Of a DNA stretch of 64,000 nt, positions 1 through 64,000 are shown piece by piece (position 1 is the stretch's first letter; each line of letters begins with the position of its first letter). The position numbers and the translations under genes were made by a program. This stretch comes from an uncultured delta proteobacterium (GTDB lineage Bacteria; Desulfobacterota; Binatia; UBA9968), in NCBI GenBank assembly GCA_963728565.1, contig CAVSLC010000010.1, positions 128,001-192,000 of the forward strand, given 5' to 3'. The notes under the pieces are model-generated. The model saw only the letters and a program-made list of their open reading frames with translations, did no database searches and was not told where the DNA came from.

Positions 1-1
1 A

Positions 2-1261
2 AGCATCCTTTCTACGCCGGTAGCTTTCCAGCATGTGCTCGACTTGGCTGACAAAATACAAAACGACGAGATCCGCTTGTCTGACGTTATCGAGAGGCTG
101 ACAAGAGAAGACGACACTGCTGGCGCGCCTGTCGAATTCCAACTGGATACGAGAGACGCATTTTTGAAATCCGTACGCTCGATCAAGAGGCGCCTGAGAA
201 AAATCGAAGCGCTGCAGCGCAAAGCGCAGGCAAAAAAAACCTCCCAACGAGCGCGCCGATTGCTGCGGCGAACTATCACCAGGGAAGACCAAAAGATCGT
301 CGGCATGCTCCGCGACCTCGGTTTAACACGGCTGCAACTCACGGCAATCGCCGAATCGTTGCGGCAATCGGCGCGGCGCACGGTCGCCTGCGAAAGGTTG
401 CTGGCTGACTGTGCTGGAGTTCAGCGACAAGCTTGCTTGCGGGAAATAAAGGAGATCGAACAAACGACCGGTATGAGTTCCGAAGAGCTCAAACGTCGTG
501 TCGACGCAATATCGGACGGTGAGCAACAAGCAGATACGGCGAAAAAGCTTTTCACCGAGGGTAACCTCCGCTTGGTGGTCAGCATCGCCAAACGTTTCCG
601 CCGTTTCAATATGGATCTCGCAGACTTGATCCAGGAGGGAAACATCGGTTTGATGCGGGCGGCCGAGAAGTTCGACCACCGTCTAGGGTATCGTTTTTCC
701 ACCTATGCCACCTGGTGGATACGCCAGTTTATCGCTCGCAGCATGGTTGATTCCGGACATATGATTCGGATTCCCGCTCACATCGTGGAAGCCAGGAGCA
801 AGTTGCTGCGCAGCTTCGAGGATCTCGCGCAAAGGCTCGGTAGAACCCCTCGGCCGGAAGACATGGCCGCTGACACCGGCCTTAGCCTTCAAGAGATTCG
901 AAGAATCGTCACACTGCCAAGTGAGCATCTGTCGCTGCAAGCGCCGCTTGGCGAGGGTTCCGAAGAAACACTGCAGCATTACGCCAGGGACCGACGCGCT
1001 CAGGACCCGGCGGACGAACTTTTAAAAACCGATCTCTATTCCGCTACTCGACAATCTTTATCGATTCTCAATCCGCGGCAACAAATCGTGTTGCGGCACC
1101 GGTTTGGCATCGACCTTACCCGGGAGCACACCTTGCAGGAGATTGGCGATATGTTTTTAATTACCCGTGAGCGCGTGCGCCAAATCGAGGTTAAGGCGTT
1201 GCGCCAGCTGCGGATCCCGGCAGCCAAGAAAAAAATCAAAAGGGCCGCCGGCGCGCTTTAA
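2..1261 (+). CDS. RpoD-like sigma-70 factor (group 1/2), 5'-truncated by the window edge
   Basis: Region 2 [11 protein letters not shown]...[18 protein letters not shown]...[11 protein letters not shown] and region 4 TLQEIG...[10 protein letters not shown] non-conserved region is present, and the frame is open from position 2. Confidence 0.9.
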
Positions 1262-1425
1262 ACCTAACACGGATAACATCTTTCCCCCTCGACGAACCGA
1301 AATTCGGCTAAAAATGCGGTTTCATGTATCGAGAACTCCCTGGCAGACATCAATCCGATTCGGTACTCAGGTGCCATTACAAACCGCGGCCGTGAGCTCG
1401 ATAACAAGCAAAGGAGGATCTTTAG

Positions 1426-1731
1426 ATGTACGTATCGCGTCTGACCTTTCTTACGTTACCCGGTAAAACGGGGGAAGTAGAGCATGAGCTAAAAACTTTG
1501 CGTGATATCGTCAAGCAAGCAGGTGGCGAGAATACGAGAATACTGCGCACCCATTTTGCCTCATCCGACGCGCCCAATGTGGTGTTTACGCAGGACGCGC
1601 CTGAGTTGAAAACATTAGAAGAACAGATCCGCAAAGTGACGGCTGAGCCTGCCTTCCAACAATGGAGCAAGAAGGTTTCGCCGCTGTTACGTCAGTCGCC
1701 CAACCGTGAAATATACATGGTGGTCGATTGA
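1426..1731 (+). CDS. Small dimeric alpha-beta barrel (NIPSNAP/ABM-like) protein
   Basis: AAGGAGG RBS at about 1410; 101 aa with the ferredoxin-like pattern LPGKTGEVE...REIYMVVD. Confidence 0.65.
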   Translation: MYVSRLTFLTLPGKTGEVEHELKTLRDIVKQAGGENTRILRTHFASSDAPNVVFTQDAPELKTLEEQIRKVTAEPAFQQWSKKVSPLLRQSPNREIYMVVD

Positions 1732-1817
1732 AGCTCGTCATGATCCGGCGGAAATTTGAAAGAGAGCCGGCTGCTTCTTCTCGTCGGAAACGCTGCACAG
1801 AAAAATAGGTGCTGCGG

Positions 1818-2864
1818 CTAATCCGGAGATAGATAGGCCTCAACTTCGGCCCGTATCGAAGAATATACCGCTTCGGGCGCGAGATCCTTAGATTGTGGAT
1901 CGATTTCAGCCAACGAAGCTGCGTACCAGGAAGGGTGCACCTGGCTTTCCTCAAGGCGCATTCGGAATGTTTCGAACTGGCCCATTTCAATCAACGAGCG
2001 CAGGATACTGGCAACAGTCCCCCAATCGCTCCAGCCGACATTCGGTACCTCCAGAACGCGTAGCCTTTTGGCCAGAGGTGCGCAGATATCAGAGGAGAAA
2101 TTGACGTTGGGTATGGTCTGATAGATGTGTTGGATGAAGCCAGGCGCATGGATGCTGCCCAGCATCGATTGAATCAAGCCAAAGGCATTGTACAGCGACG
2201 GCACCGTATCCCGAACCATCTGCCATAAGGTAGTGCCTCTGACGGTGAAAACCATTGTGTTCCACAACGCGCCTTGGTTTATCAAACGCCGTGCAAGCGC
2301 CAGCGGAGGCTTTTCGACAAAGCCCGCCACCGGCCGCGTCAGGGTTGCGCGTATCGGCTTTTTCAGTTGGATATAGCCATATTCCGTTTCTTGGCCCTGC
2401 TCGGGGGTCATGCCTAACAGGATCATCTTGTCGGAATGCCGCTTTAGATCCGCAAGCGCGCTCGCGACGGCTTCCATGAAGCGGTTCTCATCGCGCACGA
2501 AGTGATCGGAAGGGGAGACGATAACGGTGGCCGACGGGTCGCGGTGGGTAATGTATGACAACGGCAGCATGATACCTGGCGCAGTGTCGCGATTAGCCGG
2601 TTGGTAGATAATGTTCTCTTGCGGCCAATGGGAGAGCTGGCGCGCTGCTTCCCCGCTTTGATGCGCGCCCACTACTATGACCGTACGTTCGGCCGGCACC
2701 AACTGCTGCATCCGATCAAGGGTGTGCTGCAGCATTGAGCGTCGGCCGATGATCGGCGAAAATTGCTTTAGTCCCGTTCCACCACAAAGCTGCTTGAGAA
2801 AACCACGAACTCTCGTGCCTTCACCGCCGGCCAAAACGATCGCCCATACATTATTGTGGCCCAC
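1818..2864 (-). CDS. Sugar-phosphate nucleotidyltransferase (mannose-1-phosphate guanylyltransferase-like)
   Basis: Motifs VLAGGEGTR, KQF, NRDTAPGI, SPSDH, YGYI, FVEKP, WNT, WSDWG. The GTG start at 2864 follows an AAGGAG RBS. Confidence 0.85.
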   Translation of the reverse strand: MGHNNVWAIVLAGGEGTRVRGFLKQLCGGTGLKQFSPIIGRRSMLQHTLDRMQQLVPAERTVIVVGAHQSGEAARQLSHWPQENIIYQPANRDTAPGIMLPLSYITHRDPSATVIVSPSDHFVRDENRFMEAVASALADLKRHSDKMILLGMTPEQGQETEYGYIQLKKPIRATLTRPVAGFVEKPPLALARRLINQGALWNTMVFTVRGTTLWQMVRDTVPSLYNAFGLIQSMLGSIHAPGFIQHIYQTIPNVNFSSDICAPLAKRLRVLEVPNVGWSDWGTVASILRSLIEMGQFETFRMRLEESQVHPSWYAASLAEIDPQSKDLAPEAVYSSIRAEVEAYLSPD

Positions 2865-2911
2865 AGAAGCTCCTTTGCTGCGGATCGTTGATGAATGTAG
2901 CGGGGACAACG

Positions 2912-2926
2912 GCAAGCTCCGTGCCA
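2912..2926 (-). promoter_or_regulatory. sigma54 -24/-12 promoter TGGCACGGAGCTTGC
   Basis: Exact match to TGGCACG-N4-TTGC, about 48 bp upstream of the nucleotidyltransferase start. Confidence 0.8.
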
Positions 2927-2978
2927 CATGCCTTCGGGACAGAACCCCAGTTGTGTTTGGCCGATGCGGCACGACTCG

Positions 2979-3023
2979 TTTCGAACACGGGACACCGGCT
3001 GACCGACTTTCGCGTAAGCGACA
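2979..3023 (-). promoter_or_regulatory. Two enhancer-like sites (TGTCCCGTGTTCGAAA; TGTCGCTTACGCGAAA)
   Basis: TGTC-N8-GAAA sites at 2979-2994 and 3008-3023, upstream of the sigma54 promoter. Confidence 0.5.
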
Positions 3024-3109
3024 CAGGAGAAGCGATGCCTACGAGACATGGCGCATTGCCGGTATAGGCTGGATCGACGAAATTTGCGTCGAGCATCGCG
3101 CTTCTCCCA

Positions 3110-3398
3110 CTACACGACCTCACGGCGTTGAGCACGGTGGGATCTCCGTGCAGATGTCGCGCATGTTTCTTGGTTTCTTCATTAGCGTCACTGATCCGCT
3201 AAGCATCGATACTTTGTTGATCCCTCCACTCTGAATAGCAGATGAATTCTCCCGGCTCATCACTCGACCTGAGCAGTTTTTCCGAGAGATAACCAGGCTG
3301 TTGAATCATCAACGGCGCGCAGTGCTCTTTTCAGATCTGTGCTGCGTTCTTTGCTTCTCGGGCACTACCCTGACGGAAATTAATCTTACGATAGGCAT
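3110..3398 (-). pseudogene. Decayed ABM (antibiotic biosynthesis monooxygenase-like) gene
   Basis: GGAGGAG RBS, then MPIVRLISVRVVPEK, a frameshift, QI*KEHCAPLMIQQPGYLSEKLLRSSDEPGEFICYSEWRDQQSIDA*RISD, a second frameshift, and EVV*. Two in-frame stops plus indels. Confidence 0.7.
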
Positions 3399-3621
3399 GA
3401 TCAACTCCTCCGTGCTGTGTGACTCTAAAAACAACGAGCGCCTACAACTGTATTCGCCGCGCGCGTGCCAGAGCCTCGATGTTCTGCCGTGCCTCCGCAG
3501 CGTTTCGCTCCTCAATATCTCGACCGCCTTCCGTCCCACTGAAATGATTAGATCATGATCATCGTCCCACATCGGAGAAAGGCAAATAATCAAGCCGTGC
3601 AATTCCACCCAGTTGGACAAG

Positions 3622-3636
3622 TGGCATGTGCGTTGC
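3622..3636 (+). promoter_or_regulatory. sigma54 promoter TGGCATGTGCGTTGC
   Basis: GG-N10-GC with TTGC; enhancer-like CGTCCCACATCGGAGA at 3563-3578. Confidence 0.7.
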
Positions 3637-3680
3637 TCATGATTTGAAGCGAGATCAAACTGGCTGTGGAGGATCAAGTA

Positions 3681-4163
3681 ATGAAACAGGCATTCGGAAG
3701 TGGCGATCGGGGGGAATTTTCCGGCAGCACTCGTTTTGAATCCAAGGATGCCGATTTTTCCGACGATATTTTGTCTCAAATCAGTAGTATGCCGCTGGGC
3801 ATTCATGCGGCGACTAATCAGAACCGTCGAATGGAAATCATGGGAGAGTTCATCTTGGTGCAGGCGATCCTTCGTGAAGCCATTCGGACGTATCAGAAGT
3901 ACGCGATAAAAAAAGGTACTCGCGCGACCCGGTTGTTTCGCGACGTGAACGAGTGGTTTTCATCCGATGACCGGCATTGGTTCTTTTCATTCGTCAACGT
4001 TTGCGACACCCTCGGGCTCGAGCCTACTTACATTCGCACCGGGCTCAAGCTATGGCGCGAGCGTAAGCTGCAAACAAATGGTGTGTCTTCGGCTATTCCG
4101 GATTATCAGCCGATTGCCAGGAATTCGCGGCAGCGACTGTTGGCGAATGAACTGAGAAGTTAA
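3681..4163 (+). CDS. Conserved hypothetical protein (LxxAI...WF.SDD..W.FSF.N.C..LGL.P.YIR motif)
   Basis: GGAGG RBS at about 3668, ATG at 3681. The motif is typical of a multicopy deltaproteobacterial hypothetical family (from recall). Confidence 0.7.
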   Translation: MKQAFGSGDRGEFSGSTRFESKDADFSDDILSQISSMPLGIHAATNQNRRMEIMGEFILVQAILREAIRTYQKYAIKKGTRATRLFRDVNEWFSSDDRHWFFSFVNVCDTLGLEPTYIRTGLKLWRERKLQTNGVSSAIPDYQPIARNSRQRLLANELRS

Positions 4164-4229
4164 CGACGGCATTTGCCTTTACCCCGACCCATTAGCTAAA
4201 CGACTGGTCGCCGCCGGGGCGATTTCAGA

Positions 4230-4590
4230 ATGTCAACTACCGAACAAGAGATAGAGCGATTAGTCGAGGAAATCAGCCGCGCGATTCAACGGGGCCCGGC
4301 GGATCAGCGGGCCGAGCTCCGTTCGTATGCTTCATCCCTCGTCAACGATATCGCTACCGGGTCGCCGGTTCCGCCAAGCCAAACTTCAGGTCAAACTGAA
4401 CGCCGTCCATTTGGTTTAGTCGCCGCCGGATTGGCTTTACTAGTGATCGGCGCTGGATTCGCCTTGATGATTACACCCATCGGATTAACCCTTATGGCCC
4501 TTGGGTGTGGTTCTCGCTATCTGGGGTGGAATAGCTGGATGGTGGACGACTCGCGGAGATGTGCGAGCTGGCAATCAGGGAAGCCGATGA
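4230..4590 (+). CDS. Small membrane protein with two C-terminal TM helices; probable frameshift at about 4503
   Basis: Helical N-terminus, then hydrophobic FGLVAAGLALLVIGAGFALM. Removing one G at about 4503 gives ALGVVLAIWGGIAGWW...GSR*. Confidence 0.55.
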
Positions 4591-4637
4591 AGCAATTTCT
4601 CTAATCCTCTTCGAGGGCCGCTAATTGAGTGTCGTCT

Positions 4638-4685
4638 GTGTTGTTTTCAGGACACGGCCGGAGTAGTGTGTCTCAACTGAGACAC
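4638..4685. promoter_or_regulatory. Tandem bEBP enhancer sites, including the palindrome GTGTCTCA-AC-TGAGACAC
   Basis: Palindrome with 8-bp arms at 4668-4685 and a degenerate copy GTGTTGTTTTCAGGACAC 30 bp upstream; both fit TGT-N10-ACA. Confidence 0.65.
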
Positions 4686-4725
4686 GAATCTATTCACGGA
4701 AAAGGAAACCTCGCGGATATACAAC

Positions 4726-4740
4726 GGGCACGCATCTTGC
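4726..4740 (+). promoter_or_regulatory. sigma54 promoter GGGCACGCATCTTGC
   Basis: GGCACG-N4-TTGC upstream of the bEBP gene. Confidence 0.7.
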
Positions 4741-4846
4741 GCAAGCAAATGCGTTGCTAGCGTTTGTTCCTCATGCAGCTTTCCAGCGCTTCGGTTCCGC
4801 GCGTTGTGTGAGCCTGCAAACATAGAAAGAAAGAGTATCCACTGAG

Positions 4847-6199
4847 ATGAGCGCGACGATCTTAGTTTGTGACGACGATTCCGTACCTCGGCGAAATATT
4901 GCCAGCGTATTGGAAGAAGAGGGCTATACCGTTCACCAAGCTGAGGACGGCAAGGCTGCTATCGACGCGATTAACCAGATCGATTTCGATTTGGTCTTAA
5001 CCGATCTGAAGATGCCCGGTGTCGACGGTCTCAGCGTCTTGAAGCACGTGCGGAGTATTTCGCCCCAAACGTTAGTAATTCTTATGACCGCCTTCTCGTC
5101 GGTGGACACGGCGGTAGAAGCCTTTCGTCTTGGAGCGCAAGACTACATCCTGAAGCCGATCGTGATTGAAGATGTGATTAGGAAGGTCGGCCGGTTTCTC
5201 GAGCATAAGAATCTGGTCTGGGAAGTCGAGATGTTGCGCCGTGAGATTAACCGTTCGTCGGAGCCGACCAGTCTGGTAGGGAGCAGCAAGCCGATTCAAG
5301 ATATTTTTAAAATCGTTTCAAAAGTCGCGGCAACCAATTCCACGGTCTTGATCACCGGCGAGAGCGGCGTCGGCAAGGAAGTCGTCGCCCGAACCTTGCA
5401 TTTACAAAGCTTGTCAAAGGACAAAGTATTTTTACCGGTAAATTGCAGCGCGATTCCCGACACTCTGCTCGAAAGCCAGCTCTTTGGTCATGCCAAGGGC
5501 GCATTCACCGGCGCCATCAATGCCCAAGAGGGGCTATTTCAAAAGGCCCAGGGCGGAACCATCTTTCTCGACGAAATCGGCGAGATGCCGTTGACTCTCC
5601 AACCCAAGCTGTTGCGCGCCATCGAAACCAAGGAAGTTTTAGCTGTCGGCTCGACCCAGCCGGTCCGCTTAAACGTGCGAATCATCGCTTCGACCAATCG
5701 CGATCTTGAACGGGAGGCCAGCGAGGGTAAGTTTCGCGAAGATCTTTTTTACCGTTTGAATGTCGTGCATGTCTGGGTGCCGCCGCTGAGAGAACGGCGC
5801 GAAGATATTCCGTTGCTGGTCGATTATCTACTTTCACGTCACAACCGGGAGATGAAGAAGGCATACAAGGGCGCGGACAACTCGGCAATGAAAGTTCTGA
5901 TGTCGCTTCCGTGGAAGGGCAATATCCGCGAATTGGACAACGTGCTCGAGCGCGCGATGATTTTGGGCGACGGCGAATGGATTACGCCGGAGCATTTGCC
6001 TGAATCTGAGATTCCCGAGAACGACCGAAATGTCACGGCAAACAATTTGCGCGTCGCCGTCGAGTCCTATGAGAAAAGCCACATCGCCAATGTTCTAAGG
6101 GACACCGCCGGCGACCGGACTCGGGCAGCGGAGCTCCTCGGATTGAGCCGATCCTCGCTCTACCGAAAGATGGAGAAGCTTAACATCCGTGACGATTAG
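4847..6199 (+). CDS. sigma54-dependent response regulator (NtrC/AtoC-type: REC-AAA+-Fis HTH)
   Basis: REC (VCDDD, TDLKMP), GESGVGKE, intact GAFTGA, FLDEIGE, WKGNIREL, and C-terminal AAELLGLSRSSLYRK. Confidence 0.95.
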   Translation: MSATILVCDDDSVPRRNIASVLEEEGYTVHQAEDGKAAIDAINQIDFDLVLTDLKMPGVDGLSVLKHVRSISPQTLVILMTAFSSVDTAVEAFRLGAQDYILKPIVIEDVIRKVGRFLEHKNLVWEVEMLRREINRSSEPTSLVGSSKPIQDIFKIVSKVAATNSTVLITGESGVGKEVVARTLHLQSLSKDKVFLPVNCSAIPDTLLESQLFGHAKGAFTGAINAQEGLFQKAQGGTIFLDEIGEMPLTLQPKLLRAIETKEVLAVGSTQPVRLNVRIIASTNRDLEREASEGKFREDLFYRLNVVHVWVPPLRERREDIPLLVDYLLSRHNREMKKAYKGADNSAMKVLMSLPWKGNIRELDNVLERAMILGDGEWITPEHLPESEIPENDRNVTANNLRVAVESYEKSHIANVLRDTAGDRTRAAELLGLSRSSLYRKMEKLNIRDD

Positions 6200-6407
6200 T
6201 CGAGTCCTGCCACTCTCCAGATTTCTTGCCTGGCCATCGGATGCATCAGTCAGCGCTTACAGCTTTTCCAATCACCTCTAATTTTATTTGGCCCCGTAAA
6301 GAAGTTCGCGGTTTGGTGATAATCTCGCCGGACGGTATTTTTCAACATCCTGCGGTGCGCCTAACCGTCGCCCCAATCGAATCTTAAAATCGAGCTATAG
6401 GAAAAGC

Positions 6408-8489
6408 ATGACCCGGAACATTCACGGCAGCCGCATTCGCCAAAAGCAAAATGACACGAGCGCCGTTCAGACCCGCAATCCTCCACCGGCCGCGACTACC
6501 TCAAGAAGTTCAACTGAGCACCGTATCCGTGCGGTGATCGAGGGAGTCAAGCCGGAAATCGACTGCGGCCGATTTCCGATCAAGCGAGTGGTCGGGGATC
6601 ATGTTACGGTCGAGGCCGATATCTTCACCGACGGGCACGATGCGTTGTCGGCGCGCCTGCTGTTTCGAGCGCAAGGGGATTCCGATTGGCGCGAAGCGCC
6701 GATGCAGCCGCTGGTGAATGATCGCTGGCGCGGCGGTTTTAACATCATGGCGCTGACGGATTATTTTTATACGTTGGAAGCATGGGTTGATCGGTTTAAA
6801 TCCTGGCGCGACGGTTTGAGCAAGAAAGCCGCCGCCAAACAGGACGTCGGGTTGGAATTGATCGAAGGGGCTGAACTGATTGAACTATCCGCCAAACGAG
6901 CTGGTGGCAACGATGCCGAGACACTGACAGCCTATGCGGCGGCGCTTCGCGCTAAAGAGGCCGGCGCGGTAGAGAAGGCGCTGGAGGAAGAGCTTGCTGA
7001 CCTGATGAGCAAGCATGCGGAGCGGCGTTGGGCGGCGCGTTACGACAAGGAGCTTCGTATCGTTGTCGATCGGCCGAAGGCCGAGTTCAGTAGCTGGTAT
7101 GAGATCTTTCCGCGCTCCTGCGCTGATCAGCCGCGAAAACACGGCACACTCAGGGATTGCGCGGCGCGGCTGCCGAGCATTGCCGAGTTGGGCTTCAGCG
7201 TGCTTTACCTGCCGCCGATTCATCCGATCGGACGCTCCTATCGAAAAGGCATGAACGGCACTCTTGCGGCCGGCCCGGATGATGTCGGCAGTCCCTGGGC
7301 CATCGGTTCGGAAGAGGGCGGTCATAAGTCGCTGCACCCGCTACTCGGCACCTTGGCGGATTTCAATCAGCTGGTGGAAAAAGCCCGAGAGCACGACATC
7401 GAGATTGCCTTGGACATCGCCTATCAATGCTCGCCCGACCATCCCTATGTCAGGGAACATCCGCAGTGGTTTCGCAAACGGCCTGACGGCACCATTCAGT
7501 ACGCGGAAAACCCGCCCAAGAAGTATCAAGACATCTATCCGATCGATTTTGAAAATGAAGACTGGCGCGCTCTATGGGACGAATTGAAGAGCGTTCTGTT
7601 GTTCTGGTGCCAACATGGGGTGCGAATCTTTCGCGTCGATAATCCTCACACCAAAGCCTTCCGCTTCTGGGAATGGGTCATTGCCGAGGTCAAAAAAGAT
7701 TACCCGGAAACGATATTTCTCGCCGAAGCGTTCACTCGCCCGAAAGTCATGTACCGGCTGGCCAAGCTCGGTTTCACTCAGTCGTACACGTATTTCACCT
7801 GGCGCAACACCAAGGCGGAGCTAACCCAGTATTTCACCGAGCTGACACGAACCGACGTCGTCGAATTTTTTCGTCCCAACCTGTGGCCAAACACTCCCGA
7901 TATCCTGCCGGAGTATCTGCAGGCGGGCGGCCGGCCGGCCTTCGTGTCGCGCCTGATTCTTGCCGCCACCTTGGGCGCCAACTATGGAATCTATGGCCCT
8001 GCGTTCGAGCTCTGCGTCAACGCGCCGCGTGAGCCCGGCAGCGAGGAATATTTGGATTCCGAAAAATACCAGATTAAAGATTGGAACAGCGAATCGTCCG
8101 ATAGCTTGCGCGAGTTGATCATGCGGGTGAACCAGATTCGCGCGGCAAACCCTGCGCTCCATCGTAATCGCAGCTTGTGCTTTTACACCGTGGACAATGA
8201 CGAGATTATCTGTTTCGTTAAACATACCGAAGACCGCAGTAACGTTATTGTCGTTGCTGTTAATCTCGATCCGCATCACACACAATCCGGTTGGGTGGAG
8301 CTGCCGTTGACGGAACTGGGTCTCGATCCGAGCAAGCCGTTTCAGATGCATGATCTATTAACCGACGCGCGCTATCTGTGGAACGGGCCTCGCAATTACT
8401 TGAGCCTCGATCCAGCGAGCGTGCCGGCGCATATCTTTCGGGTGCGGCATAATCTGCGCCGCGAGCAGGATTTTGATTATTTCATGTAG
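6408..8489 (+). CDS. glgE: Alpha-1,4-glucan:maltose-1-phosphate maltosyltransferase
   Basis: Motifs WYEIFPRS, YLPPIHPIG, QYAENPPKKYQDIYP, FRVDNPHTK, LAEAFTRP, NTPDIL. Confidence 0.95.
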   Translation: MTRNIHGSRIRQKQNDTSAVQTRNPPPAATTSRSSTEHRIRAVIEGVKPEIDCGRFPIKRVVGDHVTVEADIFTDGHDALSARLLFRAQGDSDWREAPMQPLVNDRWRGGFNIMALTDYFYTLEAWVDRFKSWRDGLSKKAAAKQDVGLELIEGAELIELSAKRAGGNDAETLTAYAAALRAKEAGAVEKALEEELADLMSKHAERRWAARYDKELRIVVDRPKAEFSSWYEIFPRSCADQPRKHGTLRDCAARLPSIAELGFSVLYLPPIHPIGRSYRKGMNGTLAAGPDDVGSPWAIGSEEGGHKSLHPLLGTLADFNQLVEKAREHDIEIALDIAYQCSPDHPYVREHPQWFRKRPDGTIQYAENPPKKYQDIYPIDFENEDWRALWDELKSVLLFWCQHGVRIFRVDNPHTKAFRFWEWVIAEVKKDYPETIFLAEAFTRPKVMYRLAKLGFTQSYTYFTWRNTKAELTQYFTELTRTDVVEFFRPNLWPNTPDILPEYLQAGGRPAFVSRLILAATLGANYGIYGPAFELCVNAPREPGSEEYLDSEKYQIKDWNSESSDSLRELIMRVNQIRAANPALHRNRSLCFYTVDNDEIICFVKHTEDRSNVIVVAVNLDPHHTQSGWVELPLTELGLDPSKPFQMHDLLTDARYLWNGPRNYLSLDPASVPAHIFRVRHNLRREQDFDYFM

Positions 8490-8540
8490 CAGCTGCTGAG
8501 AAGCAAGATTTTCAGCAAAACGAGAGAGCGTAGCAACAAG

Positions 8541-11500
8541 GTGAGCCGCAAATTCGCTAAATCCTCATCGATTCTTCTCGACGACAACCCGCTCTGGTAC
8601 CGGGATGCGGTTATTTACGAGGTGCACGTTCGCGCCTTTCACGACGGCAACGGCGACGGCATCGGTGATTTTCAGGGACTGAGCGAAAAGCTCGACTATC
8701 TCCAGGATTTGGGCGTGACGGCGCTATGGTTGCTGCCCTTCTATGTCTCGCCGCTCAAAGACGATGGTTACGACATCGCCGACTACACCCAGATCCATCC
8801 GGACTATGGAACGTTGCACGATTTTCGGCTGTTCTTGCGCGCCGCGCACGAACGTGGCCTTCGCGTCATCACCGAGCTGGTGATTAATCACACCTCCGAT
8901 CAGCATCCGTGGTTCCTCCGTGCGCGGGATGCCAAGCCCGGCACCAGCGCGCGCAATTTTTACGTCTGGAGCGACACGCAGGAGCGGTATCCCGAGGCGA
9001 GGATTATTTTCAAAGACTTCGAGCCGTCCAACTGGTCTTGGGATCCGATGGCCAAAGCCTATTACTGGCACCGTTTTTATTCGCACCAGCCGGACCTGAA
9101 CTTCGACAACCCGGAAGTACACAAGGCGATTTTCGATGCGCTCGATTTCTGGCTCGATATGGGCGTAGACGGGCTGCGCCTGGATGCCGTTCCTTATCTT
9201 TATGAGCGCGAGGGCACCAACTGCGAAAACCTTGCCGAGACCCATGCATTTCTCAAAAAGCTGCGCCAACATGTCGACAGCAAATACAAGAATCGCATGT
9301 TGTTGGCCGAGGCCAATCAGTGGCCCGAGGATGCAGTGGCTTATTTCGGCGATGGCGATGAATGCCATATGGCTTTTCATTTTCCGGTCATGCCGCGCCT
9401 TTTCATGTCCTTGTATATGGAGGATCGGTTTCCCATCATAGACATTCTCGATCAGACGCCCGCCATACCCGAATCCAGTCAATGGGCGTTGTTCCTGCGC
9501 AATCACGATGAGCTTACCCTTGAGATGGTGACAGATGAAGATCGCGACTACATGTATAAAGTGTATGCCAGCGATCCGCGGGCGCGGATCAATCTCGGGA
9601 TTCGGCGCCGGCTAGCGCCGCTTCTTGGCAACTAATCGCCGGCGCGTAGAGCTGCTCAATAGCCTGCTGTTCTCGCTGCCCGGCACCCCGGTGATCTATT
9701 ACGGCGATGAGATCGGCATGGGCGATAACATTTACCTTGGCGATCGCAACGGCGTGCGCACTCCAATGCAGTGGAGCGCGGATCGCAATGCTGGTTTCTC
9801 GCGCGCCAATCCGCAGCGCCTTTATCTGCCCGTGATCATCGATCCGGAACATCATTACGAGACCGTCAACGTCGATGCGCAGCAACAAAACCCGGCTTCG
9901 CTGCTTTGGTGGATGAAGCGGCTGGTGTTGTTGCGGAAAAATTATCAGGCATTTGGCCGGGGTAGCATCGAGTTTCTTTTGCCGGATAACCGCAAGGTAC
10001 TGGTGTTTGTCCGTCGTCTCGGCGATGAAATCATCCTGGTCGTGGCTAACCTTTCGCGTTTCGTCAACTACGTCGAGCTCGATCTGTCGGCGTACAAGGG
10101 CATGGTTCCGGTGGAGCTGTTCGGGCACACGCGCTTTCCCTCGATCGGTGAACTAACCTATTTTCTTACTCTGGGACCTCATGCATTTTATTGGTTCAAG
10201 CTCGAGCAGACGCGAGCTTCGGAAGCGCTCGCGGGAGTCGAGGGTTTCGAGCCGCCAACCTTGAAGGTGGAGGGTAGTTGGGAAGCTGTTCTTGCGGGCA
10301 GGCCGCGGACTATGCTCGAACGGAGCCTTCCCGCTTATCTTTTAACTTGTCGCTGGTTCGGTGGCAAAGCGCAGCAGATCCGGTCTGTGAAAAATGTCGA
10401 TGTCATTCCGTTTCCGGTGGACTCGGCAACTATTTACCTGACTACATGGGCGGTGGATTACATCGGCGGGACGCCGGAAACCTACCTGCTGCCGCTGGCC
10501 TACGCCAGCGGTGATCGCGCGTTCGAATTGCGCCAATCGGCGCCCCAGGCGCTCATCGCTCAGCTTAAGATCGAAGACGAATCGGGCGAAAGCGAAGGCA
10601 TCCTGTACGACGCGGTGCATGAGCCAGGTTTCCTCAAATCATTGCTGACCGCTCTGGCCGGGGGCGGCGATACAAAGACACCGGCGCCGAGCTTCTGGCG
10701 CAGCCGTCGAAAGTGTTTCGCAAACTGGTGGGAAACACCGAGAACCCGCTTGAACCATTGCTGATCAAACGTGATCAGAGCAACACTTCGGTAGCTTACG
10801 GCGATCGACTGATGTTTAAACTTTTTCGCCGGGTGACCGAGGGGCTGAATCCGGACGTTGAGATCGGCCGGTTTCTTACCGAACTGGAATTTGCCCATGT
10901 ACCGCCAATGGCCGGCCATCTGGAGCTGCGCAAGGGACGCGGCGAACCCGCCACCATCGGCATTCTGCAGGGGTTGGTAGCTAATGAAGGCGATGCCTGG
11001 CGCTACACTCAGGACAGCCTTGGCTATTACTTCGAAGAAGTTTTAACGCGTAAGGTCGAGGTCGGAGCCGCGAGTTTACCCAATCGTTCGCCGGTAGAAC
11101 TCGCCCAGCACGAGACTCCCGACTTGGCAAAAGAATTGATCGGTACTTACTTGGGATCGGCATGCCTGCTGGGCCAGCGCACTGGCGAGATGCACGTGGC
11201 GCTTGCGTCCGATAGCAAGGATCCGGCTTTTGCGCCGGAGCCGTTTACCCCTCTATATCGCCGTTCGCTTTATCAAAGCATGCGCAGTTTAGCCGACCAG
11301 TCTCTTGGGCTTATTGCAGAAGCGTTTGAAGCGGTTTCCGGAAGAAGTCCAGGAACATGCCGCAGAACTTTTAACTCTCGAGATCGAGATCTTCAACCGC
11401 TGCCGTCAACTGGTCGAACGAAAAATCGGCGGTATGCGAATTCGTTGTCACGGCGATTACCATCTCGGTCAGGTCTTATATACCGGCAAGGATTTCGTCA

Positions 11501-11910
11501 TCATCGATTTCGAAGGTGAGCCGGCCCGGTCAATAACCGAACGGCGTCTGAAACGCTCGCCGCTGCGCGACGTCGCTGGTATGCTGCGATCGTTCAATTA
11601 CGCGGTGCTGACCAAATTGCGCGGCGGCGCGCTGAGGCCTGAGGATGCGGTTCAGCTCAAGCCTTGGGGTCGCTACTGGGAGTTTTGGATTTCCGTCAGT
11701 TATCTGAACGGGTATTTCGACGTCACTCGACAATCCGGGTTACTTCCCAAAACCCGCGACGAGCTCAGCCTGTTGATGAATATTCTGTTGCTGGACAAGG
11801 CCATCTATGAATTGAGCTACGAGCTCGATAACCGTCCCGATTGGGTGGCGGTGCCGATCGAAGGGATTTTGGAATTGATTAAGACCAAGATGGCCGTCGG
11901 TTCGCAGTGA
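8541..11910 (+). CDS. treS: Trehalose synthase / maltokinase (TreS-Mak) fusion, split by three single-base frameshifts (about 9632, 10663, 11308)
   Basis: GH13 motifs ([38 protein letters not shown]) continue across ORF pieces into a Pep2/Mak kinase domain ([33 protein letters not shown]). Confidence 0.9.
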
Positions 11911-11993
11911 TATCTCTACCTGTTATTGTACTTCGTGAATGTTGGCGGTCGAGCAGAGGCTCCCCGTCTGCTTGGTCAAGGAGCTAAGTAATA

Positions 11994-13901
11994 ATGTCTA
12001 ATCGCGGCTTCAGCCTGATCACCGCCGATGACAGCCATCTATTCAATGAGGGCAGCCATTTTCGTCTTTATGACAAGCTCGGCGCCCACGTGGTGCAGCA
12101 CGCCGGCGAAAGCGGCACTTACTTCGCCGTCTGGGCGCCCAATGCGGAACAGGTTTCGGTGATCGGCAACTTCAACGACTGGGACAAGAGCCGCCAGCCG
12201 CTTTCTCCGAAAGGCAGCACCGGGATCTGGGAAGGCTTCGTTCCCGGCATCGGTCAAGGCAGTCTTTATAAGTATCACATCCGCTCGCGCGTGAGCGGTT
12301 ACCGCGTCGATAAGGCCGACCCTTTTTCTTGCTTCAATGAGATTCCGCCCAAGACCGCATCGATTGTCTGGGACCTCGACTATCAGTGGAACGATCAGGA
12401 GTGGATGGCCAAGCGCCAGCAGCATAACCGCCTCGACAAACCTATGGCGATCTATGAAATGCACATCGGTTCCTGGCGCCGCGTGCTCGAGCAAGGCAAC
12501 CGCTCTTTATCCTATCGAGAGTTGGCCGCACCGCTGGCCGAGTACCTTCAGCATCTGGGCTATACCCATGTGGAGTTTCTGCCAATCATGGACCATCCGT
12601 TTTTTGGCTCGTGGGGATACCAGATCACCGGTTACTTTGCCCCCTCCGGGAACTACGGCACGCCGCAAGATTTGATGTACCTGATCGATTATCTGCACCA
12701 GCACGATATCGGGGTTATTTTTGATTGGGTGCCGTCGCATTTTCCCACCGACGAGCACGGCCTGGCATTCTTCGACGGCACGCATCTTTACGAGCATGCC
12801 GACCCGCGCCAGGGATATCATCCCGAATGGAAGAGCTACATTTTCAACTACGGCCGTTCGGAGGTGCAAAGCTTTCTGATCAGCAACGCCATGTTCTGGC
12901 TCGACCGTTATCATGTCGATGATTTGCGCGTCGACGCGGTAGCCTCCATGCTCTACCTCGATTACGGACGCCGGCAGGGCGAATGGATTCCAAACAAGTA
13001 CGGCGGTCATGAAAACTTGGAAGCGATTAATTTTATCAGACGCATGAACCAGGAGGTGTACCAGCATTACCCGGCGATCCAGACAATCGCCGAAGAGTCG
13101 ACTTCCTGGCCGATGGTTTCGCGTCCCATCTATCTCGGCGGTCTAGGTTTTGGGCTGAAGTGGGACATGGGCTGGATGCATGACACCTTGGAGTACATGA
13201 GCCGCGATCCGGTGCATCGGCGCTATCATCACAACAAGCTGACCTTTCGGATGATCTACGCATTCCATGAAAACTTTGTCTTGCCGCTTTCTCACGACGA
13301 GGTGGTCTATGGCAAAGGTTCCTTGCTGGGCAAGATGCCCGGCGACCGCTGGCAGAAGTTTGCCAACCTGCGCGCGCTCTATGGCTATATGTATGCGCAG
13401 CCGGGCAAGAAGATGCTTTTCATGGGCGGCGAGTTCGGCCAGCCCAGCGAATGGGCGCACGACGGCAGCTTACCCTGGGAATTGCTGAGCGATCCAATGC
13501 ATCGAGGATTAAAGGACTGGGTCAGCGATCTCAATCATTTGTATCGCAACGATCCCGCGCTTCATGAGCTCGACTGTGATCCCGGCGGTTTTGAGTGGAT
13601 CGATTGTGACGATGCCGAGCATAGTGTGATCAGTCTCATTCGCAAGGGAAAATCGACCCAGGATTTGATTCTAGTGGTCTGTAATTTCACCCCGGTGCCA
13701 CGTTACAGCTACCGATTAGGAGCGCCGCGGGCGGGGCACTGGGAAGAATTGTTGAACAGCGATTCTGCCCGTTACGGCGGCAGCAATATGGGCAACTTGG
13801 GCGGCGTCTCAACCGTGCCGATCCCGCTCCATGCGCGGCCGCACTCGTTGACCCTCACCTTACCGCCGCTGGCGGTTTCGCTGTTTAGAAATTCGGGATG
13901 A
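11994..13901 (+). CDS. glgB: 1,4-alpha-glucan branching enzyme
   Basis: Motifs FAVWAPNA, YEMHIGSW, DWVPSHFP, LRVDAVASMLYLDY, IAEEST, LSHDEVV. Confidence 0.95.
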   Translation: MSNRGFSLITADDSHLFNEGSHFRLYDKLGAHVVQHAGESGTYFAVWAPNAEQVSVIGNFNDWDKSRQPLSPKGSTGIWEGFVPGIGQGSLYKYHIRSRVSGYRVDKADPFSCFNEIPPKTASIVWDLDYQWNDQEWMAKRQQHNRLDKPMAIYEMHIGSWRRVLEQGNRSLSYRELAAPLAEYLQHLGYTHVEFLPIMDHPFFGSWGYQITGYFAPSGNYGTPQDLMYLIDYLHQHDIGVIFDWVPSHFPTDEHGLAFFDGTHLYEHADPRQGYHPEWKSYIFNYGRSEVQSFLISNAMFWLDRYHVDDLRVDAVASMLYLDYGRRQGEWIPNKYGGHENLEAINFIRRMNQEVYQHYPAIQTIAEESTSWPMVSRPIYLGGLGFGLKWDMGWMHDTLEYMSRDPVHRRYHHNKLTFRMIYAFHENFVLPLSHDEVVYGKGSLLGKMPGDRWQKFANLRALYGYMYAQPGKKMLFMGGEFGQPSEWAHDGSLPWELLSDPMHRGLKDWVSDLNHLYRNDPALHELDCDPGGFEWIDCDDAEHSVISLIRKGKSTQDLILVVCNFTPVPRYSYRLGAPRAGHWEELLNSDSARYGGSNMGNLGGVSTVPIPLHARPHSLTLTLPPLAVSLFRNSG

Positions 13902-14025
13902 GTAGCGAGGCGATAAGAGAGTGACTTCGCCGCCAAGCAAATTCCACATCAAAGAGTTCGAAGATCGAAGATTTCTGTAGGAAATCGCCGACCGGTACCC
14001 GCCATGAACAAACTCGTCAGGGGAC

Positions 14026-14053
14026 AAAAAAAGGTCCCCTTGGGGGGACCTTT
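14026..14053 (-). terminator. Rho-independent terminator of hsp20
   Basis: Minus-strand hairpin AGGTCCCC-CCAA-GGGGACCT followed by a T run. Confidence 0.75.
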
Positions 14054-14094
14054 GTAGCCGCCGGGAGAGGCGGGTTAAAAAGCCGGTTGCTAAA

Positions 14095-14565
14095 TTACGC
14101 GGCTTTGGATTCGAACTTCTTGTTCTCTTTGTGCTCGATCTGAACCGGGATCTTGCGTCCAGTAAGCTGCGCCGGAAGCGGCACATGGATCTCAAGAACA
14201 CCATGTTCATAGCGGGCGGCAATCTTGTCGGCTTCGATGCCTTGCGGCAGAGCTACCGTTCGTTCGAATTTGCCGTAAGAAGTCTCCTGATAACCCTCTC
14301 GCTTCTCTTCTGATTTTCGTTCCCCGGAGATGGACAGAACATTTCCTTCCGCCTGGACCTGCACGTCATTGGGATTTACGCCCGGGAGATCGAATCGTAA
14401 GACGTACTCATTGTCCTTGCGGTATGTCTCCATCCGAGGCACCCAGTTGCCCAAAGAAGAAGTAGCTTCAGAGCGTCCGAAGAACCGACTAAACAGGTCG
14501 TCAATATCACGGTGCCAGTTTGACAGTTCCTCCGACGGATTAAATCTCATCAGTTCACCGAACAT
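14095..14565 (-). CDS. Hsp20/alpha-crystallin small heat-shock protein
   Basis: Motifs DLPGV, LSISGER, YGKFERTVALP, ARYEHGVLEIHVP; AAGGAGG RBS. Confidence 0.92.
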   Translation of the reverse strand: MFGELMRFNPSEELSNWHRDIDDLFSRFFGRSEATSSLGNWVPRMETYRKDNEYVLRFDLPGVNPNDVQVQAEGNVLSISGERKSEEKREGYQETSYGKFERTVALPQGIEADKIAARYEHGVLEIHVPLPAQLTGRKIPVQIEHKENKKFESKAA

Positions 14566-14752
14566 ACCTAGTACCTCCTTTCGTCTTCGTTAATTTCTGA
14601 CTGAAATTTAATCGTGATAAGGAGCTAGTCAAGGTCTGCCAGCGCAAAATTTCCGGTCTTAATCCACATGATTGTAAGCAGGTGACGAGAGTCCATTCAG
14701 GGTCCTCGGGCGTAGCGCACTCGGAAGCGCTACACCACACAGGTGTTTCCAG

Positions 14753-14780
14753 TTGACACCCGAGTTTGTTCTTGGATAAT
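14753..14780 (+). promoter_or_regulatory. Putative sigma70 promoter (TTGACA-N16-GATAAT)
   Basis: Perfect -35 and near-consensus -10 upstream of the haem-propeller genes. Confidence 0.45.
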
Positions 14781-14905
14781 CTCCGGCGGCAGTGCTGAGA
14801 ACGTTTAGACTTGATTGTTCGATGGCGAGCATGGGTGGTCGGAGGCGTTCGCAGATCTGCTGGATTGGTATTTTGATGCTTCGTGAACTGAAGGGAGCCG
14901 CTGGG

Positions 14906-17045
14906 ATGAGAAGGAAACAAAGTCTTTACCTGAGCATAATCGGCAGTACTCGTCGCCGCCGTTATCGCCGCTTGCGCTGCCCAAAAGAGCGACGAAGCAA
15001 GCGCGGTACGGATCGATAACGATGATATCGGAGGCGTAGTCACGAGCGCAAAGGGACCGGAGGCCGGTGTCTGGGTAATCGCCGAAACCAACGATTTTCC
15101 CACTCGATTTGCACGGATGGTGGTCACCGATGATCAGGGCCGATACCTGCTTCCCGATTTGCCGAAGGCCAATTACAACCTGTGGGTGCGCGGCTATGGC
15201 CTGGTCGATTCGGAGAAAGTCAAGGCGGCTCCCGGCAACATCGTCAATCTCACGGCGACGATCGCGCCCAACGAAGCGGCCGCGGCGCAATATTATCCCT
15301 CGGTCTATTGGTATTCGATGATGAAGGTTCCCGACAAAGGTGAGTTCGGCGGCAAAGGCAAGATTCCAGCGAAGCTGACACAGAATGAATATCTAAACTT
15401 GATAAAGAGCAACGGCTGCGCCAATTGCCATTCGATAGGCCAGCGCTCGATGCGCACGTTTCCTGCGGATGTGCCATTTCCTCTGGGCAAGTTCGCCAAT
15501 TCACAAGAGGCGTGGTTCCGACGACTCCAGTCGGGACAAGGCGGCCACACCATGTTTCGCGATGCCGTTAAAGAACTCGGCGGCGCCGTTATCCCTTATC
15601 TTGCTGACTGGACCGATCGCGTTGCTAAGGGCGAACTGCCGCACGCTAAACCGCAGCGGCCTCAAGGCGTCGAGCGCAATATCGTCGTCACTACCTGGGA
15701 CTGGCTTGATGACAAACATTATCTGCACGACCTGATCGCTTCCGATCGTCGTTTTCCAACTGTGAATGCCTACGGCCCGGTGTACGGCTCGACCGAGCTT
15801 AGCGTAGACGTTATCCCGATCCTTGATCCGAAGTCTCACACTACCAAAAACTTCCCAACTCCCGTGCGCGATCCGGATACGCCCCCTGCTACGGCAGATA
15901 AACCGATGCAGCCATCGCCTTATTGGGGCAACGAACAGGTATGGAAGAGCAAGGCTAACAATCACAACGGCATGTTCGACCGTAACGGACGAGTGTGGTT
16001 CGCGGCGGCGGTTCGCGGCCCCGATAATCCGGCGTTTTGTAAGAAGGGCTCTGACCACCCTTCGGCCAAAGTATTCCCGACGGAACGCGCGAACCGCCAC
16101 CTTTCCATGCTCGATCCCAAGACCATGAAGTACACGTTTATCGACACCTGCTTCGGGACGCATCATCTACAGTTTGACGCCGACGACAGACTGTGGACCA
16201 GCGGTGGGGGTCAGGTGGTGGGATGGCTTGACATGAAGGTATTTGATCAGACCGGCGATGCGGCCAAAGCGCAGGGATGGACGCCAATGATCCTGGACAC
16301 CAACGGCAACGGCAAGCGTGACGCGTACGTGGAGCCGAACCAGCCGGTGGATCCAACCAAGGACAAGCGAATCTCGGCCGGCTTTTATGCGGTAATGCCG
16401 AACCCGGCCGACGGCTCGGTGTGGGGCTCGTTCCGGAGTTTTCCGGGGGCAATCGTGCGCATCGCGCCGGGTCCAAATCCCTCGGAGACTGCGCTCGCGG
16501 AAATCTATAATGTGCCGCTGCCTGGCTTTGGCATTCGTGGCGCCGACATCGACAAGAAAGGCGTCGTTTGGGCATCCCTCGCGAGCGGACATCTCGCTAG
16601 TTTCGACCGCAGCAAATGCAAAGGACCTCTCAACGGTCCGAAAGCGACCGGCGATCACTGCGCCGAAGGCTGGTCATTCTACAAGTATCCTGGCCCCGGC
16701 TTCCAGGGCATCGGCGACAACAGCGCGGAGTCGAGCTACTACTCCTGGGTCGATCAGCACAACACCTTTGGGCTCGGCGAAGACGTGCCGATGTCCACCG
16801 CCAATTTGCAGCACGGTTTGGTCGCAATGAAGGACGGCAAGATGATCCTGTTGACCGTGCCGTATCCGATGGGGTTTTACGCAAAGGGCTTTGACGGGCG
16901 CATCGATGATCCCAAAGCCGGTTGGAAAGGGCGCGGCTTGTGGAGCTCGAGCGGCGACCGCACGCCATGGCTAATGGAGAACGGCAAGGGGTCCAAGCCG
17001 CTCGCGGTGCATTTCCAGCTCCGGCCTGACCCGTTGGCGAAGTAA
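14906..17045 (+). CDS. Secreted (lipo)protein: carboxypeptidase-regulatory-like Ig domain + CxxCH haem motif + beta-propeller (paralogue 1); frameshift at about 14938
   Basis: ATG at 14906 gives MRRKQSLYLSI; after a frameshift the frame reads SAVLVAAVIAAC (lipobox)...IGGVVTSAKGPEAGVWVIAET, joining ORF 15117-17045. Motifs CANCH, YLHD, NNHN, THHL, DTNGNGKRD. Confidence 0.8.
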
Positions 17046-17259
17046 ACGACGCGAAGCACCCGATAAATCAGGACGGGGCGGAGTCTCATGCCTATCTGTT
17101 GGACGCGCGAGACTTCTCCCCGTTCCCATTTTCATAGGTAAAGCTCACAGCTCGCGGAATGGGACGTCGAAGCGTAAGCGAGCACCGCAATCTGCCGCGC
17201 GCATCATTACTCAAGTGGTTTAATTAAGAGCTAACTGTGGAAGCGAAAGGAGCCGCCCC

Positions 17260-19424
17260 ATGAAGAGGACAAAGTTTCATTCAGGTGTGCTCTTGGTTGG
17301 CCTGATCGGTTTGCTGGCGGTCATGCCGGTTGAACTGGACGGTCAACAATCAAAGAATGTAACCGTGCGCATCGATGCCGACGACATCGGCGGCGTTGTA
17401 ACTGGTGCCAATGGACCGGAAGCCGGTGTTTGGGTCATCGCCGAGACCAATGATCTTCCCACCAAGTACGCCAAGATCGTCGTTACCGACGATTACGGAC
17501 GTTACGTAATCCCCGATCTTCCAAAAGCTGACTACACCGTGTGGGTGCGCGGCTATGGCCTGATCGATTCGCCGAAGGTTAAGGCTGCGCCCGGCAAAAC
17601 CATTAACTTGAGGGCTCTCGCGGCCCCGGATCAAGCCAGGGCTGCGGAATATTATCCGGCGATTTACTGGTACTCCATGCTGAAGATCCCGGAGAAAGCC
17701 GAGTTCCCCGGAACCGGCGAGAACGGCAATGGGATTGGAGAAATTATCAAAAGTCAGCACGAGTGGCTCAATATAGTTAAAACCAACGGCTGCATGTCGT
17801 GCCATCAACTGGGCAACAAAGCGACCCGGACGATTCCGAAAGAACTGGGCGAGTTTAAATCCTCCGCCGACGCATGGCAGCGCCGGCTTGTATCCGGACA
17901 GGCGATGACTACGATGCTCACCCGCGTTAAAGAACTTGGCCCCAAAAATCGGTGGGACTCTGGGCTGATTGGACGGATCGAATCGCCGCCGGTGAATTTC
18001 CGAAATCCAAGCCGGAGCGGCCACAGGGTGTAGAACGCAATGTTGTTATCACCATGTGGGACTGGAGCCGCGCGACAGCTTATCTTCACGATGAGATCTC
18101 CACCGATAAGCGCAATCCCACCGTTAACGCCAATGGCTTGATCTATGGTGCCACTGAATTGAGCACGGACTTCGTCCCGGTGTTGGACCCGGTTCGGCAT
18201 AAGGCGACGGAAATCAAGCACCCGGTGCGCGATCCCAACACGCCGTCGGCGAAAACCGATCCGATGACTCCATCTCCTTATTGGGGCGCGGAGCCGATAT
18301 GGGATAGCCAGTCCAATCATCACAATCCGATGATGGATGAAAAAGGTCGTGCATGGTTTACCGCGCGGGTACGTTCGCCGGAGAACCCGGAGTTTTGCAA
18401 GAAGGGCTCGGACCATCCATCGGCTAAGATATTCCCATTGAACAGCGCTAACCGGCACCTCTCGATGTATGATCCGAAAAGCAAAAAGTTTACTCTCATC
18501 AGCACCTGTTTTTCCACGCATCATCTGGTTTTCGCGGAAGACGCCAATCATACTTTATGGACGAGTGCGGGTGGTGCGGGCGGCGGCGCCATAGGCTGGC
18601 TCAACCGCAAGATGTTCGAGGAGACCGGCGATGAAGCCACATCCCAGGGCTGGTCACCGTTTATCCTGGATACTAACGGCAACGGTAAACGGGACGAGTA
18701 CGTCGAGCCCAAGGAGGCGGTAGATCCCGCAAAAGATAAGCGGGTTGTCATTGGCTATTACGGGGTCGCGGTGAACCCTAGAGACGGTTCTGTCTGGGGT
18801 AGCTCCCTGGGCTTTCCCGGCTATGTCGTCAGGTTCAACCCGGGGCCGAATCCAAACGAGACCGGTCTGACGGAAATCTACGAAGCTCCGGCCGAGGCTA
18901 ATGGTTACGGCGTGCGTGGCATGGACATCGACCGCAATGGCGTCGTTTGGGTTTCACTTTCGAGCGGGCATCTCGGAAGTTTCGATCGCCGCAAATGCAA
19001 AGTCCTCAACGGTCCTACCGCTACGGGGAAACATTGTCCAGAAGGATGGGCGCTTTATCAGTTTCCCGGACCACAGTTTCAAAACGTGACGGAATCCGGC
19101 AGCGTCGAGTCCAGCTACTATACATGGGTGGATCAATTCGATACCTTCGGTTTGGGCAAAGATGTGCCGATTGCAACGGGTAACATGAATGACTCGCTGT
19201 TAGCTTTGGTTGACGGCAAGTTCGTTACACTCCGCGTTCCCTATCCAATGGGCTTCTACGCCAAGTGGATGGATGGGCGCATCGATAATCCGAAAGCCGG
19301 CTGGAAAGGCAAAGGATTGTGGTCAACCTATGCATCTCGAGCGCCATTCCATATGGAAGGCGGCAAGGGCACACGGCCGAAGGTCTACAAATTTCAGCTT
19401 CGACCCGACCCTCTAGCGAAGTGA
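17260..19424 (+). CDS. Secreted Ig-like + CxxCH + beta-propeller protein (paralogue 2); frameshift at about 17948
   Basis: Signal peptide, IGGVVTGANGPEAGVWVIAET, CMSCH; continues in ORF 17952-19424 with YLHD, NHHN, THHL and ends FQLRPDPLAK like paralogue 1. Confidence 0.8.
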
Positions 19425-19619
19425 CAGCCAGACCCCTGTCATCCCGAGGAATGCGAGGGCTCTTAGAATGATTTCTCTTGGATGGCAGATGTAAAGCAGA
19501 GCGCGTCTTTGTCCTCCAGTCACTCGACCACGACGAACGTAAAATAGCTTTGAGTAGCGGAGATTGTTTAGCAATTGGGTGTGAAGCCTGGAACGAACTT
19601 CCCGAACAGGAGTGTACGC

Positions 19620-20627
19620 ATGAAGCGTAGTGTTTTGAGCGCAACCGTTTTGGGGTGCGCGCTCTCGGCTACCACATTGTCCGCGGCAGAAATCCAAAGT
19701 AGTGCCGCGCGCGCGAGCGGCTGGAGTGTGAAAACGCCTCTGCCGCGAACCAATTCCGAGTTCGGTGTCGTCGAACTAGACGGCAAGATTTACGTCATGG
19801 GTGGCTATCCGGCGGATCGTAAAACCGTCGCCGAAGTCCAGGTCTACGATTCGAAAACGGACAGATGGCAGATCATCGCGCCAATGCCCCAAGCGCTTAA
19901 TCACATCATGCCCGCGGCAGTGAACGGCAAGATCTATGTAATTGGCGGACAGACGACCGAAAGCAGCGAACCGGACAAGGCGGGATTCGTCAATACGGTT
20001 TACGAGCACGATCCGGCAACCGGCAAGTGGGCCGCTCGCGCGCCGATGCCGACGATGCGCGGCGGCGGCGTCGCGGCAGTTGTCGATGGAAGAATCTATG
20101 TCGCCGGGGGCCGCCCGCCGGGCGGACATGATTTCGCCGTTTATGATCCGAAGGCGGACAAATGGACGACGCTCGCGAATTTGCCAACGCAGCGAAACCA
20201 TCTCGCAGCCGGCGCTCATGACGGCAAAATCTATGTCTTCGGCGGGCGTTTCGAGGGCGGCTTTCGCAGCAAGACCACGGATGCGGTAGAGGTCTTCGAC
20301 CCCAAGACGAATTCATGGTCGGCGAAAAAATCGATGCCCAAACCGCGCGGCGGTGTCAACGGCATCTTCGCCAACGGGTGCTTTCATCTGTTTGGCGGCG
20401 AGGGCAACCCGAATCATCCTTACGGTGTTTTTCCAGATCACGACTACTATAATCCAGCTACGGATACCTGGCATGCCCTGGAGCCGATGCCGATTGCGGT
20501 GCATGGTGTGACCGGACTGGCATTCATCGATGGCAATATTCATTTGCCGGGCGGCGGCACGGCTCAAGGCGGGAGTAGCGGCTCAACGATCCACCAGGTT
20601 TACCGTCCCAGCATGAGTTGCCGCTGA
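19620..20627 (+). CDS. Secreted Kelch-repeat beta-propeller protein
   Basis: AGGAG RBS, signal peptide, six Kelch repeats (GKIYVxGG...YDP...W). Confidence 0.85.
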   Translation: MKRSVLSATVLGCALSATTLSAAEIQSSAARASGWSVKTPLPRTNSEFGVVELDGKIYVMGGYPADRKTVAEVQVYDSKTDRWQIIAPMPQALNHIMPAAVNGKIYVIGGQTTESSEPDKAGFVNTVYEHDPATGKWAARAPMPTMRGGGVAAVVDGRIYVAGGRPPGGHDFAVYDPKADKWTTLANLPTQRNHLAAGAHDGKIYVFGGRFEGGFRSKTTDAVEVFDPKTNSWSAKKSMPKPRGGVNGIFANGCFHLFGGEGNPNHPYGVFPDHDYYNPATDTWHALEPMPIAVHGVTGLAFIDGNIHLPGGGTAQGGSSGSTIHQVYRPSMSCR

Positions 20628-20857
20628 CGAGAGACCCTGTCACTCATAGACGCGTCATTTGTCGGTCAATGATTCGCTCTCCTGCAGCAGGAACGGATAC
20701 GCCTTTCGTCGTCGGCAGCCTTGCGGCTTCAATCTTATAAGAACGAGCGCTCAATTTAAGACTTTTCTGTTGGTCATCTCGTCAAGAGAGCAAGCAAACG
20801 ATCCTGCATGGCAACGCAGAAGAGTTCTACCGCTTTGAAGTTCAAGGCGTGGACCCC

Positions 20858-21532
20858 TTACTGAATGAATTTCTTACCTATCCGATAAAACAGCAGGTAA
20901 AAGGACAGCATCGCGTAGTTATAGAAGAAATCCTCCAGCGGAATAGTCCCGATACGCAATCCCCAAATCGCCTTGCTGTTGTACTCAACCACAGGAAGCG
21001 CCGTCAGCACCGTATTGATGATTAGGAAGGGCACATAACAGATCGCCAACCAGATCCAATACTGTTTGCTTTCGAGGAGCGGCCGATCGAGCAAGAGTGC
21101 GATCATGAGAAAAAAACCGCAGGAGGCCAATGCCTTGGTGGTGTAGCCTTGCGGATAGAAGGCGAGGCTCGACGCAAGTAGAGCGAGCATCATCGCGATG
21201 ATTACACTCGCCGGCAGTCTGAATTTGCTGCTTTTCGTTGCATACAGCACAACCTCATAGATGAATAAGCAGCTATACGGAACAGTGATAAAAAACAGAA
21301 CTTCTTCGAGAGGAATGTTGAGAATCTGCACGCCGGTCAAGTATTTGGCGTTGAAGCTCCACTCGCCGCGTGCGGTAACCAGTATATCCCACAGCAAATA
21401 GCAGGTGCTCACCACGGCGATCGAAAAACCCAACGCCGCCAACCGACGATAATAGGCGGTACGCTTGTCCGGTGTGTACCATGCAGGTACGGCGATGATG
21501 CAGAGATTTAACACCAAATAGGTTAGTGACAT
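20858..21532 (-). CDS. Membrane lycopene cyclase (fused CrtYc/CrtYd type)
   Basis: Two repeats: WD...W.FN...IPLEEVLFF and IPLEDFFY; hydrophobic throughout. Confidence 0.85.
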   Translation of the reverse strand: MSLTYLVLNLCIIAVPAWYTPDKRTAYYRRLAALGFSIAVVSTCYLLWDILVTARGEWSFNAKYLTGVQILNIPLEEVLFFITVPYSCLFIYEVVLYATKSSKFRLPASVIIAMMLALLASSLAFYPQGYTTKALASCGFFLMIALLLDRPLLESKQYWIWLAICYVPFLIINTVLTALPVVEYNSKAIWGLRIGTIPLEDFFYNYAMLSFYLLFYRIGKKFIQ

Positions 21533-21557
21533 TTAGGTTCCGAGATTAGCTGAAGCT

Positions 21558-23072
21558 CTAAGCGAAGATTCCCCGCGTCGGCACCGATCGTACCGGTTCC
21601 TCCTGGAGGCCGTGCTTGGTCAGAATGCTGTTGGCGCACATAATCCCGGACGTGTAAGCTCCTTCCATCAGCATTGCCGGAGTGCCCGTCTTTACCCAAT
21701 CGCCCGCGAGATAAAGGTTCGGTATTGCGGTTGTGAACTCCGGTCTGCTCTTGTTCAGGTTTGTATAGAATGCGGTAAAATCATGCCGGATTTGAAGATG
21801 ATCGTAGATTGTTTTGGCATCTCGAAGCTCAGGGAAATAGAAATGAAGTTCGGCCAGAAAAGCCGCCTTCACCTGCTTTTCCGACAGTGTGCCGGAGGGC
21901 AGCGCATAGCAGTGCAGCTCGTAAACGCCGCCGCCGGTACCCTGCGCCCACGCAGCCGAGCTTCCGTCGAATTGATGGTAGAAAGTAACCGAGTCGAGAA
22001 CGTCATGCTTCTCGGTAATGATAAATACCGGTAACTCGTCGGCGGTTCTTTTGTTTAGCCATATCCGGTACACGGCATAGCCGCCGGAAGCCTTCAACGA
22101 CATCAATTCCGAGTGGGTCTTTTCCGAAGCTGTCCGGATCCACGGAGAGTTTGCGCAGATGCTTTTTGTTCCGACCACATCGGATGCTAGAATCAGGTAA
22201 TCGAACGGCTCCGATTCGACGATGAACGTGTCATTGTCGAGCCGCGTTTCCTGCACACCCCGGTTTAGTTTGATCGAGACATTGTATTGATTTAGATGCC
22301 GGGTTGCCGGTTGGATTAATGCCTCTTGATAGTCGGTGTCGAAATAATCATAAAGCAGGCCATGATTGTGGCTGAGGTAGAAAAAATGAAAACTTTTCAT
22401 CAACTCGGCTGTACTCAGCTTGTCTGCCGGGGCGAAGAAAGCTCTGGCGAATGTATTAAAAATCAATTGCAGAGATTGCGGTAGACTCGCTTCCCTTGAG
22501 AACTCTGCGAAGCTGCTGGAGTCGTATTTGGCAAAAGTTTTTACTGCATCGTATTCCAGGAACTCGCCCATCCTCCAGCTTGGCGGGCTGAACAACACAT
22601 CGCGAAATTTGAAAAATTTATTTCTGCCCAAGGACAAGATATTCAGCACCGGCGTGGTCTCGACGTCCTTGAAACTAAAATGTCTTCCGTCTCTGGCCAA
22701 AACCAGGTAGTCGGCGATGGTTTTCAGATGTTCGGTTGCGCCGATCTTTTCCATGAACGAACGTAAGTTGTAGTAGTGCCGGAAAAATGCGTGAAAGCCG
22801 TGGTCGACCTTGGTAATATTGCCGTCTTGGAACGGAACATCCCAGCAGCCGACTTTGCCGCCGAGATAATGATTGCGCTCGAACAAGGTCACTTGGAATC
22901 CTCGCTCCCCGAGCAAGGATGCCGCGCCGATTCCAGCCAGCCCACCGCCCACGACAGCAACTTTTTTGGCTGACTGAACGGATTGGGGTTTAGTCGGATC
23001 GGGTTGGTTGATGACGATGCTATAACCGCTAAGTTTGCTTTTTATTTTCGACCGCAAAAAGCTTCTAAGCAT
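21558..23072 (-). CDS. crtU: Carotenoid desaturase/methyltransferase (isorenieratene synthase-like)
   Basis: FAD motif VVGGGLAG; HGFHAFFRHYYNLR, STAELMKSFH, YELHCYA and LAGDWVK.G.PAMLMEGA..SG..AN match actinobacterial-type CrtU; adjacent to a lycopene cyclase. Confidence 0.8.
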   Translation of the reverse strand: MLRSFLRSKIKSKLSGYSIVINQPDPTKPQSVQSAKKVAVVGGGLAGIGAASLLGERGFQVTLFERNHYLGGKVGCWDVPFQDGNITKVDHGFHAFFRHYYNLRSFMEKIGATEHLKTIADYLVLARDGRHFSFKDVETTPVLNILSLGRNKFFKFRDVLFSPPSWRMGEFLEYDAVKTFAKYDSSSFAEFSREASLPQSLQLIFNTFARAFFAPADKLSTAELMKSFHFFYLSHNHGLLYDYFDTDYQEALIQPATRHLNQYNVSIKLNRGVQETRLDNDTFIVESEPFDYLILASDVVGTKSICANSPWIRTASEKTHSELMSLKASGGYAVYRIWLNKRTADELPVFIITEKHDVLDSVTFYHQFDGSSAAWAQGTGGGVYELHCYALPSGTLSEKQVKAAFLAELHFYFPELRDAKTIYDHLQIRHDFTAFYTNLNKSRPEFTTAIPNLYLAGDWVKTGTPAMLMEGAYTSGIMCANSILTKHGLQEEPVRSVPTRGIFA

Positions 23073-23107
23073 CGGTGTGAAATCCTGAGAGCGCGCCCGC
23101 CGATGTG

Positions 23108-24211
23108 CTAATTGAGCGGTTGGTCAGTTGCCTGGCGCCGAACTAGTTCCTGTACGCGGCGGATGGCGCGGTTGACTTCGAACGGCTGGCGCAGCGGCTC
23201 CTGGTCGAAGGCTGCCTGTTCGTCCTCGATCATTATGACATCCTGACGAACTAGATTCGCCAGCAATTTCTTAGCGACATTGCTAAGAGCGCGCTTCAAA
23301 AGGCGTCGAATGGCAACAGGCGCATGATTCAAGCCTTTGAACTTGGCCAGGGATGTGTAGTGAATAAGGTAGGCATGGGTTGAACGCTCGTTGACCGGGC
23401 AAATGAGACAGTAGATCTTGAAGTCCTCTCCAAGCGCCGATTTCCAGTTGGGATACTCATAGGTGACGGTTAGAGGAACCGGATGAAGCTTTCGGAGTGA
23501 CGGGATGAACAGCTGGAGAATGGAGCCGAGATCTTTTACCTCGTAGTACGTGGTGGCTTGGTAAGTTGCCGAAACCTGTTTTTCGTCTTCAACCACTTCC
23601 TTGAGCGATTCGGCGGTCCATACCTGGTACTGCGCATGCAAGCTGCCGTGGTACATGTCCATCAAATTTTCGATGAGGTAGGAAAAATGAGCTCGAGTCC
23701 TCAACGTCACAAAGCTGGAGATTTCATTGAGGTCATCCCATTCGTTCATTTCCATAGGGGCAGTCATATCAGACAACGCCGGGTTGCCCGGAAATATCCA
23801 GACGAAACCGTGTTTTTCCACTACCGGAAACGATCGAACTGCACAGTTTGGCAAAGTCGTTCTGGATCCCAGGTGCGGAATATGGACACAGCGACCGGCG
23901 CCGTTGAACTGCCAGCCATGATAGGCGCACTCGATCCTGTCGTCTTTCACCCGTCCGCGGCTTAATCTCACGAGCCGGTGCGCGCAGCGGTCTTCCAATG
24001 CGCGCATCTCGCCCTGTCGCGTTCTGAAGAGCACGACCGGCTGTTTCCAAATCTCCCGCCGCACCGGTCGTTGGTGAATCTCCGACGACATCGCGATCAT
24101 GTACCAAAGATTGCAATTGATTCCCGCTCGCCGGATCGGGCCGTTAAATTGCGCATGGGGCTCAACGTAGGTACTGATCTCTGGCTTCACGTGGTCGCGG
24201 CTCCGAAGCAT
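23108..24211 (-). CDS. Rieske non-haem iron oxygenase, CruH-like (aromatic carotenoid C18 hydroxylase)
   Basis: Rieske motif DRCAH...ECAYHGW; mononuclear Fe motif ENLMDMYHGSLH; C-terminal LGEDFKIYCLICPVNE...AYLIHYTSL resembles cyanobacterial CruH (from recall); located in a carotenoid operon. Confidence 0.75.
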   Translation of the reverse strand: MLRSRDHVKPEISTYVEPHAQFNGPIRRAGINCNLWYMIAMSSEIHQRPVRREIWKQPVVLFRTRQGEMRALEDRCAHRLVRLSRGRVKDDRIECAYHGWQFNGAGRCVHIPHLGSRTTLPNCAVRSFPVVEKHGFVWIFPGNPALSDMTAPMEMNEWDDLNEISSFVTLRTRAHFSYLIENLMDMYHGSLHAQYQVWTAESLKEVVEDEKQVSATYQATTYYEVKDLGSILQLFIPSLRKLHPVPLTVTYEYPNWKSALGEDFKIYCLICPVNERSTHAYLIHYTSLAKFKGLNHAPVAIRRLLKRALSNVAKKLLANLVRQDVIMIEDEQAAFDQEPLRQPFEVNRAIRRVQELVRRQATDQPLN

Positions 24212-24269
24212 GAAAGATAGACAGAATTGCTCTCCCGCACAAGTAACCGAGCCGAAGCGAAAATGAGAG

Positions 24270-25562
24270 TTACTTTGCCGGCGCTCTTAGGAAGAGGCTT
24301 AGGAACGCCGAGGCGAACAGCATGGCGATGAAGATGCTGAAGGAGAGGGAATAGCTCTGCGTGGCGTCGAACAGCAGACCGAAGAACGGCGGACCGCCGG
24401 CGGAAAATGCGCTGGTGATCAAAGAGCCCATGCCGCGGATTCGGCCCAGCGAGATGCGCCCGAAGTAATTGGCCCAAATCATCTCCGCCAAGATCGAGGT
24501 TCCACCCATGCCGATGCCGTAAAGAAAAAAGCCGGCATAGAGGGAAACAACTCCGGGATCGGAAAGCGCCAACAGAATGCCGAACGCTTGAATCAAAAAC
24601 TTCGCCATGATCAGCCTGGCGACGTTTGCGCGTTCGGCAAGCACTCCCCAGACCATGGGTGTGCTGAACTGCATCACAGCAATGATGCTCATTACCAGCG
24701 CTGCCACCATAGCCGGATGGCCTTGATCGCTGACATAGGAAAAGACGTGAAGGTTAAGGCCGGTCACGCCCACGTGGGCAACTCCGAAGGTGGTGACAAT
24801 GAGCCAGAAGGCGCGGGTGCGCAGTGCTTCACCACGGCTCCAGGTCACGTCCTCTGCCGGGCGCCGTCGCGATTTCAACTTGTTTGATTGCTCGGCGGGC
24901 ACGCTGTCGCTTTCACCGGTGGATCTGCCATCCGGCAAAAGACCCATGTCTTCCGGGCGCCGCCGCATGAGCAGTAACGAAGGAGCGACCACCAGCGCGA
25001 GCGTTATCACGCCGAAGACGACCCATGCGCCGCGCCAGCCGACGTAGAGGATGAGCGAGGCCGCCAGCAACGGCATACAGACTTTGGCTAAGCCGTGCCC
25101 CATGCCGGCAAGGGCGAGAGCGCGGCCGCGCATGCGCACGAACCATTGGGAGATTGAAACATTCACGACCATGGAGCCCATGAGCGTGTCGCCCGGACTG
25201 ATAAGGATCCAGCGAACGATTGCAAACTGCCAAAAATCCCGCGCCTGACCCAGCAGTAAAAAGCCCGCTCCCGACACCAACCCGCCCGCGGCTATAAGCC
25301 ACCTTCCGCCATGCCGATCCAATAGAGAACCGACCAACGGCGCTGCCACCGCGCCAATGAGTATTTCTCCGGATCGGATCAGGGAGAACACGCCCCGGGA
25401 AATCCCTAGGTCCTGCGACAGTGGCTTAAGAAAAACGCTCAGGGTGCTCGATATCGAAAACGCGGATGCGATGTGCGCGAGGAAGCCGACGGCGACAATC
25501 ACCCAGCCATAAAAGATTTTTGCCTCGTTAGGTGCGAGCTTCGCGAGCTTGGACAGTGGCAC
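24270..25562 (-). CDS. MFS transporter (OFA/monocarboxylate-like)
   Basis: Motifs FYGWVIV, GSLLDRHGGR, WFVRMRGRALALA; about 12 TM segments. Confidence 0.9.
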   Translation of the reverse strand: MPLSKLAKLAPNEAKIFYGWVIVAVGFLAHIASAFSISSTLSVFLKPLSQDLGISRGVFSLIRSGEILIGAVAAPLVGSLLDRHGGRWLIAAGGLVSGAGFLLLGQARDFWQFAIVRWILISPGDTLMGSMVVNVSISQWFVRMRGRALALAGMGHGLAKVCMPLLAASLILYVGWRGAWVVFGVITLALVVAPSLLLMRRRPEDMGLLPDGRSTGESDSVPAEQSNKLKSRRRPAEDVTWSRGEALRTRAFWLIVTTFGVAHVGVTGLNLHVFSYVSDQGHPAMVAALVMSIIAVMQFSTPMVWGVLAERANVARLIMAKFLIQAFGILLALSDPGVVSLYAGFFLYGIGMGGTSILAEMIWANYFGRISLGRIRGMGSLITSAFSAGGPPFFGLLFDATQSYSLSFSIFIAMLFASAFLSLFLRAPAK

Positions 25563-25730
25563 CCCCTGCTTGTATCAAGGTTCGCAGCGAAACTCCAAAG
25601 AACCGGCTTGTTAGACATGGGGCACCAGGAAAGCAGAAGACAAATTGTTGTTAATGAAAATACCCTTCGCGCTATTCGACTGATCGAGGGCCAGGGTTTG
25701 CCGGCCGATGGTCGGGCGTCCAGGTGAGCT

Positions 25731-25805
25731 GAAATATACTGCACTTAAATAACTATAATATGTATTGTCTTATAGTTCGCTTTTGCTAGAATGAAACTAT
25801 CAGCA
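25731..25805. promoter_or_regulatory. AT-rich operator/promoter with inverted repeat AACTATAA-N11-TTATAGTT; putative BzdR/BoxR-type operator
   Basis: 8-bp arms at 25751-25758 and 25770-25777, flanked by GAAATATACTGCAC and ATGAAACTATCAGCA. Confidence 0.45.
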
Positions 25806-25819
25806 AATGGAGGTGAATA

Positions 25820-26537
25820 GTGTTCAACGACAAAGTGACTGAGAAAGGATGTGGTAAAAATGGATCCGGAATTTCAGGATTTGCTCAAGCGGGTCCTGGC
25901 GATTCAGGCCGATTGCGAGATCGGTGGGCCGCACCTGTATGTGAAAGATATTCTACCGAACGCGCCGACCAAGGCGGATCAAATCATGGTGGCGAAAACG
26001 GCTGCTGAGGAAATGGATCACTTTCGGAAGATTGCCAGGTTGGCGGGTGATATTGGGCACGACGTGTCGTATGTGCTCAGCTGGCCGAATCAGAAACGCT
26101 ATGTGGAAGCGTTTCGCGGGAAGATCAACACCTGGGAGGATTTCGCCATATTCGGCTATCTCATCGATCGCGTCGGCCGTTACCAGCTCGAGGAATTCGT
26201 TGGCTGCAGTTATCAACCGTTGGCCCAGATTCTGCCTCACATTATAAAAGAGGAGATCGGCCATGTAGGTTACGGAGGAAGTAAGGCGGCAGAACTGGCG
26301 GCCAAGGGGGATGAGAGCAGGGAGCGATTGCAAAAAGCCGTCGACTTCTGGTACCCCAAAGCGCTGGATATGTTTGGCCGCTCCGACTCGAAGCGTTCCG
26401 AGCGGTACCGGTATTGGGGACTCAAGCGCCGCAGTAACGAGCAGGCGCGCAACGAGTACATCAAAGAAGTGAATCCATTAATCGTAAAGCTGGGACTCCA
26501 GATACCTGGTGTGGAGAAAAACCGATTGCATCGATAA
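25820..26537 (+). CDS. PaaA/BoxB-like di-iron (ferritin-like) acyl-CoA epoxidase subunit; probable frameshift at about 25845
   Basis: GGAGGTG RBS before GTG 25820 (MFNDKVTEK-DVVKMDPEF). Di-iron ligands in ADCE, EEMDH, LIDRVG and EEIGH; WYPKALDMFG.SDS motif. Confidence 0.8.
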
Positions 26538-26590
26538 AAGCGAAACAGAGCGCCGGCGAATCAAATACCGCGGATCCTAGTCGGCCTTAC

Positions 26591-27454
26591 TTGGCAAAGC
26601 TCGGCCAGGAGGTCCGCAGGTTGCGCCAACTACGCGGTATAACTCTCAAACGGGTGGCGCAGCTCTCCGGGCTGAGCGATCGCTTCCTTATCGAAGTGGA
26701 GAAAGGCAAGGCCAATCCGTCTTTAGCAAGCGTGATTAACCTAGCCGATGCCCTGCAGACTTCGCTGACGGATCTTCTGCCCAGTGATAATCAAACCAAC
26801 AGGGACGATTCAAGCACGTCCGTGAGGCAGGTTTTGGCTCTTTTGAAAAACCGGCCGGATGAGCAAATCTCTCGAATCCTGAGCTGTTTGTCATCCTATT
26901 TGGACGGCTCGGAGGGCCTGCACATCTCACTTGTCGGAATGCGCGGCGCCGGGAAAACTACTGTCGGCAATATCCTGGCCCGGCGCCTAAAAGCGCCGTT
27001 TTACGAACTGGATGCGCTGATCGTTAAAGACACAGGACTTTCGCTCCGCGAGATTTTCGATTTGGAAGGGGAAAATTATTACCGGGCGGTCGAGGAAAGG
27101 ATCCTCGAGCGAGTACTGAAAAAAACTCCAGGAGTGATCGCGGCCGGCGGCGGGCTGGTGATGAATCCAAACAGCTTGCTTCGTCTGAAGCTGCATACTT
27201 TTGTGGTCTGGCTTCAGGCCGCGCCCGAGACGTTGATCGATCGCGTTCAGACCGGAAAAGACAAACGGCGCCTGAGCGCTCATCCCGATGTCCGCAAGCA
27301 GCTGCAGGCAATTCTGGATCGCAGAACGCCTCGCTACGCTCAAGCCGATTTGGTGGTGAATACTACTGACAAGTCAGCGGAGGCAATCAGCAAGACCATT
27401 CTCAACGCGTTTAGAAGCGCGGCAAGTTCCAAAGCAACTCAATCAACGAAATAA
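26591..27454 (+). CDS. BzdR/BoxR-family regulator (XRE HTH + shikimate-kinase-like domain)
   Basis: HTH SGLSDRFLIEVEKGKANPS, then GMRGAGKTTVG, EIFDLEGENYYR, AAGGG, RRTPRYAQAD. Confidence 0.88.
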   Translation: MAKLGQEVRRLRQLRGITLKRVAQLSGLSDRFLIEVEKGKANPSLASVINLADALQTSLTDLLPSDNQTNRDDSSTSVRQVLALLKNRPDEQISRILSCLSSYLDGSEGLHISLVGMRGAGKTTVGNILARRLKAPFYELDALIVKDTGLSLREIFDLEGENYYRAVEERILERVLKKTPGVIAAGGGLVMNPNSLLRLKLHTFVVWLQAAPETLIDRVQTGKDKRRLSAHPDVRKQLQAILDRRTPRYAQADLVVNTTDKSAEAISKTILNAFRSAASSKATQSTK

Positions 27455-27602
27455 GATTCGCGGCAAATACGCTCTCTCACAGCGGCCCGCAGCTATACAC
27501 TTGATTAAATCGGTTAGCCAACCCATGGGGTCAGCGATGTTATCGGTTTGAGCGAAGACTTCGCCCCTTTTCTTGCAAGTCGTTTTCCGCTAACCCTGGC
27601 CA

Positions 27603-28273
27603 ATGGCAGAAAAATTCAGCGCGGTATTAAGACATCGCAGCCAGCGAATCTGGCAGCGATTGAGCGTCATCCGTTTCTGCGTGAATTGCACGCCGGGACC
27701 TTGCCGATGGATCGGTTCACCTATTTTATCCTTCAGGATTACGTTTACCTGCTCGACTTCGCTCAAGTTCTTTGCCAGGGCGCGGCCAAGTCGCCCGACC
27801 TCGAGACGCTCGAGTTGTTTGCCCGCCATGCATTGGGGGCGGTCGAAGTTGAGCGCAGTTTTCACGCGAGTTTCGGAAAAACGCTGGGCCTATCGCGCGA
27901 ACAGCTGGACAGGGTGCGGAAGGGGCCAATCACGCAAGCGTATATCGGTCATCTACAATCGATCGCGCGTAGCGGCAGTCTCAGCGAAGTCGTCGCGGCT
28001 GTTCTTCCTTGCTACTGGATCTATGGGGAAGCCGGCCGGCGCCTGCAAAAGGGAGCGCCAAGCAAGCCAAAGATTTACCGGGAGTGGATCGAAACCTATG
28101 CTTCGGAAGATTTTTGGACGCCCGTACGGGAGCAAATTCAATTGATGGACGCACTGGGCGGCGCGGCAAAACCCGGAGAAAAAAAACTTCTCGCGAATCA
28201 TTTCATCCTCAGCAGTCGATATGAGTTTATGTTCTGGGAGCAGGCGTATCGATTGGAGCAGTGGCCGATCTAG
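27603..28273 (+). CDS. tenA: Thiaminase II / TenA; probable frameshift at about 27655
   Basis: MAEKFSAVLRHRSQRIWQ, frameshift, then AIERHPFL..L..GTL...YFILQDYVYL, LPCYWIY, WIETYAS, YEFMFW. Confidence 0.88.
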
Positions 28274-28400
28274 CAGACTGCTGAAAAAGCCTCATAAGCT
28301 TCGTTGCGCTTCAATCGCCTCGCGTCAACGTGCTGAGCGAGTACTCCTCCGCTCGTCGATTTGTCGCGCGCCTCGCTTCTGAGCCTTTCTGAGCAGCCTG
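28274..28400 (+). mobile_element. MITE-like element, copy 1 (127 bp)
   Basis: Terminal inverted repeats CAGACTGCTGAAAAA...TTTCTGAGCAGCCTG after CTAG; the interior is shared with the copies at 36463 and 63342. Confidence 0.65.
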
Positions 28401-28413
28401 TTACGCATTCTTG

Positions 28414-28806
28414 TTAATGACGTTGGGACGTTGACTGTTCGCCAATGGAGGCTTTCCGATAGCGCGCAGCGGCCATGTGGCCCGTCCCGATTGTCAGGAG
28501 CCCGAGTGCCAAGTGGATTACTTGAATGATCCAGTGAAACTCACCGGGTAATAGTGATGACTGCATCATGCCGAAGACGATCATGACCGCCCCAACGATC
28601 AACGCGCCGGCTGCGATAACCCAACTGCCGCGCGGAGCAAAGGCCTGCGCGACTCCAACTATCCAGAGCGCACCCACGGCCAAGAAGCCGAGCAGCATGT
28701 GCAAAGCCATCAGATTCAAAGCGGTCCCGGTCCAGAACAGCACCCCGGTAATCAGAGCGAGCACCCCCGCCAATGTCAGAACGGCCGATGCGATGCGAAT
28801 CATCAT
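28414..28806 (-). CDS. Small 4-TM membrane protein with His residues in the helices
   Basis: Hydrophobic helices with LHMLLG, FHW.IQVIHLALG and GH. Confidence 0.7.
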   Translation of the reverse strand: MMIRIASAVLTLAGVLALITGVLFWTGTALNLMALHMLLGFLAVGALWIVGVAQAFAPRGSWVIAAGALIVGAVMIVFGMMQSSLLPGEFHWIIQVIHLALGLLTIGTGHMAAARYRKASIGEQSTSQRH

Positions 28807-29073
28807 GCTAAGACTTTTTCCTTTCGGCCCGTACTCAGATAACAATGTTTGTACGACATGAGGCGTCAATGCTCAAGAACGGGAACGCAATACTGAGTAG
28901 CTTCATTCTTCTGTCTCAGAAGTTTGAATCCTATAGTGCAGCCGGTGACTACCCAGCTAGCGGATTTCTGGCAACATGTGTGCCGCAGCGTCTGCGAGGA
29001 TCTAAAACTCGAGAAGCCCCGTTTAGCGGGGCTTCTCATGTGGGTCGGCGCTCGATCCAGGATCTTTTTACTG

Positions 29074-29769
29074 CTAATCGTTTCTGCCGCGATTGTCCCT
29101 TATCTGTCCGCGGATTTCCCCGGCGCCGAATTTTTCAGAGTGAACGTTGGCGTAAGCCGCTCCATTGCGGATGGCGCGAACGAGCTCGTCAAAGTCGCCG
29201 GCCGCAAATCCCTGCGCATCTTGGGCAAGGACGTGCGCAGGAGTAATGGTTCCGGTCACGATCCCTTCTGAGGGGCATGATGGCGTTAAGGAACGCACAG
29301 CTTCCGGGGCCTGGGTTCCGGCGGTTTGGCACAGCCAGACTATGATGCCGCCAACCGTATGGCGCTGGCCGAAATGGATGTGCGCCTGAGTCACCGGCGC
29401 TACGAGCCCCTCGTAGCTGAGCTCGTACTCAATCATGTCCGCAGGGTTATCGAGGATTGCGGTGAACCGCCCCTTGGCGGGTGTTGAAATTGCACCGCGC
29501 AGGGCAGGTGCTACCAACGGTGGTCCTGCTTGTCCGGCAACAAAAATAACCTCGTTGAAGCCGGAAAGCCTGGCTGAAAAAATTGGTTGTTTTTTTAGCG
29601 CGTCGTTCTCAGAGTAATTGCCTGTTGGCTTGTTTGAAGACATGATTTGGGCCGCCGCTATTCCAGCAAACATTACGACGGCCGCCATGATCATCGGTAT
29701 TGTTCTCACACGGCTGAAGGAGTCGCGAGTTGCGCCGAAAAAGACTTCTCTGAAGCTTCTTAACGTCAT
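29074..29769 (-). CDS. Secreted CHRD-domain protein
   Basis: Motifs LSGFNEV, QAHIHFG, YANVHSEKFGAGEIRGQI; signal-peptide-like segment. The start is uncertain. Confidence 0.85.
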   Translation of the reverse strand: MTLRSFREVFFGATRDSFSRVRTIPMIMAAVVMFAGIAAAQIMSSNKPTGNYSENDALKKQPIFSARLSGFNEVIFVAGQAGPPLVAPALRGAISTPAKGRFTAILDNPADMIEYELSYEGLVAPVTQAHIHFGQRHTVGGIIVWLCQTAGTQAPEAVRSLTPSCPSEGIVTGTITPAHVLAQDAQGFAAGDFDELVRAIRNGAAYANVHSEKFGAGEIRGQIRDNRGRND

Positions 29770-30134
29770 CGTTCTTATAATTTATTTATGTTTTTAAGAA
29801 TTTGAGTGTTGTTCCCTCCTCAGGATTGTTACGAGAGCTTTAGGTCGCTCTCACCTATGGTTTTGCCCAACCCGAGCGACGGCCCCTTTCTCCGGAAATA
29901 ACCACTAACCTTTAACCTTCCCACTTAACCCTCGTCAATCCTCCCTGAGAAGTATTTGGAAGTATTTGGCTTGGTAAGAAGTTTTTGGAGACATTTTCGT
30001 TGATGCCATTAACTTCACCGACCACGGATTTAAACCCAGGAGTCTTGTATGCGTTCGGTTCGTTATGATCATCAATTCTGGGTTTGCCTTTTCAAATGTC
30101 TGGCATTGATATAAGCAACCAGCAGGAGGACGCT

Positions 30135-31223
30135 ATGTTGCTCATTAACAACCAGGAAGTGGAAAAGCTCTTCGATATGAAGGCGTGTCTTGCGGCTCTG
30201 GAAGACGCCTACGACGATCTGCTCATCGGTGACGCGGTTTATCGCCCGCGCTTGGATCTCTGGATGCCGTGCGATCGGCCGGACGGTTATTGGCGTTGGG
30301 GAACGATGGAAGGCGCCAGCCGGAAGATCGGCGTGTTCGCGATTCGGATGAAGTCCGATGTGGTTTACTGGCCCAACGGCGACACCGAAGAAAAATACTG
30401 TATGCAGCCGGGGACATGGTGCGGGTTGGTCATGGTTTTCAGCGTGCGCAACGGCGAGCCGCTGGCGATTATCAATGACGGTTTGATGCAGCATATGCGG
30501 GTGGGCGGCTGCGCCGGGCTGGGCGTGAAGTATTTAGCTCGCGAGGATGCCTGCGATGTCGGCATGTTCGGTTCGGGCGGTATGGCGCGCAGCTACCTGG
30601 AGGCGTTTTATGAAGTACGTAAACTAAGAACAGTCAGGGTCTACAGTCCGACGAAAGCCAATCGAGAAAGCTTTGCTCGGGAGATGACCGGCAAATTGGA
30701 TTTAGAAGTGGTTGCCGTGGACTCGCCGGAAAAGGTCGTGCGCGGCGCCGATATCGTCGCCACCTGCACCGATTCGACCCGAACAGTTTTCGATGAGCCG
30801 GAGTGGCTGAAAGCAGGAGCGCATATCACATGCGTGCGCGCTTGCGAGATCGGCCCCCAGGTGATCAAAAAATGTGATCTGTCGGTCAAGCTTGGCAAGA
30901 ACACGATCGAAGCGATGGACGAAGGCATGATCCGCCTGCATGGCAATGTCGGCTACATCGCCGGACAACCCGAAGAGCGGAGTCGCATCCCCAATCCGAC
31001 AGTAGACAATTACAAAGGCGATTACTTCAAGTACTTTATGGATGTTCGCGGCGGAAAGGCGCCTGGACGAACCAGTAGCGATCAGGTGACCTTTTTCATC
31101 AATGCCGGCACGCAAGGACTTCAGTTCGCCGCCTGCGCCGGCAGGGTCGTCGAATTAGCCAAGCAAAAGAAAGTCGGCCGCGAGCTACCGACCGAATGGT
31201 TTTTACAGGATATTCGTGACTGA
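30135..31223 (+). CDS. Ornithine cyclodeaminase / mu-crystallin family protein
   Basis: AGGAGG RBS; motifs HMRVGG, GMFGSGGMA, VYSPT, ADIVATCTDS. Confidence 0.88.
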   Translation: MLLINNQEVEKLFDMKACLAALEDAYDDLLIGDAVYRPRLDLWMPCDRPDGYWRWGTMEGASRKIGVFAIRMKSDVVYWPNGDTEEKYCMQPGTWCGLVMVFSVRNGEPLAIINDGLMQHMRVGGCAGLGVKYLAREDACDVGMFGSGGMARSYLEAFYEVRKLRTVRVYSPTKANRESFAREMTGKLDLEVVAVDSPEKVVRGADIVATCTDSTRTVFDEPEWLKAGAHITCVRACEIGPQVIKKCDLSVKLGKNTIEAMDEGMIRLHGNVGYIAGQPEERSRIPNPTVDNYKGDYFKYFMDVRGGKAPGRTSSDQVTFFINAGTQGLQFAACAGRVVELAKQKKVGRELPTEWFLQDIRD

Positions 31224-31428
31224 GTGAGAATGTGCATCGGAATTTGCCGGTCAGATCTCCTGCTGTCGGCAGCGCGAAAACACTTAAGGCAGGTGCCAAA
31301 TTCAATCGCTCCCACATCCGCTTCGATGATCTTACCGTGAGATGTCTGTTGGGTTGGCAAACCAACCCCGCCATTCGTTTGCTCATTGAGGGAAAATCAG
31401 ACATCTTCCATCACCAGAATATATAGCC

Positions 31429-33507
31429 ATGGAAAACGCCGAATTTTTCAATCTATACAATCATGGGCTCATCCGGGTCGCCGTCGGCATTCCGGAAGTG
31501 CAAGTCGCGGATCCGGCGTTCAACGGGAGCCGCACCATCGAGCTTATGGAAAAGGCGGAGCGTGACAAGGCGGTTCTAGCGCTGTTTCCGGAACTGGGGC
31601 TCTCGGCCTACTCCTGCGACGATTTGTTTCACCAGCAGGCCCTGCTGGACGGATCGTTGGATTCCCTGCGGATGATCTTGAAAGCGTCGGAGGCTTTGAG
31701 CCTCATAGCCGTAGTCGGCATGCCGTTGCAAGTCGATCACCTCTTGTTCAATTGCGCCGTTGTCCTCTCTCGCGGGAAGATTCTCGGCATCATTCCTAAG
31801 TCGTTCCTGCCCAATTATCGGGAATATTACGAGTACCGACAGTTTGCTCCCGCGGCCGCAGCTTGCAGTACCGAAGTGGAAATCTTCGACCACAGCGCCA
31901 TTCCGTTTGGGTCGCACCTGCTTTTCCAGGCTGACAAGCAGCGCGAGTTTACGTTCTGCGTGGAAATTTGTGAAGATCTTTGGGTACCGGTTCCGCCTTC
32001 GTCTTATGCCGCATTAGCCGGCGCCACTGTTATCTTAAATCTTTCAGCTTCGAATATTACGATTGCCAAGGACGAGTATCGACACAACCTAGTCGCCAAC
32101 CAGTCGGCCCGATGTATCGCCGCTTACCTCTATACCGCAGCAGGCACCGGCGAATCGACCACCGACCTTGCATGGGACGGCCATGCGATCGTCTATGACG
32201 GCGGCGTTCTTGTCGGAGAGTCGGAACGGTTCCGTTACGACTCCCAGCTGGTGCTGGCGGAGCTCGATTTAGAGCGGCTGGCGCTCGAGCGCATGCGTCA
32301 GAACACCTTCGGCCAGAGCATGCAGCTACACCGCGAAGAGTTGCGCCGCTTCCGCAAAGTTCCGTTTAGTCTCGAGACGCCGAAAACGGGCCGTCTATTG
32401 TGCAGCCGAAAGATTGATCGATTTCCTTACGTTCCGTCCGACCCGGCGGTGCGCGACCGCCGCTGCTATGAAGCGTACAACATTCAGGTGCAGGGATTGG
32501 TCAAGCGGCTCAAGAGTTCTAAAATATCCAAAATCGCTATCGGCATTTCCGGCGGGCTTGATTCAACTCACGCGCTGGTGGTGGCTGCGCGAGCGATGGA
32601 TGTGCTGCAACTGCCTCGTTCTAACATTTCGGCCTATACCATGCCCGGCTTCGCCACCAGCCAGCATACCTTGGAAAACGCCAACGCGCTGATGGCGGCC
32701 ATAGGTTGTGAATCCCATGAGTTGGACATTCGCCCGAGCTGCGAGCAGATGCTGCGAGATATCGGCCATCCCTATGCGAGCGGGGAACCGGTTTACGATG
32801 TTACCTTCGAAAACGTTCAGGCGGGAGAGCGCACCAGCCACCTTTTTCGGCTCGCCAACCTTCATCAAGCATTGGTGCTTGGCACCAGTGATCTGAGCGA
32901 GCTGGCGCTGGGCTGGTGCACCTATGGGGTGGGAGATCACATGTCCCATTACGCCATCAATGCCAGTGTGCCGAAAACTCTGGTGCAGTTTCTAATTCGC
33001 TGGGTTGCTGATACAAACCAGCTCGGTGAGCAAGCGAGCCAGGTTCTGCGGGCGATTCTCGATACCGACTTCAGCCCGGAGCTGATTCCCGCCAAGAATG
33101 ATGGAGAGCCGTTTGCCCAGAGAACAGAAGACGTCATTGGTCCTTACGAGCTGCAGGATTTCACGCTGTATTACACCCTCCGCTTTGGATACACCCCCTC
33201 GAAAATCGCATTTTTATCGTATTGCTCCTGGAGAGATCGGGCTCAGGGCCGCTGGCCCGAGGTTGCGGAGCTTAAGCGCAACCAATACGCCATCGGCGAA
33301 ATAAAGCACTGGCTTTCGGTCTTTGCCCGGCGTTTTTTTCAGCTCAGCCAGTTCAAGCGGAGTTGCATACCCAATGCGCCGAAGGTCGGCTCAGGCGGGT
33401 CTTTGTCGCCGCGCGGCGACTACCGGGCGCCCAGCGACAGCGAAGCGACGGTTTGGTTAGAAGAGATAAAGAACATTCCAGATCAGGATCTCGAAGCCGG
33501 TTCGTAG
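31429..33507 (+). CDS. nadE: Glutamine-dependent NAD+ synthetase
   Basis: Nitrilase domain (FPELGLS, PK, EICEDLW) plus synthetase domain ([30 protein letters not shown]). Confidence 0.95.
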
Positions 33508-33566
33508 CCGCTCTGGTTTTTAGCATGGCCAAGTAGCAGCGTTCAGATATCGACTCTGCAAGCTCG

Positions 33567-34274
33567 ATGAACGAAATCAGCGAATACGTTGCGCGCGTTG
33601 CCGAGCGCTTCCACTCTGAACTTGGGTCTTCGCTGGTAGGAGTCTATAAAGTTGGCAGCCTCGCCCACGGCGGCTTCAGCGCCACTTACAGCGACATCGA
33701 TGTGGCTCTTCTGCTCAACTGCCAAGAGCCGCCATCGGACTTCGCGGCGCTCGTGATTCAAGCCAAGAGTTTGCACCCCGAGTTAGGCAAAAAGCTCTCG
33801 GTGTTTTGGGGCAATCCCGTGTTCAGCTGGGGGCGCCTGCCGATAATCGATCGGTTGGATCTACTGGATCATGGGATTCCGATAGTGGGCGATCACCAAG
33901 CGGACTTTCCCCGGCCGACGCGGGTTGAAATTCATCAAGCGCTACGTGAAAGCATAGAAAAAAGTTGGCAGCCGCGTATTCCTGAGCTCCAGGGGTTAAC
34001 CCGGCTCGAAGCAAAAGACCGCAAGCCCTACGTGCGCGCAATCCTGTATGCAGCGCGCCTGATTTTCACCTGGGACAAGCTTCGGGTGGACTCGAACGAT
34101 CGCGCGGTCGAATATCTGCACCAGGTCCGACCTCCCGGCCTTGATCTCGAGTCCATCGAGAGGGCGCTCGCCTGCCGCCGAGGTCAGTGTACTGCCGAGG
34201 AGGTGTTTGCTCTGCGAGCCGATCTCAACCGCCAGGTCCAAAGCGCGCTCAGTTATATTTCGAAAAGAACTTAG
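33567..34274 (+). CDS. Pol-beta-fold nucleotidyltransferase (AadA/KNTase-like)
   Basis: GSLAHGGFSATYSDIDV (GS...DxD) plus a helical C-terminal domain. Confidence 0.75.
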   Translation: MNEISEYVARVAERFHSELGSSLVGVYKVGSLAHGGFSATYSDIDVALLLNCQEPPSDFAALVIQAKSLHPELGKKLSVFWGNPVFSWGRLPIIDRLDLLDHGIPIVGDHQADFPRPTRVEIHQALRESIEKSWQPRIPELQGLTRLEAKDRKPYVRAILYAARLIFTWDKLRVDSNDRAVEYLHQVRPPGLDLESIERALACRRGQCTAEEVFALRADLNRQVQSALSYISKRT

Positions 34275-34405
34275 GGCCAAACGGTTATGCGCGAGCAGCC
34301 TTTGAATTCAGAGTTTTCCTGCCGAGTGAAGAAGTTGTTTCGACTGAACTACTAGAGCTACAGCCTCACTGACACGAAGTCCTAAACTCCTACAGGAGGC
34401 GAATC

Positions 34406-34591
34406 ATGAAAATCGCGACTGCCTTTCTTGTGCTGGTTGCCAGACAGGAAATTACCAGGAGAAAAGCTGGTTGCTTGCTCTTCTTGTCTGTCCATTTGAT
34501 TTCCAGTTGCGCGGTATTAAACAACAGCGTGAAATTTTATCAGGACCAACCGCGCCGGCCGATCAATTGGCGCGAATACACAAGCGACTGA
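34406..34591 (+). CDS. Possible small lipoprotein
   Basis: AGGAGG RBS; hydrophobic stretch ending LISSC. Confidence 0.3.
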   Translation: MKIATAFLVLVARQEITRRKAGCLLFLSVHLISSCAVLNNSVKFYQDQPRRPINWREYTSD

Positions 34592-34686
34592 GTGTGGTGA
34601 ATAAAAGAACCGCTCAAGCTCGCGGCTCGACGGTGCGAGAAGAGTAGGACTCTGGCTTGTCGAGAATGCCGTCAGAGCGCTTGCGC

Positions 34687-35277
34687 TCAGCCGGTCATCT
34701 CGTACGGCACTTGAGTCGGGCCGTCGATCTGCCGGATGGTTTGCTTCTCCAGATCATAACTTCCCTGCGTGGTTTTTCCGGCGACCCTTTCCGAGCGCAG
34801 GATGATAGCCACTGATCTGGTGGCGCCGCCCTGTTCGGCATGGATATCGAACGGCGGAACCAGATCTACTTTGCCTGCATTCCCTTCGGTGACGCTTTCC
34901 AATTCCAATTTCGCATAACCTTCTTTGCTCCGATCATCGGCGCGGCGGAATCGTTCGAGTCTTTCAGTGCCCTCCAAAATACCGTACGCCGTCCAGGCAT
35001 GCGCATGATCGTGGATGCTCCCTTTGCGACCTGGGACGCGGACGACACCGTTGATAGCAAAATTGAAATCCGGATCTTCGTAGAACAGTAGATTCTTGCG
35101 TCCTTCGGTGGAAGGCCACGATCTCGCGGCATTTTTAACGCTAGGATCCTTGACAAACTCTTCCAGCAGGCTCGCGCCCTTTTTCATACGAGCGTGCATG
35201 TCCGGCAATTCGGACCAGGCAGCGCGCAGTTCCTGGATAAACTTTTCGAATGCCGGAAGTTGTGTCGCAGTTGTCAT
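34687..35277 (-). CDS. Cysteine-dioxygenase-like cupin
   Basis: Motifs RKNLLFYEDPD, IHDHAHAW, DIH; GGAGG RBS before ATG 35277. Confidence 0.8.
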   Translation of the reverse strand: MTTATQLPAFEKFIQELRAAWSELPDMHARMKKGASLLEEFVKDPSVKNAARSWPSTEGRKNLLFYEDPDFNFAINGVVRVPGRKGSIHDHAHAWTAYGILEGTERLERFRRADDRSKEGYAKLELESVTEGNAGKVDLVPPFDIHAEQGGATRSVAIILRSERVAGKTTQGSYDLEKQTIRQIDGPTQVPYEMTG

Positions 35278-35368
35278 CTGACCTCCAATAGCTGCTGGCA
35301 ACTAGCGCTTGCAGACCGAGAGTTTTGTTACTGATTTGAAGAATAGCATACTGAGACTGCAAGCAAGA

Positions 35369-36391
35369 TCATTTGCCGCTGTTAACTTGACGCACGAACC
35401 GGTCATCGAAAAACTGCCCCGGTGCCGCTTTCTTTGCTTCGGGGATGGTTTCCGACAGGAAATCCAGAATGCCCTGAACACCGGGTTCGGAAATTACCAG
35501 CTCCCGTCTGAAGCCCGCCCGCCGATAAAACTCATACGTCTTGTCGAGCACGTCGGCATCCGCTTCTTTGGTGTATTTGCCGATGACCTTCATGGCGAAG
35601 GGCTTGTCGCTGTAATATCGATCGATACCCGCGCGCACCGAGCGCAAGAGCGGCACTAAGCGCGAGCCGAGCTCGTCCATGCGGTTGCGCCGCACGACAA
35701 TCCCGACATTCTGATAGGGAACATCAAGTAAATTAACCATGGAACGAAAGCCGGCACGCTCCAGGACAAAGCTGGCGGGAGGCGCGCCCAAGCCGCCGAT
35801 GATCTGACCGCCGTGGAGAGCGGCAACGACCTGGGCACTGCTGCCGAGAGGAAACAGTTGCACGTCTTTCGGCGTGAGCCCCATTTTTTTGAGAGCTACC
35901 AGGGTGCCGTAAGCCACCGGCGTGGCCGGCCGGTCGGTGCCGACTAGCTTGCCCCTGAGTTGTTCCGGGCTTTTTATTTCCGGTCGCGCATAAAAGTCCC
36001 AGATCATCGTATTGAGCAGTCCCGCGACAAAGACGACGTCGTGACCGCGCAAGGAAGCGGTAATTACCGGTGCCGCCGAGACTTGAACCGCATCGATTTC
36101 ATTGGCGATGAGCGCCGGTATGGCGACACTCGAGGCCATCGACAAAACTTCGACTTCGACCCCTTCTTTGGCAAAGCCGCCGATCTCTTTAGCCATCCAC
36201 AGCGACGCCATTGTCGCCGACGTGCTGAGATAAGCGACCCTGAGGGGCCGGCTCGGGCGAGGAGATGCTTGCGCGAGGGTGACTTCGGCCTGAGTTATTG
36301 AAGATGGCAGCGATTGCAAAGAGGCTGCGCCGGCTTCAGCGCCGAATAGCATTCGGACGGCCATGCCGATCAGCAACAAGGCATTGCCCAT
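35369..36391 (-). CDS. ABC transporter substrate-binding protein (SsuA/NMT1/THI5-like)
   Basis: Motifs LWMAKEIG.FAKEGVEVE, IKSPEQLRGK, FFDDRFV. The longer ORF start is an artefact of the upstream MITE. Confidence 0.85.
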   Translation of the reverse strand: MGNALLLIGMAVRMLFGAEAGAASLQSLPSSITQAEVTLAQASPRPSRPLRVAYLSTSATMASLWMAKEIGGFAKEGVEVEVLSMASSVAIPALIANEIDAVQVSAAPVITASLRGHDVVFVAGLLNTMIWDFYARPEIKSPEQLRGKLVGTDRPATPVAYGTLVALKKMGLTPKDVQLFPLGSSAQVVAALHGGQIIGGLGAPPASFVLERAGFRSMVNLLDVPYQNVGIVVRRNRMDELGSRLVPLLRSVRAGIDRYYSDKPFAMKVIGKYTKEADADVLDKTYEFYRRAGFRRELVISEPGVQGILDFLSETIPEAKKAAPGQFFDDRFVRQVNSGK

Positions 36392-36462
36392 GAGCCGATG
36401 CCGCAAAAAAACTGAAGCGCGCAACCGGTAAAACAGCCTGATCGCGGTTCGACGTGTTCTGG

Positions 36463-36560
36463 CAGGCTGCTGAAAAAAGCCTCTTGCAGGCTGCTCAAAA
36501 AGATCCAGAGGCGAGACGATTGAGCGGCAACGAAGCATATGGGTCTTTTTCAGCAGTCTG
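36463..36560 (-). mobile_element. MITE-like element, copy 2 (internally deleted, extra end)
   Basis: Minus strand reads CTAG-CAGACTGCTGAAAAAGACCCATATGCTTCGTTGC...TTTTTGAGCAGCCTG plus a second TTTTTTCAGCAGCCTG end. Confidence 0.65.
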
Positions 36561-36752
36561 CTAGGATGTGCTTCTTTTCTGGATCGATTCATTCTGTAGT
36601 CGTCACTCAGGCGAAAGTCAAAATTATCCGAACAAGCAAGGCAGGTGCAGAAGGAGCGTCAAGCATGAACATTTGCCAATCATGAACTCACAGGGTGCTC
36701 GAACAGAGCACCGCGGGTCAACGGATTCATGCGGCTTGAAGTTCAATGCGCA

Positions 36753-37376
36753 TTACTCCCTGTTTCGGCTCATTTGCTCGTCCCGTCGCGCTGCGTCGAT
36801 CTCCCATTCCATGCGATTGCCGACCCATTCCGCGGTTTCGATCACTCGCTGTGCGCTCCATCGACGATCGGTGATTTGCTTCAAAAAGCGCTCGATCTCA
36901 GATCTAACCTCTCGATTGCTATCCCAGTAAATTCCCTGGGGCAAATTGGCTTCAATATACTCGAGCCATTGGTAAATGGCTTTTAATCCGGCGGTAGTCT
37001 CCTGAAAACCCGGTTCTCCATGGTTCTGACGCACTAATGTGATACCAAGATAGAGTCGCGCCATTGCATCGTCTGGAAACTGTAACGTCGCCTGCTCGAA
37101 GGCTTGGCGCGCTTCCGAAAACCTCCCCAGCTGGTAAAGAGCGCGACCGGTATAGGTGACCGTGGACTGTGGAAGTGTGCTGAAATACAAGAACTCAGGG
37201 TCGAGCTCGGCGGCGCGTTGGAAATGAGCGAGGGCGGCCTGCGCATTGCCGGCAAGGAGCGCTTGCCTGCCTCTGTGCACTTCAATCATTGCGGTCATCG
37301 GTTTGCAAGCAGCATGGTTGAGGACGAAAGGAATTATCAGTAGGAGAAAGGCGGTCCTCATACTCAGGTTTGACAT
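36753..37376 (-). CDS. Secreted TPR-repeat protein
   Basis: Signal-like N-terminus; TPR patterns ALAHFQRAAELDP and ARQAFEQA...P.D.MARLYLG. Confidence 0.75.
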   Translation of the reverse strand: MSNLSMRTAFLLLIIPFVLNHAACKPMTAMIEVHRGRQALLAGNAQAALAHFQRAAELDPEFLYFSTLPQSTVTYTGRALYQLGRFSEARQAFEQATLQFPDDAMARLYLGITLVRQNHGEPGFQETTAGLKAIYQWLEYIEANLPQGIYWDSNREVRSEIERFLKQITDRRWSAQRVIETAEWVGNRMEWEIDAARRDEQMSRNRE

Positions 37377-37659
37377 ATTCAATAGTACGTGCCGCTTGAT
37401 GGTGCAAGAAGCCGCGCTCAGGTGGCGCGCGATTATCGAGGTATGGCGGGACCGGCGACAGAGCAGCCGAGACCACTCCTGATCGCGGCGAGTCGAAATA
37501 GCCAATACGGCTTCACGACGGCGTGCTCACAGAATCCTCAGCAGGTGAAGCACGACCGCGCAGCAACAATTTTGGTTATGGTTTGATCCGGTATAAAGGT
37601 AATTGCTTGGTATCGAGTGATCCCGGCGTGGCGCTGTGTCTAATCAGAAAAACTGTCGA

Positions 37660-38349
37660 TCATTGCGCAACCAGCACGGCTCCGGCGGTTTTACTTTCGC
37701 TAAAAACACCTAGTTTAGTCAATGTGTACTGCCCTGAGCCGTAAACCGGTCCCTGGTCCAATTGGCATCCCAGCCCGAGTGTCAGATGCAATTGGCTGTA
37801 GTACTCCATATCCATGCGGTGATCGATCTCCACATAGTAGCCGTCGAGGCGGCCGGCCGGAGTGTCGAACTGCGACGAAGAGGCGGGCTTTACCTGATGG
37901 GTCACGCGCCCGGCGCGCTTGAGCTTGCCGGTGGCAAGACTGTACATCTTGTAACCGGTCTCCCGATGAATAAGGTCGGAGGATTTGACATCGCTGGGCA
38001 TCACCGGCAGAGCCGAATCATAGATGATAAAACTCCGGCTGTTTGGCAAGTCGAGTCGCTTCATCGTCAATGCGCCGCCGGGTTCGCGAACTACATGGAC
38101 GGCAGCGTAGTTGCCGAAAATGAGCTTCCATCGTTTTCCGTTGGCAAGGTCGGGTTCGGACGTGAGCGGGACCACTTTGCCGCGGTCCTTGCCCTCGGTG
38201 ATCTTAAATTCTTTCTGCCAGCTGGCCAGAGGAATTAGCTCCCGGAGAGAAGATTCGGAAGGTAGCGGCAAAGACCATGCAAGGGGAGGTAGTGCGGAGA
38301 TTGACAGGCAGATCACTAGGTTGAAGATAACAGCCAGAGGACGTCTCAT
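37660..38349 (-). CDS. Secreted beta-rich hypothetical protein
   Basis: GAGGAG RBS, signal peptide, FDTPAGRLD (TPAG-type) motif. Confidence 0.65.
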   Translation of the reverse strand: MRRPLAVIFNLVICLSISALPPLAWSLPLPSESSLRELIPLASWQKEFKITEGKDRGKVVPLTSEPDLANGKRWKLIFGNYAAVHVVREPGGALTMKRLDLPNSRSFIIYDSALPVMPSDVKSSDLIHRETGYKMYSLATGKLKRAGRVTHQVKPASSSQFDTPAGRLDGYYVEIDHRMDMEYYSQLHLTLGLGCQLDQGPVYGSGQYTLTKLGVFSESKTAGAVLVAQ

Positions 38350-38447
38350 CGGGTCTTTCTCTCCTCGTTCTGCGCGTCTGCGCCTTAGGCGGGACAAATT
38401 CTAGCCACTAAATCATAACTCACCAGCTATTTCAAATTTGCCGCGCC

Positions 38448-38456
38448 TGTTATAAT
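38448..38456 (+). promoter_or_regulatory. Extended -10 promoter TGTTATAAT for the ku operon
   Basis: Exact TGnTATAAT about 70 bp upstream of ku. Confidence 0.5.
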
Positions 38457-38524
38457 ACAGGACGAGGTTCTCGTTCGCTCGGGGCTTTGCCTGAGCCTGG
38501 GTTAGACTTGAAGGAGGAAGCATC

Positions 38525-39382
38525 ATGCCCCCGCATTCTATTGGTTCCGGTACGATTTCCTTCGGTTTAGTATCAATTCCCGTTAGACTTTACTCAGCCG
38601 CCTCCTCGCAGTCGGTGAGCTTCAATCTGCTTCATGCCAGATGCGGCAATCGGATCCGGCAACAGCGCTTTTGTCCGGTATGTAATGAGGTCGTCGAGCG
38701 CGATGATCTGGTTAAAGGCTACGAGTTTGCCAAGGATCAATACGTCAAGATCCAGGACGAGGAGTTGAAAGCGCTTGAGGACGAGGCGTCCAATGCCATC
38801 CAGATTGCCGAATTCGTGCCGCTTTCACAGGTCGATCCTGTTTACTTCGAAAAGAGTTATTATCTCGGCCCCGACAAGGGGGGCGAAAAACCTTATCGTT
38901 TGTTGTCCGATGCGATGGCGCAAGCCGGCAAGGTTGCCTTGGCCAAATTCGTCATGCGCGGCAAAGAAAATTTAGTGCTGGTGCGCTCGGCGCAGAATGG
39001 CCTGATGCTTCACGCGATGTATTTCGCCGACGAGGTGCGTAATTTTGCTGAGATCGGTAAAGGAGAATCGGCCAAGGTCACGGATGCCGAAACCAACCTG
39101 GCGCTCAGGCTTATCGACGAGCTTTCGAGCGAGCAGTTCAGCCCGGAAAGGTATGAGGATGAATACCGCGACCGTGTTCTGGAGTTGATCAACAGCAAGG
39201 CGCAGGGCAAACAAATCACCATCGCCGCGCCCCCGGCGCCGCGTGCCCAGGTCATCGACTTGGTGGCCGCGCTCAAGGAAAGTCTCGGCAAAAAAATTCC
39301 GCAGGAAAAGAAGCCGGCAGTTCGGGCGAAGCCGGCCCAGCCTGAGAAGGCCAAAAAGAGAGCTCAATCCGGTAAGAAATGA
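38525..39382 (+). CDS. ku: NHEJ DNA end-binding protein Ku
   Basis: Motifs GTISFGLVSIPVRLYSA, VKGYE, YFEKSYYL, VIDLVAALKESL; basic C-terminal tail; AAGGAGG RBS. Confidence 0.95.
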   Translation: MPPHSIGSGTISFGLVSIPVRLYSAASSQSVSFNLLHARCGNRIRQQRFCPVCNEVVERDDLVKGYEFAKDQYVKIQDEELKALEDEASNAIQIAEFVPLSQVDPVYFEKSYYLGPDKGGEKPYRLLSDAMAQAGKVALAKFVMRGKENLVLVRSAQNGLMLHAMYFADEVRNFAEIGKGESAKVTDAETNLALRLIDELSSEQFSPERYEDEYRDRVLELINSKAQGKQITIAAPPAPRAQVIDLVAALKESLGKKIPQEKKPAVRAKPAQPEKAKKRAQSGKK

Positions 39383-40200
39383 AACTGTTCACCACCGGCG
39401 AGGTGGCGAAGATTCTCAACCTTCCGGGCAGTCGCATCCGCTCTTTTGTTCGCGCCGGATTTCTCAAGCCCGGCCGCGGCAAGAAGAAATCGCTGCAATT
39501 TACGTTTCAAGACGTTCTCTTTCTCAAGACAGCCAAAGGTCTCCTCGACTCCCGCGTTCCATCTAAAAACATCATCCGCATGCTGTTGTCGTTGAAGCGC
39601 CAGCTTCCCGGCGATCAACATCTGTCCAGCGTGAAAATATATGCCGACAATCGACGAGTGATCGCGTGGGACGGCAAGGCACGCTGGCAGCCCGACTCCG
39701 GACAGTTTTTGTTTAACTTTGATGCCCGGGCCGTAGTGCAAAGCCTGAATGCGCCGATAACTGCGGCAAAGCCGCAAGCCGGCAAACTGAGCGCTCAACA
39801 TTGGTTCGATCTGGCCGTGGAGTTGGAGGAGAGTTCAGTCAAGGAAGCTCAACGGGCCTACCACATGGCGCTGGAGCAAGACGCGAAAATGGCGGATGCG
39901 CACCTAAATTTGGGAAAGCTTTATCATGACCTCGGTGAGCTCAAGAAAGCCGAAGCTCATTACCGCGCTGCCGCCGAAAGCGCACCGAAGGATCCGGCGC
40001 CGAAATTCAATCTCGGTGTGTTGCTTGAAGATGCGCGGCAAATCCAAGCCGCCCGCTGCGCTTACCAGGAAGCAGTCAAGCTCGATCCGGGCTTCGCCGA
40101 TGCCCACTATAATTTAGCTTTGTTGTGCGAGTCGTTAAATGAGAAAGCCGAAGCGGTGGCACATTTCCGCGCTGCGCGAAAACTCTATCTGAACAAATAG
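39379..40200 (+). CDS. MerR-type HTH + TPR-repeat protein, translationally coupled to ku
   Basis: N-terminal TTGEVAKILNL...FTFQDV; TPRs ADAHLNLG, FNLGVLLED, ADAHYNLA; ATGA overlap with ku. Confidence 0.85.
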   Translation: MKLFTTGEVAKILNLPGSRIRSFVRAGFLKPGRGKKKSLQFTFQDVLFLKTAKGLLDSRVPSKNIIRMLLSLKRQLPGDQHLSSVKIYADNRRVIAWDGKARWQPDSGQFLFNFDARAVVQSLNAPITAAKPQAGKLSAQHWFDLAVELEESSVKEAQRAYHMALEQDAKMADAHLNLGKLYHDLGELKKAEAHYRAAAESAPKDPAPKFNLGVLLEDARQIQAARCAYQEAVKLDPGFADAHYNLALLCESLNEKAEAVAHFRAARKLYLNK

Positions 40201-40214
40201 TATCTCGCCAAGGT

Positions 40215-40961
40215 TCATGGCCGGGAAGATTTTGTCGACTGCTCATGGCGCTCCTTGAAGCGTTTCAAGAACCATGACGCAGCGATGAGAAGCAACACTA
40301 AAACCACTATCAAAGCAACGAAGCTACCCGCCCCTGGATTGCGCAGGACCTGTTCGATTTGAAGTCCGGCAAACGTCAGTACGATGATACCGGGTATCCT
40401 GCCGACGATGCTGGCCGTAATGAAGTGTCGGAAGCGAATAGGAATGCTGCCGATAAAGATATTTACCAGTGTGAAGGGCGCTACCGGTAAGAGGCGCATA
40501 GTAAGCACGGCCAAGAAACCATGGCCGGCCGCTTGTTCGAGAAGCCGGTCGATTCGCGGACCGGCGAATCGGTGAAAGAGCTTGTGCTTGAAAGCCCGAC
40601 CTATAGCATAGCCCAGTGCGGCACCTGCAAGCCATCCTGCGAGACCATAGGCGTTGCCCCGGATCGGCCCGAAGGTAAAAACCGTGGCGACGTTGAGGAT
40701 GGTCACCGGGAAGAGGACCAGACTTCCCGCTAAATAGGTGCCGATCACGAATAAAAGCGCCGCCGGATGAGCGCGCACGGAGTTTTGCCATTCGACGATA
40801 GTTCTGAAATTGATCCATTCACTGATCGGCGTCCAGCGCCAGGCGATGGATAACCCGAGTAGCACAGCAACAAGCAGGAGACATTTGAGCAGCGGGCCGC
40901 GAGTTTTCTCAGCGGTTTCGACTTCGCTCTCGTGCGGAATCCCTTTAGCTGCTTCTCCCAT
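40215..40961 (-). CDS. TVP38/TMEM64 (DedA/VTT) membrane protein
   Basis: Motifs LFPVTIL, FGPIRG, MRLLPVAPFTLVN, GRIPG. Confidence 0.85.
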   Translation of the reverse strand: MGEAAKGIPHESEVETAEKTRGPLLKCLLLVAVLLGLSIAWRWTPISEWINFRTIVEWQNSVRAHPAALLFVIGTYLAGSLVLFPVTILNVATVFTFGPIRGNAYGLAGWLAGAALGYAIGRAFKHKLFHRFAGPRIDRLLEQAAGHGFLAVLTMRLLPVAPFTLVNIFIGSIPIRFRHFITASIVGRIPGIIVLTFAGLQIEQVLRNPGAGSFVALIVVLVLLLIAASWFLKRFKERHEQSTKSSRP

Positions 40962-41012
40962 TTGATTTAGGGTAAAGGTCGGATTGCCGTGAAGCAAGGT
41001 CGGATTTGTTAT

Positions 41013-41130
41013 TCTCGCTATTGGGACACGAAGTCGATCCAGCTATGGGTAACCGGCTGTCAATGATGCCGCGCGCATCATCCAACCATCAACTCTCGGG
41101 TGCAGCGAAATCTGCTGGCGCAGGCTTTGC
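41013..41130 (+). promoter_or_regulatory. sigma54 promoter TGGCGCAGGCTTTGC (41116-41130) with enhancer-like site (41013-41028)
   Basis: GG-N10-GC with TTGC; the minus-strand site TGTCCCAATAGCGAGA lies about 88 bp upstream. Confidence 0.55.
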
Positions 41131-41145
41131 TTTTTGACTACGTTG

Positions 41146-42174
41146 ATGCCGCAAAAACCAACTTCCGAAACGGCAACGAGAGATCGTCGTCGGCCAACGC
41201 ATCGTGCAAAATCGCGGACGGCGGGCGCGCCTGACTCCAGCCCGTTGCGCATTCCCAAAGACCGGGACAGCGTCGCAATCGATTGGGAAGGCAAAAATGT
41301 TACGCTAACCAATTTGCGTAAAGTATTTTGGCCTGATCTGGGGATAACCAAAGGCGATCTGCTTCAGTTCTATGCCGATGTCGCGCCGGTATTGTTGCCC
41401 CACCTGGTAAATCGCGCAATGGTTATGAAGCGCTATCCTCATGGCATCGCCGGTGAATTCTTTTTCATGAAACGCGCGCCGTCGCCGCGGCCAGAGTGGA
41501 TCGAGACCTGCGCGATTGAGCACTCGTCCGGGAACGTTATCGATTTTCCGGTGATTCGGGATCTCGCCTCGCTCCTATGGGTTATCAATCTTGGATGCAT
41601 CGATTTAAATCCTTGGTATGCTCGCTGCGATGATGTCGATCGGCCGGATTATTTACATTTCGACCTTGATCCGGTGAAAGGTGCAACCTGGGAGCAGATG
41701 TTGGAGACCGCCTCGGTAGTGCATGACGCCTTGGAGAGTCTTAAGTTACCCTCCCTGATCAAAACTACCGGCTCGAAGGGCTTTCATATCTACGTGCCGA
41801 TCATGCGCGGGCCAACCCAGAAGCAGGTCTGGGCGGTCGCTAAAAAGTTTGCCCTCACCTTGGCAGCTCTGCGTCCAGATTTAATGACCGCCGAATACCG
41901 AATCGCCAAGAGGCCGAACAAGCGAGTTCTGGTTGATTACAATCAAAACGCCTGGGGCCAAACCTTATCCTCGATTTACTCGGTAAGACCGCAGCCTAAA
42001 GCAACCGTTTCGACTCCGATTACCTGGAAGGAGCTGAAGAAGGGACCGGGTATCGAAGACTTCCACATCGGCAATGTTCGCGAGCGGATTCACAAGCTAG
42101 GTGATTTGTGGGCGCCTTTGCTGGCGCAAACCGGACGCGCCAGATTGGAAACCCTGTATGACGCTATCGATTAG
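41146..42174 (+). CDS. ligD: LigD polymerase (primase-polymerase) domain, stand-alone
   Basis: Motifs LTNLRKVFWP, KRYPHG, FFMKRAP, FDLDP, KTTGSKGFHIYVP, VDYNQNAWG.T, YSVR, VSTP. Confidence 0.9.
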   Translation: MPQKPTSETATRDRRRPTHRAKSRTAGAPDSSPLRIPKDRDSVAIDWEGKNVTLTNLRKVFWPDLGITKGDLLQFYADVAPVLLPHLVNRAMVMKRYPHGIAGEFFFMKRAPSPRPEWIETCAIEHSSGNVIDFPVIRDLASLLWVINLGCIDLNPWYARCDDVDRPDYLHFDLDPVKGATWEQMLETASVVHDALESLKLPSLIKTTGSKGFHIYVPIMRGPTQKQVWAVAKKFALTLAALRPDLMTAEYRIAKRPNKRVLVDYNQNAWGQTLSSIYSVRPQPKATVSTPITWKELKKGPGIEDFHIGNVRERIHKLGDLWAPLLAQTGRARLETLYDAID

Positions 42175-42225
42175 CCCGTCGTTTCCGCCCATGGAAGCCT
42201 CGTGCCTGCCCAAGATCCCTCGGCC
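42158..42225 (+). pseudogene. 5' remnant of a LigC-type ATP-dependent DNA ligase
   Basis: The ATG overlaps the ligD end and gives MTLSISPSFPPMEASCLPKIP, resembling LigC N-termini (P.PPM.A....IP). No EPKWDG motif follows. Confidence 0.5.
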
Positions 42226-42299
42226 GCATGTAAAAACGCTGCGCCGTGTCTTGATGAGCGCGCTTCAGCGACGCAGTATGAATTCAGGAGGTTAAAAGC

Positions 42300-42491
42300 A
42301 TGAAATACGAAGTCAAAGAATCAAAGGAGCGATCCGGGGAATTCCTTGCGATTGCGGTCAATGAAGCCAGTCACAACGAAATATTTTCCGCGCTTTTCTG
42401 CGGCCCGGACGCAAAGCAACGAGCCGAGGAGTATGCCGCCTGGAAAAATAGCCAGCTGGAAGTGACCGGCGAACAGCTGTTGCAGCGATAA
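42300..42491 (+). CDS. Small hypothetical protein (63 aa)
   Basis: AGGAGG RBS; motif F.GPDA..RAEEYAAWKN. Confidence 0.65.
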   Translation: MKYEVKESKERSGEFLAIAVNEASHNEIFSALFCGPDAKQRAEEYAAWKNSQLEVTGEQLLQR

Positions 42492-42493
42492 TT

Positions 42494-42988
42494 GTGCGAG
42501 GTCCGTCAAAAGCAAAACAGCCGGCGCCGTCTTCGGATGCGGCGCCGCGCCTTTTTGCCCGCTTTCTCGCTGAGCTTCTCGATCAGCGTTTCACGATTCC
42601 CGGGACCTCGATCCGGATTGGGCTCGATCCGCTTATCGGGCTAATACCCGGCATCGGCGACACCCTCGCCAATCTCGCCGGGTCAGCGATTCTTTTCATC
42701 GGCGCGAAGTTCAATCTGCCGAAAGTAGTCTTATTACGTATGGCTTTGAATATAGCATTGAATACGCTGATCGGCGCTATTCCGTTCGTTGGAGATCTCT
42801 TTTCGATTTGGTTCCGCAGCAACGTCAGAAATGTTCAATTGTTGGAGCGCTACGCAAGCCAGCACCGTCAAAGAGCGGCGGCCGCGGATTGGCTTTTCGT
42901 TGTGGCGGTCATAGGCGGGCTGGTGTTGTTGTTGATCGCTGTGCTTGTCGGACTGGGTTGGTTATTGCAGCAGCTGGTGCGCACTTAG
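42494..42988 (+). CDS. DUF4112-type membrane protein
   Basis: Motifs LLD..FTIPGT..RIGLDPLIGLIPGIGD and GAIPFVGDLF...RSNVRN. Confidence 0.85.
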   Translation: MRGPSKAKQPAPSSDAAPRLFARFLAELLDQRFTIPGTSIRIGLDPLIGLIPGIGDTLANLAGSAILFIGAKFNLPKVVLLRMALNIALNTLIGAIPFVGDLFSIWFRSNVRNVQLLERYASQHRQRAAAADWLFVVAVIGGLVLLLIAVLVGLGWLLQQLVRT

Positions 42989-43034
42989 CTGCGGTGATGA
43001 CGATCTTCTCCTTGCGACCAGGGCACACAACGTA

Positions 43035-43137
43035 TGTCTCGGTTTTGAGAAAGAGTCCCACAGCTGAAACAGCGAAACTCTACGCAGGCTTTGAAGAGCT
43101 TGGTAGCCTCTCGGTTTTCGCGTGGCACACCAGTTGC
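43035..43137 (+). promoter_or_regulatory. sigma54 promoter TGGCACACCAGTTGC (43123-43137) with two enhancer-like sites
   Basis: Near-consensus -24/-12; TGTCTCGGTTTTGAGA (43035) and AGTCCCACAGCTGAAA (43054). Confidence 0.75.
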
Positions 43138-43174
43138 GCAGAGTAGCTGTTGAACGAACTTTACTGGAGGCGCC

Positions 43175-43576
43175 ATGAAATTATTGCTGATTGTTTTCTT
43201 TTCAGGTTTTGTAATGCTCGGATGTTCTAAAGAGCAAGATCGGGCTGATCAAACCGGATCAAAATCTTCGTCATCCGTTGCGGCTGATAATACCGCTAAG
43301 AACGAGCGGGATCGCAACGATGCAACGAAAACCGCGGGAGATCAATCGGAGAATGAAGCCGACCGAAAGATCACGCAGGAAGTACGGAAATCCATTGTCG
43401 ATGACGACAAGCTTTCCACCAACGCCCAGAACGTGAAGATCATCACCAACGACGGCCAGGTCACCTTGCGTGGTCCGGTGAAGACCGCAGAGGAGAAAAA
43501 AGCGATCGAGAGCAAGGCGAAACAAGTAGCCGGGGTGAAGAACGTCGATAATCAGCTTGAGATTGCCAGCAACTAA
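43175..43576 (+). CDS. BON-domain lipoprotein (OsmY-like)
   Basis: Lipobox MLGC; DRKITQEVRK...NVKIIT.DGQVTLRGPV...GVKNVDNQL. Confidence 0.9.
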   Translation: MKLLLIVFFSGFVMLGCSKEQDRADQTGSKSSSSVAADNTAKNERDRNDATKTAGDQSENEADRKITQEVRKSIVDDDKLSTNAQNVKIITNDGQVTLRGPVKTAEEKKAIESKAKQVAGVKNVDNQLEIASN

Positions 43577-43605
43577 TTCTAGTAAGATTTATCTTCAAAG
43601 AACGG

Positions 43606-43638
43606 AGAGGGGCGATGGCACTATCGCCCCTCTTGCGT
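43606..43638 (+). terminator. Probable terminator after the BON gene
   Basis: 11-bp stem AGAGGGGCGAT-GGCACT-ATCGCCCCTCT with a weak T tail. Confidence 0.55.
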
Positions 43639-43847
43639 TGACGGTCAGTTAACCTTCAGTAGGGCCGCCTCTTCTCCGTATCAAGATTCTCTCCATTGAA
43701 GCCCGGCCACCCGCGAAGCGGGTATCGAATCAAGGTGTTCTGGCTTGAAGCCGCCGGATTCAACGTCCTTCCAGCTGACTTGAAACGTTGTCTTGCTAAT
43801 TCGGGTCCTCGCCTCGGTGCCGTGTCGCATGCATTGACTCCCTGCCA

Positions 43848-44426
43848 ATGACGGGTAAAAAGGGATGTGGCGCGGAGAAGTGCGCTATCAATCTTACAAG
43901 TCGAATAGAAACCATCCGACAGCATCCGTTCCTGCTCGGGTTATTTTTCGCTCTCGGAGTGCTCGTCGGCGCGGGTCTTATGAGCTGGCGCCCCACCGCT
44001 CCGGCAGGGCCCATGGGCTATCGTGATCTATCCAATGATGATCTGTCTGAAAAAGGAGTAACGATGGCGCGCGCCTTACGCGCTCTCGCCAGAGAAATGA
44101 TGGCTACGGATGAAAAGCTTCGAAGACGCTGCGATGGAGAAAACGAGTTGGCTAAAACTGAACAGGCCAAAAACCAACTCCGGCAATCGTGCAATGATGA
44201 ATCGCTCAAAGCCACGCAAAATTTTCTTGGCCAATACGAGGACAGATATAAAGCCGAGGTGCTGATACTGCGCGAAGAGATGCTGCGCAGACTACCGGAG
44301 CTCAGACAAAAAGCCGCGCCACCCGTTCTAGCGAGTCACCCTACCAATGCTTTAGGCTTAGGCGAAGTCGCCTCCACGCTGGAGGTGCTCGCTAAGCTGC
44401 TACCCAAAATGCCGTCTAAAGCTTAA
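43848..44426 (+). CDS. Hypothetical membrane-anchored helical protein
   Basis: One TM segment (FLLGLFFALGVLVGAGLMSW), then coiled-coil-like sequence. The start is uncertain. Confidence 0.55.
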   Translation: MTGKKGCGAEKCAINLTSRIETIRQHPFLLGLFFALGVLVGAGLMSWRPTAPAGPMGYRDLSNDDLSEKGVTMARALRALAREMMATDEKLRRRCDGENELAKTEQAKNQLRQSCNDESLKATQNFLGQYEDRYKAEVLILREEMLRRLPELRQKAAPPVLASHPTNALGLGEVASTLEVLAKLLPKMPSKA

Positions 44427-44498
44427 TCCTAGTCGAACCCTATTGCCCCGTCAGAGCGCGGCGGTTACTCTGTATGGAAATCTGGAGCAGTCCTTCCA

Positions 44499-46211
44499 AT
44501 GCAGGATAGGTTTTATATAGCCGGACAATTGAGGCAGATCGGTCGGTTTCTCAGCGTCATGGGCGAGAACCCATTCAAAATAAGAGCCTATGAACGGGCG
44601 GCGCGGGCGTTGGAAAACGCTGCCGGCGACTTCGATGCGCGCGTCAAAGAGGGACGTTTAACCGAGATCGATGGGATCGGCAAGGCTTTGGCAGCCGTCA
44701 TCGAAGAAATCTACCACACCGGTGAGAGCGCTCTGTTGCAGCAGCTAAGCGAGCAGCTGCCTACCGGCGCCGTCGACCTCAACCAAGTTCCCGGGCTAAC
44801 TCTCAAGAAGATCGTCGCGCTTCACGAAAGTTTGGGTATCAAGAGCGTTGATGATCTGAAATCCGCTTGCCAGAAGGGGCTGGTGCGGGCTGTCAAAGGC
44901 TTTGGCCAAAAAGCTGAAGCAAACATTCTCGCGGGCATCGAGAAGTTGCAGCATCGGGAGGACCGCACTCTAATTTCGCAGGCGCTGGCAGATGCCGAGC
45001 CGCTGCTTCAATATTTACGAGCCTGTTCGGAAATTCATCATTGTGAGATTGCCGGCTCGCTGCGACGCCGCAAAGAAACAGTGCGGCGGATCTGTATAGT
45101 TGCCGCGAGCGCAGATCCGAAGACCGTGATCGAACGTTTCCTGCGCTACCCGTTATTCGCCCAATCCGATGAAGCCGGAACGAATCGTTGTGTCGGGCGT
45201 CTCGCCAGAGGTCTGGAGGTCGAGCTCGACATCGCGGCGCCGGCGCAGTACGCCGCGGCTCTGCATTACTCGACCGGCTCAAAGGATCACTATGCAGCTC
45301 TGGTAGATCGCGCGCGATCGCAAGGTCTTATGATGAGCGCGGAAGGTTTGCGCGGGCCCAAGGGTAAAGCGTTGAAGGTTGAAACCGAAGGCGATATTTA
45401 CCGGCGACTGGGACTCGAATACATAGCGCCGGAGCTGCGCGAGAATCAAGGCGAGATCGAGGCTGCTGCCAGCGGCCGCTTGCCGGAGGCCGTCGTCGCC
45501 GAGGACATTCAAGGCATGGTTCACTGCCATACGACCTATTCCGATGGGCAAAACACGGTTGAAGAAATGGCCCGAGCCGCCGAAGCCTTGGGCATGCGGT
45601 ACATTACTTTCACCGATCATTCGCCAACCGCGTCCTACGCGGGCGGAGTCAAGATCGATCGCTTGCGGGCGCAGTGGGAAGAAATCGATCGAGTTCAAGA
45701 GCGGGTGCGGATCAAGTTGTTAAAAGGAACCGAATCGGACATTCTCGAAGATGGCTTGCTCGATTATCCGGACTACATTCTGGAAAAGTTCGATGTCATC
45801 ATCGCCAGCATCCACACACGGCATAAAATGAACGCCGATCAGATGACCGCTCGTTTGTTGCGCGCGCTGAAACTGCCGCTATTTAAGATTTGGGGACATC
45901 CACTCGGCCGCTTGATTGAGTCGCGCCCGCCGTTTGAATGTCATATGGATGAAGTGCTGGATGCGGTTGCCGCTTCCCGCGCGGCGATAGAAGTTAACGG
46001 CGACCCGCGCCGACTGGATCTCGAGCCGCGCTGGATTCGAGCTGCGCGGCAGCGTGGAATCAGATTCGTCGTATCCACAGATGCGCATTCGCTCAAAAAT
46101 CTAGAGAACCTACCATACGGCGTGGCGATGGCGCGCCGGGGCTGGTTGGCGCGCGGTGATATCTTGAATACCTTGCCGGTTGACGAGTTTATGGATGCGG
46201 TCCGGCCGTGA
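44499..46211 (+). CDS. polX: PolX family DNA polymerase/PHP exonuclease, non-canonical polymerase site
   Basis: ENPFKIRAYERAA, HhH GIGK, GSLRRRKETV, STGSKDH, PELRE; PHP motifs HCHTTYSDG, TDHS, GHP, DAHS. The DxD motif is replaced by RIC. Confidence 0.92.
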   Translation: MQDRFYIAGQLRQIGRFLSVMGENPFKIRAYERAARALENAAGDFDARVKEGRLTEIDGIGKALAAVIEEIYHTGESALLQQLSEQLPTGAVDLNQVPGLTLKKIVALHESLGIKSVDDLKSACQKGLVRAVKGFGQKAEANILAGIEKLQHREDRTLISQALADAEPLLQYLRACSEIHHCEIAGSLRRRKETVRRICIVAASADPKTVIERFLRYPLFAQSDEAGTNRCVGRLARGLEVELDIAAPAQYAAALHYSTGSKDHYAALVDRARSQGLMMSAEGLRGPKGKALKVETEGDIYRRLGLEYIAPELRENQGEIEAAASGRLPEAVVAEDIQGMVHCHTTYSDGQNTVEEMARAAEALGMRYITFTDHSPTASYAGGVKIDRLRAQWEEIDRVQERVRIKLLKGTESDILEDGLLDYPDYILEKFDVIIASIHTRHKMNADQMTARLLRALKLPLFKIWGHPLGRLIESRPPFECHMDEVLDAVAASRAAIEVNGDPRRLDLEPRWIRAARQRGIRFVVSTDAHSLKNLENLPYGVAMARRGWLARGDILNTLPVDEFMDAVRP

Positions 46212-46843
46212 ATCGGATTTTTCTGCTTTCGCCTGCCAATTGTAATGGGGTGCGGGCCGGCTGGATTCTCCGTCCTCAGGCTCGTTCCGAGCTCGCCCGG
46301 CGCTTGCGCAGTCCCGAAGGAGCGTCTCTCGCCGAAGTCTTCAGTTTTCTTAGCGCCCTTTATTTTCGCGGCAAGCTTGCCTATGCGCGGGCCTTTGCTC
46401 ACCCGCCGGTCCCATCTTCGGGAGTCCTATTGATTACTCCGACTGCGGGTTTGATGCCCGACGGCGCGTTGGTGCGGATGTCGACATTGCGTGGTTTTAG
46501 CCGCGTTCCGATTAGTGTAAAGAGTCGTCGCTACCGAAGCGCTCTCCTGCGAGACGTCAAGCAACTGGCCCGCGAGATCGGCCGCGATTGTGAAGTGGTT
46601 TTGTTGGGCAGCATCGCCACCGGAAAGTACCTGGATATCCTCAATCAAGCGCTTGGCGACCAACTGAGGGTTCCGGCCGAGTTTGTTGGTCTAGGTGATA
46701 TGAGCCGCGGCGCGCTATTGCTTCGGTGCGTGAAAGAACGGCGGGAGTTAAACTATATCACGGTTGCGGCTGCTTCCGAGCGCTGCTGGCGTGCCATCGC
46801 GCCGGAAGCAGTGCAACCGTCCGTTGAAACAACTGTATGCTAA
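46208..46843 (+). CDS. Conserved hypothetical protein coupled to polX (possible YaaA/DUF6884-like fold)
   Basis: GTGA overlap with the polX stop; motifs LYFRGKLAYA, ITPTAGL, VVLLGSIATGKY, GDMSRGALLL. Confidence 0.75.
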   Translation: MNRIFLLSPANCNGVRAGWILRPQARSELARRLRSPEGASLAEVFSFLSALYFRGKLAYARAFAHPPVPSSGVLLITPTAGLMPDGALVRMSTLRGFSRVPISVKSRRYRSALLRDVKQLAREIGRDCEVVLLGSIATGKYLDILNQALGDQLRVPAEFVGLGDMSRGALLLRCVKERRELNYITVAAASERCWRAIAPEAVQPSVETTVC

Positions 46844-46877
46844 GCGCGTGTGTGACTGAGCGCGCTCTGAACTAGAG

Positions 46878-47778
46878 CTATCTTTTTTTCTTCTTCTTGC
46901 TTTTACTTTTAGATGAACTCGAGCTCTTGCTCTTGCGCGACCTTGTCGATGCTTTGGCTGATCGCTTCGGCTGGATATCTTCTTCCTCTTCTGAAGCGTC
47001 AATTTCTGAAACATCGAGCTCTTCCGTCGACCCTGAAGCTTCGTCCATGGTCATGCTTGTCAGCCAATCGCGAACTTTCTCCAGGTGCTCTTGTTCCTCT
47101 TCGTACGCTTTGCGGCACTGTTCTTCGAGATCGTCTTGACCCAGCTCCGCGGCGATGTCTTGGAGCATCTGCCAGCCATCGTTATCGACGAGCTCTGCCG
47201 TGAGCATCGCCTGCAGCGTTTGCGGAATGGTGGTCCGAGGATCACTGACCACCTGCATGACACCATGACTCAATACCCCGGCGACATCCGCCGAAGGCGT
47301 CTGCACGGTGGCATCCCCGCCCAAAGCGGTGATGGCATTTTGCAGCAGGTGAAAATGCTCCAGTTCTTCGTCGCAGATGTGGCGCAGTTCTTCGGCAGAA
47401 GGCCCCGAGGCGTTTTCCAGATTAAGCGACTCGCATTTCTGTAGGAACGCCTCGTAAAGCCGAGTGCCTTGCCTTTCAAAGGCCAGCCGCTCGCCTAACT
47501 TGTCGAGCAAAACCGGCTAATCCATCGAATTGTCCGACACTCTCACCGTCTTCAGAAACTTCCACCATAACCGGTGATGAGCCGATCGGCACGGCCTCCT
47601 CTATATACTCGGCCTTAACCGCTGCCATCTCCGTGGCACCGCCTTGTGAGCTTGGCACGGTTTGTTTGGCTCCCTCGATCATTTCGATACTGAGTTCTGG
47701 ATTGGTCATGATTCCCGTGCGATTACCGGGAATTTCCTGTTTCGAATCTGACAGAACGTCCATTTCATGCGTTTCCAT
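46878..47778 (-). CDS. Ferritin-like domain protein with acidic then Ser/Lys-rich C-terminal tail; probable frameshift at about 47515
   Basis: AGGAG RBS; ORF 47476-47778 joins ORF 46878-47510 at LA-VLLDKLGERLAFER. Motifs DEELEH, AELVDNDGW, EEQEH. Confidence 0.8.
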
Positions 47779-47798
47779 ACGATGGTCTCCTGGTTTAT

Positions 47799-48998
47799 TT
47801 ACGCAACTTTAGTTTGCAGCTTCTTGATATCGGGAGTTTCTTCCGCCAACTCGGTGCCGGGCTTCCACTGGTAGCCGGCGGCGACGGTTTCGGACGGCGA
47901 GCCTTTTGAATTCATCTGCTCGCGGTAAACCACCGACGGCGAATCGGCTCCTTCATCATCTTTGTCGATGAACTGGGTCTTGCGCGCGCGTAAATCGACT
48001 TCCTCGCTCAATGTCTTGCGCACGAATTCGCGATGGCTTCGGTATTCGATGGGCTCCGGCAGCGATTCCGGGATAATCTCGGCTGGGTCACGCTTTTCGA
48101 ATTTCTTGAACAAGTCGAGAACATAATGGAAGTGCCCTAGCTCGTAGTCGAGGAAGCGTTGCCAGATTGCCTTCACTTTCGGATGGCTCTCGTACTGCAG
48201 GCAGCTGTAGTAATTATAAATTTCGCCGGCTTCGTGCATCAACCATTTCTCCAGCCAGGTCTCCTCCGGGTCGATGATCGATTCGTATTGGGTGACATGT
48301 TGTTCTTCGATAGAAGCGATTTCGGCATAGAGCTGCCGGGCTATGGGGTCGGCGAACATAGGTCCGATGGTCATGTAATAGTCATGCGTTTGATGTTCGC
48401 CGGCCATAATCGTTACCGCGTTGAGCTTGCTGATCGGCGCCGCCTTCTTGCGGTCGTAAGCTTCGCGTAGATCGTCTTCCGGCGCGCGGTGTTCCACGGC
48501 AGTGGGGCGTCCCGGCAGGATGTCGGTATAACTCTGAAGAATATTATTGGCGTCACAACCGATAACTCGATCCATCAAGGCGGAGAAGCGATACATATGA
48601 TCGAAATCTTCGAGCAGCCCGAAGCGGTAAACCTGGGCCAGGTAGGGGTCTGGTTCGTGTTCCGCTACGCTCGCGGTCACTTCAATAGCGACCTGCTCAA
48701 AGCCGATGGTTGTTTCGAGCGGCGAAAGATCGGCGGGTAACAGCCAGTTGACCATGGTTTGTTGATGTTGTTCGATGCGCCGCACCCGCGCCAAGGCAAG
48801 CTGCAATTCTTTATTCATGCGCGCGCAGGCGTGTTGGAACCGCAGCGCCTCGGACTCGATGCCGTTCATCAGGATAATCCGCACCCGAGTAAAAGCGTCG
48901 CTGTCTAGCTTGCTCGTCGGCACCCCCGCGATATCGCGCCAATTAAATTTTTGTTCATCCAAGCCAACTCCTTTTTCCTTCATCAAGTCTAAACTCAT
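47799..48998 (-). CDS. Tandem ferritin-like (di-metal carboxylate) protein
   Basis: AAGGAG RBS; repeated E...ExxH ligand sets (NGIE, LLEDFDH, AGEHQ, IEEQH, HEAGE, YELGH). Confidence 0.8.
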   Translation of the reverse strand: MSLDLMKEKGVGLDEQKFNWRDIAGVPTSKLDSDAFTRVRIILMNGIESEALRFQHACARMNKELQLALARVRRIEQHQQTMVNWLLPADLSPLETTIGFEQVAIEVTASVAEHEPDPYLAQVYRFGLLEDFDHMYRFSALMDRVIGCDANNILQSYTDILPGRPTAVEHRAPEDDLREAYDRKKAAPISKLNAVTIMAGEHQTHDYYMTIGPMFADPIARQLYAEIASIEEQHVTQYESIIDPEETWLEKWLMHEAGEIYNYYSCLQYESHPKVKAIWQRFLDYELGHFHYVLDLFKKFEKRDPAEIIPESLPEPIEYRSHREFVRKTLSEEVDLRARKTQFIDKDDEGADSPSVVYREQMNSKGSPSETVAAGYQWKPGTELAEETPDIKKLQTKVA

Positions 48999-49114
48999 AA
49001 GGTCTCCTTTCGTCTGGAACAGTTGCAGTGATTGGTCAGCCGCTCTAACGCGCTGTAACAGAACTTCAAGTTGTGCAGAAATTTCGAAGCAGAAGGTGTC
49101 GCGCAGCAATTAGT

Positions 49115-49174
49115 GCAAGTGAGGTGCCAGTAAAAAACGTCTTGCTTCGATACCTGAGTCTCCGGCTTGCGACA
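49115..49174 (-). promoter_or_regulatory. sigma54 promoter TGGCACCTCACTTGC (49115-49129) with enhancer-like TGTCGCAAGCCGGAGA (49159-49174)
   Basis: Near-consensus -24/-12 upstream of the ferritin-like pair. Confidence 0.75.
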
Positions 49175-49292
49175 TTTCTCTCAGAACTGTTCCGTAGTTG
49201 ATTGATATTCTGCGCCGTTTCCGCGTAGCACCTTGTGGTTCGAGCGAAGATAGGTCAGATTTTAAGAGATATTCTCAAAGCAATGGTTTTGC

Positions 49293-50231
49293 ATGATCCC
49301 ATCAAACGCGCCGGTTATAGAGATTCACTCCGTTTCCAAACAGTTCGGCGATCGTATGGCGGTCGACAATCTCGACCTGGAAGTACCGGCTCGGACTTGT
49401 TTCGGTTTGCTCGGGCCCAATGGCGCCGGGAAAACCACCACATTGCGGATGATCTACGGCGTCACCCAGCCTTCCAGCGGTACTATCCTGGTTTTCGGCA
49501 TGGATATCGGCCCGAATTCCCGAGCTGTGCGCGCCCGCCTTGGGGTTACATTGCAGCAAAACGTCTTGATCGAGGCGCTGTCGCCCAAAGAGAACCTTCG
49601 GGTATTCGGCCGCTATCATTTGTTACATGAGCCGGAGCTGTCGCGCCGGGCCGAGGAATTGATCGACTTTCTCGAGCTGCGTTCCCACGCCGACGTCCCG
49701 GTGAAACGTCTGTCCGGCGGTTTTCAGCGCCGCCTGGCGATCGCTTTGTCTCTGATCAACGGCCCGGAACTGCTGATTCTCGATGAACCGACGACCGGCC
49801 TCGATCCGGCAGTTCGCCTCGCTTTATGGTCACGTATCCGTGAGTTGCGCGCATCCGGAACCACGGTGCTGGTCACGACTCATTATATGGACGAGGCGCA
49901 GCGTTTATGTGACCGGGTGGCCATCGTTTCTGCCGGAAAAGTCATTCGTTCCGGCGCGCCGGCAGAGCTCATCGTGGGACTGGCAGCGGAAACGATCGAG
50001 CTGGATTGTTCGATTGAAGAAGAAGCGGCGCTGTTAAATGGCTTTGCCGCCGACGCGCAGTGCCTGCGAATTGGCCAGCGGCTGATGATTTACCTGGAAA
50101 ACACCACCGGCCTGATTGACCACATACGTCGTAGCGATCACGGTGATCGCCGGCCGATCATCGTTCGACCGACAAATTTGGAAGACGTTTATTTGTCACT
50201 CACCGGTACTCGGCTCGAGGGCGGCTCATGA
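49293..50231 (+). CDS. ABC-2 exporter ATP-binding subunit (NodI-like)
   Basis: Motifs GPNGAGKTT, LSGG, ILDEPTTGLDP, TTHYMDEA. Confidence 0.92.
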   Translation: MIPSNAPVIEIHSVSKQFGDRMAVDNLDLEVPARTCFGLLGPNGAGKTTTLRMIYGVTQPSSGTILVFGMDIGPNSRAVRARLGVTLQQNVLIEALSPKENLRVFGRYHLLHEPELSRRAEELIDFLELRSHADVPVKRLSGGFQRRLAIALSLINGPELLILDEPTTGLDPAVRLALWSRIRELRASGTTVLVTTHYMDEAQRLCDRVAIVSAGKVIRSGAPAELIVGLAAETIELDCSIEEEAALLNGFAADAQCLRIGQRLMIYLENTTGLIDHIRRSDHGDRRPIIVRPTNLEDVYLSLTGTRLEGGS

Positions 50232-50995
50232 ACCTTTCACCTGCGTATGCATTGGCGGTTTGGTTGCGAAACGCAGCCATGTACCGCCGCACCTGGATGT
50301 GGAATCTGTTGCCCAATTTTTTTGAGCCGGTGTTCTATCTTTTTTCGATTGGCATTGGGGTAGGCGCTTACATCTCACAGATGGAGGGACTTACCTATGT
50401 CGCGTTCATCGCGCCGGGCCTGGTTTGTGTTGCGGCCATGAATGGCGCCAGCTACGAAGTCACTTACAATATTTATGTACGGCTGACATTCGAAAAGGCT
50501 TACGATGCGATGCTGACAACTCCGATAGAACCCGACGACATTCTAGGTGGCGAAGTCTTGTGGGCGATTACCCGCGCAAGTATATACGGCGGCTGCTTTT
50601 TTGTCGTTCTAGCGGTGTTTGGCCTGACGCCGTTCCCGTCTTCTCTTTGGGCGCTATTGGTGATCCCGCTCACCGGGCTGCTCTTTGCCGCAATCGGCAT
50701 AACATTTTCGCTGCGCATTCCCAATATAGATTCATTCAGCTTTTACTTTACTCTATTTTTGACGCCGCTGTTTTTGTTCTCGGACGTATTTTTCCCGTTG
50801 CAAGAGCGACTATCGCCAGGCTGGCTGTGGGTTGCCGAGGCGTTGCCGCTGCTTCACCCTGTGCGTCTTGCGCGTGCCGCCTTCAGCGGAAACTTTAGTG
50901 TGATGGCCCTGTGGGATATTGCCTACTCGCTGGTGGGGTCGTGCTTGCTGCTGATGTGGGCGAGACGCGCCGTGCGTCAACGTCTGACCAACTAG
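50228..50995 (+). CDS. ABC-2 exporter permease (NodJ-like)
   Basis: Motifs EPVFYL, YVAFIAPGL, TPLFLFSDVFFP, LPLLHPV; ATGA overlap. Confidence 0.9.
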   Translation: MNLSPAYALAVWLRNAAMYRRTWMWNLLPNFFEPVFYLFSIGIGVGAYISQMEGLTYVAFIAPGLVCVAAMNGASYEVTYNIYVRLTFEKAYDAMLTTPIEPDDILGGEVLWAITRASIYGGCFFVVLAVFGLTPFPSSLWALLVIPLTGLLFAAIGITFSLRIPNIDSFSFYFTLFLTPLFLFSDVFFPLQERLSPGWLWVAEALPLLHPVRLARAAFSGNFSVMALWDIAYSLVGSCLLLMWARRAVRQRLTN

Positions 50996-51016
50996 CTGCT
51001 TACAGATGGAAGGGTC

Positions 51017-51307
51017 TTAATGGGCGGTGCGGCGAGCACGTTGCAACCGTGCTCCAATCAGGCGAGCCGCTCCTACCACAGTGATGGCGCCAAGAACCGC
51101 GGTTGCATAGGAGCCGAAAGAATTGCTCCCGATGATGACCCAGAAAAACAATGAGTGCCCAAGCAGCGCGCCGATCACACCAAAAATAACATCGCGCAGA
51201 TGGTTGTTGCCTGGGCTGGCGCCTCTGCCGTCCCGTTCTCCGTCAGCGGCTATTCCGGTCAACCAACCGGCAATCGCACCCAACAAGATTCGCGCGAGAA
51301 GATTCAT
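51017..51307 (-). CDS. GlsB/YeaQ/YmgE (transglycosylase-associated) stress membrane protein
   Basis: Motifs ILLGAIAGWL, GVIGALLG, AVLGAI. Confidence 0.8.
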   Translation of the reverse strand: MNLLARILLGAIAGWLTGIAADGERDGRGASPGNNHLRDVIFGVIGALLGHSLFFWVIIGSNSFGSYATAVLGAITVVGAARLIGARLQRARRTAH

Positions 51308-51418
51308 AGGGGCCTTCCTTGCTGATGTGCAGCGAACCGGAATGTTTCGTGTCCGGCAGGCGAGCTCAAGCGAAGCGGAGAAAGCGGGCAAGAAAATGGC
51401 GCTGGTTTGCTCGAGGGC

Positions 51419-51928
51419 TCACGCCGGTCTTCCAGCGCGAAGCGCCTCGCTAACCTGTTCTTCCACCGCGCTTTTGCTCTCGCCAGTCACTTCCGAAATC
51501 TCGCACACCAATAGCTTTCGAGCTCGAGCCAAGATTTCCCGCTCAAAGGGCGATAGCGATTTAGTTCCGGCCAAGCTGGTCAACGATTCGATGATCACCG
51601 CCAGATCGAATGCCGACCCCGAGCTTAAAAGTTTTGTGTTATCCGTATTGCGTTGGCGCCAGTTTTTGGCGACGTCGGCTTCCTTCGTTCCGGATATTTT
51701 CTTGAGGCGGCGCAGCAGTTGGGGGATCTCACACTTATCGAGCAATGCGCGCAGATGCAAATTGGCGAGGTTCTCTACCGGCACGAACAACTCGCCTTTA
51801 CTATCATCCAGTAGTGCCAGAGGATAGAATTTCATGGTTTGCCCGCCGACCACCTTTTTAACGACTTCGCCGATTAGACAGGGGCCGCGGCTCGGGTAAA
51901 CGACTTTAGCTCCAACCGTTAACATCAT
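51419..51928 (-). CDS. CarD/CdnL family transcription factor
   Basis: Motifs VGAKVVYPSRG, FVPVEN...LRALL, NWRQR (Trp retained), ARKLLVCEIS. Confidence 0.85.
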   Translation of the reverse strand: MMLTVGAKVVYPSRGPCLIGEVVKKVVGGQTMKFYPLALLDDSKGELFVPVENLANLHLRALLDKCEIPQLLRRLKKISGTKEADVAKNWRQRNTDNTKLLSSGSAFDLAVIIESLTSLAGTKSLSPFEREILARARKLLVCEISEVTGESKSAVEEQVSEALRAGRPA

Positions 51929-52336
51929 TGAAATCTCCATTCTGCTGGAACTTAACCGAGGCATAATCCAGCGAGACCACAGTTCTCAGGCGAAAATTGC
52001 TAGCTCAACGAGACCGGCGATATTATCAAGGCGTGTCGCTGTTGGCTGCAACGGAAGTCAACACAGAAGTTTTCATCCGGATGGCAGTACCATCTGATCC
52101 TACCACCCCTGGGTCGGATAAGATACAGACTGATTGAACGTCTGGCGGGTAAAGACTACCGATGTAGCCGAAGAGATACCCGAATGGAGATTACGACGAG
52201 TGATGAGGCAGAAAACTCTTCATCTATAAATATCACGGGTGCGAGCGACATGGATACCCGACCGGGCAAAGGCGCTCCCCAAGAGCCGGGTACGGCCCGC
52301 CGGGAGCACCTTAGAACAAACTAAGAATCTGCAGTG

Positions 52337-52564
52337 TTAGTAAATGATCGAGCCCTTCTCAATCTGTTTTTTACGGTCTTCATATTCTTCACGAGATATT
52401 CGCCTATTCCTGTAATCCTCCTCCAACTGCTGCATCTGCCGGTAAGCCTGATACTCGTAACCGCCTCCAGCAGCCCCGGCGCCTACCAATGTTCCCGCGA
52501 GAAACTCGCATCCCGATTGCGTGAGACCTGTTATGAGCAGCCCTACTACAATAAGTTTTTTCAT
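52337..52564 (-). CDS. Small lipoprotein (glycine-zipper-like + SHOCT-like tail)
   Basis: AGGAGG RBS, lipobox QSGC, GAGAAGGG, ISREEYEDRK. Confidence 0.7.
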   Translation of the reverse strand: MKKLIVVGLLITGLTQSGCEFLAGTLVGAGAAGGGYEYQAYRQMQQLEEDYRNRRISREEYEDRKKQIEKGSIIY

Positions 52565-52662
52565 CGGAACCTCCTAGTTTTAAACTTACAATATTGCTCC
52601 AAGCTATCGCGAATTCCTTTAATCCGCCGCAGTAATCTCATGGTAAGCTTATTATCCATGGC

Positions 52663-53232
52663 CTAATTGCTCGCTACCGGAGCGCTTATTTTCTTTTGCT
52701 TCATCGCCTGAACCAATTCCTCGAAAGAGGATTTGGACAGCACTCGATTGAATTGCGAGCGGTAGTTATTAACCAGGCTGATGTTTTCTATGATAACGTC
52801 GGTAACCTTCCACTCGCCGTTCACATCGATAAGCCGGTAATCGAGCGCGAAGTTTTCACCCTTTCTGTTGATTAGCTTTGTGTTGACTTCAGCAAAATCG
52901 TTTTCCTGCCGCTCGTTGACGAACTGAATTTTCTCGCCGCTGTACTCTTCCAGTTTGCTCAAGTAGGTGCCTTCGAGCAGATCCGTGAACAGCCGGACGA
53001 ACTCCTGTTGCTCTGCCGCGCTGCGCTTTTGCCACTGCGCGCCCAATGAGCGCTTCGCCATCTCCTCGAAAGCGAATCTTTCATGGACGGCTTCCTTGAG
53101 CTTCTGCCGCCGGCTCGCACTCTTGGCGTCCCCTTTTAACGATGGGTCAGCCAAAATAGTCTGGATTTTTTCTACCGATTGTTTTAACTGATCGCTTGCC
53201 GCACCGGCCAAAGCTGGGCTGGGGAGCGACAA
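52663..53232 (-). CDS. MlaC/Ttg2D periplasmic phospholipid-binding protein (signal peptide probably frameshifted at about 53233)
   Basis: Motifs F.FEEMAKRSLG..W, FVRLF..LL..TY, LDYRL, WKVTDVIIENISLVNNYRSQF. Confidence 0.88.
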   Translation of the reverse strand: MSLPSPALAGAASDQLKQSVEKIQTILADPSLKGDAKSASRRQKLKEAVHERFAFEEMAKRSLGAQWQKRSAAEQQEFVRLFTDLLEGTYLSKLEEYSGEKIQFVNERQENDFAEVNTKLINRKGENFALDYRLIDVNGEWKVTDVIIENISLVNNYRSQFNRVLSKSSFEELVQAMKQKKISAPVASN

Positions 53233-53273
53233 GTAGAAGTGTACCGAGCGCCACAGCCGGCCATTTCTGACGT

Positions 53274-53456
53274 CTAACGGCCGCGGTCGACAAATCTGTT
53301 TTTCAAGCGAACGCGAGAACTGAGAAACAGATCCTGCAGAATGTATGAGACGAGCAGGTTCACTCGACGCTTGTTGCCGGACAGCGGCTTAACTTCCTCG
53401 GTCACTGCAGCCACGAGATCCCCTAATGTGCTATCTGTATTCGCTTGCCCGCGCAT
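53274..53456 (-). CDS. Small hypothetical protein (60 aa)
   Basis: AAGGAGG RBS; TLGDLVAAVTEEV helix; sits directly behind a sigma54 promoter. Confidence 0.65.
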   Translation of the reverse strand: MRGQANTDSTLGDLVAAVTEEVKPLSGNKRRVNLLVSYILQDLFLSSRVRLKNRFVDRGR

Positions 53457-53533
53457 ATGATGCCTCCTTTTTTCCGCTCACCAGTCTATCAGAGTTCCGG
53501 GATAGGCGGTGAATGAAGCCAGGGTTTCAACGA

Positions 53534-53626
53534 GCAACGCATATGCCATACTGCGGAAGGGCGGCGCTATCTCCTTAGATATACAGGAAGTTTTCCATTT
53601 GAAGGGAGAATCTCAAGAAAACAACA
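53534..53626 (-). promoter_or_regulatory. sigma54 promoter TGGCATATGCGTTGC (53534-53548) with enhancer-like TGTTGTTTTCTTGAGA (53611-53626)
   Basis: Differs by one base from the promoter at 3622; the enhancer resembles the site at 4639. Confidence 0.7.
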
Positions 53627-53852
53627 ATGAAGGTTTTTCCAGTCGTTTTTTTATGATAGAAAACGACGTTGGCTATACTCTCGGTCAACACTCACGATGG
53701 TTAATCGATTGAAGATGGTTCGACGCCATCACTTCAGATCGAGCAAAAGATTAGGCGTTTATGTGCGTGACAAGCGCCGCTGAAGTGATATTGTTCTAGA
53801 GCAAACTGGCCGCAGCTCATTCAGCAATCTCCTGGTAAGGCATGAGTCACTG

Positions 53853-56156
53853 GTGATTCAAAACAAGCCACAAATGAGTTTGATACACTCGGCATTGTCC
53901 GAACGACGACTGGTTATTGTCTCCAACCGCTTGCCCTTCAATGTAAAGGTCGAGAACGGAAAGATGACATTCCATGAAAGCGCCGGTGGCCTGGTCACGG
54001 GATTGGCTTCATTCATGCAATCCCGCAGACGAACGCCGGCTTTGAGTATGGAACATCTTTGGGTCGGCTGGCCGGGAAGCACGGTCGAGGTCTCTCTCCA
54101 GGGGCAGCTGATCCGCGAGGCGCTCAGTTCCTTTCAGTCTTACCCGGTGTTTCTCAGCGAAGAACAGATGGAGAAGTTTTATCTCGGATTTTGCAACTCG
54201 ACCATTTGGCCGCTGTTTCACTACTTTCCTACTTTCACCGAATATCAGTCCAATTACTGGGCGGAGTACAAACAGATCAATCAAATCTTCTGCGATGCGC
54301 TCGTAGAGGTCGTCAGACCCAACGACATCTTGTGGATTCATGATTATCACCTGATGCTGCTGCCGCGGCTGATCAAAGCCCGGCGGCCTCAAGCGTCTGT
54401 AGGCTTTTTTTTGCATATCCCCTTCCCCTCATTCGAGGTGTTTCGTCTTCTCCCGGGAGAATGGCGTCGCGAGATCCTGGAAGGCTTGCTGGGCGCTGAC
54501 TTGATTGGATTCCATACTTATGAGTACACGCACCATTTTCTCCAGTGCGTTCTGCGCATCTTGGGCTACGAGCATCAGATGGCCCAGCTTTTGACACCCG
54601 ATCACCTCGTCAAGATCGACACGTTTCCCATGGGGATCGATTTTGACAAATACTCCAGTGCGCCCGCTGAGCCTGATACGCAGCAGGAAATACAGGCGCT
54701 GCGCAGCACGCTTTCCGAATTCAAGATGGTCTTGTCGGTCGATCGGCTCGATTACTCCAAGGGGATTCTGAACCGACTGGAGGGATATGAGCTTTTCTTG
54801 GAGAGCAATCCCCAGTTTCACGGAAAGGTTGTTCTGCTGATGATTGTCGTGCCGTCGCGCATCGGAGTCGTGCAATACGACCGTATGAAGCGACAAGTTG
54901 AGGAACGGGTCGGCAAAATCAATGGACACTTTGGACGAGTCGGTTGGACACCGGTGGTGTATCAGTACCGCCATGTCCCGTTCTCATCACTGGCGGCGTT
55001 CTACTCGGTTAGCGATGTGTGTCTGGTTACGCCGCTGCGTGACGGAATGAATCTAGTCGCCAAGGAATATGTGGCTACACGGACCGACGGCACCGGGGTT
55101 TTGATCCTGAGCGAGATGGCAGGTTCGGCCAAAGAGTTGCCCGAAGCAATCATCATCAATCCAAATAACCGGTCGGAAATCGCCAGTGCCCTCAAAGAGG
55201 CGCTGGAAACACCGCTGGAGGAGCAAAAACGCCGCAACAAGATAATGCAGCGGCGCTTGCGACGGTACCATGTCACGCGCTGGGCGAATGACTTCCTCAA
55301 CAACCTTGTCGCCTTACGCGAAGTCCAGGATCGGACCGAAGCCAAACTGCTTTCGCCGCAGGCGCGGCGGGCGGTTGTCGAACAGTATAGAAAGAGTTGC
55401 CGGAGAGCGTTGTTTCTCGACTATGACGGTACCTTGACTCCATTGGTAAAATCGCCGGAAATGGCGAAACCGGATGAGAACAGGCTCGCGCTATTACGTT
55501 CTTTAACCGCCGATCCGGCTAATGACGTGATCATCACAAGCGGACGCGATCGCCAGACTCTGCAGCAGTGGTTCGGCGACCTCAGGATCGGCCTGGTTGC
55601 CGAGCATGGCGCATGGTTCAGGAAGGCGGCCGAGACATGGCAGCTTTTCAAACCATTCTCGGTGGCATGGATGCGCCAGCTATTGCCGATACTGGAGATC
55701 TATGCAGACCGATTGCCCGGCGCTTTTGTTGAGGAAAAGGAGAATTCCGTGGCATGGCACTATCGTTCGGCGGATCCTGAGCAGGCCCATTTTCTCGCCG
55801 CCGAGCTGACCGATCATCTGTTGAGCCTGATCTCCAAGACTGATCTTCATGTCCGGCAAGGGAGCAAAGTGGTTGAAATCACTAACGCCGGGGTCGATAA
55901 GGGAACCGCAGCATTAAAATGGATTATCGAAAAAGATTACGACTTCATTATGGCTATCGGCGATGATCTGACCGACGAGGATCTATTCAGGGTTCTACCG
56001 GATTGGGCAGTCTCCATTAGAGTCGGCATCGCCGGGACCCAGGCGCAACACAACTTGCGCAGTGATCCCGAAGTGGCCGAACTGCTGCAATCATTGGTTC
56101 AGACTTCAGGCGTGTCGTTGAAAGCCAGTAAAAGTTCAGGCCGATATCCGAGTTGA
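53853..56156 (+). CDS. otsA: Bifunctional trehalose-6-phosphate synthase/phosphatase (OtsA-OtsB fusion)
   Basis: VSNRLP, SAGGL, WIHDYHL, FLHIPFP, VDRLDYSKG, RDGMNLVAKE; HAD domain FLDYDGTL...GDDLTDED. Confidence 0.93.
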   Translation: MIQNKPQMSLIHSALSERRLVIVSNRLPFNVKVENGKMTFHESAGGLVTGLASFMQSRRRTPALSMEHLWVGWPGSTVEVSLQGQLIREALSSFQSYPVFLSEEQMEKFYLGFCNSTIWPLFHYFPTFTEYQSNYWAEYKQINQIFCDALVEVVRPNDILWIHDYHLMLLPRLIKARRPQASVGFFLHIPFPSFEVFRLLPGEWRREILEGLLGADLIGFHTYEYTHHFLQCVLRILGYEHQMAQLLTPDHLVKIDTFPMGIDFDKYSSAPAEPDTQQEIQALRSTLSEFKMVLSVDRLDYSKGILNRLEGYELFLESNPQFHGKVVLLMIVVPSRIGVVQYDRMKRQVEERVGKINGHFGRVGWTPVVYQYRHVPFSSLAAFYSVSDVCLVTPLRDGMNLVAKEYVATRTDGTGVLILSEMAGSAKELPEAIIINPNNRSEIASALKEALETPLEEQKRRNKIMQRRLRRYHVTRWANDFLNNLVALREVQDRTEAKLLSPQARRAVVEQYRKSCRRALFLDYDGTLTPLVKSPEMAKPDENRLALLRSLTADPANDVIITSGRDRQTLQQWFGDLRIGLVAEHGAWFRKAAETWQLFKPFSVAWMRQLLPILEIYADRLPGAFVEEKENSVAWHYRSADPEQAHFLAAELTDHLLSLISKTDLHVRQGSKVVEITNAGVDKGTAALKWIIEKDYDFIMAIGDDLTDEDLFRVLPDWAVSIRVGIAGTQAQHNLRSDPEVAELLQSLVQTSGVSLKASKSSGRYPS

Positions 56157-56187
56157 GGCGCCGGGTCGGTAGCTCTGCAGGTCATCG

Positions 56188-56589
56188 ATGGAAGAAAGGT
56201 TTGTTCAACATAGGGGAGCTTGCCACTGCGGGCGCGTGCGATTCGAAGTCGACGCAGCGCTCGACATTGATGCATTGGAATGCAACTGTTCGATCTGCAG
56301 CAAAAGCGGTTTTCTCCACCTGATCGTGCCGCGCGCGCGATTCCGGTTGCTCCAGGGATCCGCAGACCTGGCAACGTACACATTCAACACCGGTGTCGCC
56401 AAGCATCTATTCTGTAAGACCTGTGGCATCAAACCTTTTTATGTCCCTCGTTCTAATCCCGACGGCTACAGTGTCAACGTTCGCTGCCTCGACCCGGCGA
56501 CCATTGGGCACGTGAACGTCAGCTCCTTCGACGGCAAAAATTGGGAGGCCCACGGCGCCGATCTCGCCGTTCGATCATTGGAGCGGTGA
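56188..56589 (+). CDS. GFA (CENP-V) family Zn protein
   Basis: Motifs GACHCG, CNCSIC, FCKTCG. Confidence 0.9.
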   Translation: MEERFVQHRGACHCGRVRFEVDAALDIDALECNCSICSKSGFLHLIVPRARFRLLQGSADLATYTFNTGVAKHLFCKTCGIKPFYVPRSNPDGYSVNVRCLDPATIGHVNVSSFDGKNWEAHGADLAVRSLER

Positions 56590-57058
56590 TAGGTTGAAGC
56601 TGCCTCGAACGGTTGAAGGTAAGCGTTACCCTAATCCGAAATTATTCGGATCCCGCGAGGCGAGCGAGCCCGACAGCGTGGGCAATGGGACAGTGCCTTA
56701 AGGCCAGCGCGCGTTCCCCTGATGATATTTGGTAGCGGGTCTCAGGAGCTAACTGCGTGTTGACTGCCCACGGCTTCCGCTCTCGCCACCTGGCTCACAG
56801 CTGACAACGCTCAACTATGGTCGGATTAGTGTTACTTGATGGACAAAGTCCGGCGCAATTGATAAGGCATAAAGATGGTGTGCTTTATTAACCCGAATTC
56901 CCTAGTTGCATTGGCTCTGGAGGGCTGGCCGCTTGATCGCTGGGCCACTTTGAACTACGGAATCCGGGATTAGTGGAGAACTCGTTGCCGATTATATCGC
57001 GATACCATGCAATCGCTTCATTTATTGACGTTTTCCTCGTTCAACTCAGGAGGTGCAA

Positions 57059-58756
57059 ATGGCTTATGATCTGTTAATTCGCGGTGGGCGCGTCGTCGAT
57101 GGCTCGGGCTTGCCCTCTTACGTCGCCGATGTCGGAGTAAAAGGCGGCAAGATCGTGGAAGTTGGACGGTTAACCGGCACAGCGGCGCGGACGATCGATG
57201 CCGCCGGGTTGGCTGTGTCGCCCGGCTTTATTGATCATCATACGCACTTGGACGCGCAGATGTTGTGGGATCCCTACGGAACTTGTGAACCGCAGCATGG
57301 TGTTACCAGCGTGGTCATGGGTAACTGCGGCTTATCGCTTGCCCCAGTCAAGAAGGGCGATGAGGACGCCATTGTCAAAAGTTTCGTTCGAGTCGAGGCA
57401 ATTCCGCGGTTCGCTCTGGAGCAAGGGGTGAAATGGGGATGGAACACCTACGGCGAATACCTCGACGCGCTGGAGGGGAAACTCGGTATCAATGTCGGCG
57501 GGCTGGTCGGCCATATCGCCATGCGCCACAACGTCATGGGTGAGGAGGCCGTGGAGCGCACGGCTAGCGCCAAAGAAGTCCAGCAGATGCGCGGCTTGGT
57601 CTTGGAAGCGATGGAAGGCGGCGCCTTGGGATTATCGACCAACCGCAACGAGCGTCATATGCGCGAGGACGGCAAGCCGGTGGCGAGTCGTTTGGCCGAT
57701 GATGATGAGCTGTTCGCGCTGTGCGATGTTTTGGCGGAGCGCAACGGCGGCGTTATTGAAACCATTTTGGGCCGCAACAAGATCGAACATTTCAAATTTT
57801 ACCATGAGCTGGCAAAACGGACGCAGCGACCGGTCCTCTGGCAGAGCCTGCAACATCGATGGGCAGAGCCCACTCTGTGGCGTGAACAGCTCGACGCCGT
57901 AGAACCGATTTTCCGCGAAGGTTATCAAGCGTATGGCTTGTCCCATACCGTGCCGCTCGTGCGCCACTTCGAGCTTAGGAACTGCCAGGTTTTCGATGAA
58001 TTTCCGACCTGGAAAAATCTCATGTTCCTTCCCGTGGAGGTGCGTAAGCAGGCTTTTGCCGACGGCGAAACCAGACAAAAGTTGCGAGCCGATCTCGCCA
58101 ATCCGGCGCCCACCAACTTTCACCGAAACTGGAACATCGTCCGCGTCGAGAAAGTGATGAAACCCGAGAACGAGAAATACAACGGCAAGACAATCGCTGA
58201 GCTGGGGGCGATGCGCAATCAAGATCCGCTCGACGCCTTCCTGGATCTCGCGCTCGAGGAAGATCTCGGCACCGTTTTCTGGAATGCTAATAACGGCGGC
58301 GACATCGATGCAATGGGCGAGATCCTGCGCAGCCCGTATGTGTTGATCGGAACTTCCGATGCAGGGGCCCATGTGCAGTTTGGCGCCGATTTTGGTTATT
58401 GCACCATCCTGCTGGGTATGTGGGTGCGCGAGCGTCAGGTAATGAGTCTCGAACAGGCCGTCCATAAACTGACATTCCATGTGGCATCGATCTTCGGCTT
58501 GGAGGATCGCGGTTTGTTACGGCCGGGCTATGCCGCCGACCTGGCGATCTTCGATCCCAAAACCGTCAATTCTCATGAACCGGAATGGGCTCATGACTAT
58601 CCGGCGGGAAGCAAGCGGTTGATCCAGCGTTCGGTGGGGATGCACTATACCATCGTCAATGGCACGGTGATCCATGAAGACAGCCGCATGAGCGGGGACT
58701 TGCCAGGCCAGGTCCTGCGCGGGCCGCTCTACAGAGAGCAAAAGGTCGCGGCTTAA
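57059..58756 (+). CDS. Amidohydrolase (N-acyl-D-amino-acid deacylase-like)
   Basis: Motifs PGFIDHHTHLD, HGVTSVVMGNCG, SDAGAH, RGLLRPGYAADL. Confidence 0.9.
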   Translation: MAYDLLIRGGRVVDGSGLPSYVADVGVKGGKIVEVGRLTGTAARTIDAAGLAVSPGFIDHHTHLDAQMLWDPYGTCEPQHGVTSVVMGNCGLSLAPVKKGDEDAIVKSFVRVEAIPRFALEQGVKWGWNTYGEYLDALEGKLGINVGGLVGHIAMRHNVMGEEAVERTASAKEVQQMRGLVLEAMEGGALGLSTNRNERHMREDGKPVASRLADDDELFALCDVLAERNGGVIETILGRNKIEHFKFYHELAKRTQRPVLWQSLQHRWAEPTLWREQLDAVEPIFREGYQAYGLSHTVPLVRHFELRNCQVFDEFPTWKNLMFLPVEVRKQAFADGETRQKLRADLANPAPTNFHRNWNIVRVEKVMKPENEKYNGKTIAELGAMRNQDPLDAFLDLALEEDLGTVFWNANNGGDIDAMGEILRSPYVLIGTSDAGAHVQFGADFGYCTILLGMWVRERQVMSLEQAVHKLTFHVASIFGLEDRGLLRPGYAADLAIFDPKTVNSHEPEWAHDYPAGSKRLIQRSVGMHYTIVNGTVIHEDSRMSGDLPGQVLRGPLYREQKVAA

Positions 58757-58760
58757 TCGG

Positions 58761-59084
58761 ATGGGAGTGAGCTATATACCGGTTGCCCGGATTGGCGAGT
58801 TGGCGCCGGGTGTCATGAAAGAAGTCGACCTCGGCGGACGTCAGGTGCTGTTGACGTTCGCCGGGGGAAAATACTTTGCGTTCTCGAGGCAGTGTCCTCA
58901 TGAAGACGCCGACCTGCAATCCGCCGGACAACTGCTGGACGGAACCAAGTTGCGTTGCAACAACCATGGCTATTGTTTTGACCTCAAAACCGGCGAGTGC
59001 ATGCTGCCTCAAGGAGGACCGCCGCTGACGGTGCTTCCGGCCGAGGAAAAAGGCGAAGATGTGTGCATTCGCCTCGAATGGTAA
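58761..59084 (+). CDS. Rieske [2Fe-2S] ferredoxin
   Basis: CPH...CNNHG.CFDL.TG motif. Confidence 0.88.
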   Translation: MGVSYIPVARIGELAPGVMKEVDLGGRQVLLTFAGGKYFAFSRQCPHEDADLQSAGQLLDGTKLRCNNHGYCFDLKTGECMLPQGGPPLTVLPAEEKGEDVCIRLEW

Positions 59085-59280
59085 GTAAGCCCATCTTTTT
59101 GCCGCGGGATTGCTTCTGAGGCCCCTCCGCGGTTCCGTTTCACGCTACCAAGACTGCCGGTAGGCGATTTACAACCGTCTAACCGCAGCTCTGGTCAACT
59201 TTCGTGAGAAAAGGTAAATTTCTACATGGCTGGCTTGCATAGCCTGCTCGTTCGATCGGGCTGTTGAAGCGCAGAACGTC

Positions 59281-60171
59281 ATGGCACCTCACAGAAAATT
59301 ACGTTTGCTGACTCTGCTCGGGCTCGGATTTTTATCTGTTGCTTTGGCCGGCCAGCTAAGCGCGCAAGAAAAGAGCTTCCTCTGGAAAGTGGATTCCGGC
59401 CAGAACAATCTTTATATCCTCGGCTCGATTCATTTGCTGAATAAGGAGGCCTACCCACTCAAGCAGAGCATTGAAAACGCATTTGAGCAGGCGAATAAAC
59501 TGGTTTTGGAGATCGACTTGCTCAGCGTAAATGCCGAAAAGGTTCAGCAGCTGATGCTGCAGCAAGGGGCCAGTACCGATGGCAGCGGGTTGCCTCAGAA
59601 TGTCTCCAAGGAAACCTACGAAAGTGTCACGACGAGGGCCAAAGAGCTGGGTATCGATATTCGGCTGTTGAATTCTCTTAAGCCCTGGATTGTCGCCACG
59701 ACTATGGCGGCGATGAAGCTGCAACAGCTGGGATTTGATCCGAGATTGGGGATCGATCGATACTTTGCCGGGCGCGCCATTCAATCCAACAAGCCCACTG
59801 GCGGCTTAGAAACTGTTGAATTTCAGCTCAATTTGTTTGATCACTTTTCGGCAAAGGATCAAGAACTCTTGCTGCGCCGGAGTATGAATGAGATGGACCA
59901 TTTGGAACGAAATGTCTCCGAAATCGTGCGCGCGTGGAAAACTGGCGACGTCGACTCATTGGAAAGACATCTCCTGGCGGGCATGCGCGATTATCCGGAG
60001 ATCCATCGAAGAGTGATCGATGATCGCAACCGGCGCTGGCTGCCGCAGATCGAAGGCCTGTTATCGAGAGGCGAGAACGCGTTGATCGTCGTCGGCGCGG
60101 CTCATCTGGTTGGCAAAAACGGCGTCATCCAGTTATTGAAGGGCCGAGGCTATAGGGTGGAGCAACAATAA
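59281..60171 (+). CDS. TraB/GumN family secreted protein
   Basis: Signal peptide; motifs LWKV, GSIH, GIDRYF, GLET..FQ, RNRRW, VGAAHLVG. Confidence 0.9.
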   Translation: MAPHRKLRLLTLLGLGFLSVALAGQLSAQEKSFLWKVDSGQNNLYILGSIHLLNKEAYPLKQSIENAFEQANKLVLEIDLLSVNAEKVQQLMLQQGASTDGSGLPQNVSKETYESVTTRAKELGIDIRLLNSLKPWIVATTMAAMKLQQLGFDPRLGIDRYFAGRAIQSNKPTGGLETVEFQLNLFDHFSAKDQELLLRRSMNEMDHLERNVSEIVRAWKTGDVDSLERHLLAGMRDYPEIHRRVIDDRNRRWLPQIEGLLSRGENALIVVGAAHLVGKNGVIQLLKGRGYRVEQQ

Positions 60172-60665
60172 TGGAAGCTGTAAAGACCTCCAACGAGATC
60201 AAGGTGGCAGACTGGATGACGGAGACGGTTTTGGCGGTTGAGATCTACGATAGTATTTCCGTCGCTCGGCAGCTCATGGCCAAGCACCGCGTCAATCAGT
60301 TGCCGGTGCTCGATCATGACCGTTTGATGGGGATTGTCACCGATCGAGACATCCGTGATGCGTATCCGACCAGCATGTTGATCGGACGCACTAAAGAGAT
60401 CGACAAATTCGCCGAGTCCTATACCGTTGAGGAAGTGATGACGCATGATGTCTTTACGGTCGAACCCGAAACGCCGTTAGCCACCGCAGTAGCGTTGTTG
60501 CGCCATCATCGGATCGGCTCGCTGCCGGTGGTCAAAGAAAAGCAGCTGGTGGGAATAATCACGCGCAGCGATATTCTGGACTTCGTTTTGAGCGGGGCCG
60601 GTATCAAGAGGCTCAGGCGCGCGCAAAAAGGCGCGCAAGAAATCGCCGGCGGCAAAAAAGGGTAA
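60171..60665 (+). CDS. CBS-pair protein (AcuB-like)
   Basis: Motifs VADWMT, LPV...GIVTDRD, LPVV...GIITRSD. Confidence 0.88.
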   Translation: MEAVKTSNEIKVADWMTETVLAVEIYDSISVARQLMAKHRVNQLPVLDHDRLMGIVTDRDIRDAYPTSMLIGRTKEIDKFAESYTVEEVMTHDVFTVEPETPLATAVALLRHHRIGSLPVVKEKQLVGIITRSDILDFVLSGAGIKRLRRAQKGAQEIAGGKKG

Positions 60666-60734
60666 ACGTTCCAAGGCCGCCAGGGTGCGCAGAGCCAGTA
60701 AGGTTCTCTGATTGGTGGTCGTAAAATCTTGCAA

Positions 60735-60862
60735 GCTATGAAAAAGAACCAGAGGCGAGGCTGGCGAAGTACAAGGATGAAAGCGGAAATCTGAAAGCGG
60801 AATTCAAGTTTCAGCTTTTAAACTCATCTTTCCAGAGCATACGAGTTTTTCAGCAGCTGGCT
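60735..60862 (-). repeat. Degenerate MITE-like ends
   Basis: Minus strand CAGCTGCTGAAAAACTCGTATGC...CCTCGCCTCTGGTTCTTTTTCATAGC resembles the ends of copies 1-3; the interior differs. Confidence 0.4.
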
Positions 60863-60879
60863 AAAGCAGGAGAAAATTC

Positions 60880-61371
60880 ATGGCGTCTTTCGATGTTGTT
60901 AACCGTATCGACCTGCAGGAAGTCGATAACGCGGTGAATATCACCAAAAAGACAATTCAATCGCGCTACGATTTTCGCGAATCAAAAACGGAGATCGTGC
61001 TGGATAAGAAAGACAAGAAGATCAACGTTACGACTGAAGACGAAATGAAGATGCGGGCGGTGCAGGAAACATTGGTGGAAAATCTGGTCAAGCGAAAAGT
61101 CGACACCCGGTGTTTGGAATACAAGCCAAGCGAAATGGCAGCACAGGGGATGATCCAGAAGGCGATCACGATCAAGGAAGGAGTCGATTCCGATACTGCC
61201 CGGGCGATTGTCAAAATGATCAAGGATCAGAAGATGAAGGTTCAAGCGGCTATACAGGAAAAGCAGGTACGAGTCACGGCCAAAAAGATTGACGATCTGC
61301 AGGCTGTCATCAAACTGCTAAGGTCGTCGAATCTGCCCATTCCCCTGCAGTTCATCAATATGCAGAGCTGA
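60880..61371 (+). CDS. yajQ: YajQ family nucleotide/c-di-GMP-binding protein
   Basis: Motifs MASFDVV, QEVDNAVN, RYDF, KVQAAIQ..QVRVT.KKIDDLQ. Confidence 0.93.
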   Translation: MASFDVVNRIDLQEVDNAVNITKKTIQSRYDFRESKTEIVLDKKDKKINVTTEDEMKMRAVQETLVENLVKRKVDTRCLEYKPSEMAAQGMIQKAITIKEGVDSDTARAIVKMIKDQKMKVQAAIQEKQVRVTAKKIDDLQAVIKLLRSSNLPIPLQFINMQS

Positions 61372-61398
61372 GCGAGCAGGGTCGTTCAGGAGGAAACC

Positions 61399-61803
61399 AT
61401 GAGTGAAGCAAAGGAAAAGATCGAAAAGTCCGATGAAGAGTGGCGCAAAGAGCTGTCGCCGGAGCAGTACGAGGTGTGCCGCCAGAAAGGGACCGAACGG
61501 GCTTTCACCGGAAAATACTGGGACTGTCACGACCAGGGAACTTATCATTGTGCCTGTTGCGGCAACGAACTATTCAGCTCCGACAGCAAATTCGATTCCG
61601 GCACCGGGTGGCCGAGTTTTTACCGGCCGATTGCCGAAGACAAGGTCGAAACCGAAAGCGACAACAGCTTTCTTATGCGCCGCACGGAAGTGCTCTGCGG
61701 TCGATGCAATGCTCATCTAGGCCATGTTTTTGATGACGGGCCTGCGCCGACTCACTTGCGCTATTGCATCAATTCGGCCTCATTGAAGTTGGAAAAGAAG
61801 TAG
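61399..61803 (+). CDS. msrB: Peptide-methionine (R)-S-oxide reductase
   Basis: Motifs [35 protein letters not shown]. Confidence 0.95.
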
Positions 61804-61816
61804 ACCCTGCCTTTCG

Positions 61817-62272
61817 ATGGATGGGCAAGCATTTCAGGATCAGGGCACGGTGCGCTACTGCCACGGCTGCGGCGCCGACAACCAACAAGGTTTACGCATC
61901 AAAAGCTACTGGGATGGCGAGGAAGCGATAGCAAGCTGGCATGCGCAGCCGCACCATTGTGGCGGGACCAAACAAAACCTCAATGGCGGCATCATTGCTT
62001 CGCTCATCGATTGCCACAGCTTGAATCTGGCTATCGCGCACGCCTACAGGCAGGAGCAACGTTCGATAGGTAGTACGCCGCGCATCGGCTACGTCACGGC
62101 GAATCTAAACGTGTCCTATCTAAAGCCTACGCCGCTTGCGGAACTGATCCATTTGCGTGCGCGCATCATCAAAATCGAGGGCCGCAAGGCATGGGTCAGT
62201 TGCGCATTGACCGCCGCCGGCGAGCTTCGAGCCACAGGAGAGGTGCTCGGAGTGCGGGTGCATTGGGAGTAA
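61817..62272 (+). CDS. PaaI-family hot-dog thioesterase
   Basis: Motifs CHGCG..N..GL, NGGIIASLIDCH, VTANLNVSYLKPTP. Confidence 0.85.
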   Translation: MDGQAFQDQGTVRYCHGCGADNQQGLRIKSYWDGEEAIASWHAQPHHCGGTKQNLNGGIIASLIDCHSLNLAIAHAYRQEQRSIGSTPRIGYVTANLNVSYLKPTPLAELIHLRARIIKIEGRKAWVSCALTAAGELRATGEVLGVRVHWE

Positions 62273-62276
62273 ACAG

Positions 62277-62369
62277 GTTCAAAATTAAGGTTCAAATCGT
62301 TCAAGCCGATGAAGTCCACGACGCGCTCTTAACGTTTTGAACTATTTGAACGTATTAAACGGCTTGAAC
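62277..62369. repeat. Inverted array of GTTCAA / TTGAAC hexamers
   Basis: Three GTTCAA motifs (62277-62304) followed by three TTGAAC and one TTAAAC (62337-62369). Confidence 0.5.
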
Positions 62370-62386
62370 AGACGTTTCTGGGATCT

Positions 62387-63331
62387 ATGGAATACACTAT
62401 TTTAGGTCGCACGGGTCTTAAGGTAAGCGTCGCCGGTCTGGGCTGCGGCGGGCCGAGCCGCCTCGGGCTGCGCGACAACGCCGCCGCCGAAGCCGGCGCC
62501 GTTTCGCTGGTTCGACAGGCCATCGACTTGGGTATCAATTTTCTCGATACCGCTCAGTCGTATGGAACCGAGCCCGTCGTCGGCAAAGCGATTGCCGGAC
62601 TACCACGGGAGGACTTGATTGTCTCGACCAAAAAGACCTTACCGCCGGTCGATCACAGCAACCCCGCGGAGCAGGTCATCAAGGGTCTGGAGCAGAGTCT
62701 GAAATCAATCGGCACCGACTATATCGATATCTATCATCTTCATGGCGTCGAGCCGAAAGATTACGTCTTTGCCAAAGAAGAATTAATGCCGGCCATGCGG
62801 CGCCTGCGCGATCAAGGCAAGATTCGCTTTATCGGTGTTACCGAGGGGTTTGCGACGGATACGTCGCATCGGATGCTCCAAGAAAGTTTGACAGAAGATC
62901 TCTGGGACGTGGTGATGGTCGGCTTTAACCTTCTCAATCCGTCCGCGCGCAGAACCGTCTTCCCGTTGACGGCCGCAAAAAAGGTCGGGGTTTTGGACAT
63001 GTTCGCCGTCCGCAGGGCTTTGAGCCAGTCGGATCGTTTAAGAAGCTTGTGCGGCGAATTGATGCAAAAGGGAGTGCTTCCGCATGGCGCTGTCGATGCG
63101 GACGATCCGCTTGGTTTTCTTCTCGAGGAAGAGGTTGCCGCGACAATCCCGGAAGCGGCTTATCGCTTCTGCCGGCATGAACCCGCCGTCGATGTTGTCC
63201 TCACCGGCACCGGCAACCCCGAACATCTTAAAGCCAATATCGAAGCTATTCTGAAGCCGCCCTTGCCCGCACCGGCACTCGAACGATTGGAAAAATTGTT
63301 CGGCGAGCTGGATTCACTCACCGCGAACTAG
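62387..63331 (+). CDS. Aldo/keto reductase
   Basis: Motifs LGRTGLKVS, GINFLDTAQSYG, STK, TDYIDIYHLH, GKIRFIG. Confidence 0.92.
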   Translation: MEYTILGRTGLKVSVAGLGCGGPSRLGLRDNAAAEAGAVSLVRQAIDLGINFLDTAQSYGTEPVVGKAIAGLPREDLIVSTKKTLPPVDHSNPAEQVIKGLEQSLKSIGTDYIDIYHLHGVEPKDYVFAKEELMPAMRRLRDQGKIRFIGVTEGFATDTSHRMLQESLTEDLWDVVMVGFNLLNPSARRTVFPLTAAKKVGVLDMFAVRRALSQSDRLRSLCGELMQKGVLPHGAVDADDPLGFLLEEEVAATIPEAAYRFCRHEPAVDVVLTGTGNPEHLKANIEAILKPPLPAPALERLEKLFGELDSLTAN

Positions 63332-63341
63332 TCTAGGCTGG

Positions 63342-63462
63342 CAGGCTGCTGAAACAGACCCGATATGCTTCGTTGCGCTCAAATCGCCTCGCTGCAACGT
63401 TGTGGAAGTACGCCTTAGCTCGTCGATTTTTGCGCGCCTTCTATCTTCATTTTGAGCAGCTT
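63342..63462 (+). mobile_element. MITE-like element, copy 3
   Basis: CAGGCTGCTGAAA...TATGCTTCGTTGCGCTCAAATCGCCTCG..CAACGT...GTAC...GCTCGTCGATTT..GCGCGCCT...TTTTGAGCAGC, colinear with copy 1. Confidence 0.65.
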
Positions 63463-63550
63463 CTTATTCCGAAGTAGATCTTCTCTGTGACATCTCAGGC
63501 AGCTTTTCGTCGCGTGTCAGCCGGTGCCAAATCAACGATTCCTGCTGCTA

Positions 63551-64000
63551 TTAGGGGTTCGACTCAAACAGCTTTGAGTATTGCTCCCATGGTGCGGGTG
63601 CGACGCGGGCGGTGCGCATGTTTTCTTCGACATGCTTGAGCTGTTTCATGCCCACAAGCGCGGTGGTGACTCCCGCGGTCGAACGCACGAATTGAATCGA
63701 TCTTTGGCTGTCGGTTTCAAGCCCGTTTAATGCGGCGCCGATCATCGACGGAAGATTGGCGGCGAGCTGGCCCTGTAGAATGGAGGCGCTGCACATAACC
63801 GTAACGTCCAAGGCTTGCGCCGCTTCTAAAACGGTAACGGTTTTGTCTCCTACTGTTTGGTTTGGCAGGGACAACGCTTCAGTCATGCCAAGATTGAACG
63901 GCAATTGTATGACCGCAAAATGGTGATCTTTGCCGCCGGCTTTTGTCGCTAGACCGATTATCTCGGCCAGCGACAGGTAATCCTTTGCCTGCGGATCACT
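63551..64000 (-). CDS. Aldo/keto reductase family protein, C-terminal part (runs off the window)
   Basis: Motifs HHFAVIQLPFNL, SASILQG, QFVRS..GVTTALVGM...HVEEN; the frame is open to the window end. Confidence 0.8.
   Translation of the reverse strand, partial: SDPQAKDYLSLAEIIGLATKAGGKDHHFAVIQLPFNLGMTEALSLPNQTVGDKTVTVLEAAQALDVTVMCSASILQGQLAANLPSMIGAALNGLETDSQRSIQFVRSTAGVTTALVGMKQLKHVEENMRTARVAPAPWEQYSKLFESNP

What the first reader, a model, noticed from the sequence alone, without database searches (positions are those of the whole stretch)
2912..53626. Dispersed sigma54 regulon with a shared enhancer motif that appears to run a general-stress/NHEJ programme
Seen: sigma54 -24/-12 boxes at 2912(-), 3622(+), 4726(+), 41116(+), 43123(+), 49115(-) and 53534(-), plus a decayed one at 3456(-). 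Each of the seven has one or two 16-bp sites of the form TGTY-N8-GAVA (C or A at the first base in two sites) about 30-90 bp upstream, at 2979, 3008, 3563, 4639, 4669, 41013, 43035, 43054, 49159 and 53611. The best site is a palindrome, TGTCTCAACTGAGACA, in front of the bEBP gene itself. Established: Fis-HTH bEBPs bind such dyads (NifA UAS is TGT-N10-ACA), and BON/OsmY, ferritin-like proteins and LigD are usually RpoS, SigB or EcfG general-stress targets. Inference: here an autoregulated sigma54 activator (4847-6199, or a paralogue) replaces the usual stress sigma. It would control LigD, BON, the ferritin pair, MlaC, a sugar nucleotidyltransferase and several unknown small proteins.
Basis: partly seen in the sequence, partly recalled or inferred. 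Interest (0 to 1): 0.8.

Follow-up and report, generated by a model that had tools for sequence, protein, structure and literature searches.

The report
Sigma-54 stress-gene regulon in Binatia
An uncultured soil bacterium appears to switch on a scattered set of stress-protection and DNA-repair genes through sigma-54 promoters and one self-regulating activator protein that recognises a shared 18-base palindrome, a job that better-studied bacteria usually give to a dedicated stress sigma factor.

Summary
All seven -24/-12 boxes and all ten upstream sites are at the stated coordinates.

The site is better read as an 18-bp imperfect palindrome, TGTCYC-N6-GRGACA. Four results put it above chance:
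- A matrix built only from the window's sites finds 11 of 110 outside-window hits lying 10-150 bp upstream of sigma-54 boxes, against about 1.2 expected.
- Its half-site is among the most enriched 6-mers upstream of the genome's sigma-54 boxes.
- Boxes and sites are kept in diverged intergenic DNA of related genomes.
- Box-plus-site pairs are concentrated in genomes that carry the orthologue of the window's activator, 4847-6199.

The regulon has about 16-20 promoters, seven of them here. Members elsewhere include PRC-barrel-RecQ, YflT-like, ferritin-like, PLD and DksA-like genes.

Ku, PolX, Hsp20, OtsAB and the TreS-GlgE genes have no box. "LigD" is only the polymerase domain. Three extra RpoD-like sigma genes exist. 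No transcription start or binding was shown.

Earlier notes of this scan describe similar sigma-54-wired stress islands in other soil bacteria.

The parts
1818..2864 (-). Sugar-1-phosphate nucleotidyltransferase gene (the GTG at 2864 is the likely start). First gene behind the 2912(-) promoter.
   Evidence: Pfam NTP_transferase, E 6.6e-23. Weak match to mannose-1-phosphate guanylyltransferase models, below cut-off. Start read from the sequence.
2912..2926 (-). Sigma-54 -24/-12 box TGGCACGGAGCTTGC.
   Evidence: Exact match. PWM 15.2. Kept in 6 of 6 same-genus genomes aligned.
2977..3023 (-). Two enhancer sites 29 bp apart: TGTCCCGTGTTCGAAACG (2977-2994) and TGTCGCTTACGCGAAAGT (3006-3023).
   Evidence: Both are kept, with changes in the spacer, in 6 of 6 aligned genomes.
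3125..3398 (-). Remnant of an ABM-like gene, frameshifted in this assembly.
   Evidence: An intact 96-aa ORF is present in G005, G007 and G002. It is frameshifted in G000 and G004. The relatives' box TGGCAY-N5-TTGT falls in a gap of the G000 sequence.
3563..3580 (+). Enhancer site CGTCCCACATCGGAGAAA, between the divergent promoters.
   Evidence: Kept in 6 of 6 aligned genomes.
3622..3636 (+). Sigma-54 box TGGCATGTGCGTTGC.
   Evidence: PWM 21.7. Kept in 6 of 6.
3681..4604 (+). Two genes of unknown function. One is 160 aa (ATG at 3681, ends 4163). The other is a 124-aa protein with a hydrophobic stretch (4230-4604).
   Evidence: No Pfam or NCBIfam hit. The first is found next to the activator gene in 6 same-genus loci and, more weakly, in G026 and G032.
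4639..4686 (+). Two enhancer sites 30 bp apart: TGTTGTTTTCAGGACACG (4639-4656) and the palindrome TGTGTCTCAACTGAGACACG (4667-4686, core 4669-4684).
   Evidence: In orthologous loci the half-sites are kept while the spacer varies.
4726..4740 (+). Sigma-54 box GGGCACGCATCTTGC, in front of the activator gene.
   Evidence: One mismatch. PWM 14.2. A box at 112-147 nt before the ATG in the 9 A-type loci L021-L029, with scores of 11.2-21.5.
4847..6199 (+). NtrC-type response-regulator activator ('A-type'): receiver domain, AAA+ sigma-54 interaction domain and Fis-type HTH.
   Evidence: Pfam Response_reg, Sigma54_activat and HTH_8. GAFTGA, Walker A and Walker B motifs read. The HTH reads ..LSRSSLYRK.., which sets it apart from the 61%-identical paralogue on C23.
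41011..41028 (-). Enhancer site TGTCCCAATAGCGAGAAT.
   Evidence: Kept in G005, G006 and G003.
41116..41130 (+). Sigma-54 box TGGCGCAGGCTTTGC.
   Evidence: PWM 17.5. Kept in G005, G006 and G003. Boxes also stand before the orthologues in G028 and G010.
41134..42988 (+). LigD primase-polymerase-domain gene (ORF 41134-42174, true start uncertain), a 63-aa ORF (42300-42491) and a DUF4112 gene (42494-42988).
   Evidence: Pfam LigD_Prim-Pol, E 1.5e-84, and DUF4112. NCBIfam ligD_pol domain model scores over its cut-off, and no ligase domain is present.
43035..43071 (+). Two enhancer sites 19 bp apart: TGTCTCGGTTTTGAGAAA (43035-43052) and AGTCCCACAGCTGAAACA (43054-43071).
   Evidence: Both sites and their spacing are kept in G005, G002 and G003.
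43123..43137 (+). Sigma-54 box TGGCACACCAGTTGC.
   Evidence: Exact match. PWM 18.9. Kept in G005, G002 and G003.
43175..43633 (+). BON-domain gene (43175-43576) followed by an 11-pair hairpin (43606-43633).
   Evidence: Pfam BON, E 5.1e-15. Hairpin.
46878..48998 (-). Operon behind the 49115(-) promoter: a 399-aa probable ferritin-like protein (47799-48998), a 100-aa unknown (47476-47778) and a ferritin-like protein (46878-47510).
   Evidence: Orthologue alignments begin at residues 30-38 of the long ORF. Protein-atlas leads are 'DUF455' and 'ferritin-like', scores 0.97-0.98. Pfam Ferritin for the last gene.
49115..49129 (-). Sigma-54 box TGGCACCTCACTTGC.
   Evidence: Exact match. PWM 20.3. Boxes of 13.6 or more stand before 5 of 6 orthologues in other genomes.
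49157..49174 (-). Enhancer site TGTCGCAAGCCGGAGACT.
   Evidence: A site at the same 30-bp gap stands before both G007 copies.
52663..53456 (-). Conserved 60-aa ORF (53274-53456) and the MlaC gene (52663-53232), behind the 53534(-) promoter.
   Evidence: Pfam MlaC, E 2.1e-47. The small ORF shows coding-like conservation in 6 genomes.
53534..53548 (-). Sigma-54 box TGGCATATGCGTTGC.
   Evidence: PWM 19.9. Kept in 6 of 6 aligned genomes.
53609..53626 (-). Enhancer site TGTTGTTTTCTTGAGATT.
   Evidence: Poorly conserved: weak in G006, replaced by an opposite-strand TGTCCY-N6-GAAGGG site in G007 and G002, and not seen in G005 or G003.

Best explanation
The window holds seven of roughly 16-20 sigma-54-dependent promoters that form one regulon.

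Each promoter has a -24/-12 box (TGGCAY-N5-TTGC). About 30-115 bp upstream it has one or two copies of an 18-bp imperfect palindrome, TGTCYC-N6-GRGACA. Paired copies lie 19-20 or 29-30 bp apart.

The most likely binder is the NtrC-type response regulator encoded at 4847-6199. On this reading it binds the palindromes as dimers when its receiver domain is phosphorylated by a kinase that is not encoded next to it. It then assembles into an AAA+ ring, contacts sigma-54 holoenzyme through its GAFTGA loop and opens the promoters, including its own (positive autoregulation).

The products are mostly protective or repair proteins:
- BON, PRC-barrel with RecQ, YflT-like, three ferritin-like proteins
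- the LigD polymerase domain
- MlaC, PLD, a sugar nucleotidyltransferase and small unknown proteins

So the regulon most likely serves survival under non-growing, dry or oxidising conditions in soil.

Shown here: the sequence elements, their statistical association, their conservation and their co-occurrence with the activator's orthologue. Inferred: binding, activation, the signal and the physiological role.
For: 1. The elements are present as described.

2. Independent association. A matrix built from the ten window sites finds 110 sites scoring 13 or more outside the window. Eleven of them lie 10-150 bp upstream of a sigma-54 box scoring 12 or more. The expectation is about 1.2, because 1.06% of the genome lies in such positions. 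Only 1 site in the whole genome lies at the same distance downstream of a box.

3. Positional control. Among 165 intergenic boxes, an 18-bp-matrix hit of 13 or more occurs in 20 at -20..-150, in 2 at -200..-330 and in 1 at +20..+150. This matrix was partly trained on those same promoters.

4. Unbiased 6-mer count upstream of the 165 boxes. GTCCCA occurs 20 times against 5.7 expected, and TGTCCC 19 against 6.2. With the window's promoters excluded, TGTCCC still occurs 18 against 6.0.

5. Footprints. In same-genus genomes whose intergenic DNA is only 68-94% identical, boxes and half-sites are kept while spacers and flanks change.

6. Autoregulation. A palindrome-like 18-mer (two of them weak by the G000-trained matrix) stands upstream of the A-type orthologues in G001, G002, G004-G007, G010, G027, G028, G032, G044 and G052 (and G026, unpublished). 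A promoter-positioned box accompanies it in 10 of the 14 A-type loci examined (L021-L029, L230), is not located relative to the ATG in G044, and is absent or misplaced in G010, G027 and G032.

7. Phyletic link. The combined pattern has 53 matches in 31 family genomes, against 2 for the backwards control. The nine genomes with an A-type HTH hold 41 of the 53 matches (34 in eight without G026). Fifteen genomes checked and found without an A-type gene hold 9. Seven were not checked and hold 3.

8. Orthologues in other genera. PRC-barrel, YflT-like, LigD-pol and the 399-aa protein mostly keep sigma-54 boxes: 3 of 4, 3 of 5 at a score of 12 or more, 2 of 3, and 5 of 6.

9. The activator has the receiver, AAA+ and HTH_8 domains and the GAFTGA motif.
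Against: - rpoN was not found in this assembly. The assembly is 80.6% complete, and rpoN is present in 20 of 20 relatives searched (which includes unpublished G012).
- No kinase gene lies beside the activator.
- G003, a same-genus genome, keeps boxes and sites before LigD-pol and BON, but no A-type gene was found in it. Its best hit is 60% identical and B-type.
- The 53611 site is poorly conserved.
- The G000-trained matrix scores many sites in other genera weakly.
- A 61%-identical paralogue recognises, by inference, a very similar palindrome, TTTCKC-N6-GMGAAA. Many G000 sites end in GAGAAA, so cross-talk or misassignment is possible.
- The loose pattern also catches enhancers of other activators.
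- Related genomes are not independent samples.
- No transcription start, binding or expression result exists. The RNA-library contigs laid cannot show starts or levels.
Confidence: 0.72

Rival explanations
1. Strong version of the first reader's idea. This activator is the master general-stress regulator of the lineage. It takes the place of RpoS, SigB or EcfG and runs NHEJ as part of the programme.
For: - The gene set overlaps hallmark general-stress proteins: BON, PRC-barrel, YflT-like, a weak YjbJ/CsbD-like protein, ferritin-like proteins and LigD-pol.
- No RpoS or SigB/F/G model passes its cut-off in this genome.
- A split RpoD-like sigma gene on C5 lies behind a good site and a weak box, which would allow a cascade.
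Against: - Ku, PolX, Hsp20, OtsAB and TreS-Mak-GlgE-GlgB in the same window have no box scoring 9 or more upstream.
- The 'LigD' gene has no ligase domain.
- Four RpoD-like sigma genes exist that could act as stress sigmas.
- The regulon is small, about 16-20 promoters.
- The assembly is 80.6% complete, so the absence of other regulators cannot be claimed.
Confidence: 0.25
2. The promoters and the shared palindrome are real, but the palindrome is bound by a different protein. Candidates are the 61%-identical B-type paralogue (C23:202896-204233), both paralogues, or an unrelated regulator.
For: - The B-type genes carry a palindrome of the same architecture (TTTCKC-N6-GMGAAA) near their own start codons in more than ten genomes.
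- Many window sites have B-like right halves, GAGAAA.
- TTCGCA/TGCGAA is also enriched upstream of sigma-54 boxes.
- G003 keeps the sites, but no A-type gene was found in it.
Against: - The TGTC-type palindrome stands in front of A-type genes and the TTTC-type in front of B-type genes, consistently across genera.
- Genomes with only a B-type gene have few or no box-plus-TGTY-site pairs. G011, G021, G022, G023 and G029 have 0, and G025 and G030 have 1 each.
- The two paralogue groups differ in the HTH recognition helix: SRSSLYRK against SLSTLYRK.
Confidence: 0.1
3. The co-occurrence is a chance product of a loose, post-hoc motif. It reflects the general tendency of enhancer sites to begin TGT and end ACA.
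For: - Across the family the loose combined pattern also lies before cytochromes, HtrA, histidine kinases and others, with TGTCAC..GTGACA-type sites.
- Boxes at up to 2 mismatches are not enriched in the window.
Against: - The test outside the window.
- The positional controls.
- The unbiased 6-mer enrichment of the specific half-site.
- Site-by-site conservation in diverged intergenic DNA.
- The phyletic link to one orthologue group.
Confidence: 0.03

Closest known systems
NtrC-type response-regulator activators with tandem palindromic enhancers, such as enteric NtrC at glnAp2 (recalled) and Myxococcus xanthus NmpR (PMC11841059: abstract and passages read)
   Same: - Receiver, AAA+ and Fis-type HTH architecture, with GAFTGA.
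- One or two dyad sites upstream of a -24/-12 promoter.
- The activator's own operon is a target.
- For NmpR, a soil bacterium uses such a regulator for a survival-type regulon (oxygen limitation, with universal stress proteins).
   Different: - The site is TGTCYC-N6-GRGACA, not GCGCA-N5-TGCGC (NmpR).
- No adjacent kinase or phosphorelay genes.
- No nitrogen-assimilation or oxygen-utilisation genes among the targets.
- NCBIfam equivalog models for NtrC, AtoC, ZraR and others all score below their cut-offs.
NifA upstream activator sequence, TGT-N10-ACA
   Same: A dyad with outer TGT and ACA triplets, placed upstream of sigma-54 promoters.
   Different: - The full dyad here is 18 bp (TGT-N12-ACA), not 16 bp, with specific inner bases (TGTCYC / GRGACA).
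- The protein has a receiver domain, not a GAF domain.
- The NifA model scores below its cut-off.
General stress regulons run by alternative sigma-70-family factors: SigB in Bacillus, RpoS in gamma-proteobacteria, EcfG/PhyR in alpha-proteobacteria (recalled)
   Same: Gene content: BON/OsmY-like, PRC-barrel, YflT, CsbD/YjbJ-like, ferritin/Dps-like and NHEJ components.
   Different: - Control here is by sigma-54 plus an ATP-dependent activator, not by sigma-factor replacement.
- The regulon is smaller.
- Ku, Hsp20 and the trehalose genes nearby are outside it.
PspF/psp and RtcR/rtcBA: sigma-54 stress or repair regulons (recalled)
   Same: Sigma-54 activators dedicated to damage responses.
   Different: - Those activators lack a receiver domain or use other sensor domains.
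- They control one or two operons.
- Their NCBIfam models score below cut-off here.
Earlier notes of this scan on sigma-54-wired stress islands in Acidobacteria and another uncultured soil bacterium (e1-4161480, e1-3397071, e1-4801526; unchecked AI notes)
   Same: Clusters of stress-survival genes behind sigma-54 promoters with a conserved enhancer and an embedded activator, in soil bacteria.
   Different: Different phyla, different sites and partly different genes (chaperones, hypoxia and NO genes). I did not check these notes.

Membership tests
Sigma-54-dependent (-24/-12) promoter | GG and GC elements in the TGGCAC-N5-TTGC arrangement | tested here: met
   Seven boxes with 0-1 mismatch and PWM scores of 14.2-21.7.
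Sigma-54-dependent (-24/-12) promoter | Placed upstream of a gene and oriented towards it | tested here: met
   All seven point at a gene start. Six are within about 110 nt of it. The 53534(-) box is 77 nt from a conserved 60-aa ORF.
Sigma-54-dependent (-24/-12) promoter | The organism encodes sigma-54 (rpoN) | tested here: inconclusive
   PF04552 and PF04963 were not found in G000, which is 80.6% complete. They were found in 20 of 20 relatives searched, including 7 of the same genus (which includes unpublished G012). The genome has 18 or more activator genes.
Sigma-54-dependent (-24/-12) promoter | Transcription start about 10-12 nt downstream of the -12 GC | not testable with these tools
   Only assembled RNA-library contigs were available, and these cannot show starts.
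Bacterial enhancer-binding protein, NtrC-type response regulator | AAA+ sigma-54 interaction domain with a GAFTGA loop and Walker motifs | tested here: met
   PF00158, E 3.5e-67. GAFTGA, GESGVGKE and FLDEIGE read.
Bacterial enhancer-binding protein, NtrC-type response regulator | N-terminal receiver domain and C-terminal Fis-type HTH | tested here: met
   PF00072, E 1.7e-29, and PF02954, E 4.4e-13. An acidic pocket and the Asp of 'LTDLKMPG' were read; assigning that Asp as the phospho-acceptor is recalled, not tested.
Bacterial enhancer-binding protein, NtrC-type response regulator | Cognate histidine kinase encoded alongside | tested here: not met
   The neighbours are two unknown small proteins and glgE. 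By contrast, the B-type paralogue follows a kinase gene. This feature is common in the family but not obligatory.
Named equivalogs NtrC, AtoC, ZraR, NtrX, GlrR, NifA, PspF, RtcR | Score over the NCBIfam curated cut-off | tested here: not met
   The best is AtoC at 448.8 bits against a cut-off of 714. NtrC scores 409.9 against 558.6. All listed models are below cut-off.
NmpR regulon (M. xanthus) | Binding consensus GCGCA-N5-TGCGC | tested here: not met
   The site here is TGTCYC-N6-GRGACA. The NmpR consensus comes from passages of PMC11841059.
General stress regulon (SigB, RpoS or EcfG kind) | Hallmark protective proteins co-regulated | tested here: inconclusive
   BON, PRC-barrel, YflT-like, ferritin-like and a weak YjbJ-like protein lie behind box-plus-site promoters. 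Hsp20, the trehalose genes and Ku do not. Co-regulation is predicted, not measured.
General stress regulon (SigB, RpoS or EcfG kind) | Controlled by an alternative sigma-70-family factor | tested here: not met
   The promoters are -24/-12 type with an enhancer.
General stress regulon (SigB, RpoS or EcfG kind) | Induced by several unrelated stresses | not testable with these tools
   No expression data under defined conditions are available.
Bacterial NHEJ module (Ku plus LigD) | Ku and a ligase-bearing LigD under common control | tested here: not met
   No box of 9 or more lies before Ku at 38525. The gene at 41134-42174 has only the primase-polymerase domain.

The most novel reading that the evidence does not exclude
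In Binatia, and perhaps in other soil phyla that lack RpoS, SigB or EcfG, the core 'survive without growth' response runs through sigma-54. A phosphorylation-gated, ATP-consuming activator switches on a tightly off-by-default set of protective and DNA-repair genes and amplifies itself. It may also feed into a group-2 sigma factor. A recent duplication has produced two activators whose palindromes differ at a single base pair per half-site (TGTC against TTTC) and whose recognition helices differ at two residues (SRSS against SLST). That would be a natural example of how enhancer specificity is re-wired.
Probability: 0.3. Interest if true: 0.7.

Novelty: new variant of a known kind. Interest (0 to 1): 0.55.

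Why it matters
How bacteria outside the few model phyla coordinate stress survival is largely unknown. Binatia have no cultured member.

This work yields three usable things:
- a defined DNA site
- a named regulator gene
- a list of about 16-20 target promoters

Together they make the question testable in a heterologous host. They also give a marker set for reading soil metatranscriptomes, for example in drying and rewetting series.

Sigma-54 promoters are silent without their activator. A stress programme built on them would therefore behave differently from sigma-competition systems. The pair of paralogous activators with near-identical palindromes is also a compact system for studying enhancer specificity.

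Earlier notes of this scan suggest that similar wiring recurs in other soil bacteria, which would make it a general theme rather than a curiosity.

Tried and rejected
1. The box search at up to 2 mismatches gave no enrichment and is not informative.

2. The search for related loci in genome contigs returned no close relatives. The best hit was 61% identical, in a record titled a Binatia MAG (B-type by its HTH). It served only as a taxon hint.

3. The loose combined pattern across the family gave 53 matches against 2 for the control. The downstream genes of the 28 loci examined are mixed, and only 5 are homologous to G000 regulon genes (fer399, p94, p60, PLD, DksA-like). The loose pattern is therefore not specific to this regulon.

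4. RNA-library contigs from four soil metatranscriptome runs are 92-99% alike to the window. They lie on LigD-pol, DUF4112, BON, PolX and the ferritin-like operon.
- The highest word depths (about 100-300) are on 47082-49048 in 4 of 4 runs.
- One 1,519-nt contig ends at 49087 and is followed by adapter letters.
- One BON contig begins at 43169 after adapter letters.
- Bins 42867-43147 and 49049-49300 have little or no cover.
By the tool's own rules, contigs cannot show starts, strand or level, and missing cover proves nothing. I use none of this as evidence.

5. The 'decayed' box at 3456(-) is not conserved and was set aside as a functional element.

6. Pfam and NCBIfam found nothing for the small unknown proteins at 3666-4163, 4230-4604, 42300-42491, 43848-44426, 46208-46843, 47476-47778 and 53274-53456.

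7. A PDB sequence search with the 399-aa protein found only hits at E of 0.27 or worse, to aldehyde decarbonylases.

8. The terminator scan found nothing beyond chance overall (15 against 11.4), apart from one strong hairpin after BON.

9. Literature searches found no paper on a sigma-54 general-stress or NHEJ regulon, or on sigma factors of Binatota, in the held library (listings). Subscription journals are not covered.

10. Searches failed on a coordinate slip and a too-short search term. They were corrected.

Full report
**What is in the window.** The window is G000:C10:128001-192000, from a 4.53-Mb, 28-contig assembly that is 80.6% complete with 5.8% contamination. Earlier notes of this scan place the genome in the class Binatia. 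The best outside hit to the activator is a record titled a Binatia MAG. I did not test the taxon further.

Pfam annotation shows a stretch rich in survival genes:
- an RpoD-like sigma gene
- a sugar nucleotidyltransferase
- an NtrC-type activator
- GlgE-TreS-Mak-GlgB
- Hsp20
- carotenoid genes
- Ku
- a LigD primase-polymerase-domain gene
- DUF4112, BON and PolX
- ferritin-like proteins
- MlaC
- an OtsA-OtsB fusion
- MsrB

**Check of the observation.** TGGCAC-N5-TTGC with at most 1 mismatch occurs 9 times. Shuffles give a mean of 4.48, and 4 of 100 reach 9. Three matches are exact. At up to 2 mismatches there is no enrichment.

I built a sigma-54 matrix from 94 intergenic, gene-oriented boxes of the genome. 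All ten upstream 16-mers are at the stated coordinates and strands.

**A better description of the site.** Reading the sites with their flanks, and beside orthologous sites, gives an 18-bp imperfect palindrome, TGTCYC-N6-GRGACA. The left half is the stronger one in this genome.

The palindrome before the activator gene reads TGTGTC-TCAACT-GAGACA in this register. This removes an apparent 2-bp spacing difference from relatives, which have, for example, TGTCTC-AGTAAA-GAGACA. Paired sites lie 19-20 bp apart (BON, and C6:13345/13365) or 29-30 bp apart (2977/3006 and 4639/4669).

**Is it more than chance?** The motif was defined from the window, so I looked outside it.

1. The strict pattern lies in -10..-160 of 14 of 95 candidate promoters genome-wide. 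That is 20 hits against 2.95 expected at intergenic density.
2. A matrix from the ten window sites finds 110 sites of 13 or more outside the window. Eleven lie 10-150 bp upstream of a box of 12 or more, against about 1.2 expected. At a threshold of 12 the figure is 18 of 242. Only 1 site (threshold 13) or 3 sites (threshold 12) in the whole genome lie at that distance downstream of a box.
3. For 165 intergenic boxes, an 18-bp-matrix hit of 13 or more is found in 20 at -20..-150, 2 at -200..-330 and 1 at +20..+150. This matrix is partly trained on those promoters.
4. An unbiased 6-mer count over the same 165 upstream regions ranks GTCCCA (20 against 5.7) and TGTCCC (19 against 6.2) among the top four words. 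Without the window's promoters, TGTCCC is still 18 against 6.0.

My gene calls are crude (81% coding). 'Intergenic' is therefore approximate.

**Conservation.** Same-genus genomes differ by 6-32% in DNA over these regions. The boxes and half-sites are nevertheless kept.

| Promoter | Genomes in which it is kept |
|---|---|
| LigD-pol | G005, G006, G003 |
| BON (both sites and their spacing) | G005, G002, G003 |
| 2912(-) and 3622(+) | 6 of 6 aligned |
| 53534(-), box | 6 of 6 aligned |
| 53534(-), site | weak or relocated in 3, unseen in 2 |

The 399-aa protein was found in only 5 of the 30 other family genomes searched. Boxes of 13.6 or more stand before 5 of its 6 copies outside G000, and both G007 copies have a site at the same 30-bp gap.

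In other genera:
- PRC-barrel orthologues have boxes of 16 or more in 3 of 4.
- YflT-like orthologues have boxes of 12 or more in 3 of 5.
- LigD-pol orthologues have boxes of 16 or more in 2 of 3.

Recognisable sites accompany some of these.

**Which regulator?** The activator at 4847-6199 has receiver, AAA+ (GAFTGA) and Fis-type HTH domains. It falls below the cut-off of every named NCBIfam equivalog.

Its gene carries the best palindrome, a second site and a box. A palindrome-like 18-mer, weak in two of the loci by the G000-trained matrix, recurs before its orthologues in G001, G002, G004-G007, G028, G032, G010, G027, G052 and G044. It recurs too in G026, which is unpublished; that item rests on G026 and is dispensable. 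A promoter-positioned box accompanies the site in 10 of the 14 A-type loci examined (L021-L029 and L230). In G044 a box is present but I did not place it relative to the ATG. In G010 and G027 no box was found (scores -2.6 and 1.1), and in G032 the best box lies upstream of the site.

These orthologues share the recognition helix ..LSRSSLYRK.. ('A-type'). A 61%-identical paralogue group, which includes G000 C23:202896-204233, has ..LSLSTLYRK.. ('B-type').

A loose combined pattern (site, 28-118 nt, box) has 53 matches in 31 family genomes, against 2 for the pattern read backwards. The matches are distributed as follows:
- Nine genomes with an A-type gene hold 41 matches. Without G026, eight genomes hold 34.
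- Fifteen genomes in which I looked and found none hold 9. G024's locus is truncated, so its type is unknown. Unpublished G012, with 0 matches, is among the fifteen.
- Seven genomes were not checked and hold 3.

Kin are not independent, so this is a pattern, not a statistical test. The loose pattern also catches other activators' enhancers.

One counter-example stands. G003 keeps sites and boxes, but no A-type gene was found in its 410-contig assembly.

**Extent and content of the regulon.** Combining box and site scores gives about 16-20 promoters. Outside the window the first genes are:

| Location | First gene(s) |
|---|---|
| C10:51195(-) | PRC-barrel protein, overlapping a RecQ-type helicase gene |
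| C5:148086(-) | YflT-domain protein |
| C6:13445(+) | 87-aa protein, weak match to NF007748 (28.8 bits, far below cut-off; I recall this model as YjbJ, a CsbD-family protein) |
| C13:385055(+) | PaaA/PaaC-type ferritin-like protein |
| C13:384612(-) | unknown 158-aa protein |
| C9:100371(-) / 100550(+) | cytochrome c and alcohol dehydrogenase, divergent |
| C10:46546(+) | 94-aa unknown, then a PLD-type protein |
| C23:64299(-) | DksA/TraR-type zinc-finger protein |
| C3:62329(-) | SnoaL-like protein |
| C5:116946(-), weak box | 57-aa ORF and a split RpoD-like sigma gene |

Of 28 loci from other genomes hit by the loose pattern, five have downstream genes homologous to G000 members.

**What the interpretation gets wrong.** No box of 9 or more precedes Ku, PolX, Hsp20, OtsAB or GlgE. 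A strong hairpin follows BON, so PolX is probably not co-transcribed with it. The 'LigD' gene is the polymerase domain alone.

No RpoS or SigB/F/G model passes its cut-off, but four RpoD-like genes exist. 'Replaces the stress sigma' is therefore not established.

rpoN is missing from this incomplete assembly. It is present in 20 of 20 relatives.

**Comparison with what is known.** The mechanism is the ordinary NtrC-type one.

The nearest studied analogue I could read is M. xanthus NmpR (PMC11841059; abstract and passages). NmpR is an autoregulated NtrC-like regulator with tandem dyads before sigma-54 promoters, and it controls an oxygen-limitation regulon. Its site (GCGCA-N5-TGCGC), its kinases and its targets all differ.

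The gene content resembles SigB, RpoS or EcfG regulons (recalled), but the control logic differs.

Four searches of the held library found no paper on a sigma-54 general-stress or NHEJ regulon, or on sigma factors in Binatota (listings).

Earlier notes of this scan describe comparable sigma-54-wired stress islands in Acidobacteria and another uncultured bacterium (unchecked). This scan has therefore seen this kind of wiring before, on other DNA.

**Verdict.** The regulon is real with high probability. Assignment to the A-type activator is well supported but indirect. The physiological label 'stress survival' is a reasonable inference. 'General-stress master regulator running NHEJ' goes beyond the evidence.

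Noticed in passing
G000 C23:202300-204400 (L178), with L034-L040, L061 and L179-L182: The 61%-identical B-type paralogue follows a histidine-kinase gene. It has a sigma-54-like box TGGCTT-N5-TTGC about 125 nt before its ATG. It also has a conserved palindrome, TTTCKC-N6-GMGAAA, only about 25-30 nt before the ATG, which is downstream of the box. The architecture is the same as the A-type site but with T for G at position 2. This may be a site of negative autoregulation. TTCGCA/TGCGAA is also among the most enriched 6-mers upstream of sigma-54 boxes.
   Followed up: partly
window 3125-3470 (-): A 96-aa ABM-like gene is intact in G005, G007 and G002 but frameshifted in G000 and G004. Its sigma-54 box is missing in G000, where the alignment shows a gap of about 27 nt.
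   Followed up: yes
window 8541-10764; G000 C5:144500-146100; C5:115317-116589: Several genes are split into adjacent or overlapping ORFs: TreS in two pieces, an aldehyde:ferredoxin oxidoreductase in three, and an RpoD-like sigma gene in two. This suggests indel errors in the assembly rather than real pseudogenes.
   Followed up: no
window 53630-53645: A 14-nt element, GAAGGnTTTTTCAG, is conserved in 6 of 6 same-genus genomes. It lies between the 53534(-) promoter and otsAB. Its function is unknown.
   Followed up: no
window 2-1261 and G000 C10:127472-127638: The RpoD-like sigma gene at the window's start (ORF from C10:127667) has a sigma-54 box, TGGCATATTTGTTGC, 28 nt upstream, and a divergent second box at C10:127472(-). 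Neither has an A-type site. A sigma-70-family gene may therefore be under another sigma-54 activator.
   Followed up: no
G000 C5:115000-117200 (L189): A good A-type site (TGTCTCAGTTATGAGAAT) and a weak box (TGGCATCGAATTCGC, score 11.3) precede a 57-aa ORF and the split RpoD-like sigma gene. This is a possible sigma-54 to sigma-70 cascade.
   Followed up: partly
G000 contigs C10:24000-128000 and C23:197000-282000: These stretches hold dense runs of TGGCAT-type sigma-54 boxes in intergenic DNA without the A-type site. Other regulons of the 18 or more activators appear to be clustered on the chromosome too.
   Followed up: no
G027:C49, G028:C537, G010:C660, G052:C147: In other genera, regulon genes are also neighbours. 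PRC-barrel and the 399-aa protein share a contig in G027. LigD-pol and PRC-barrel share one in G028. Pattern hits lie on the same contigs.
   Followed up: partly
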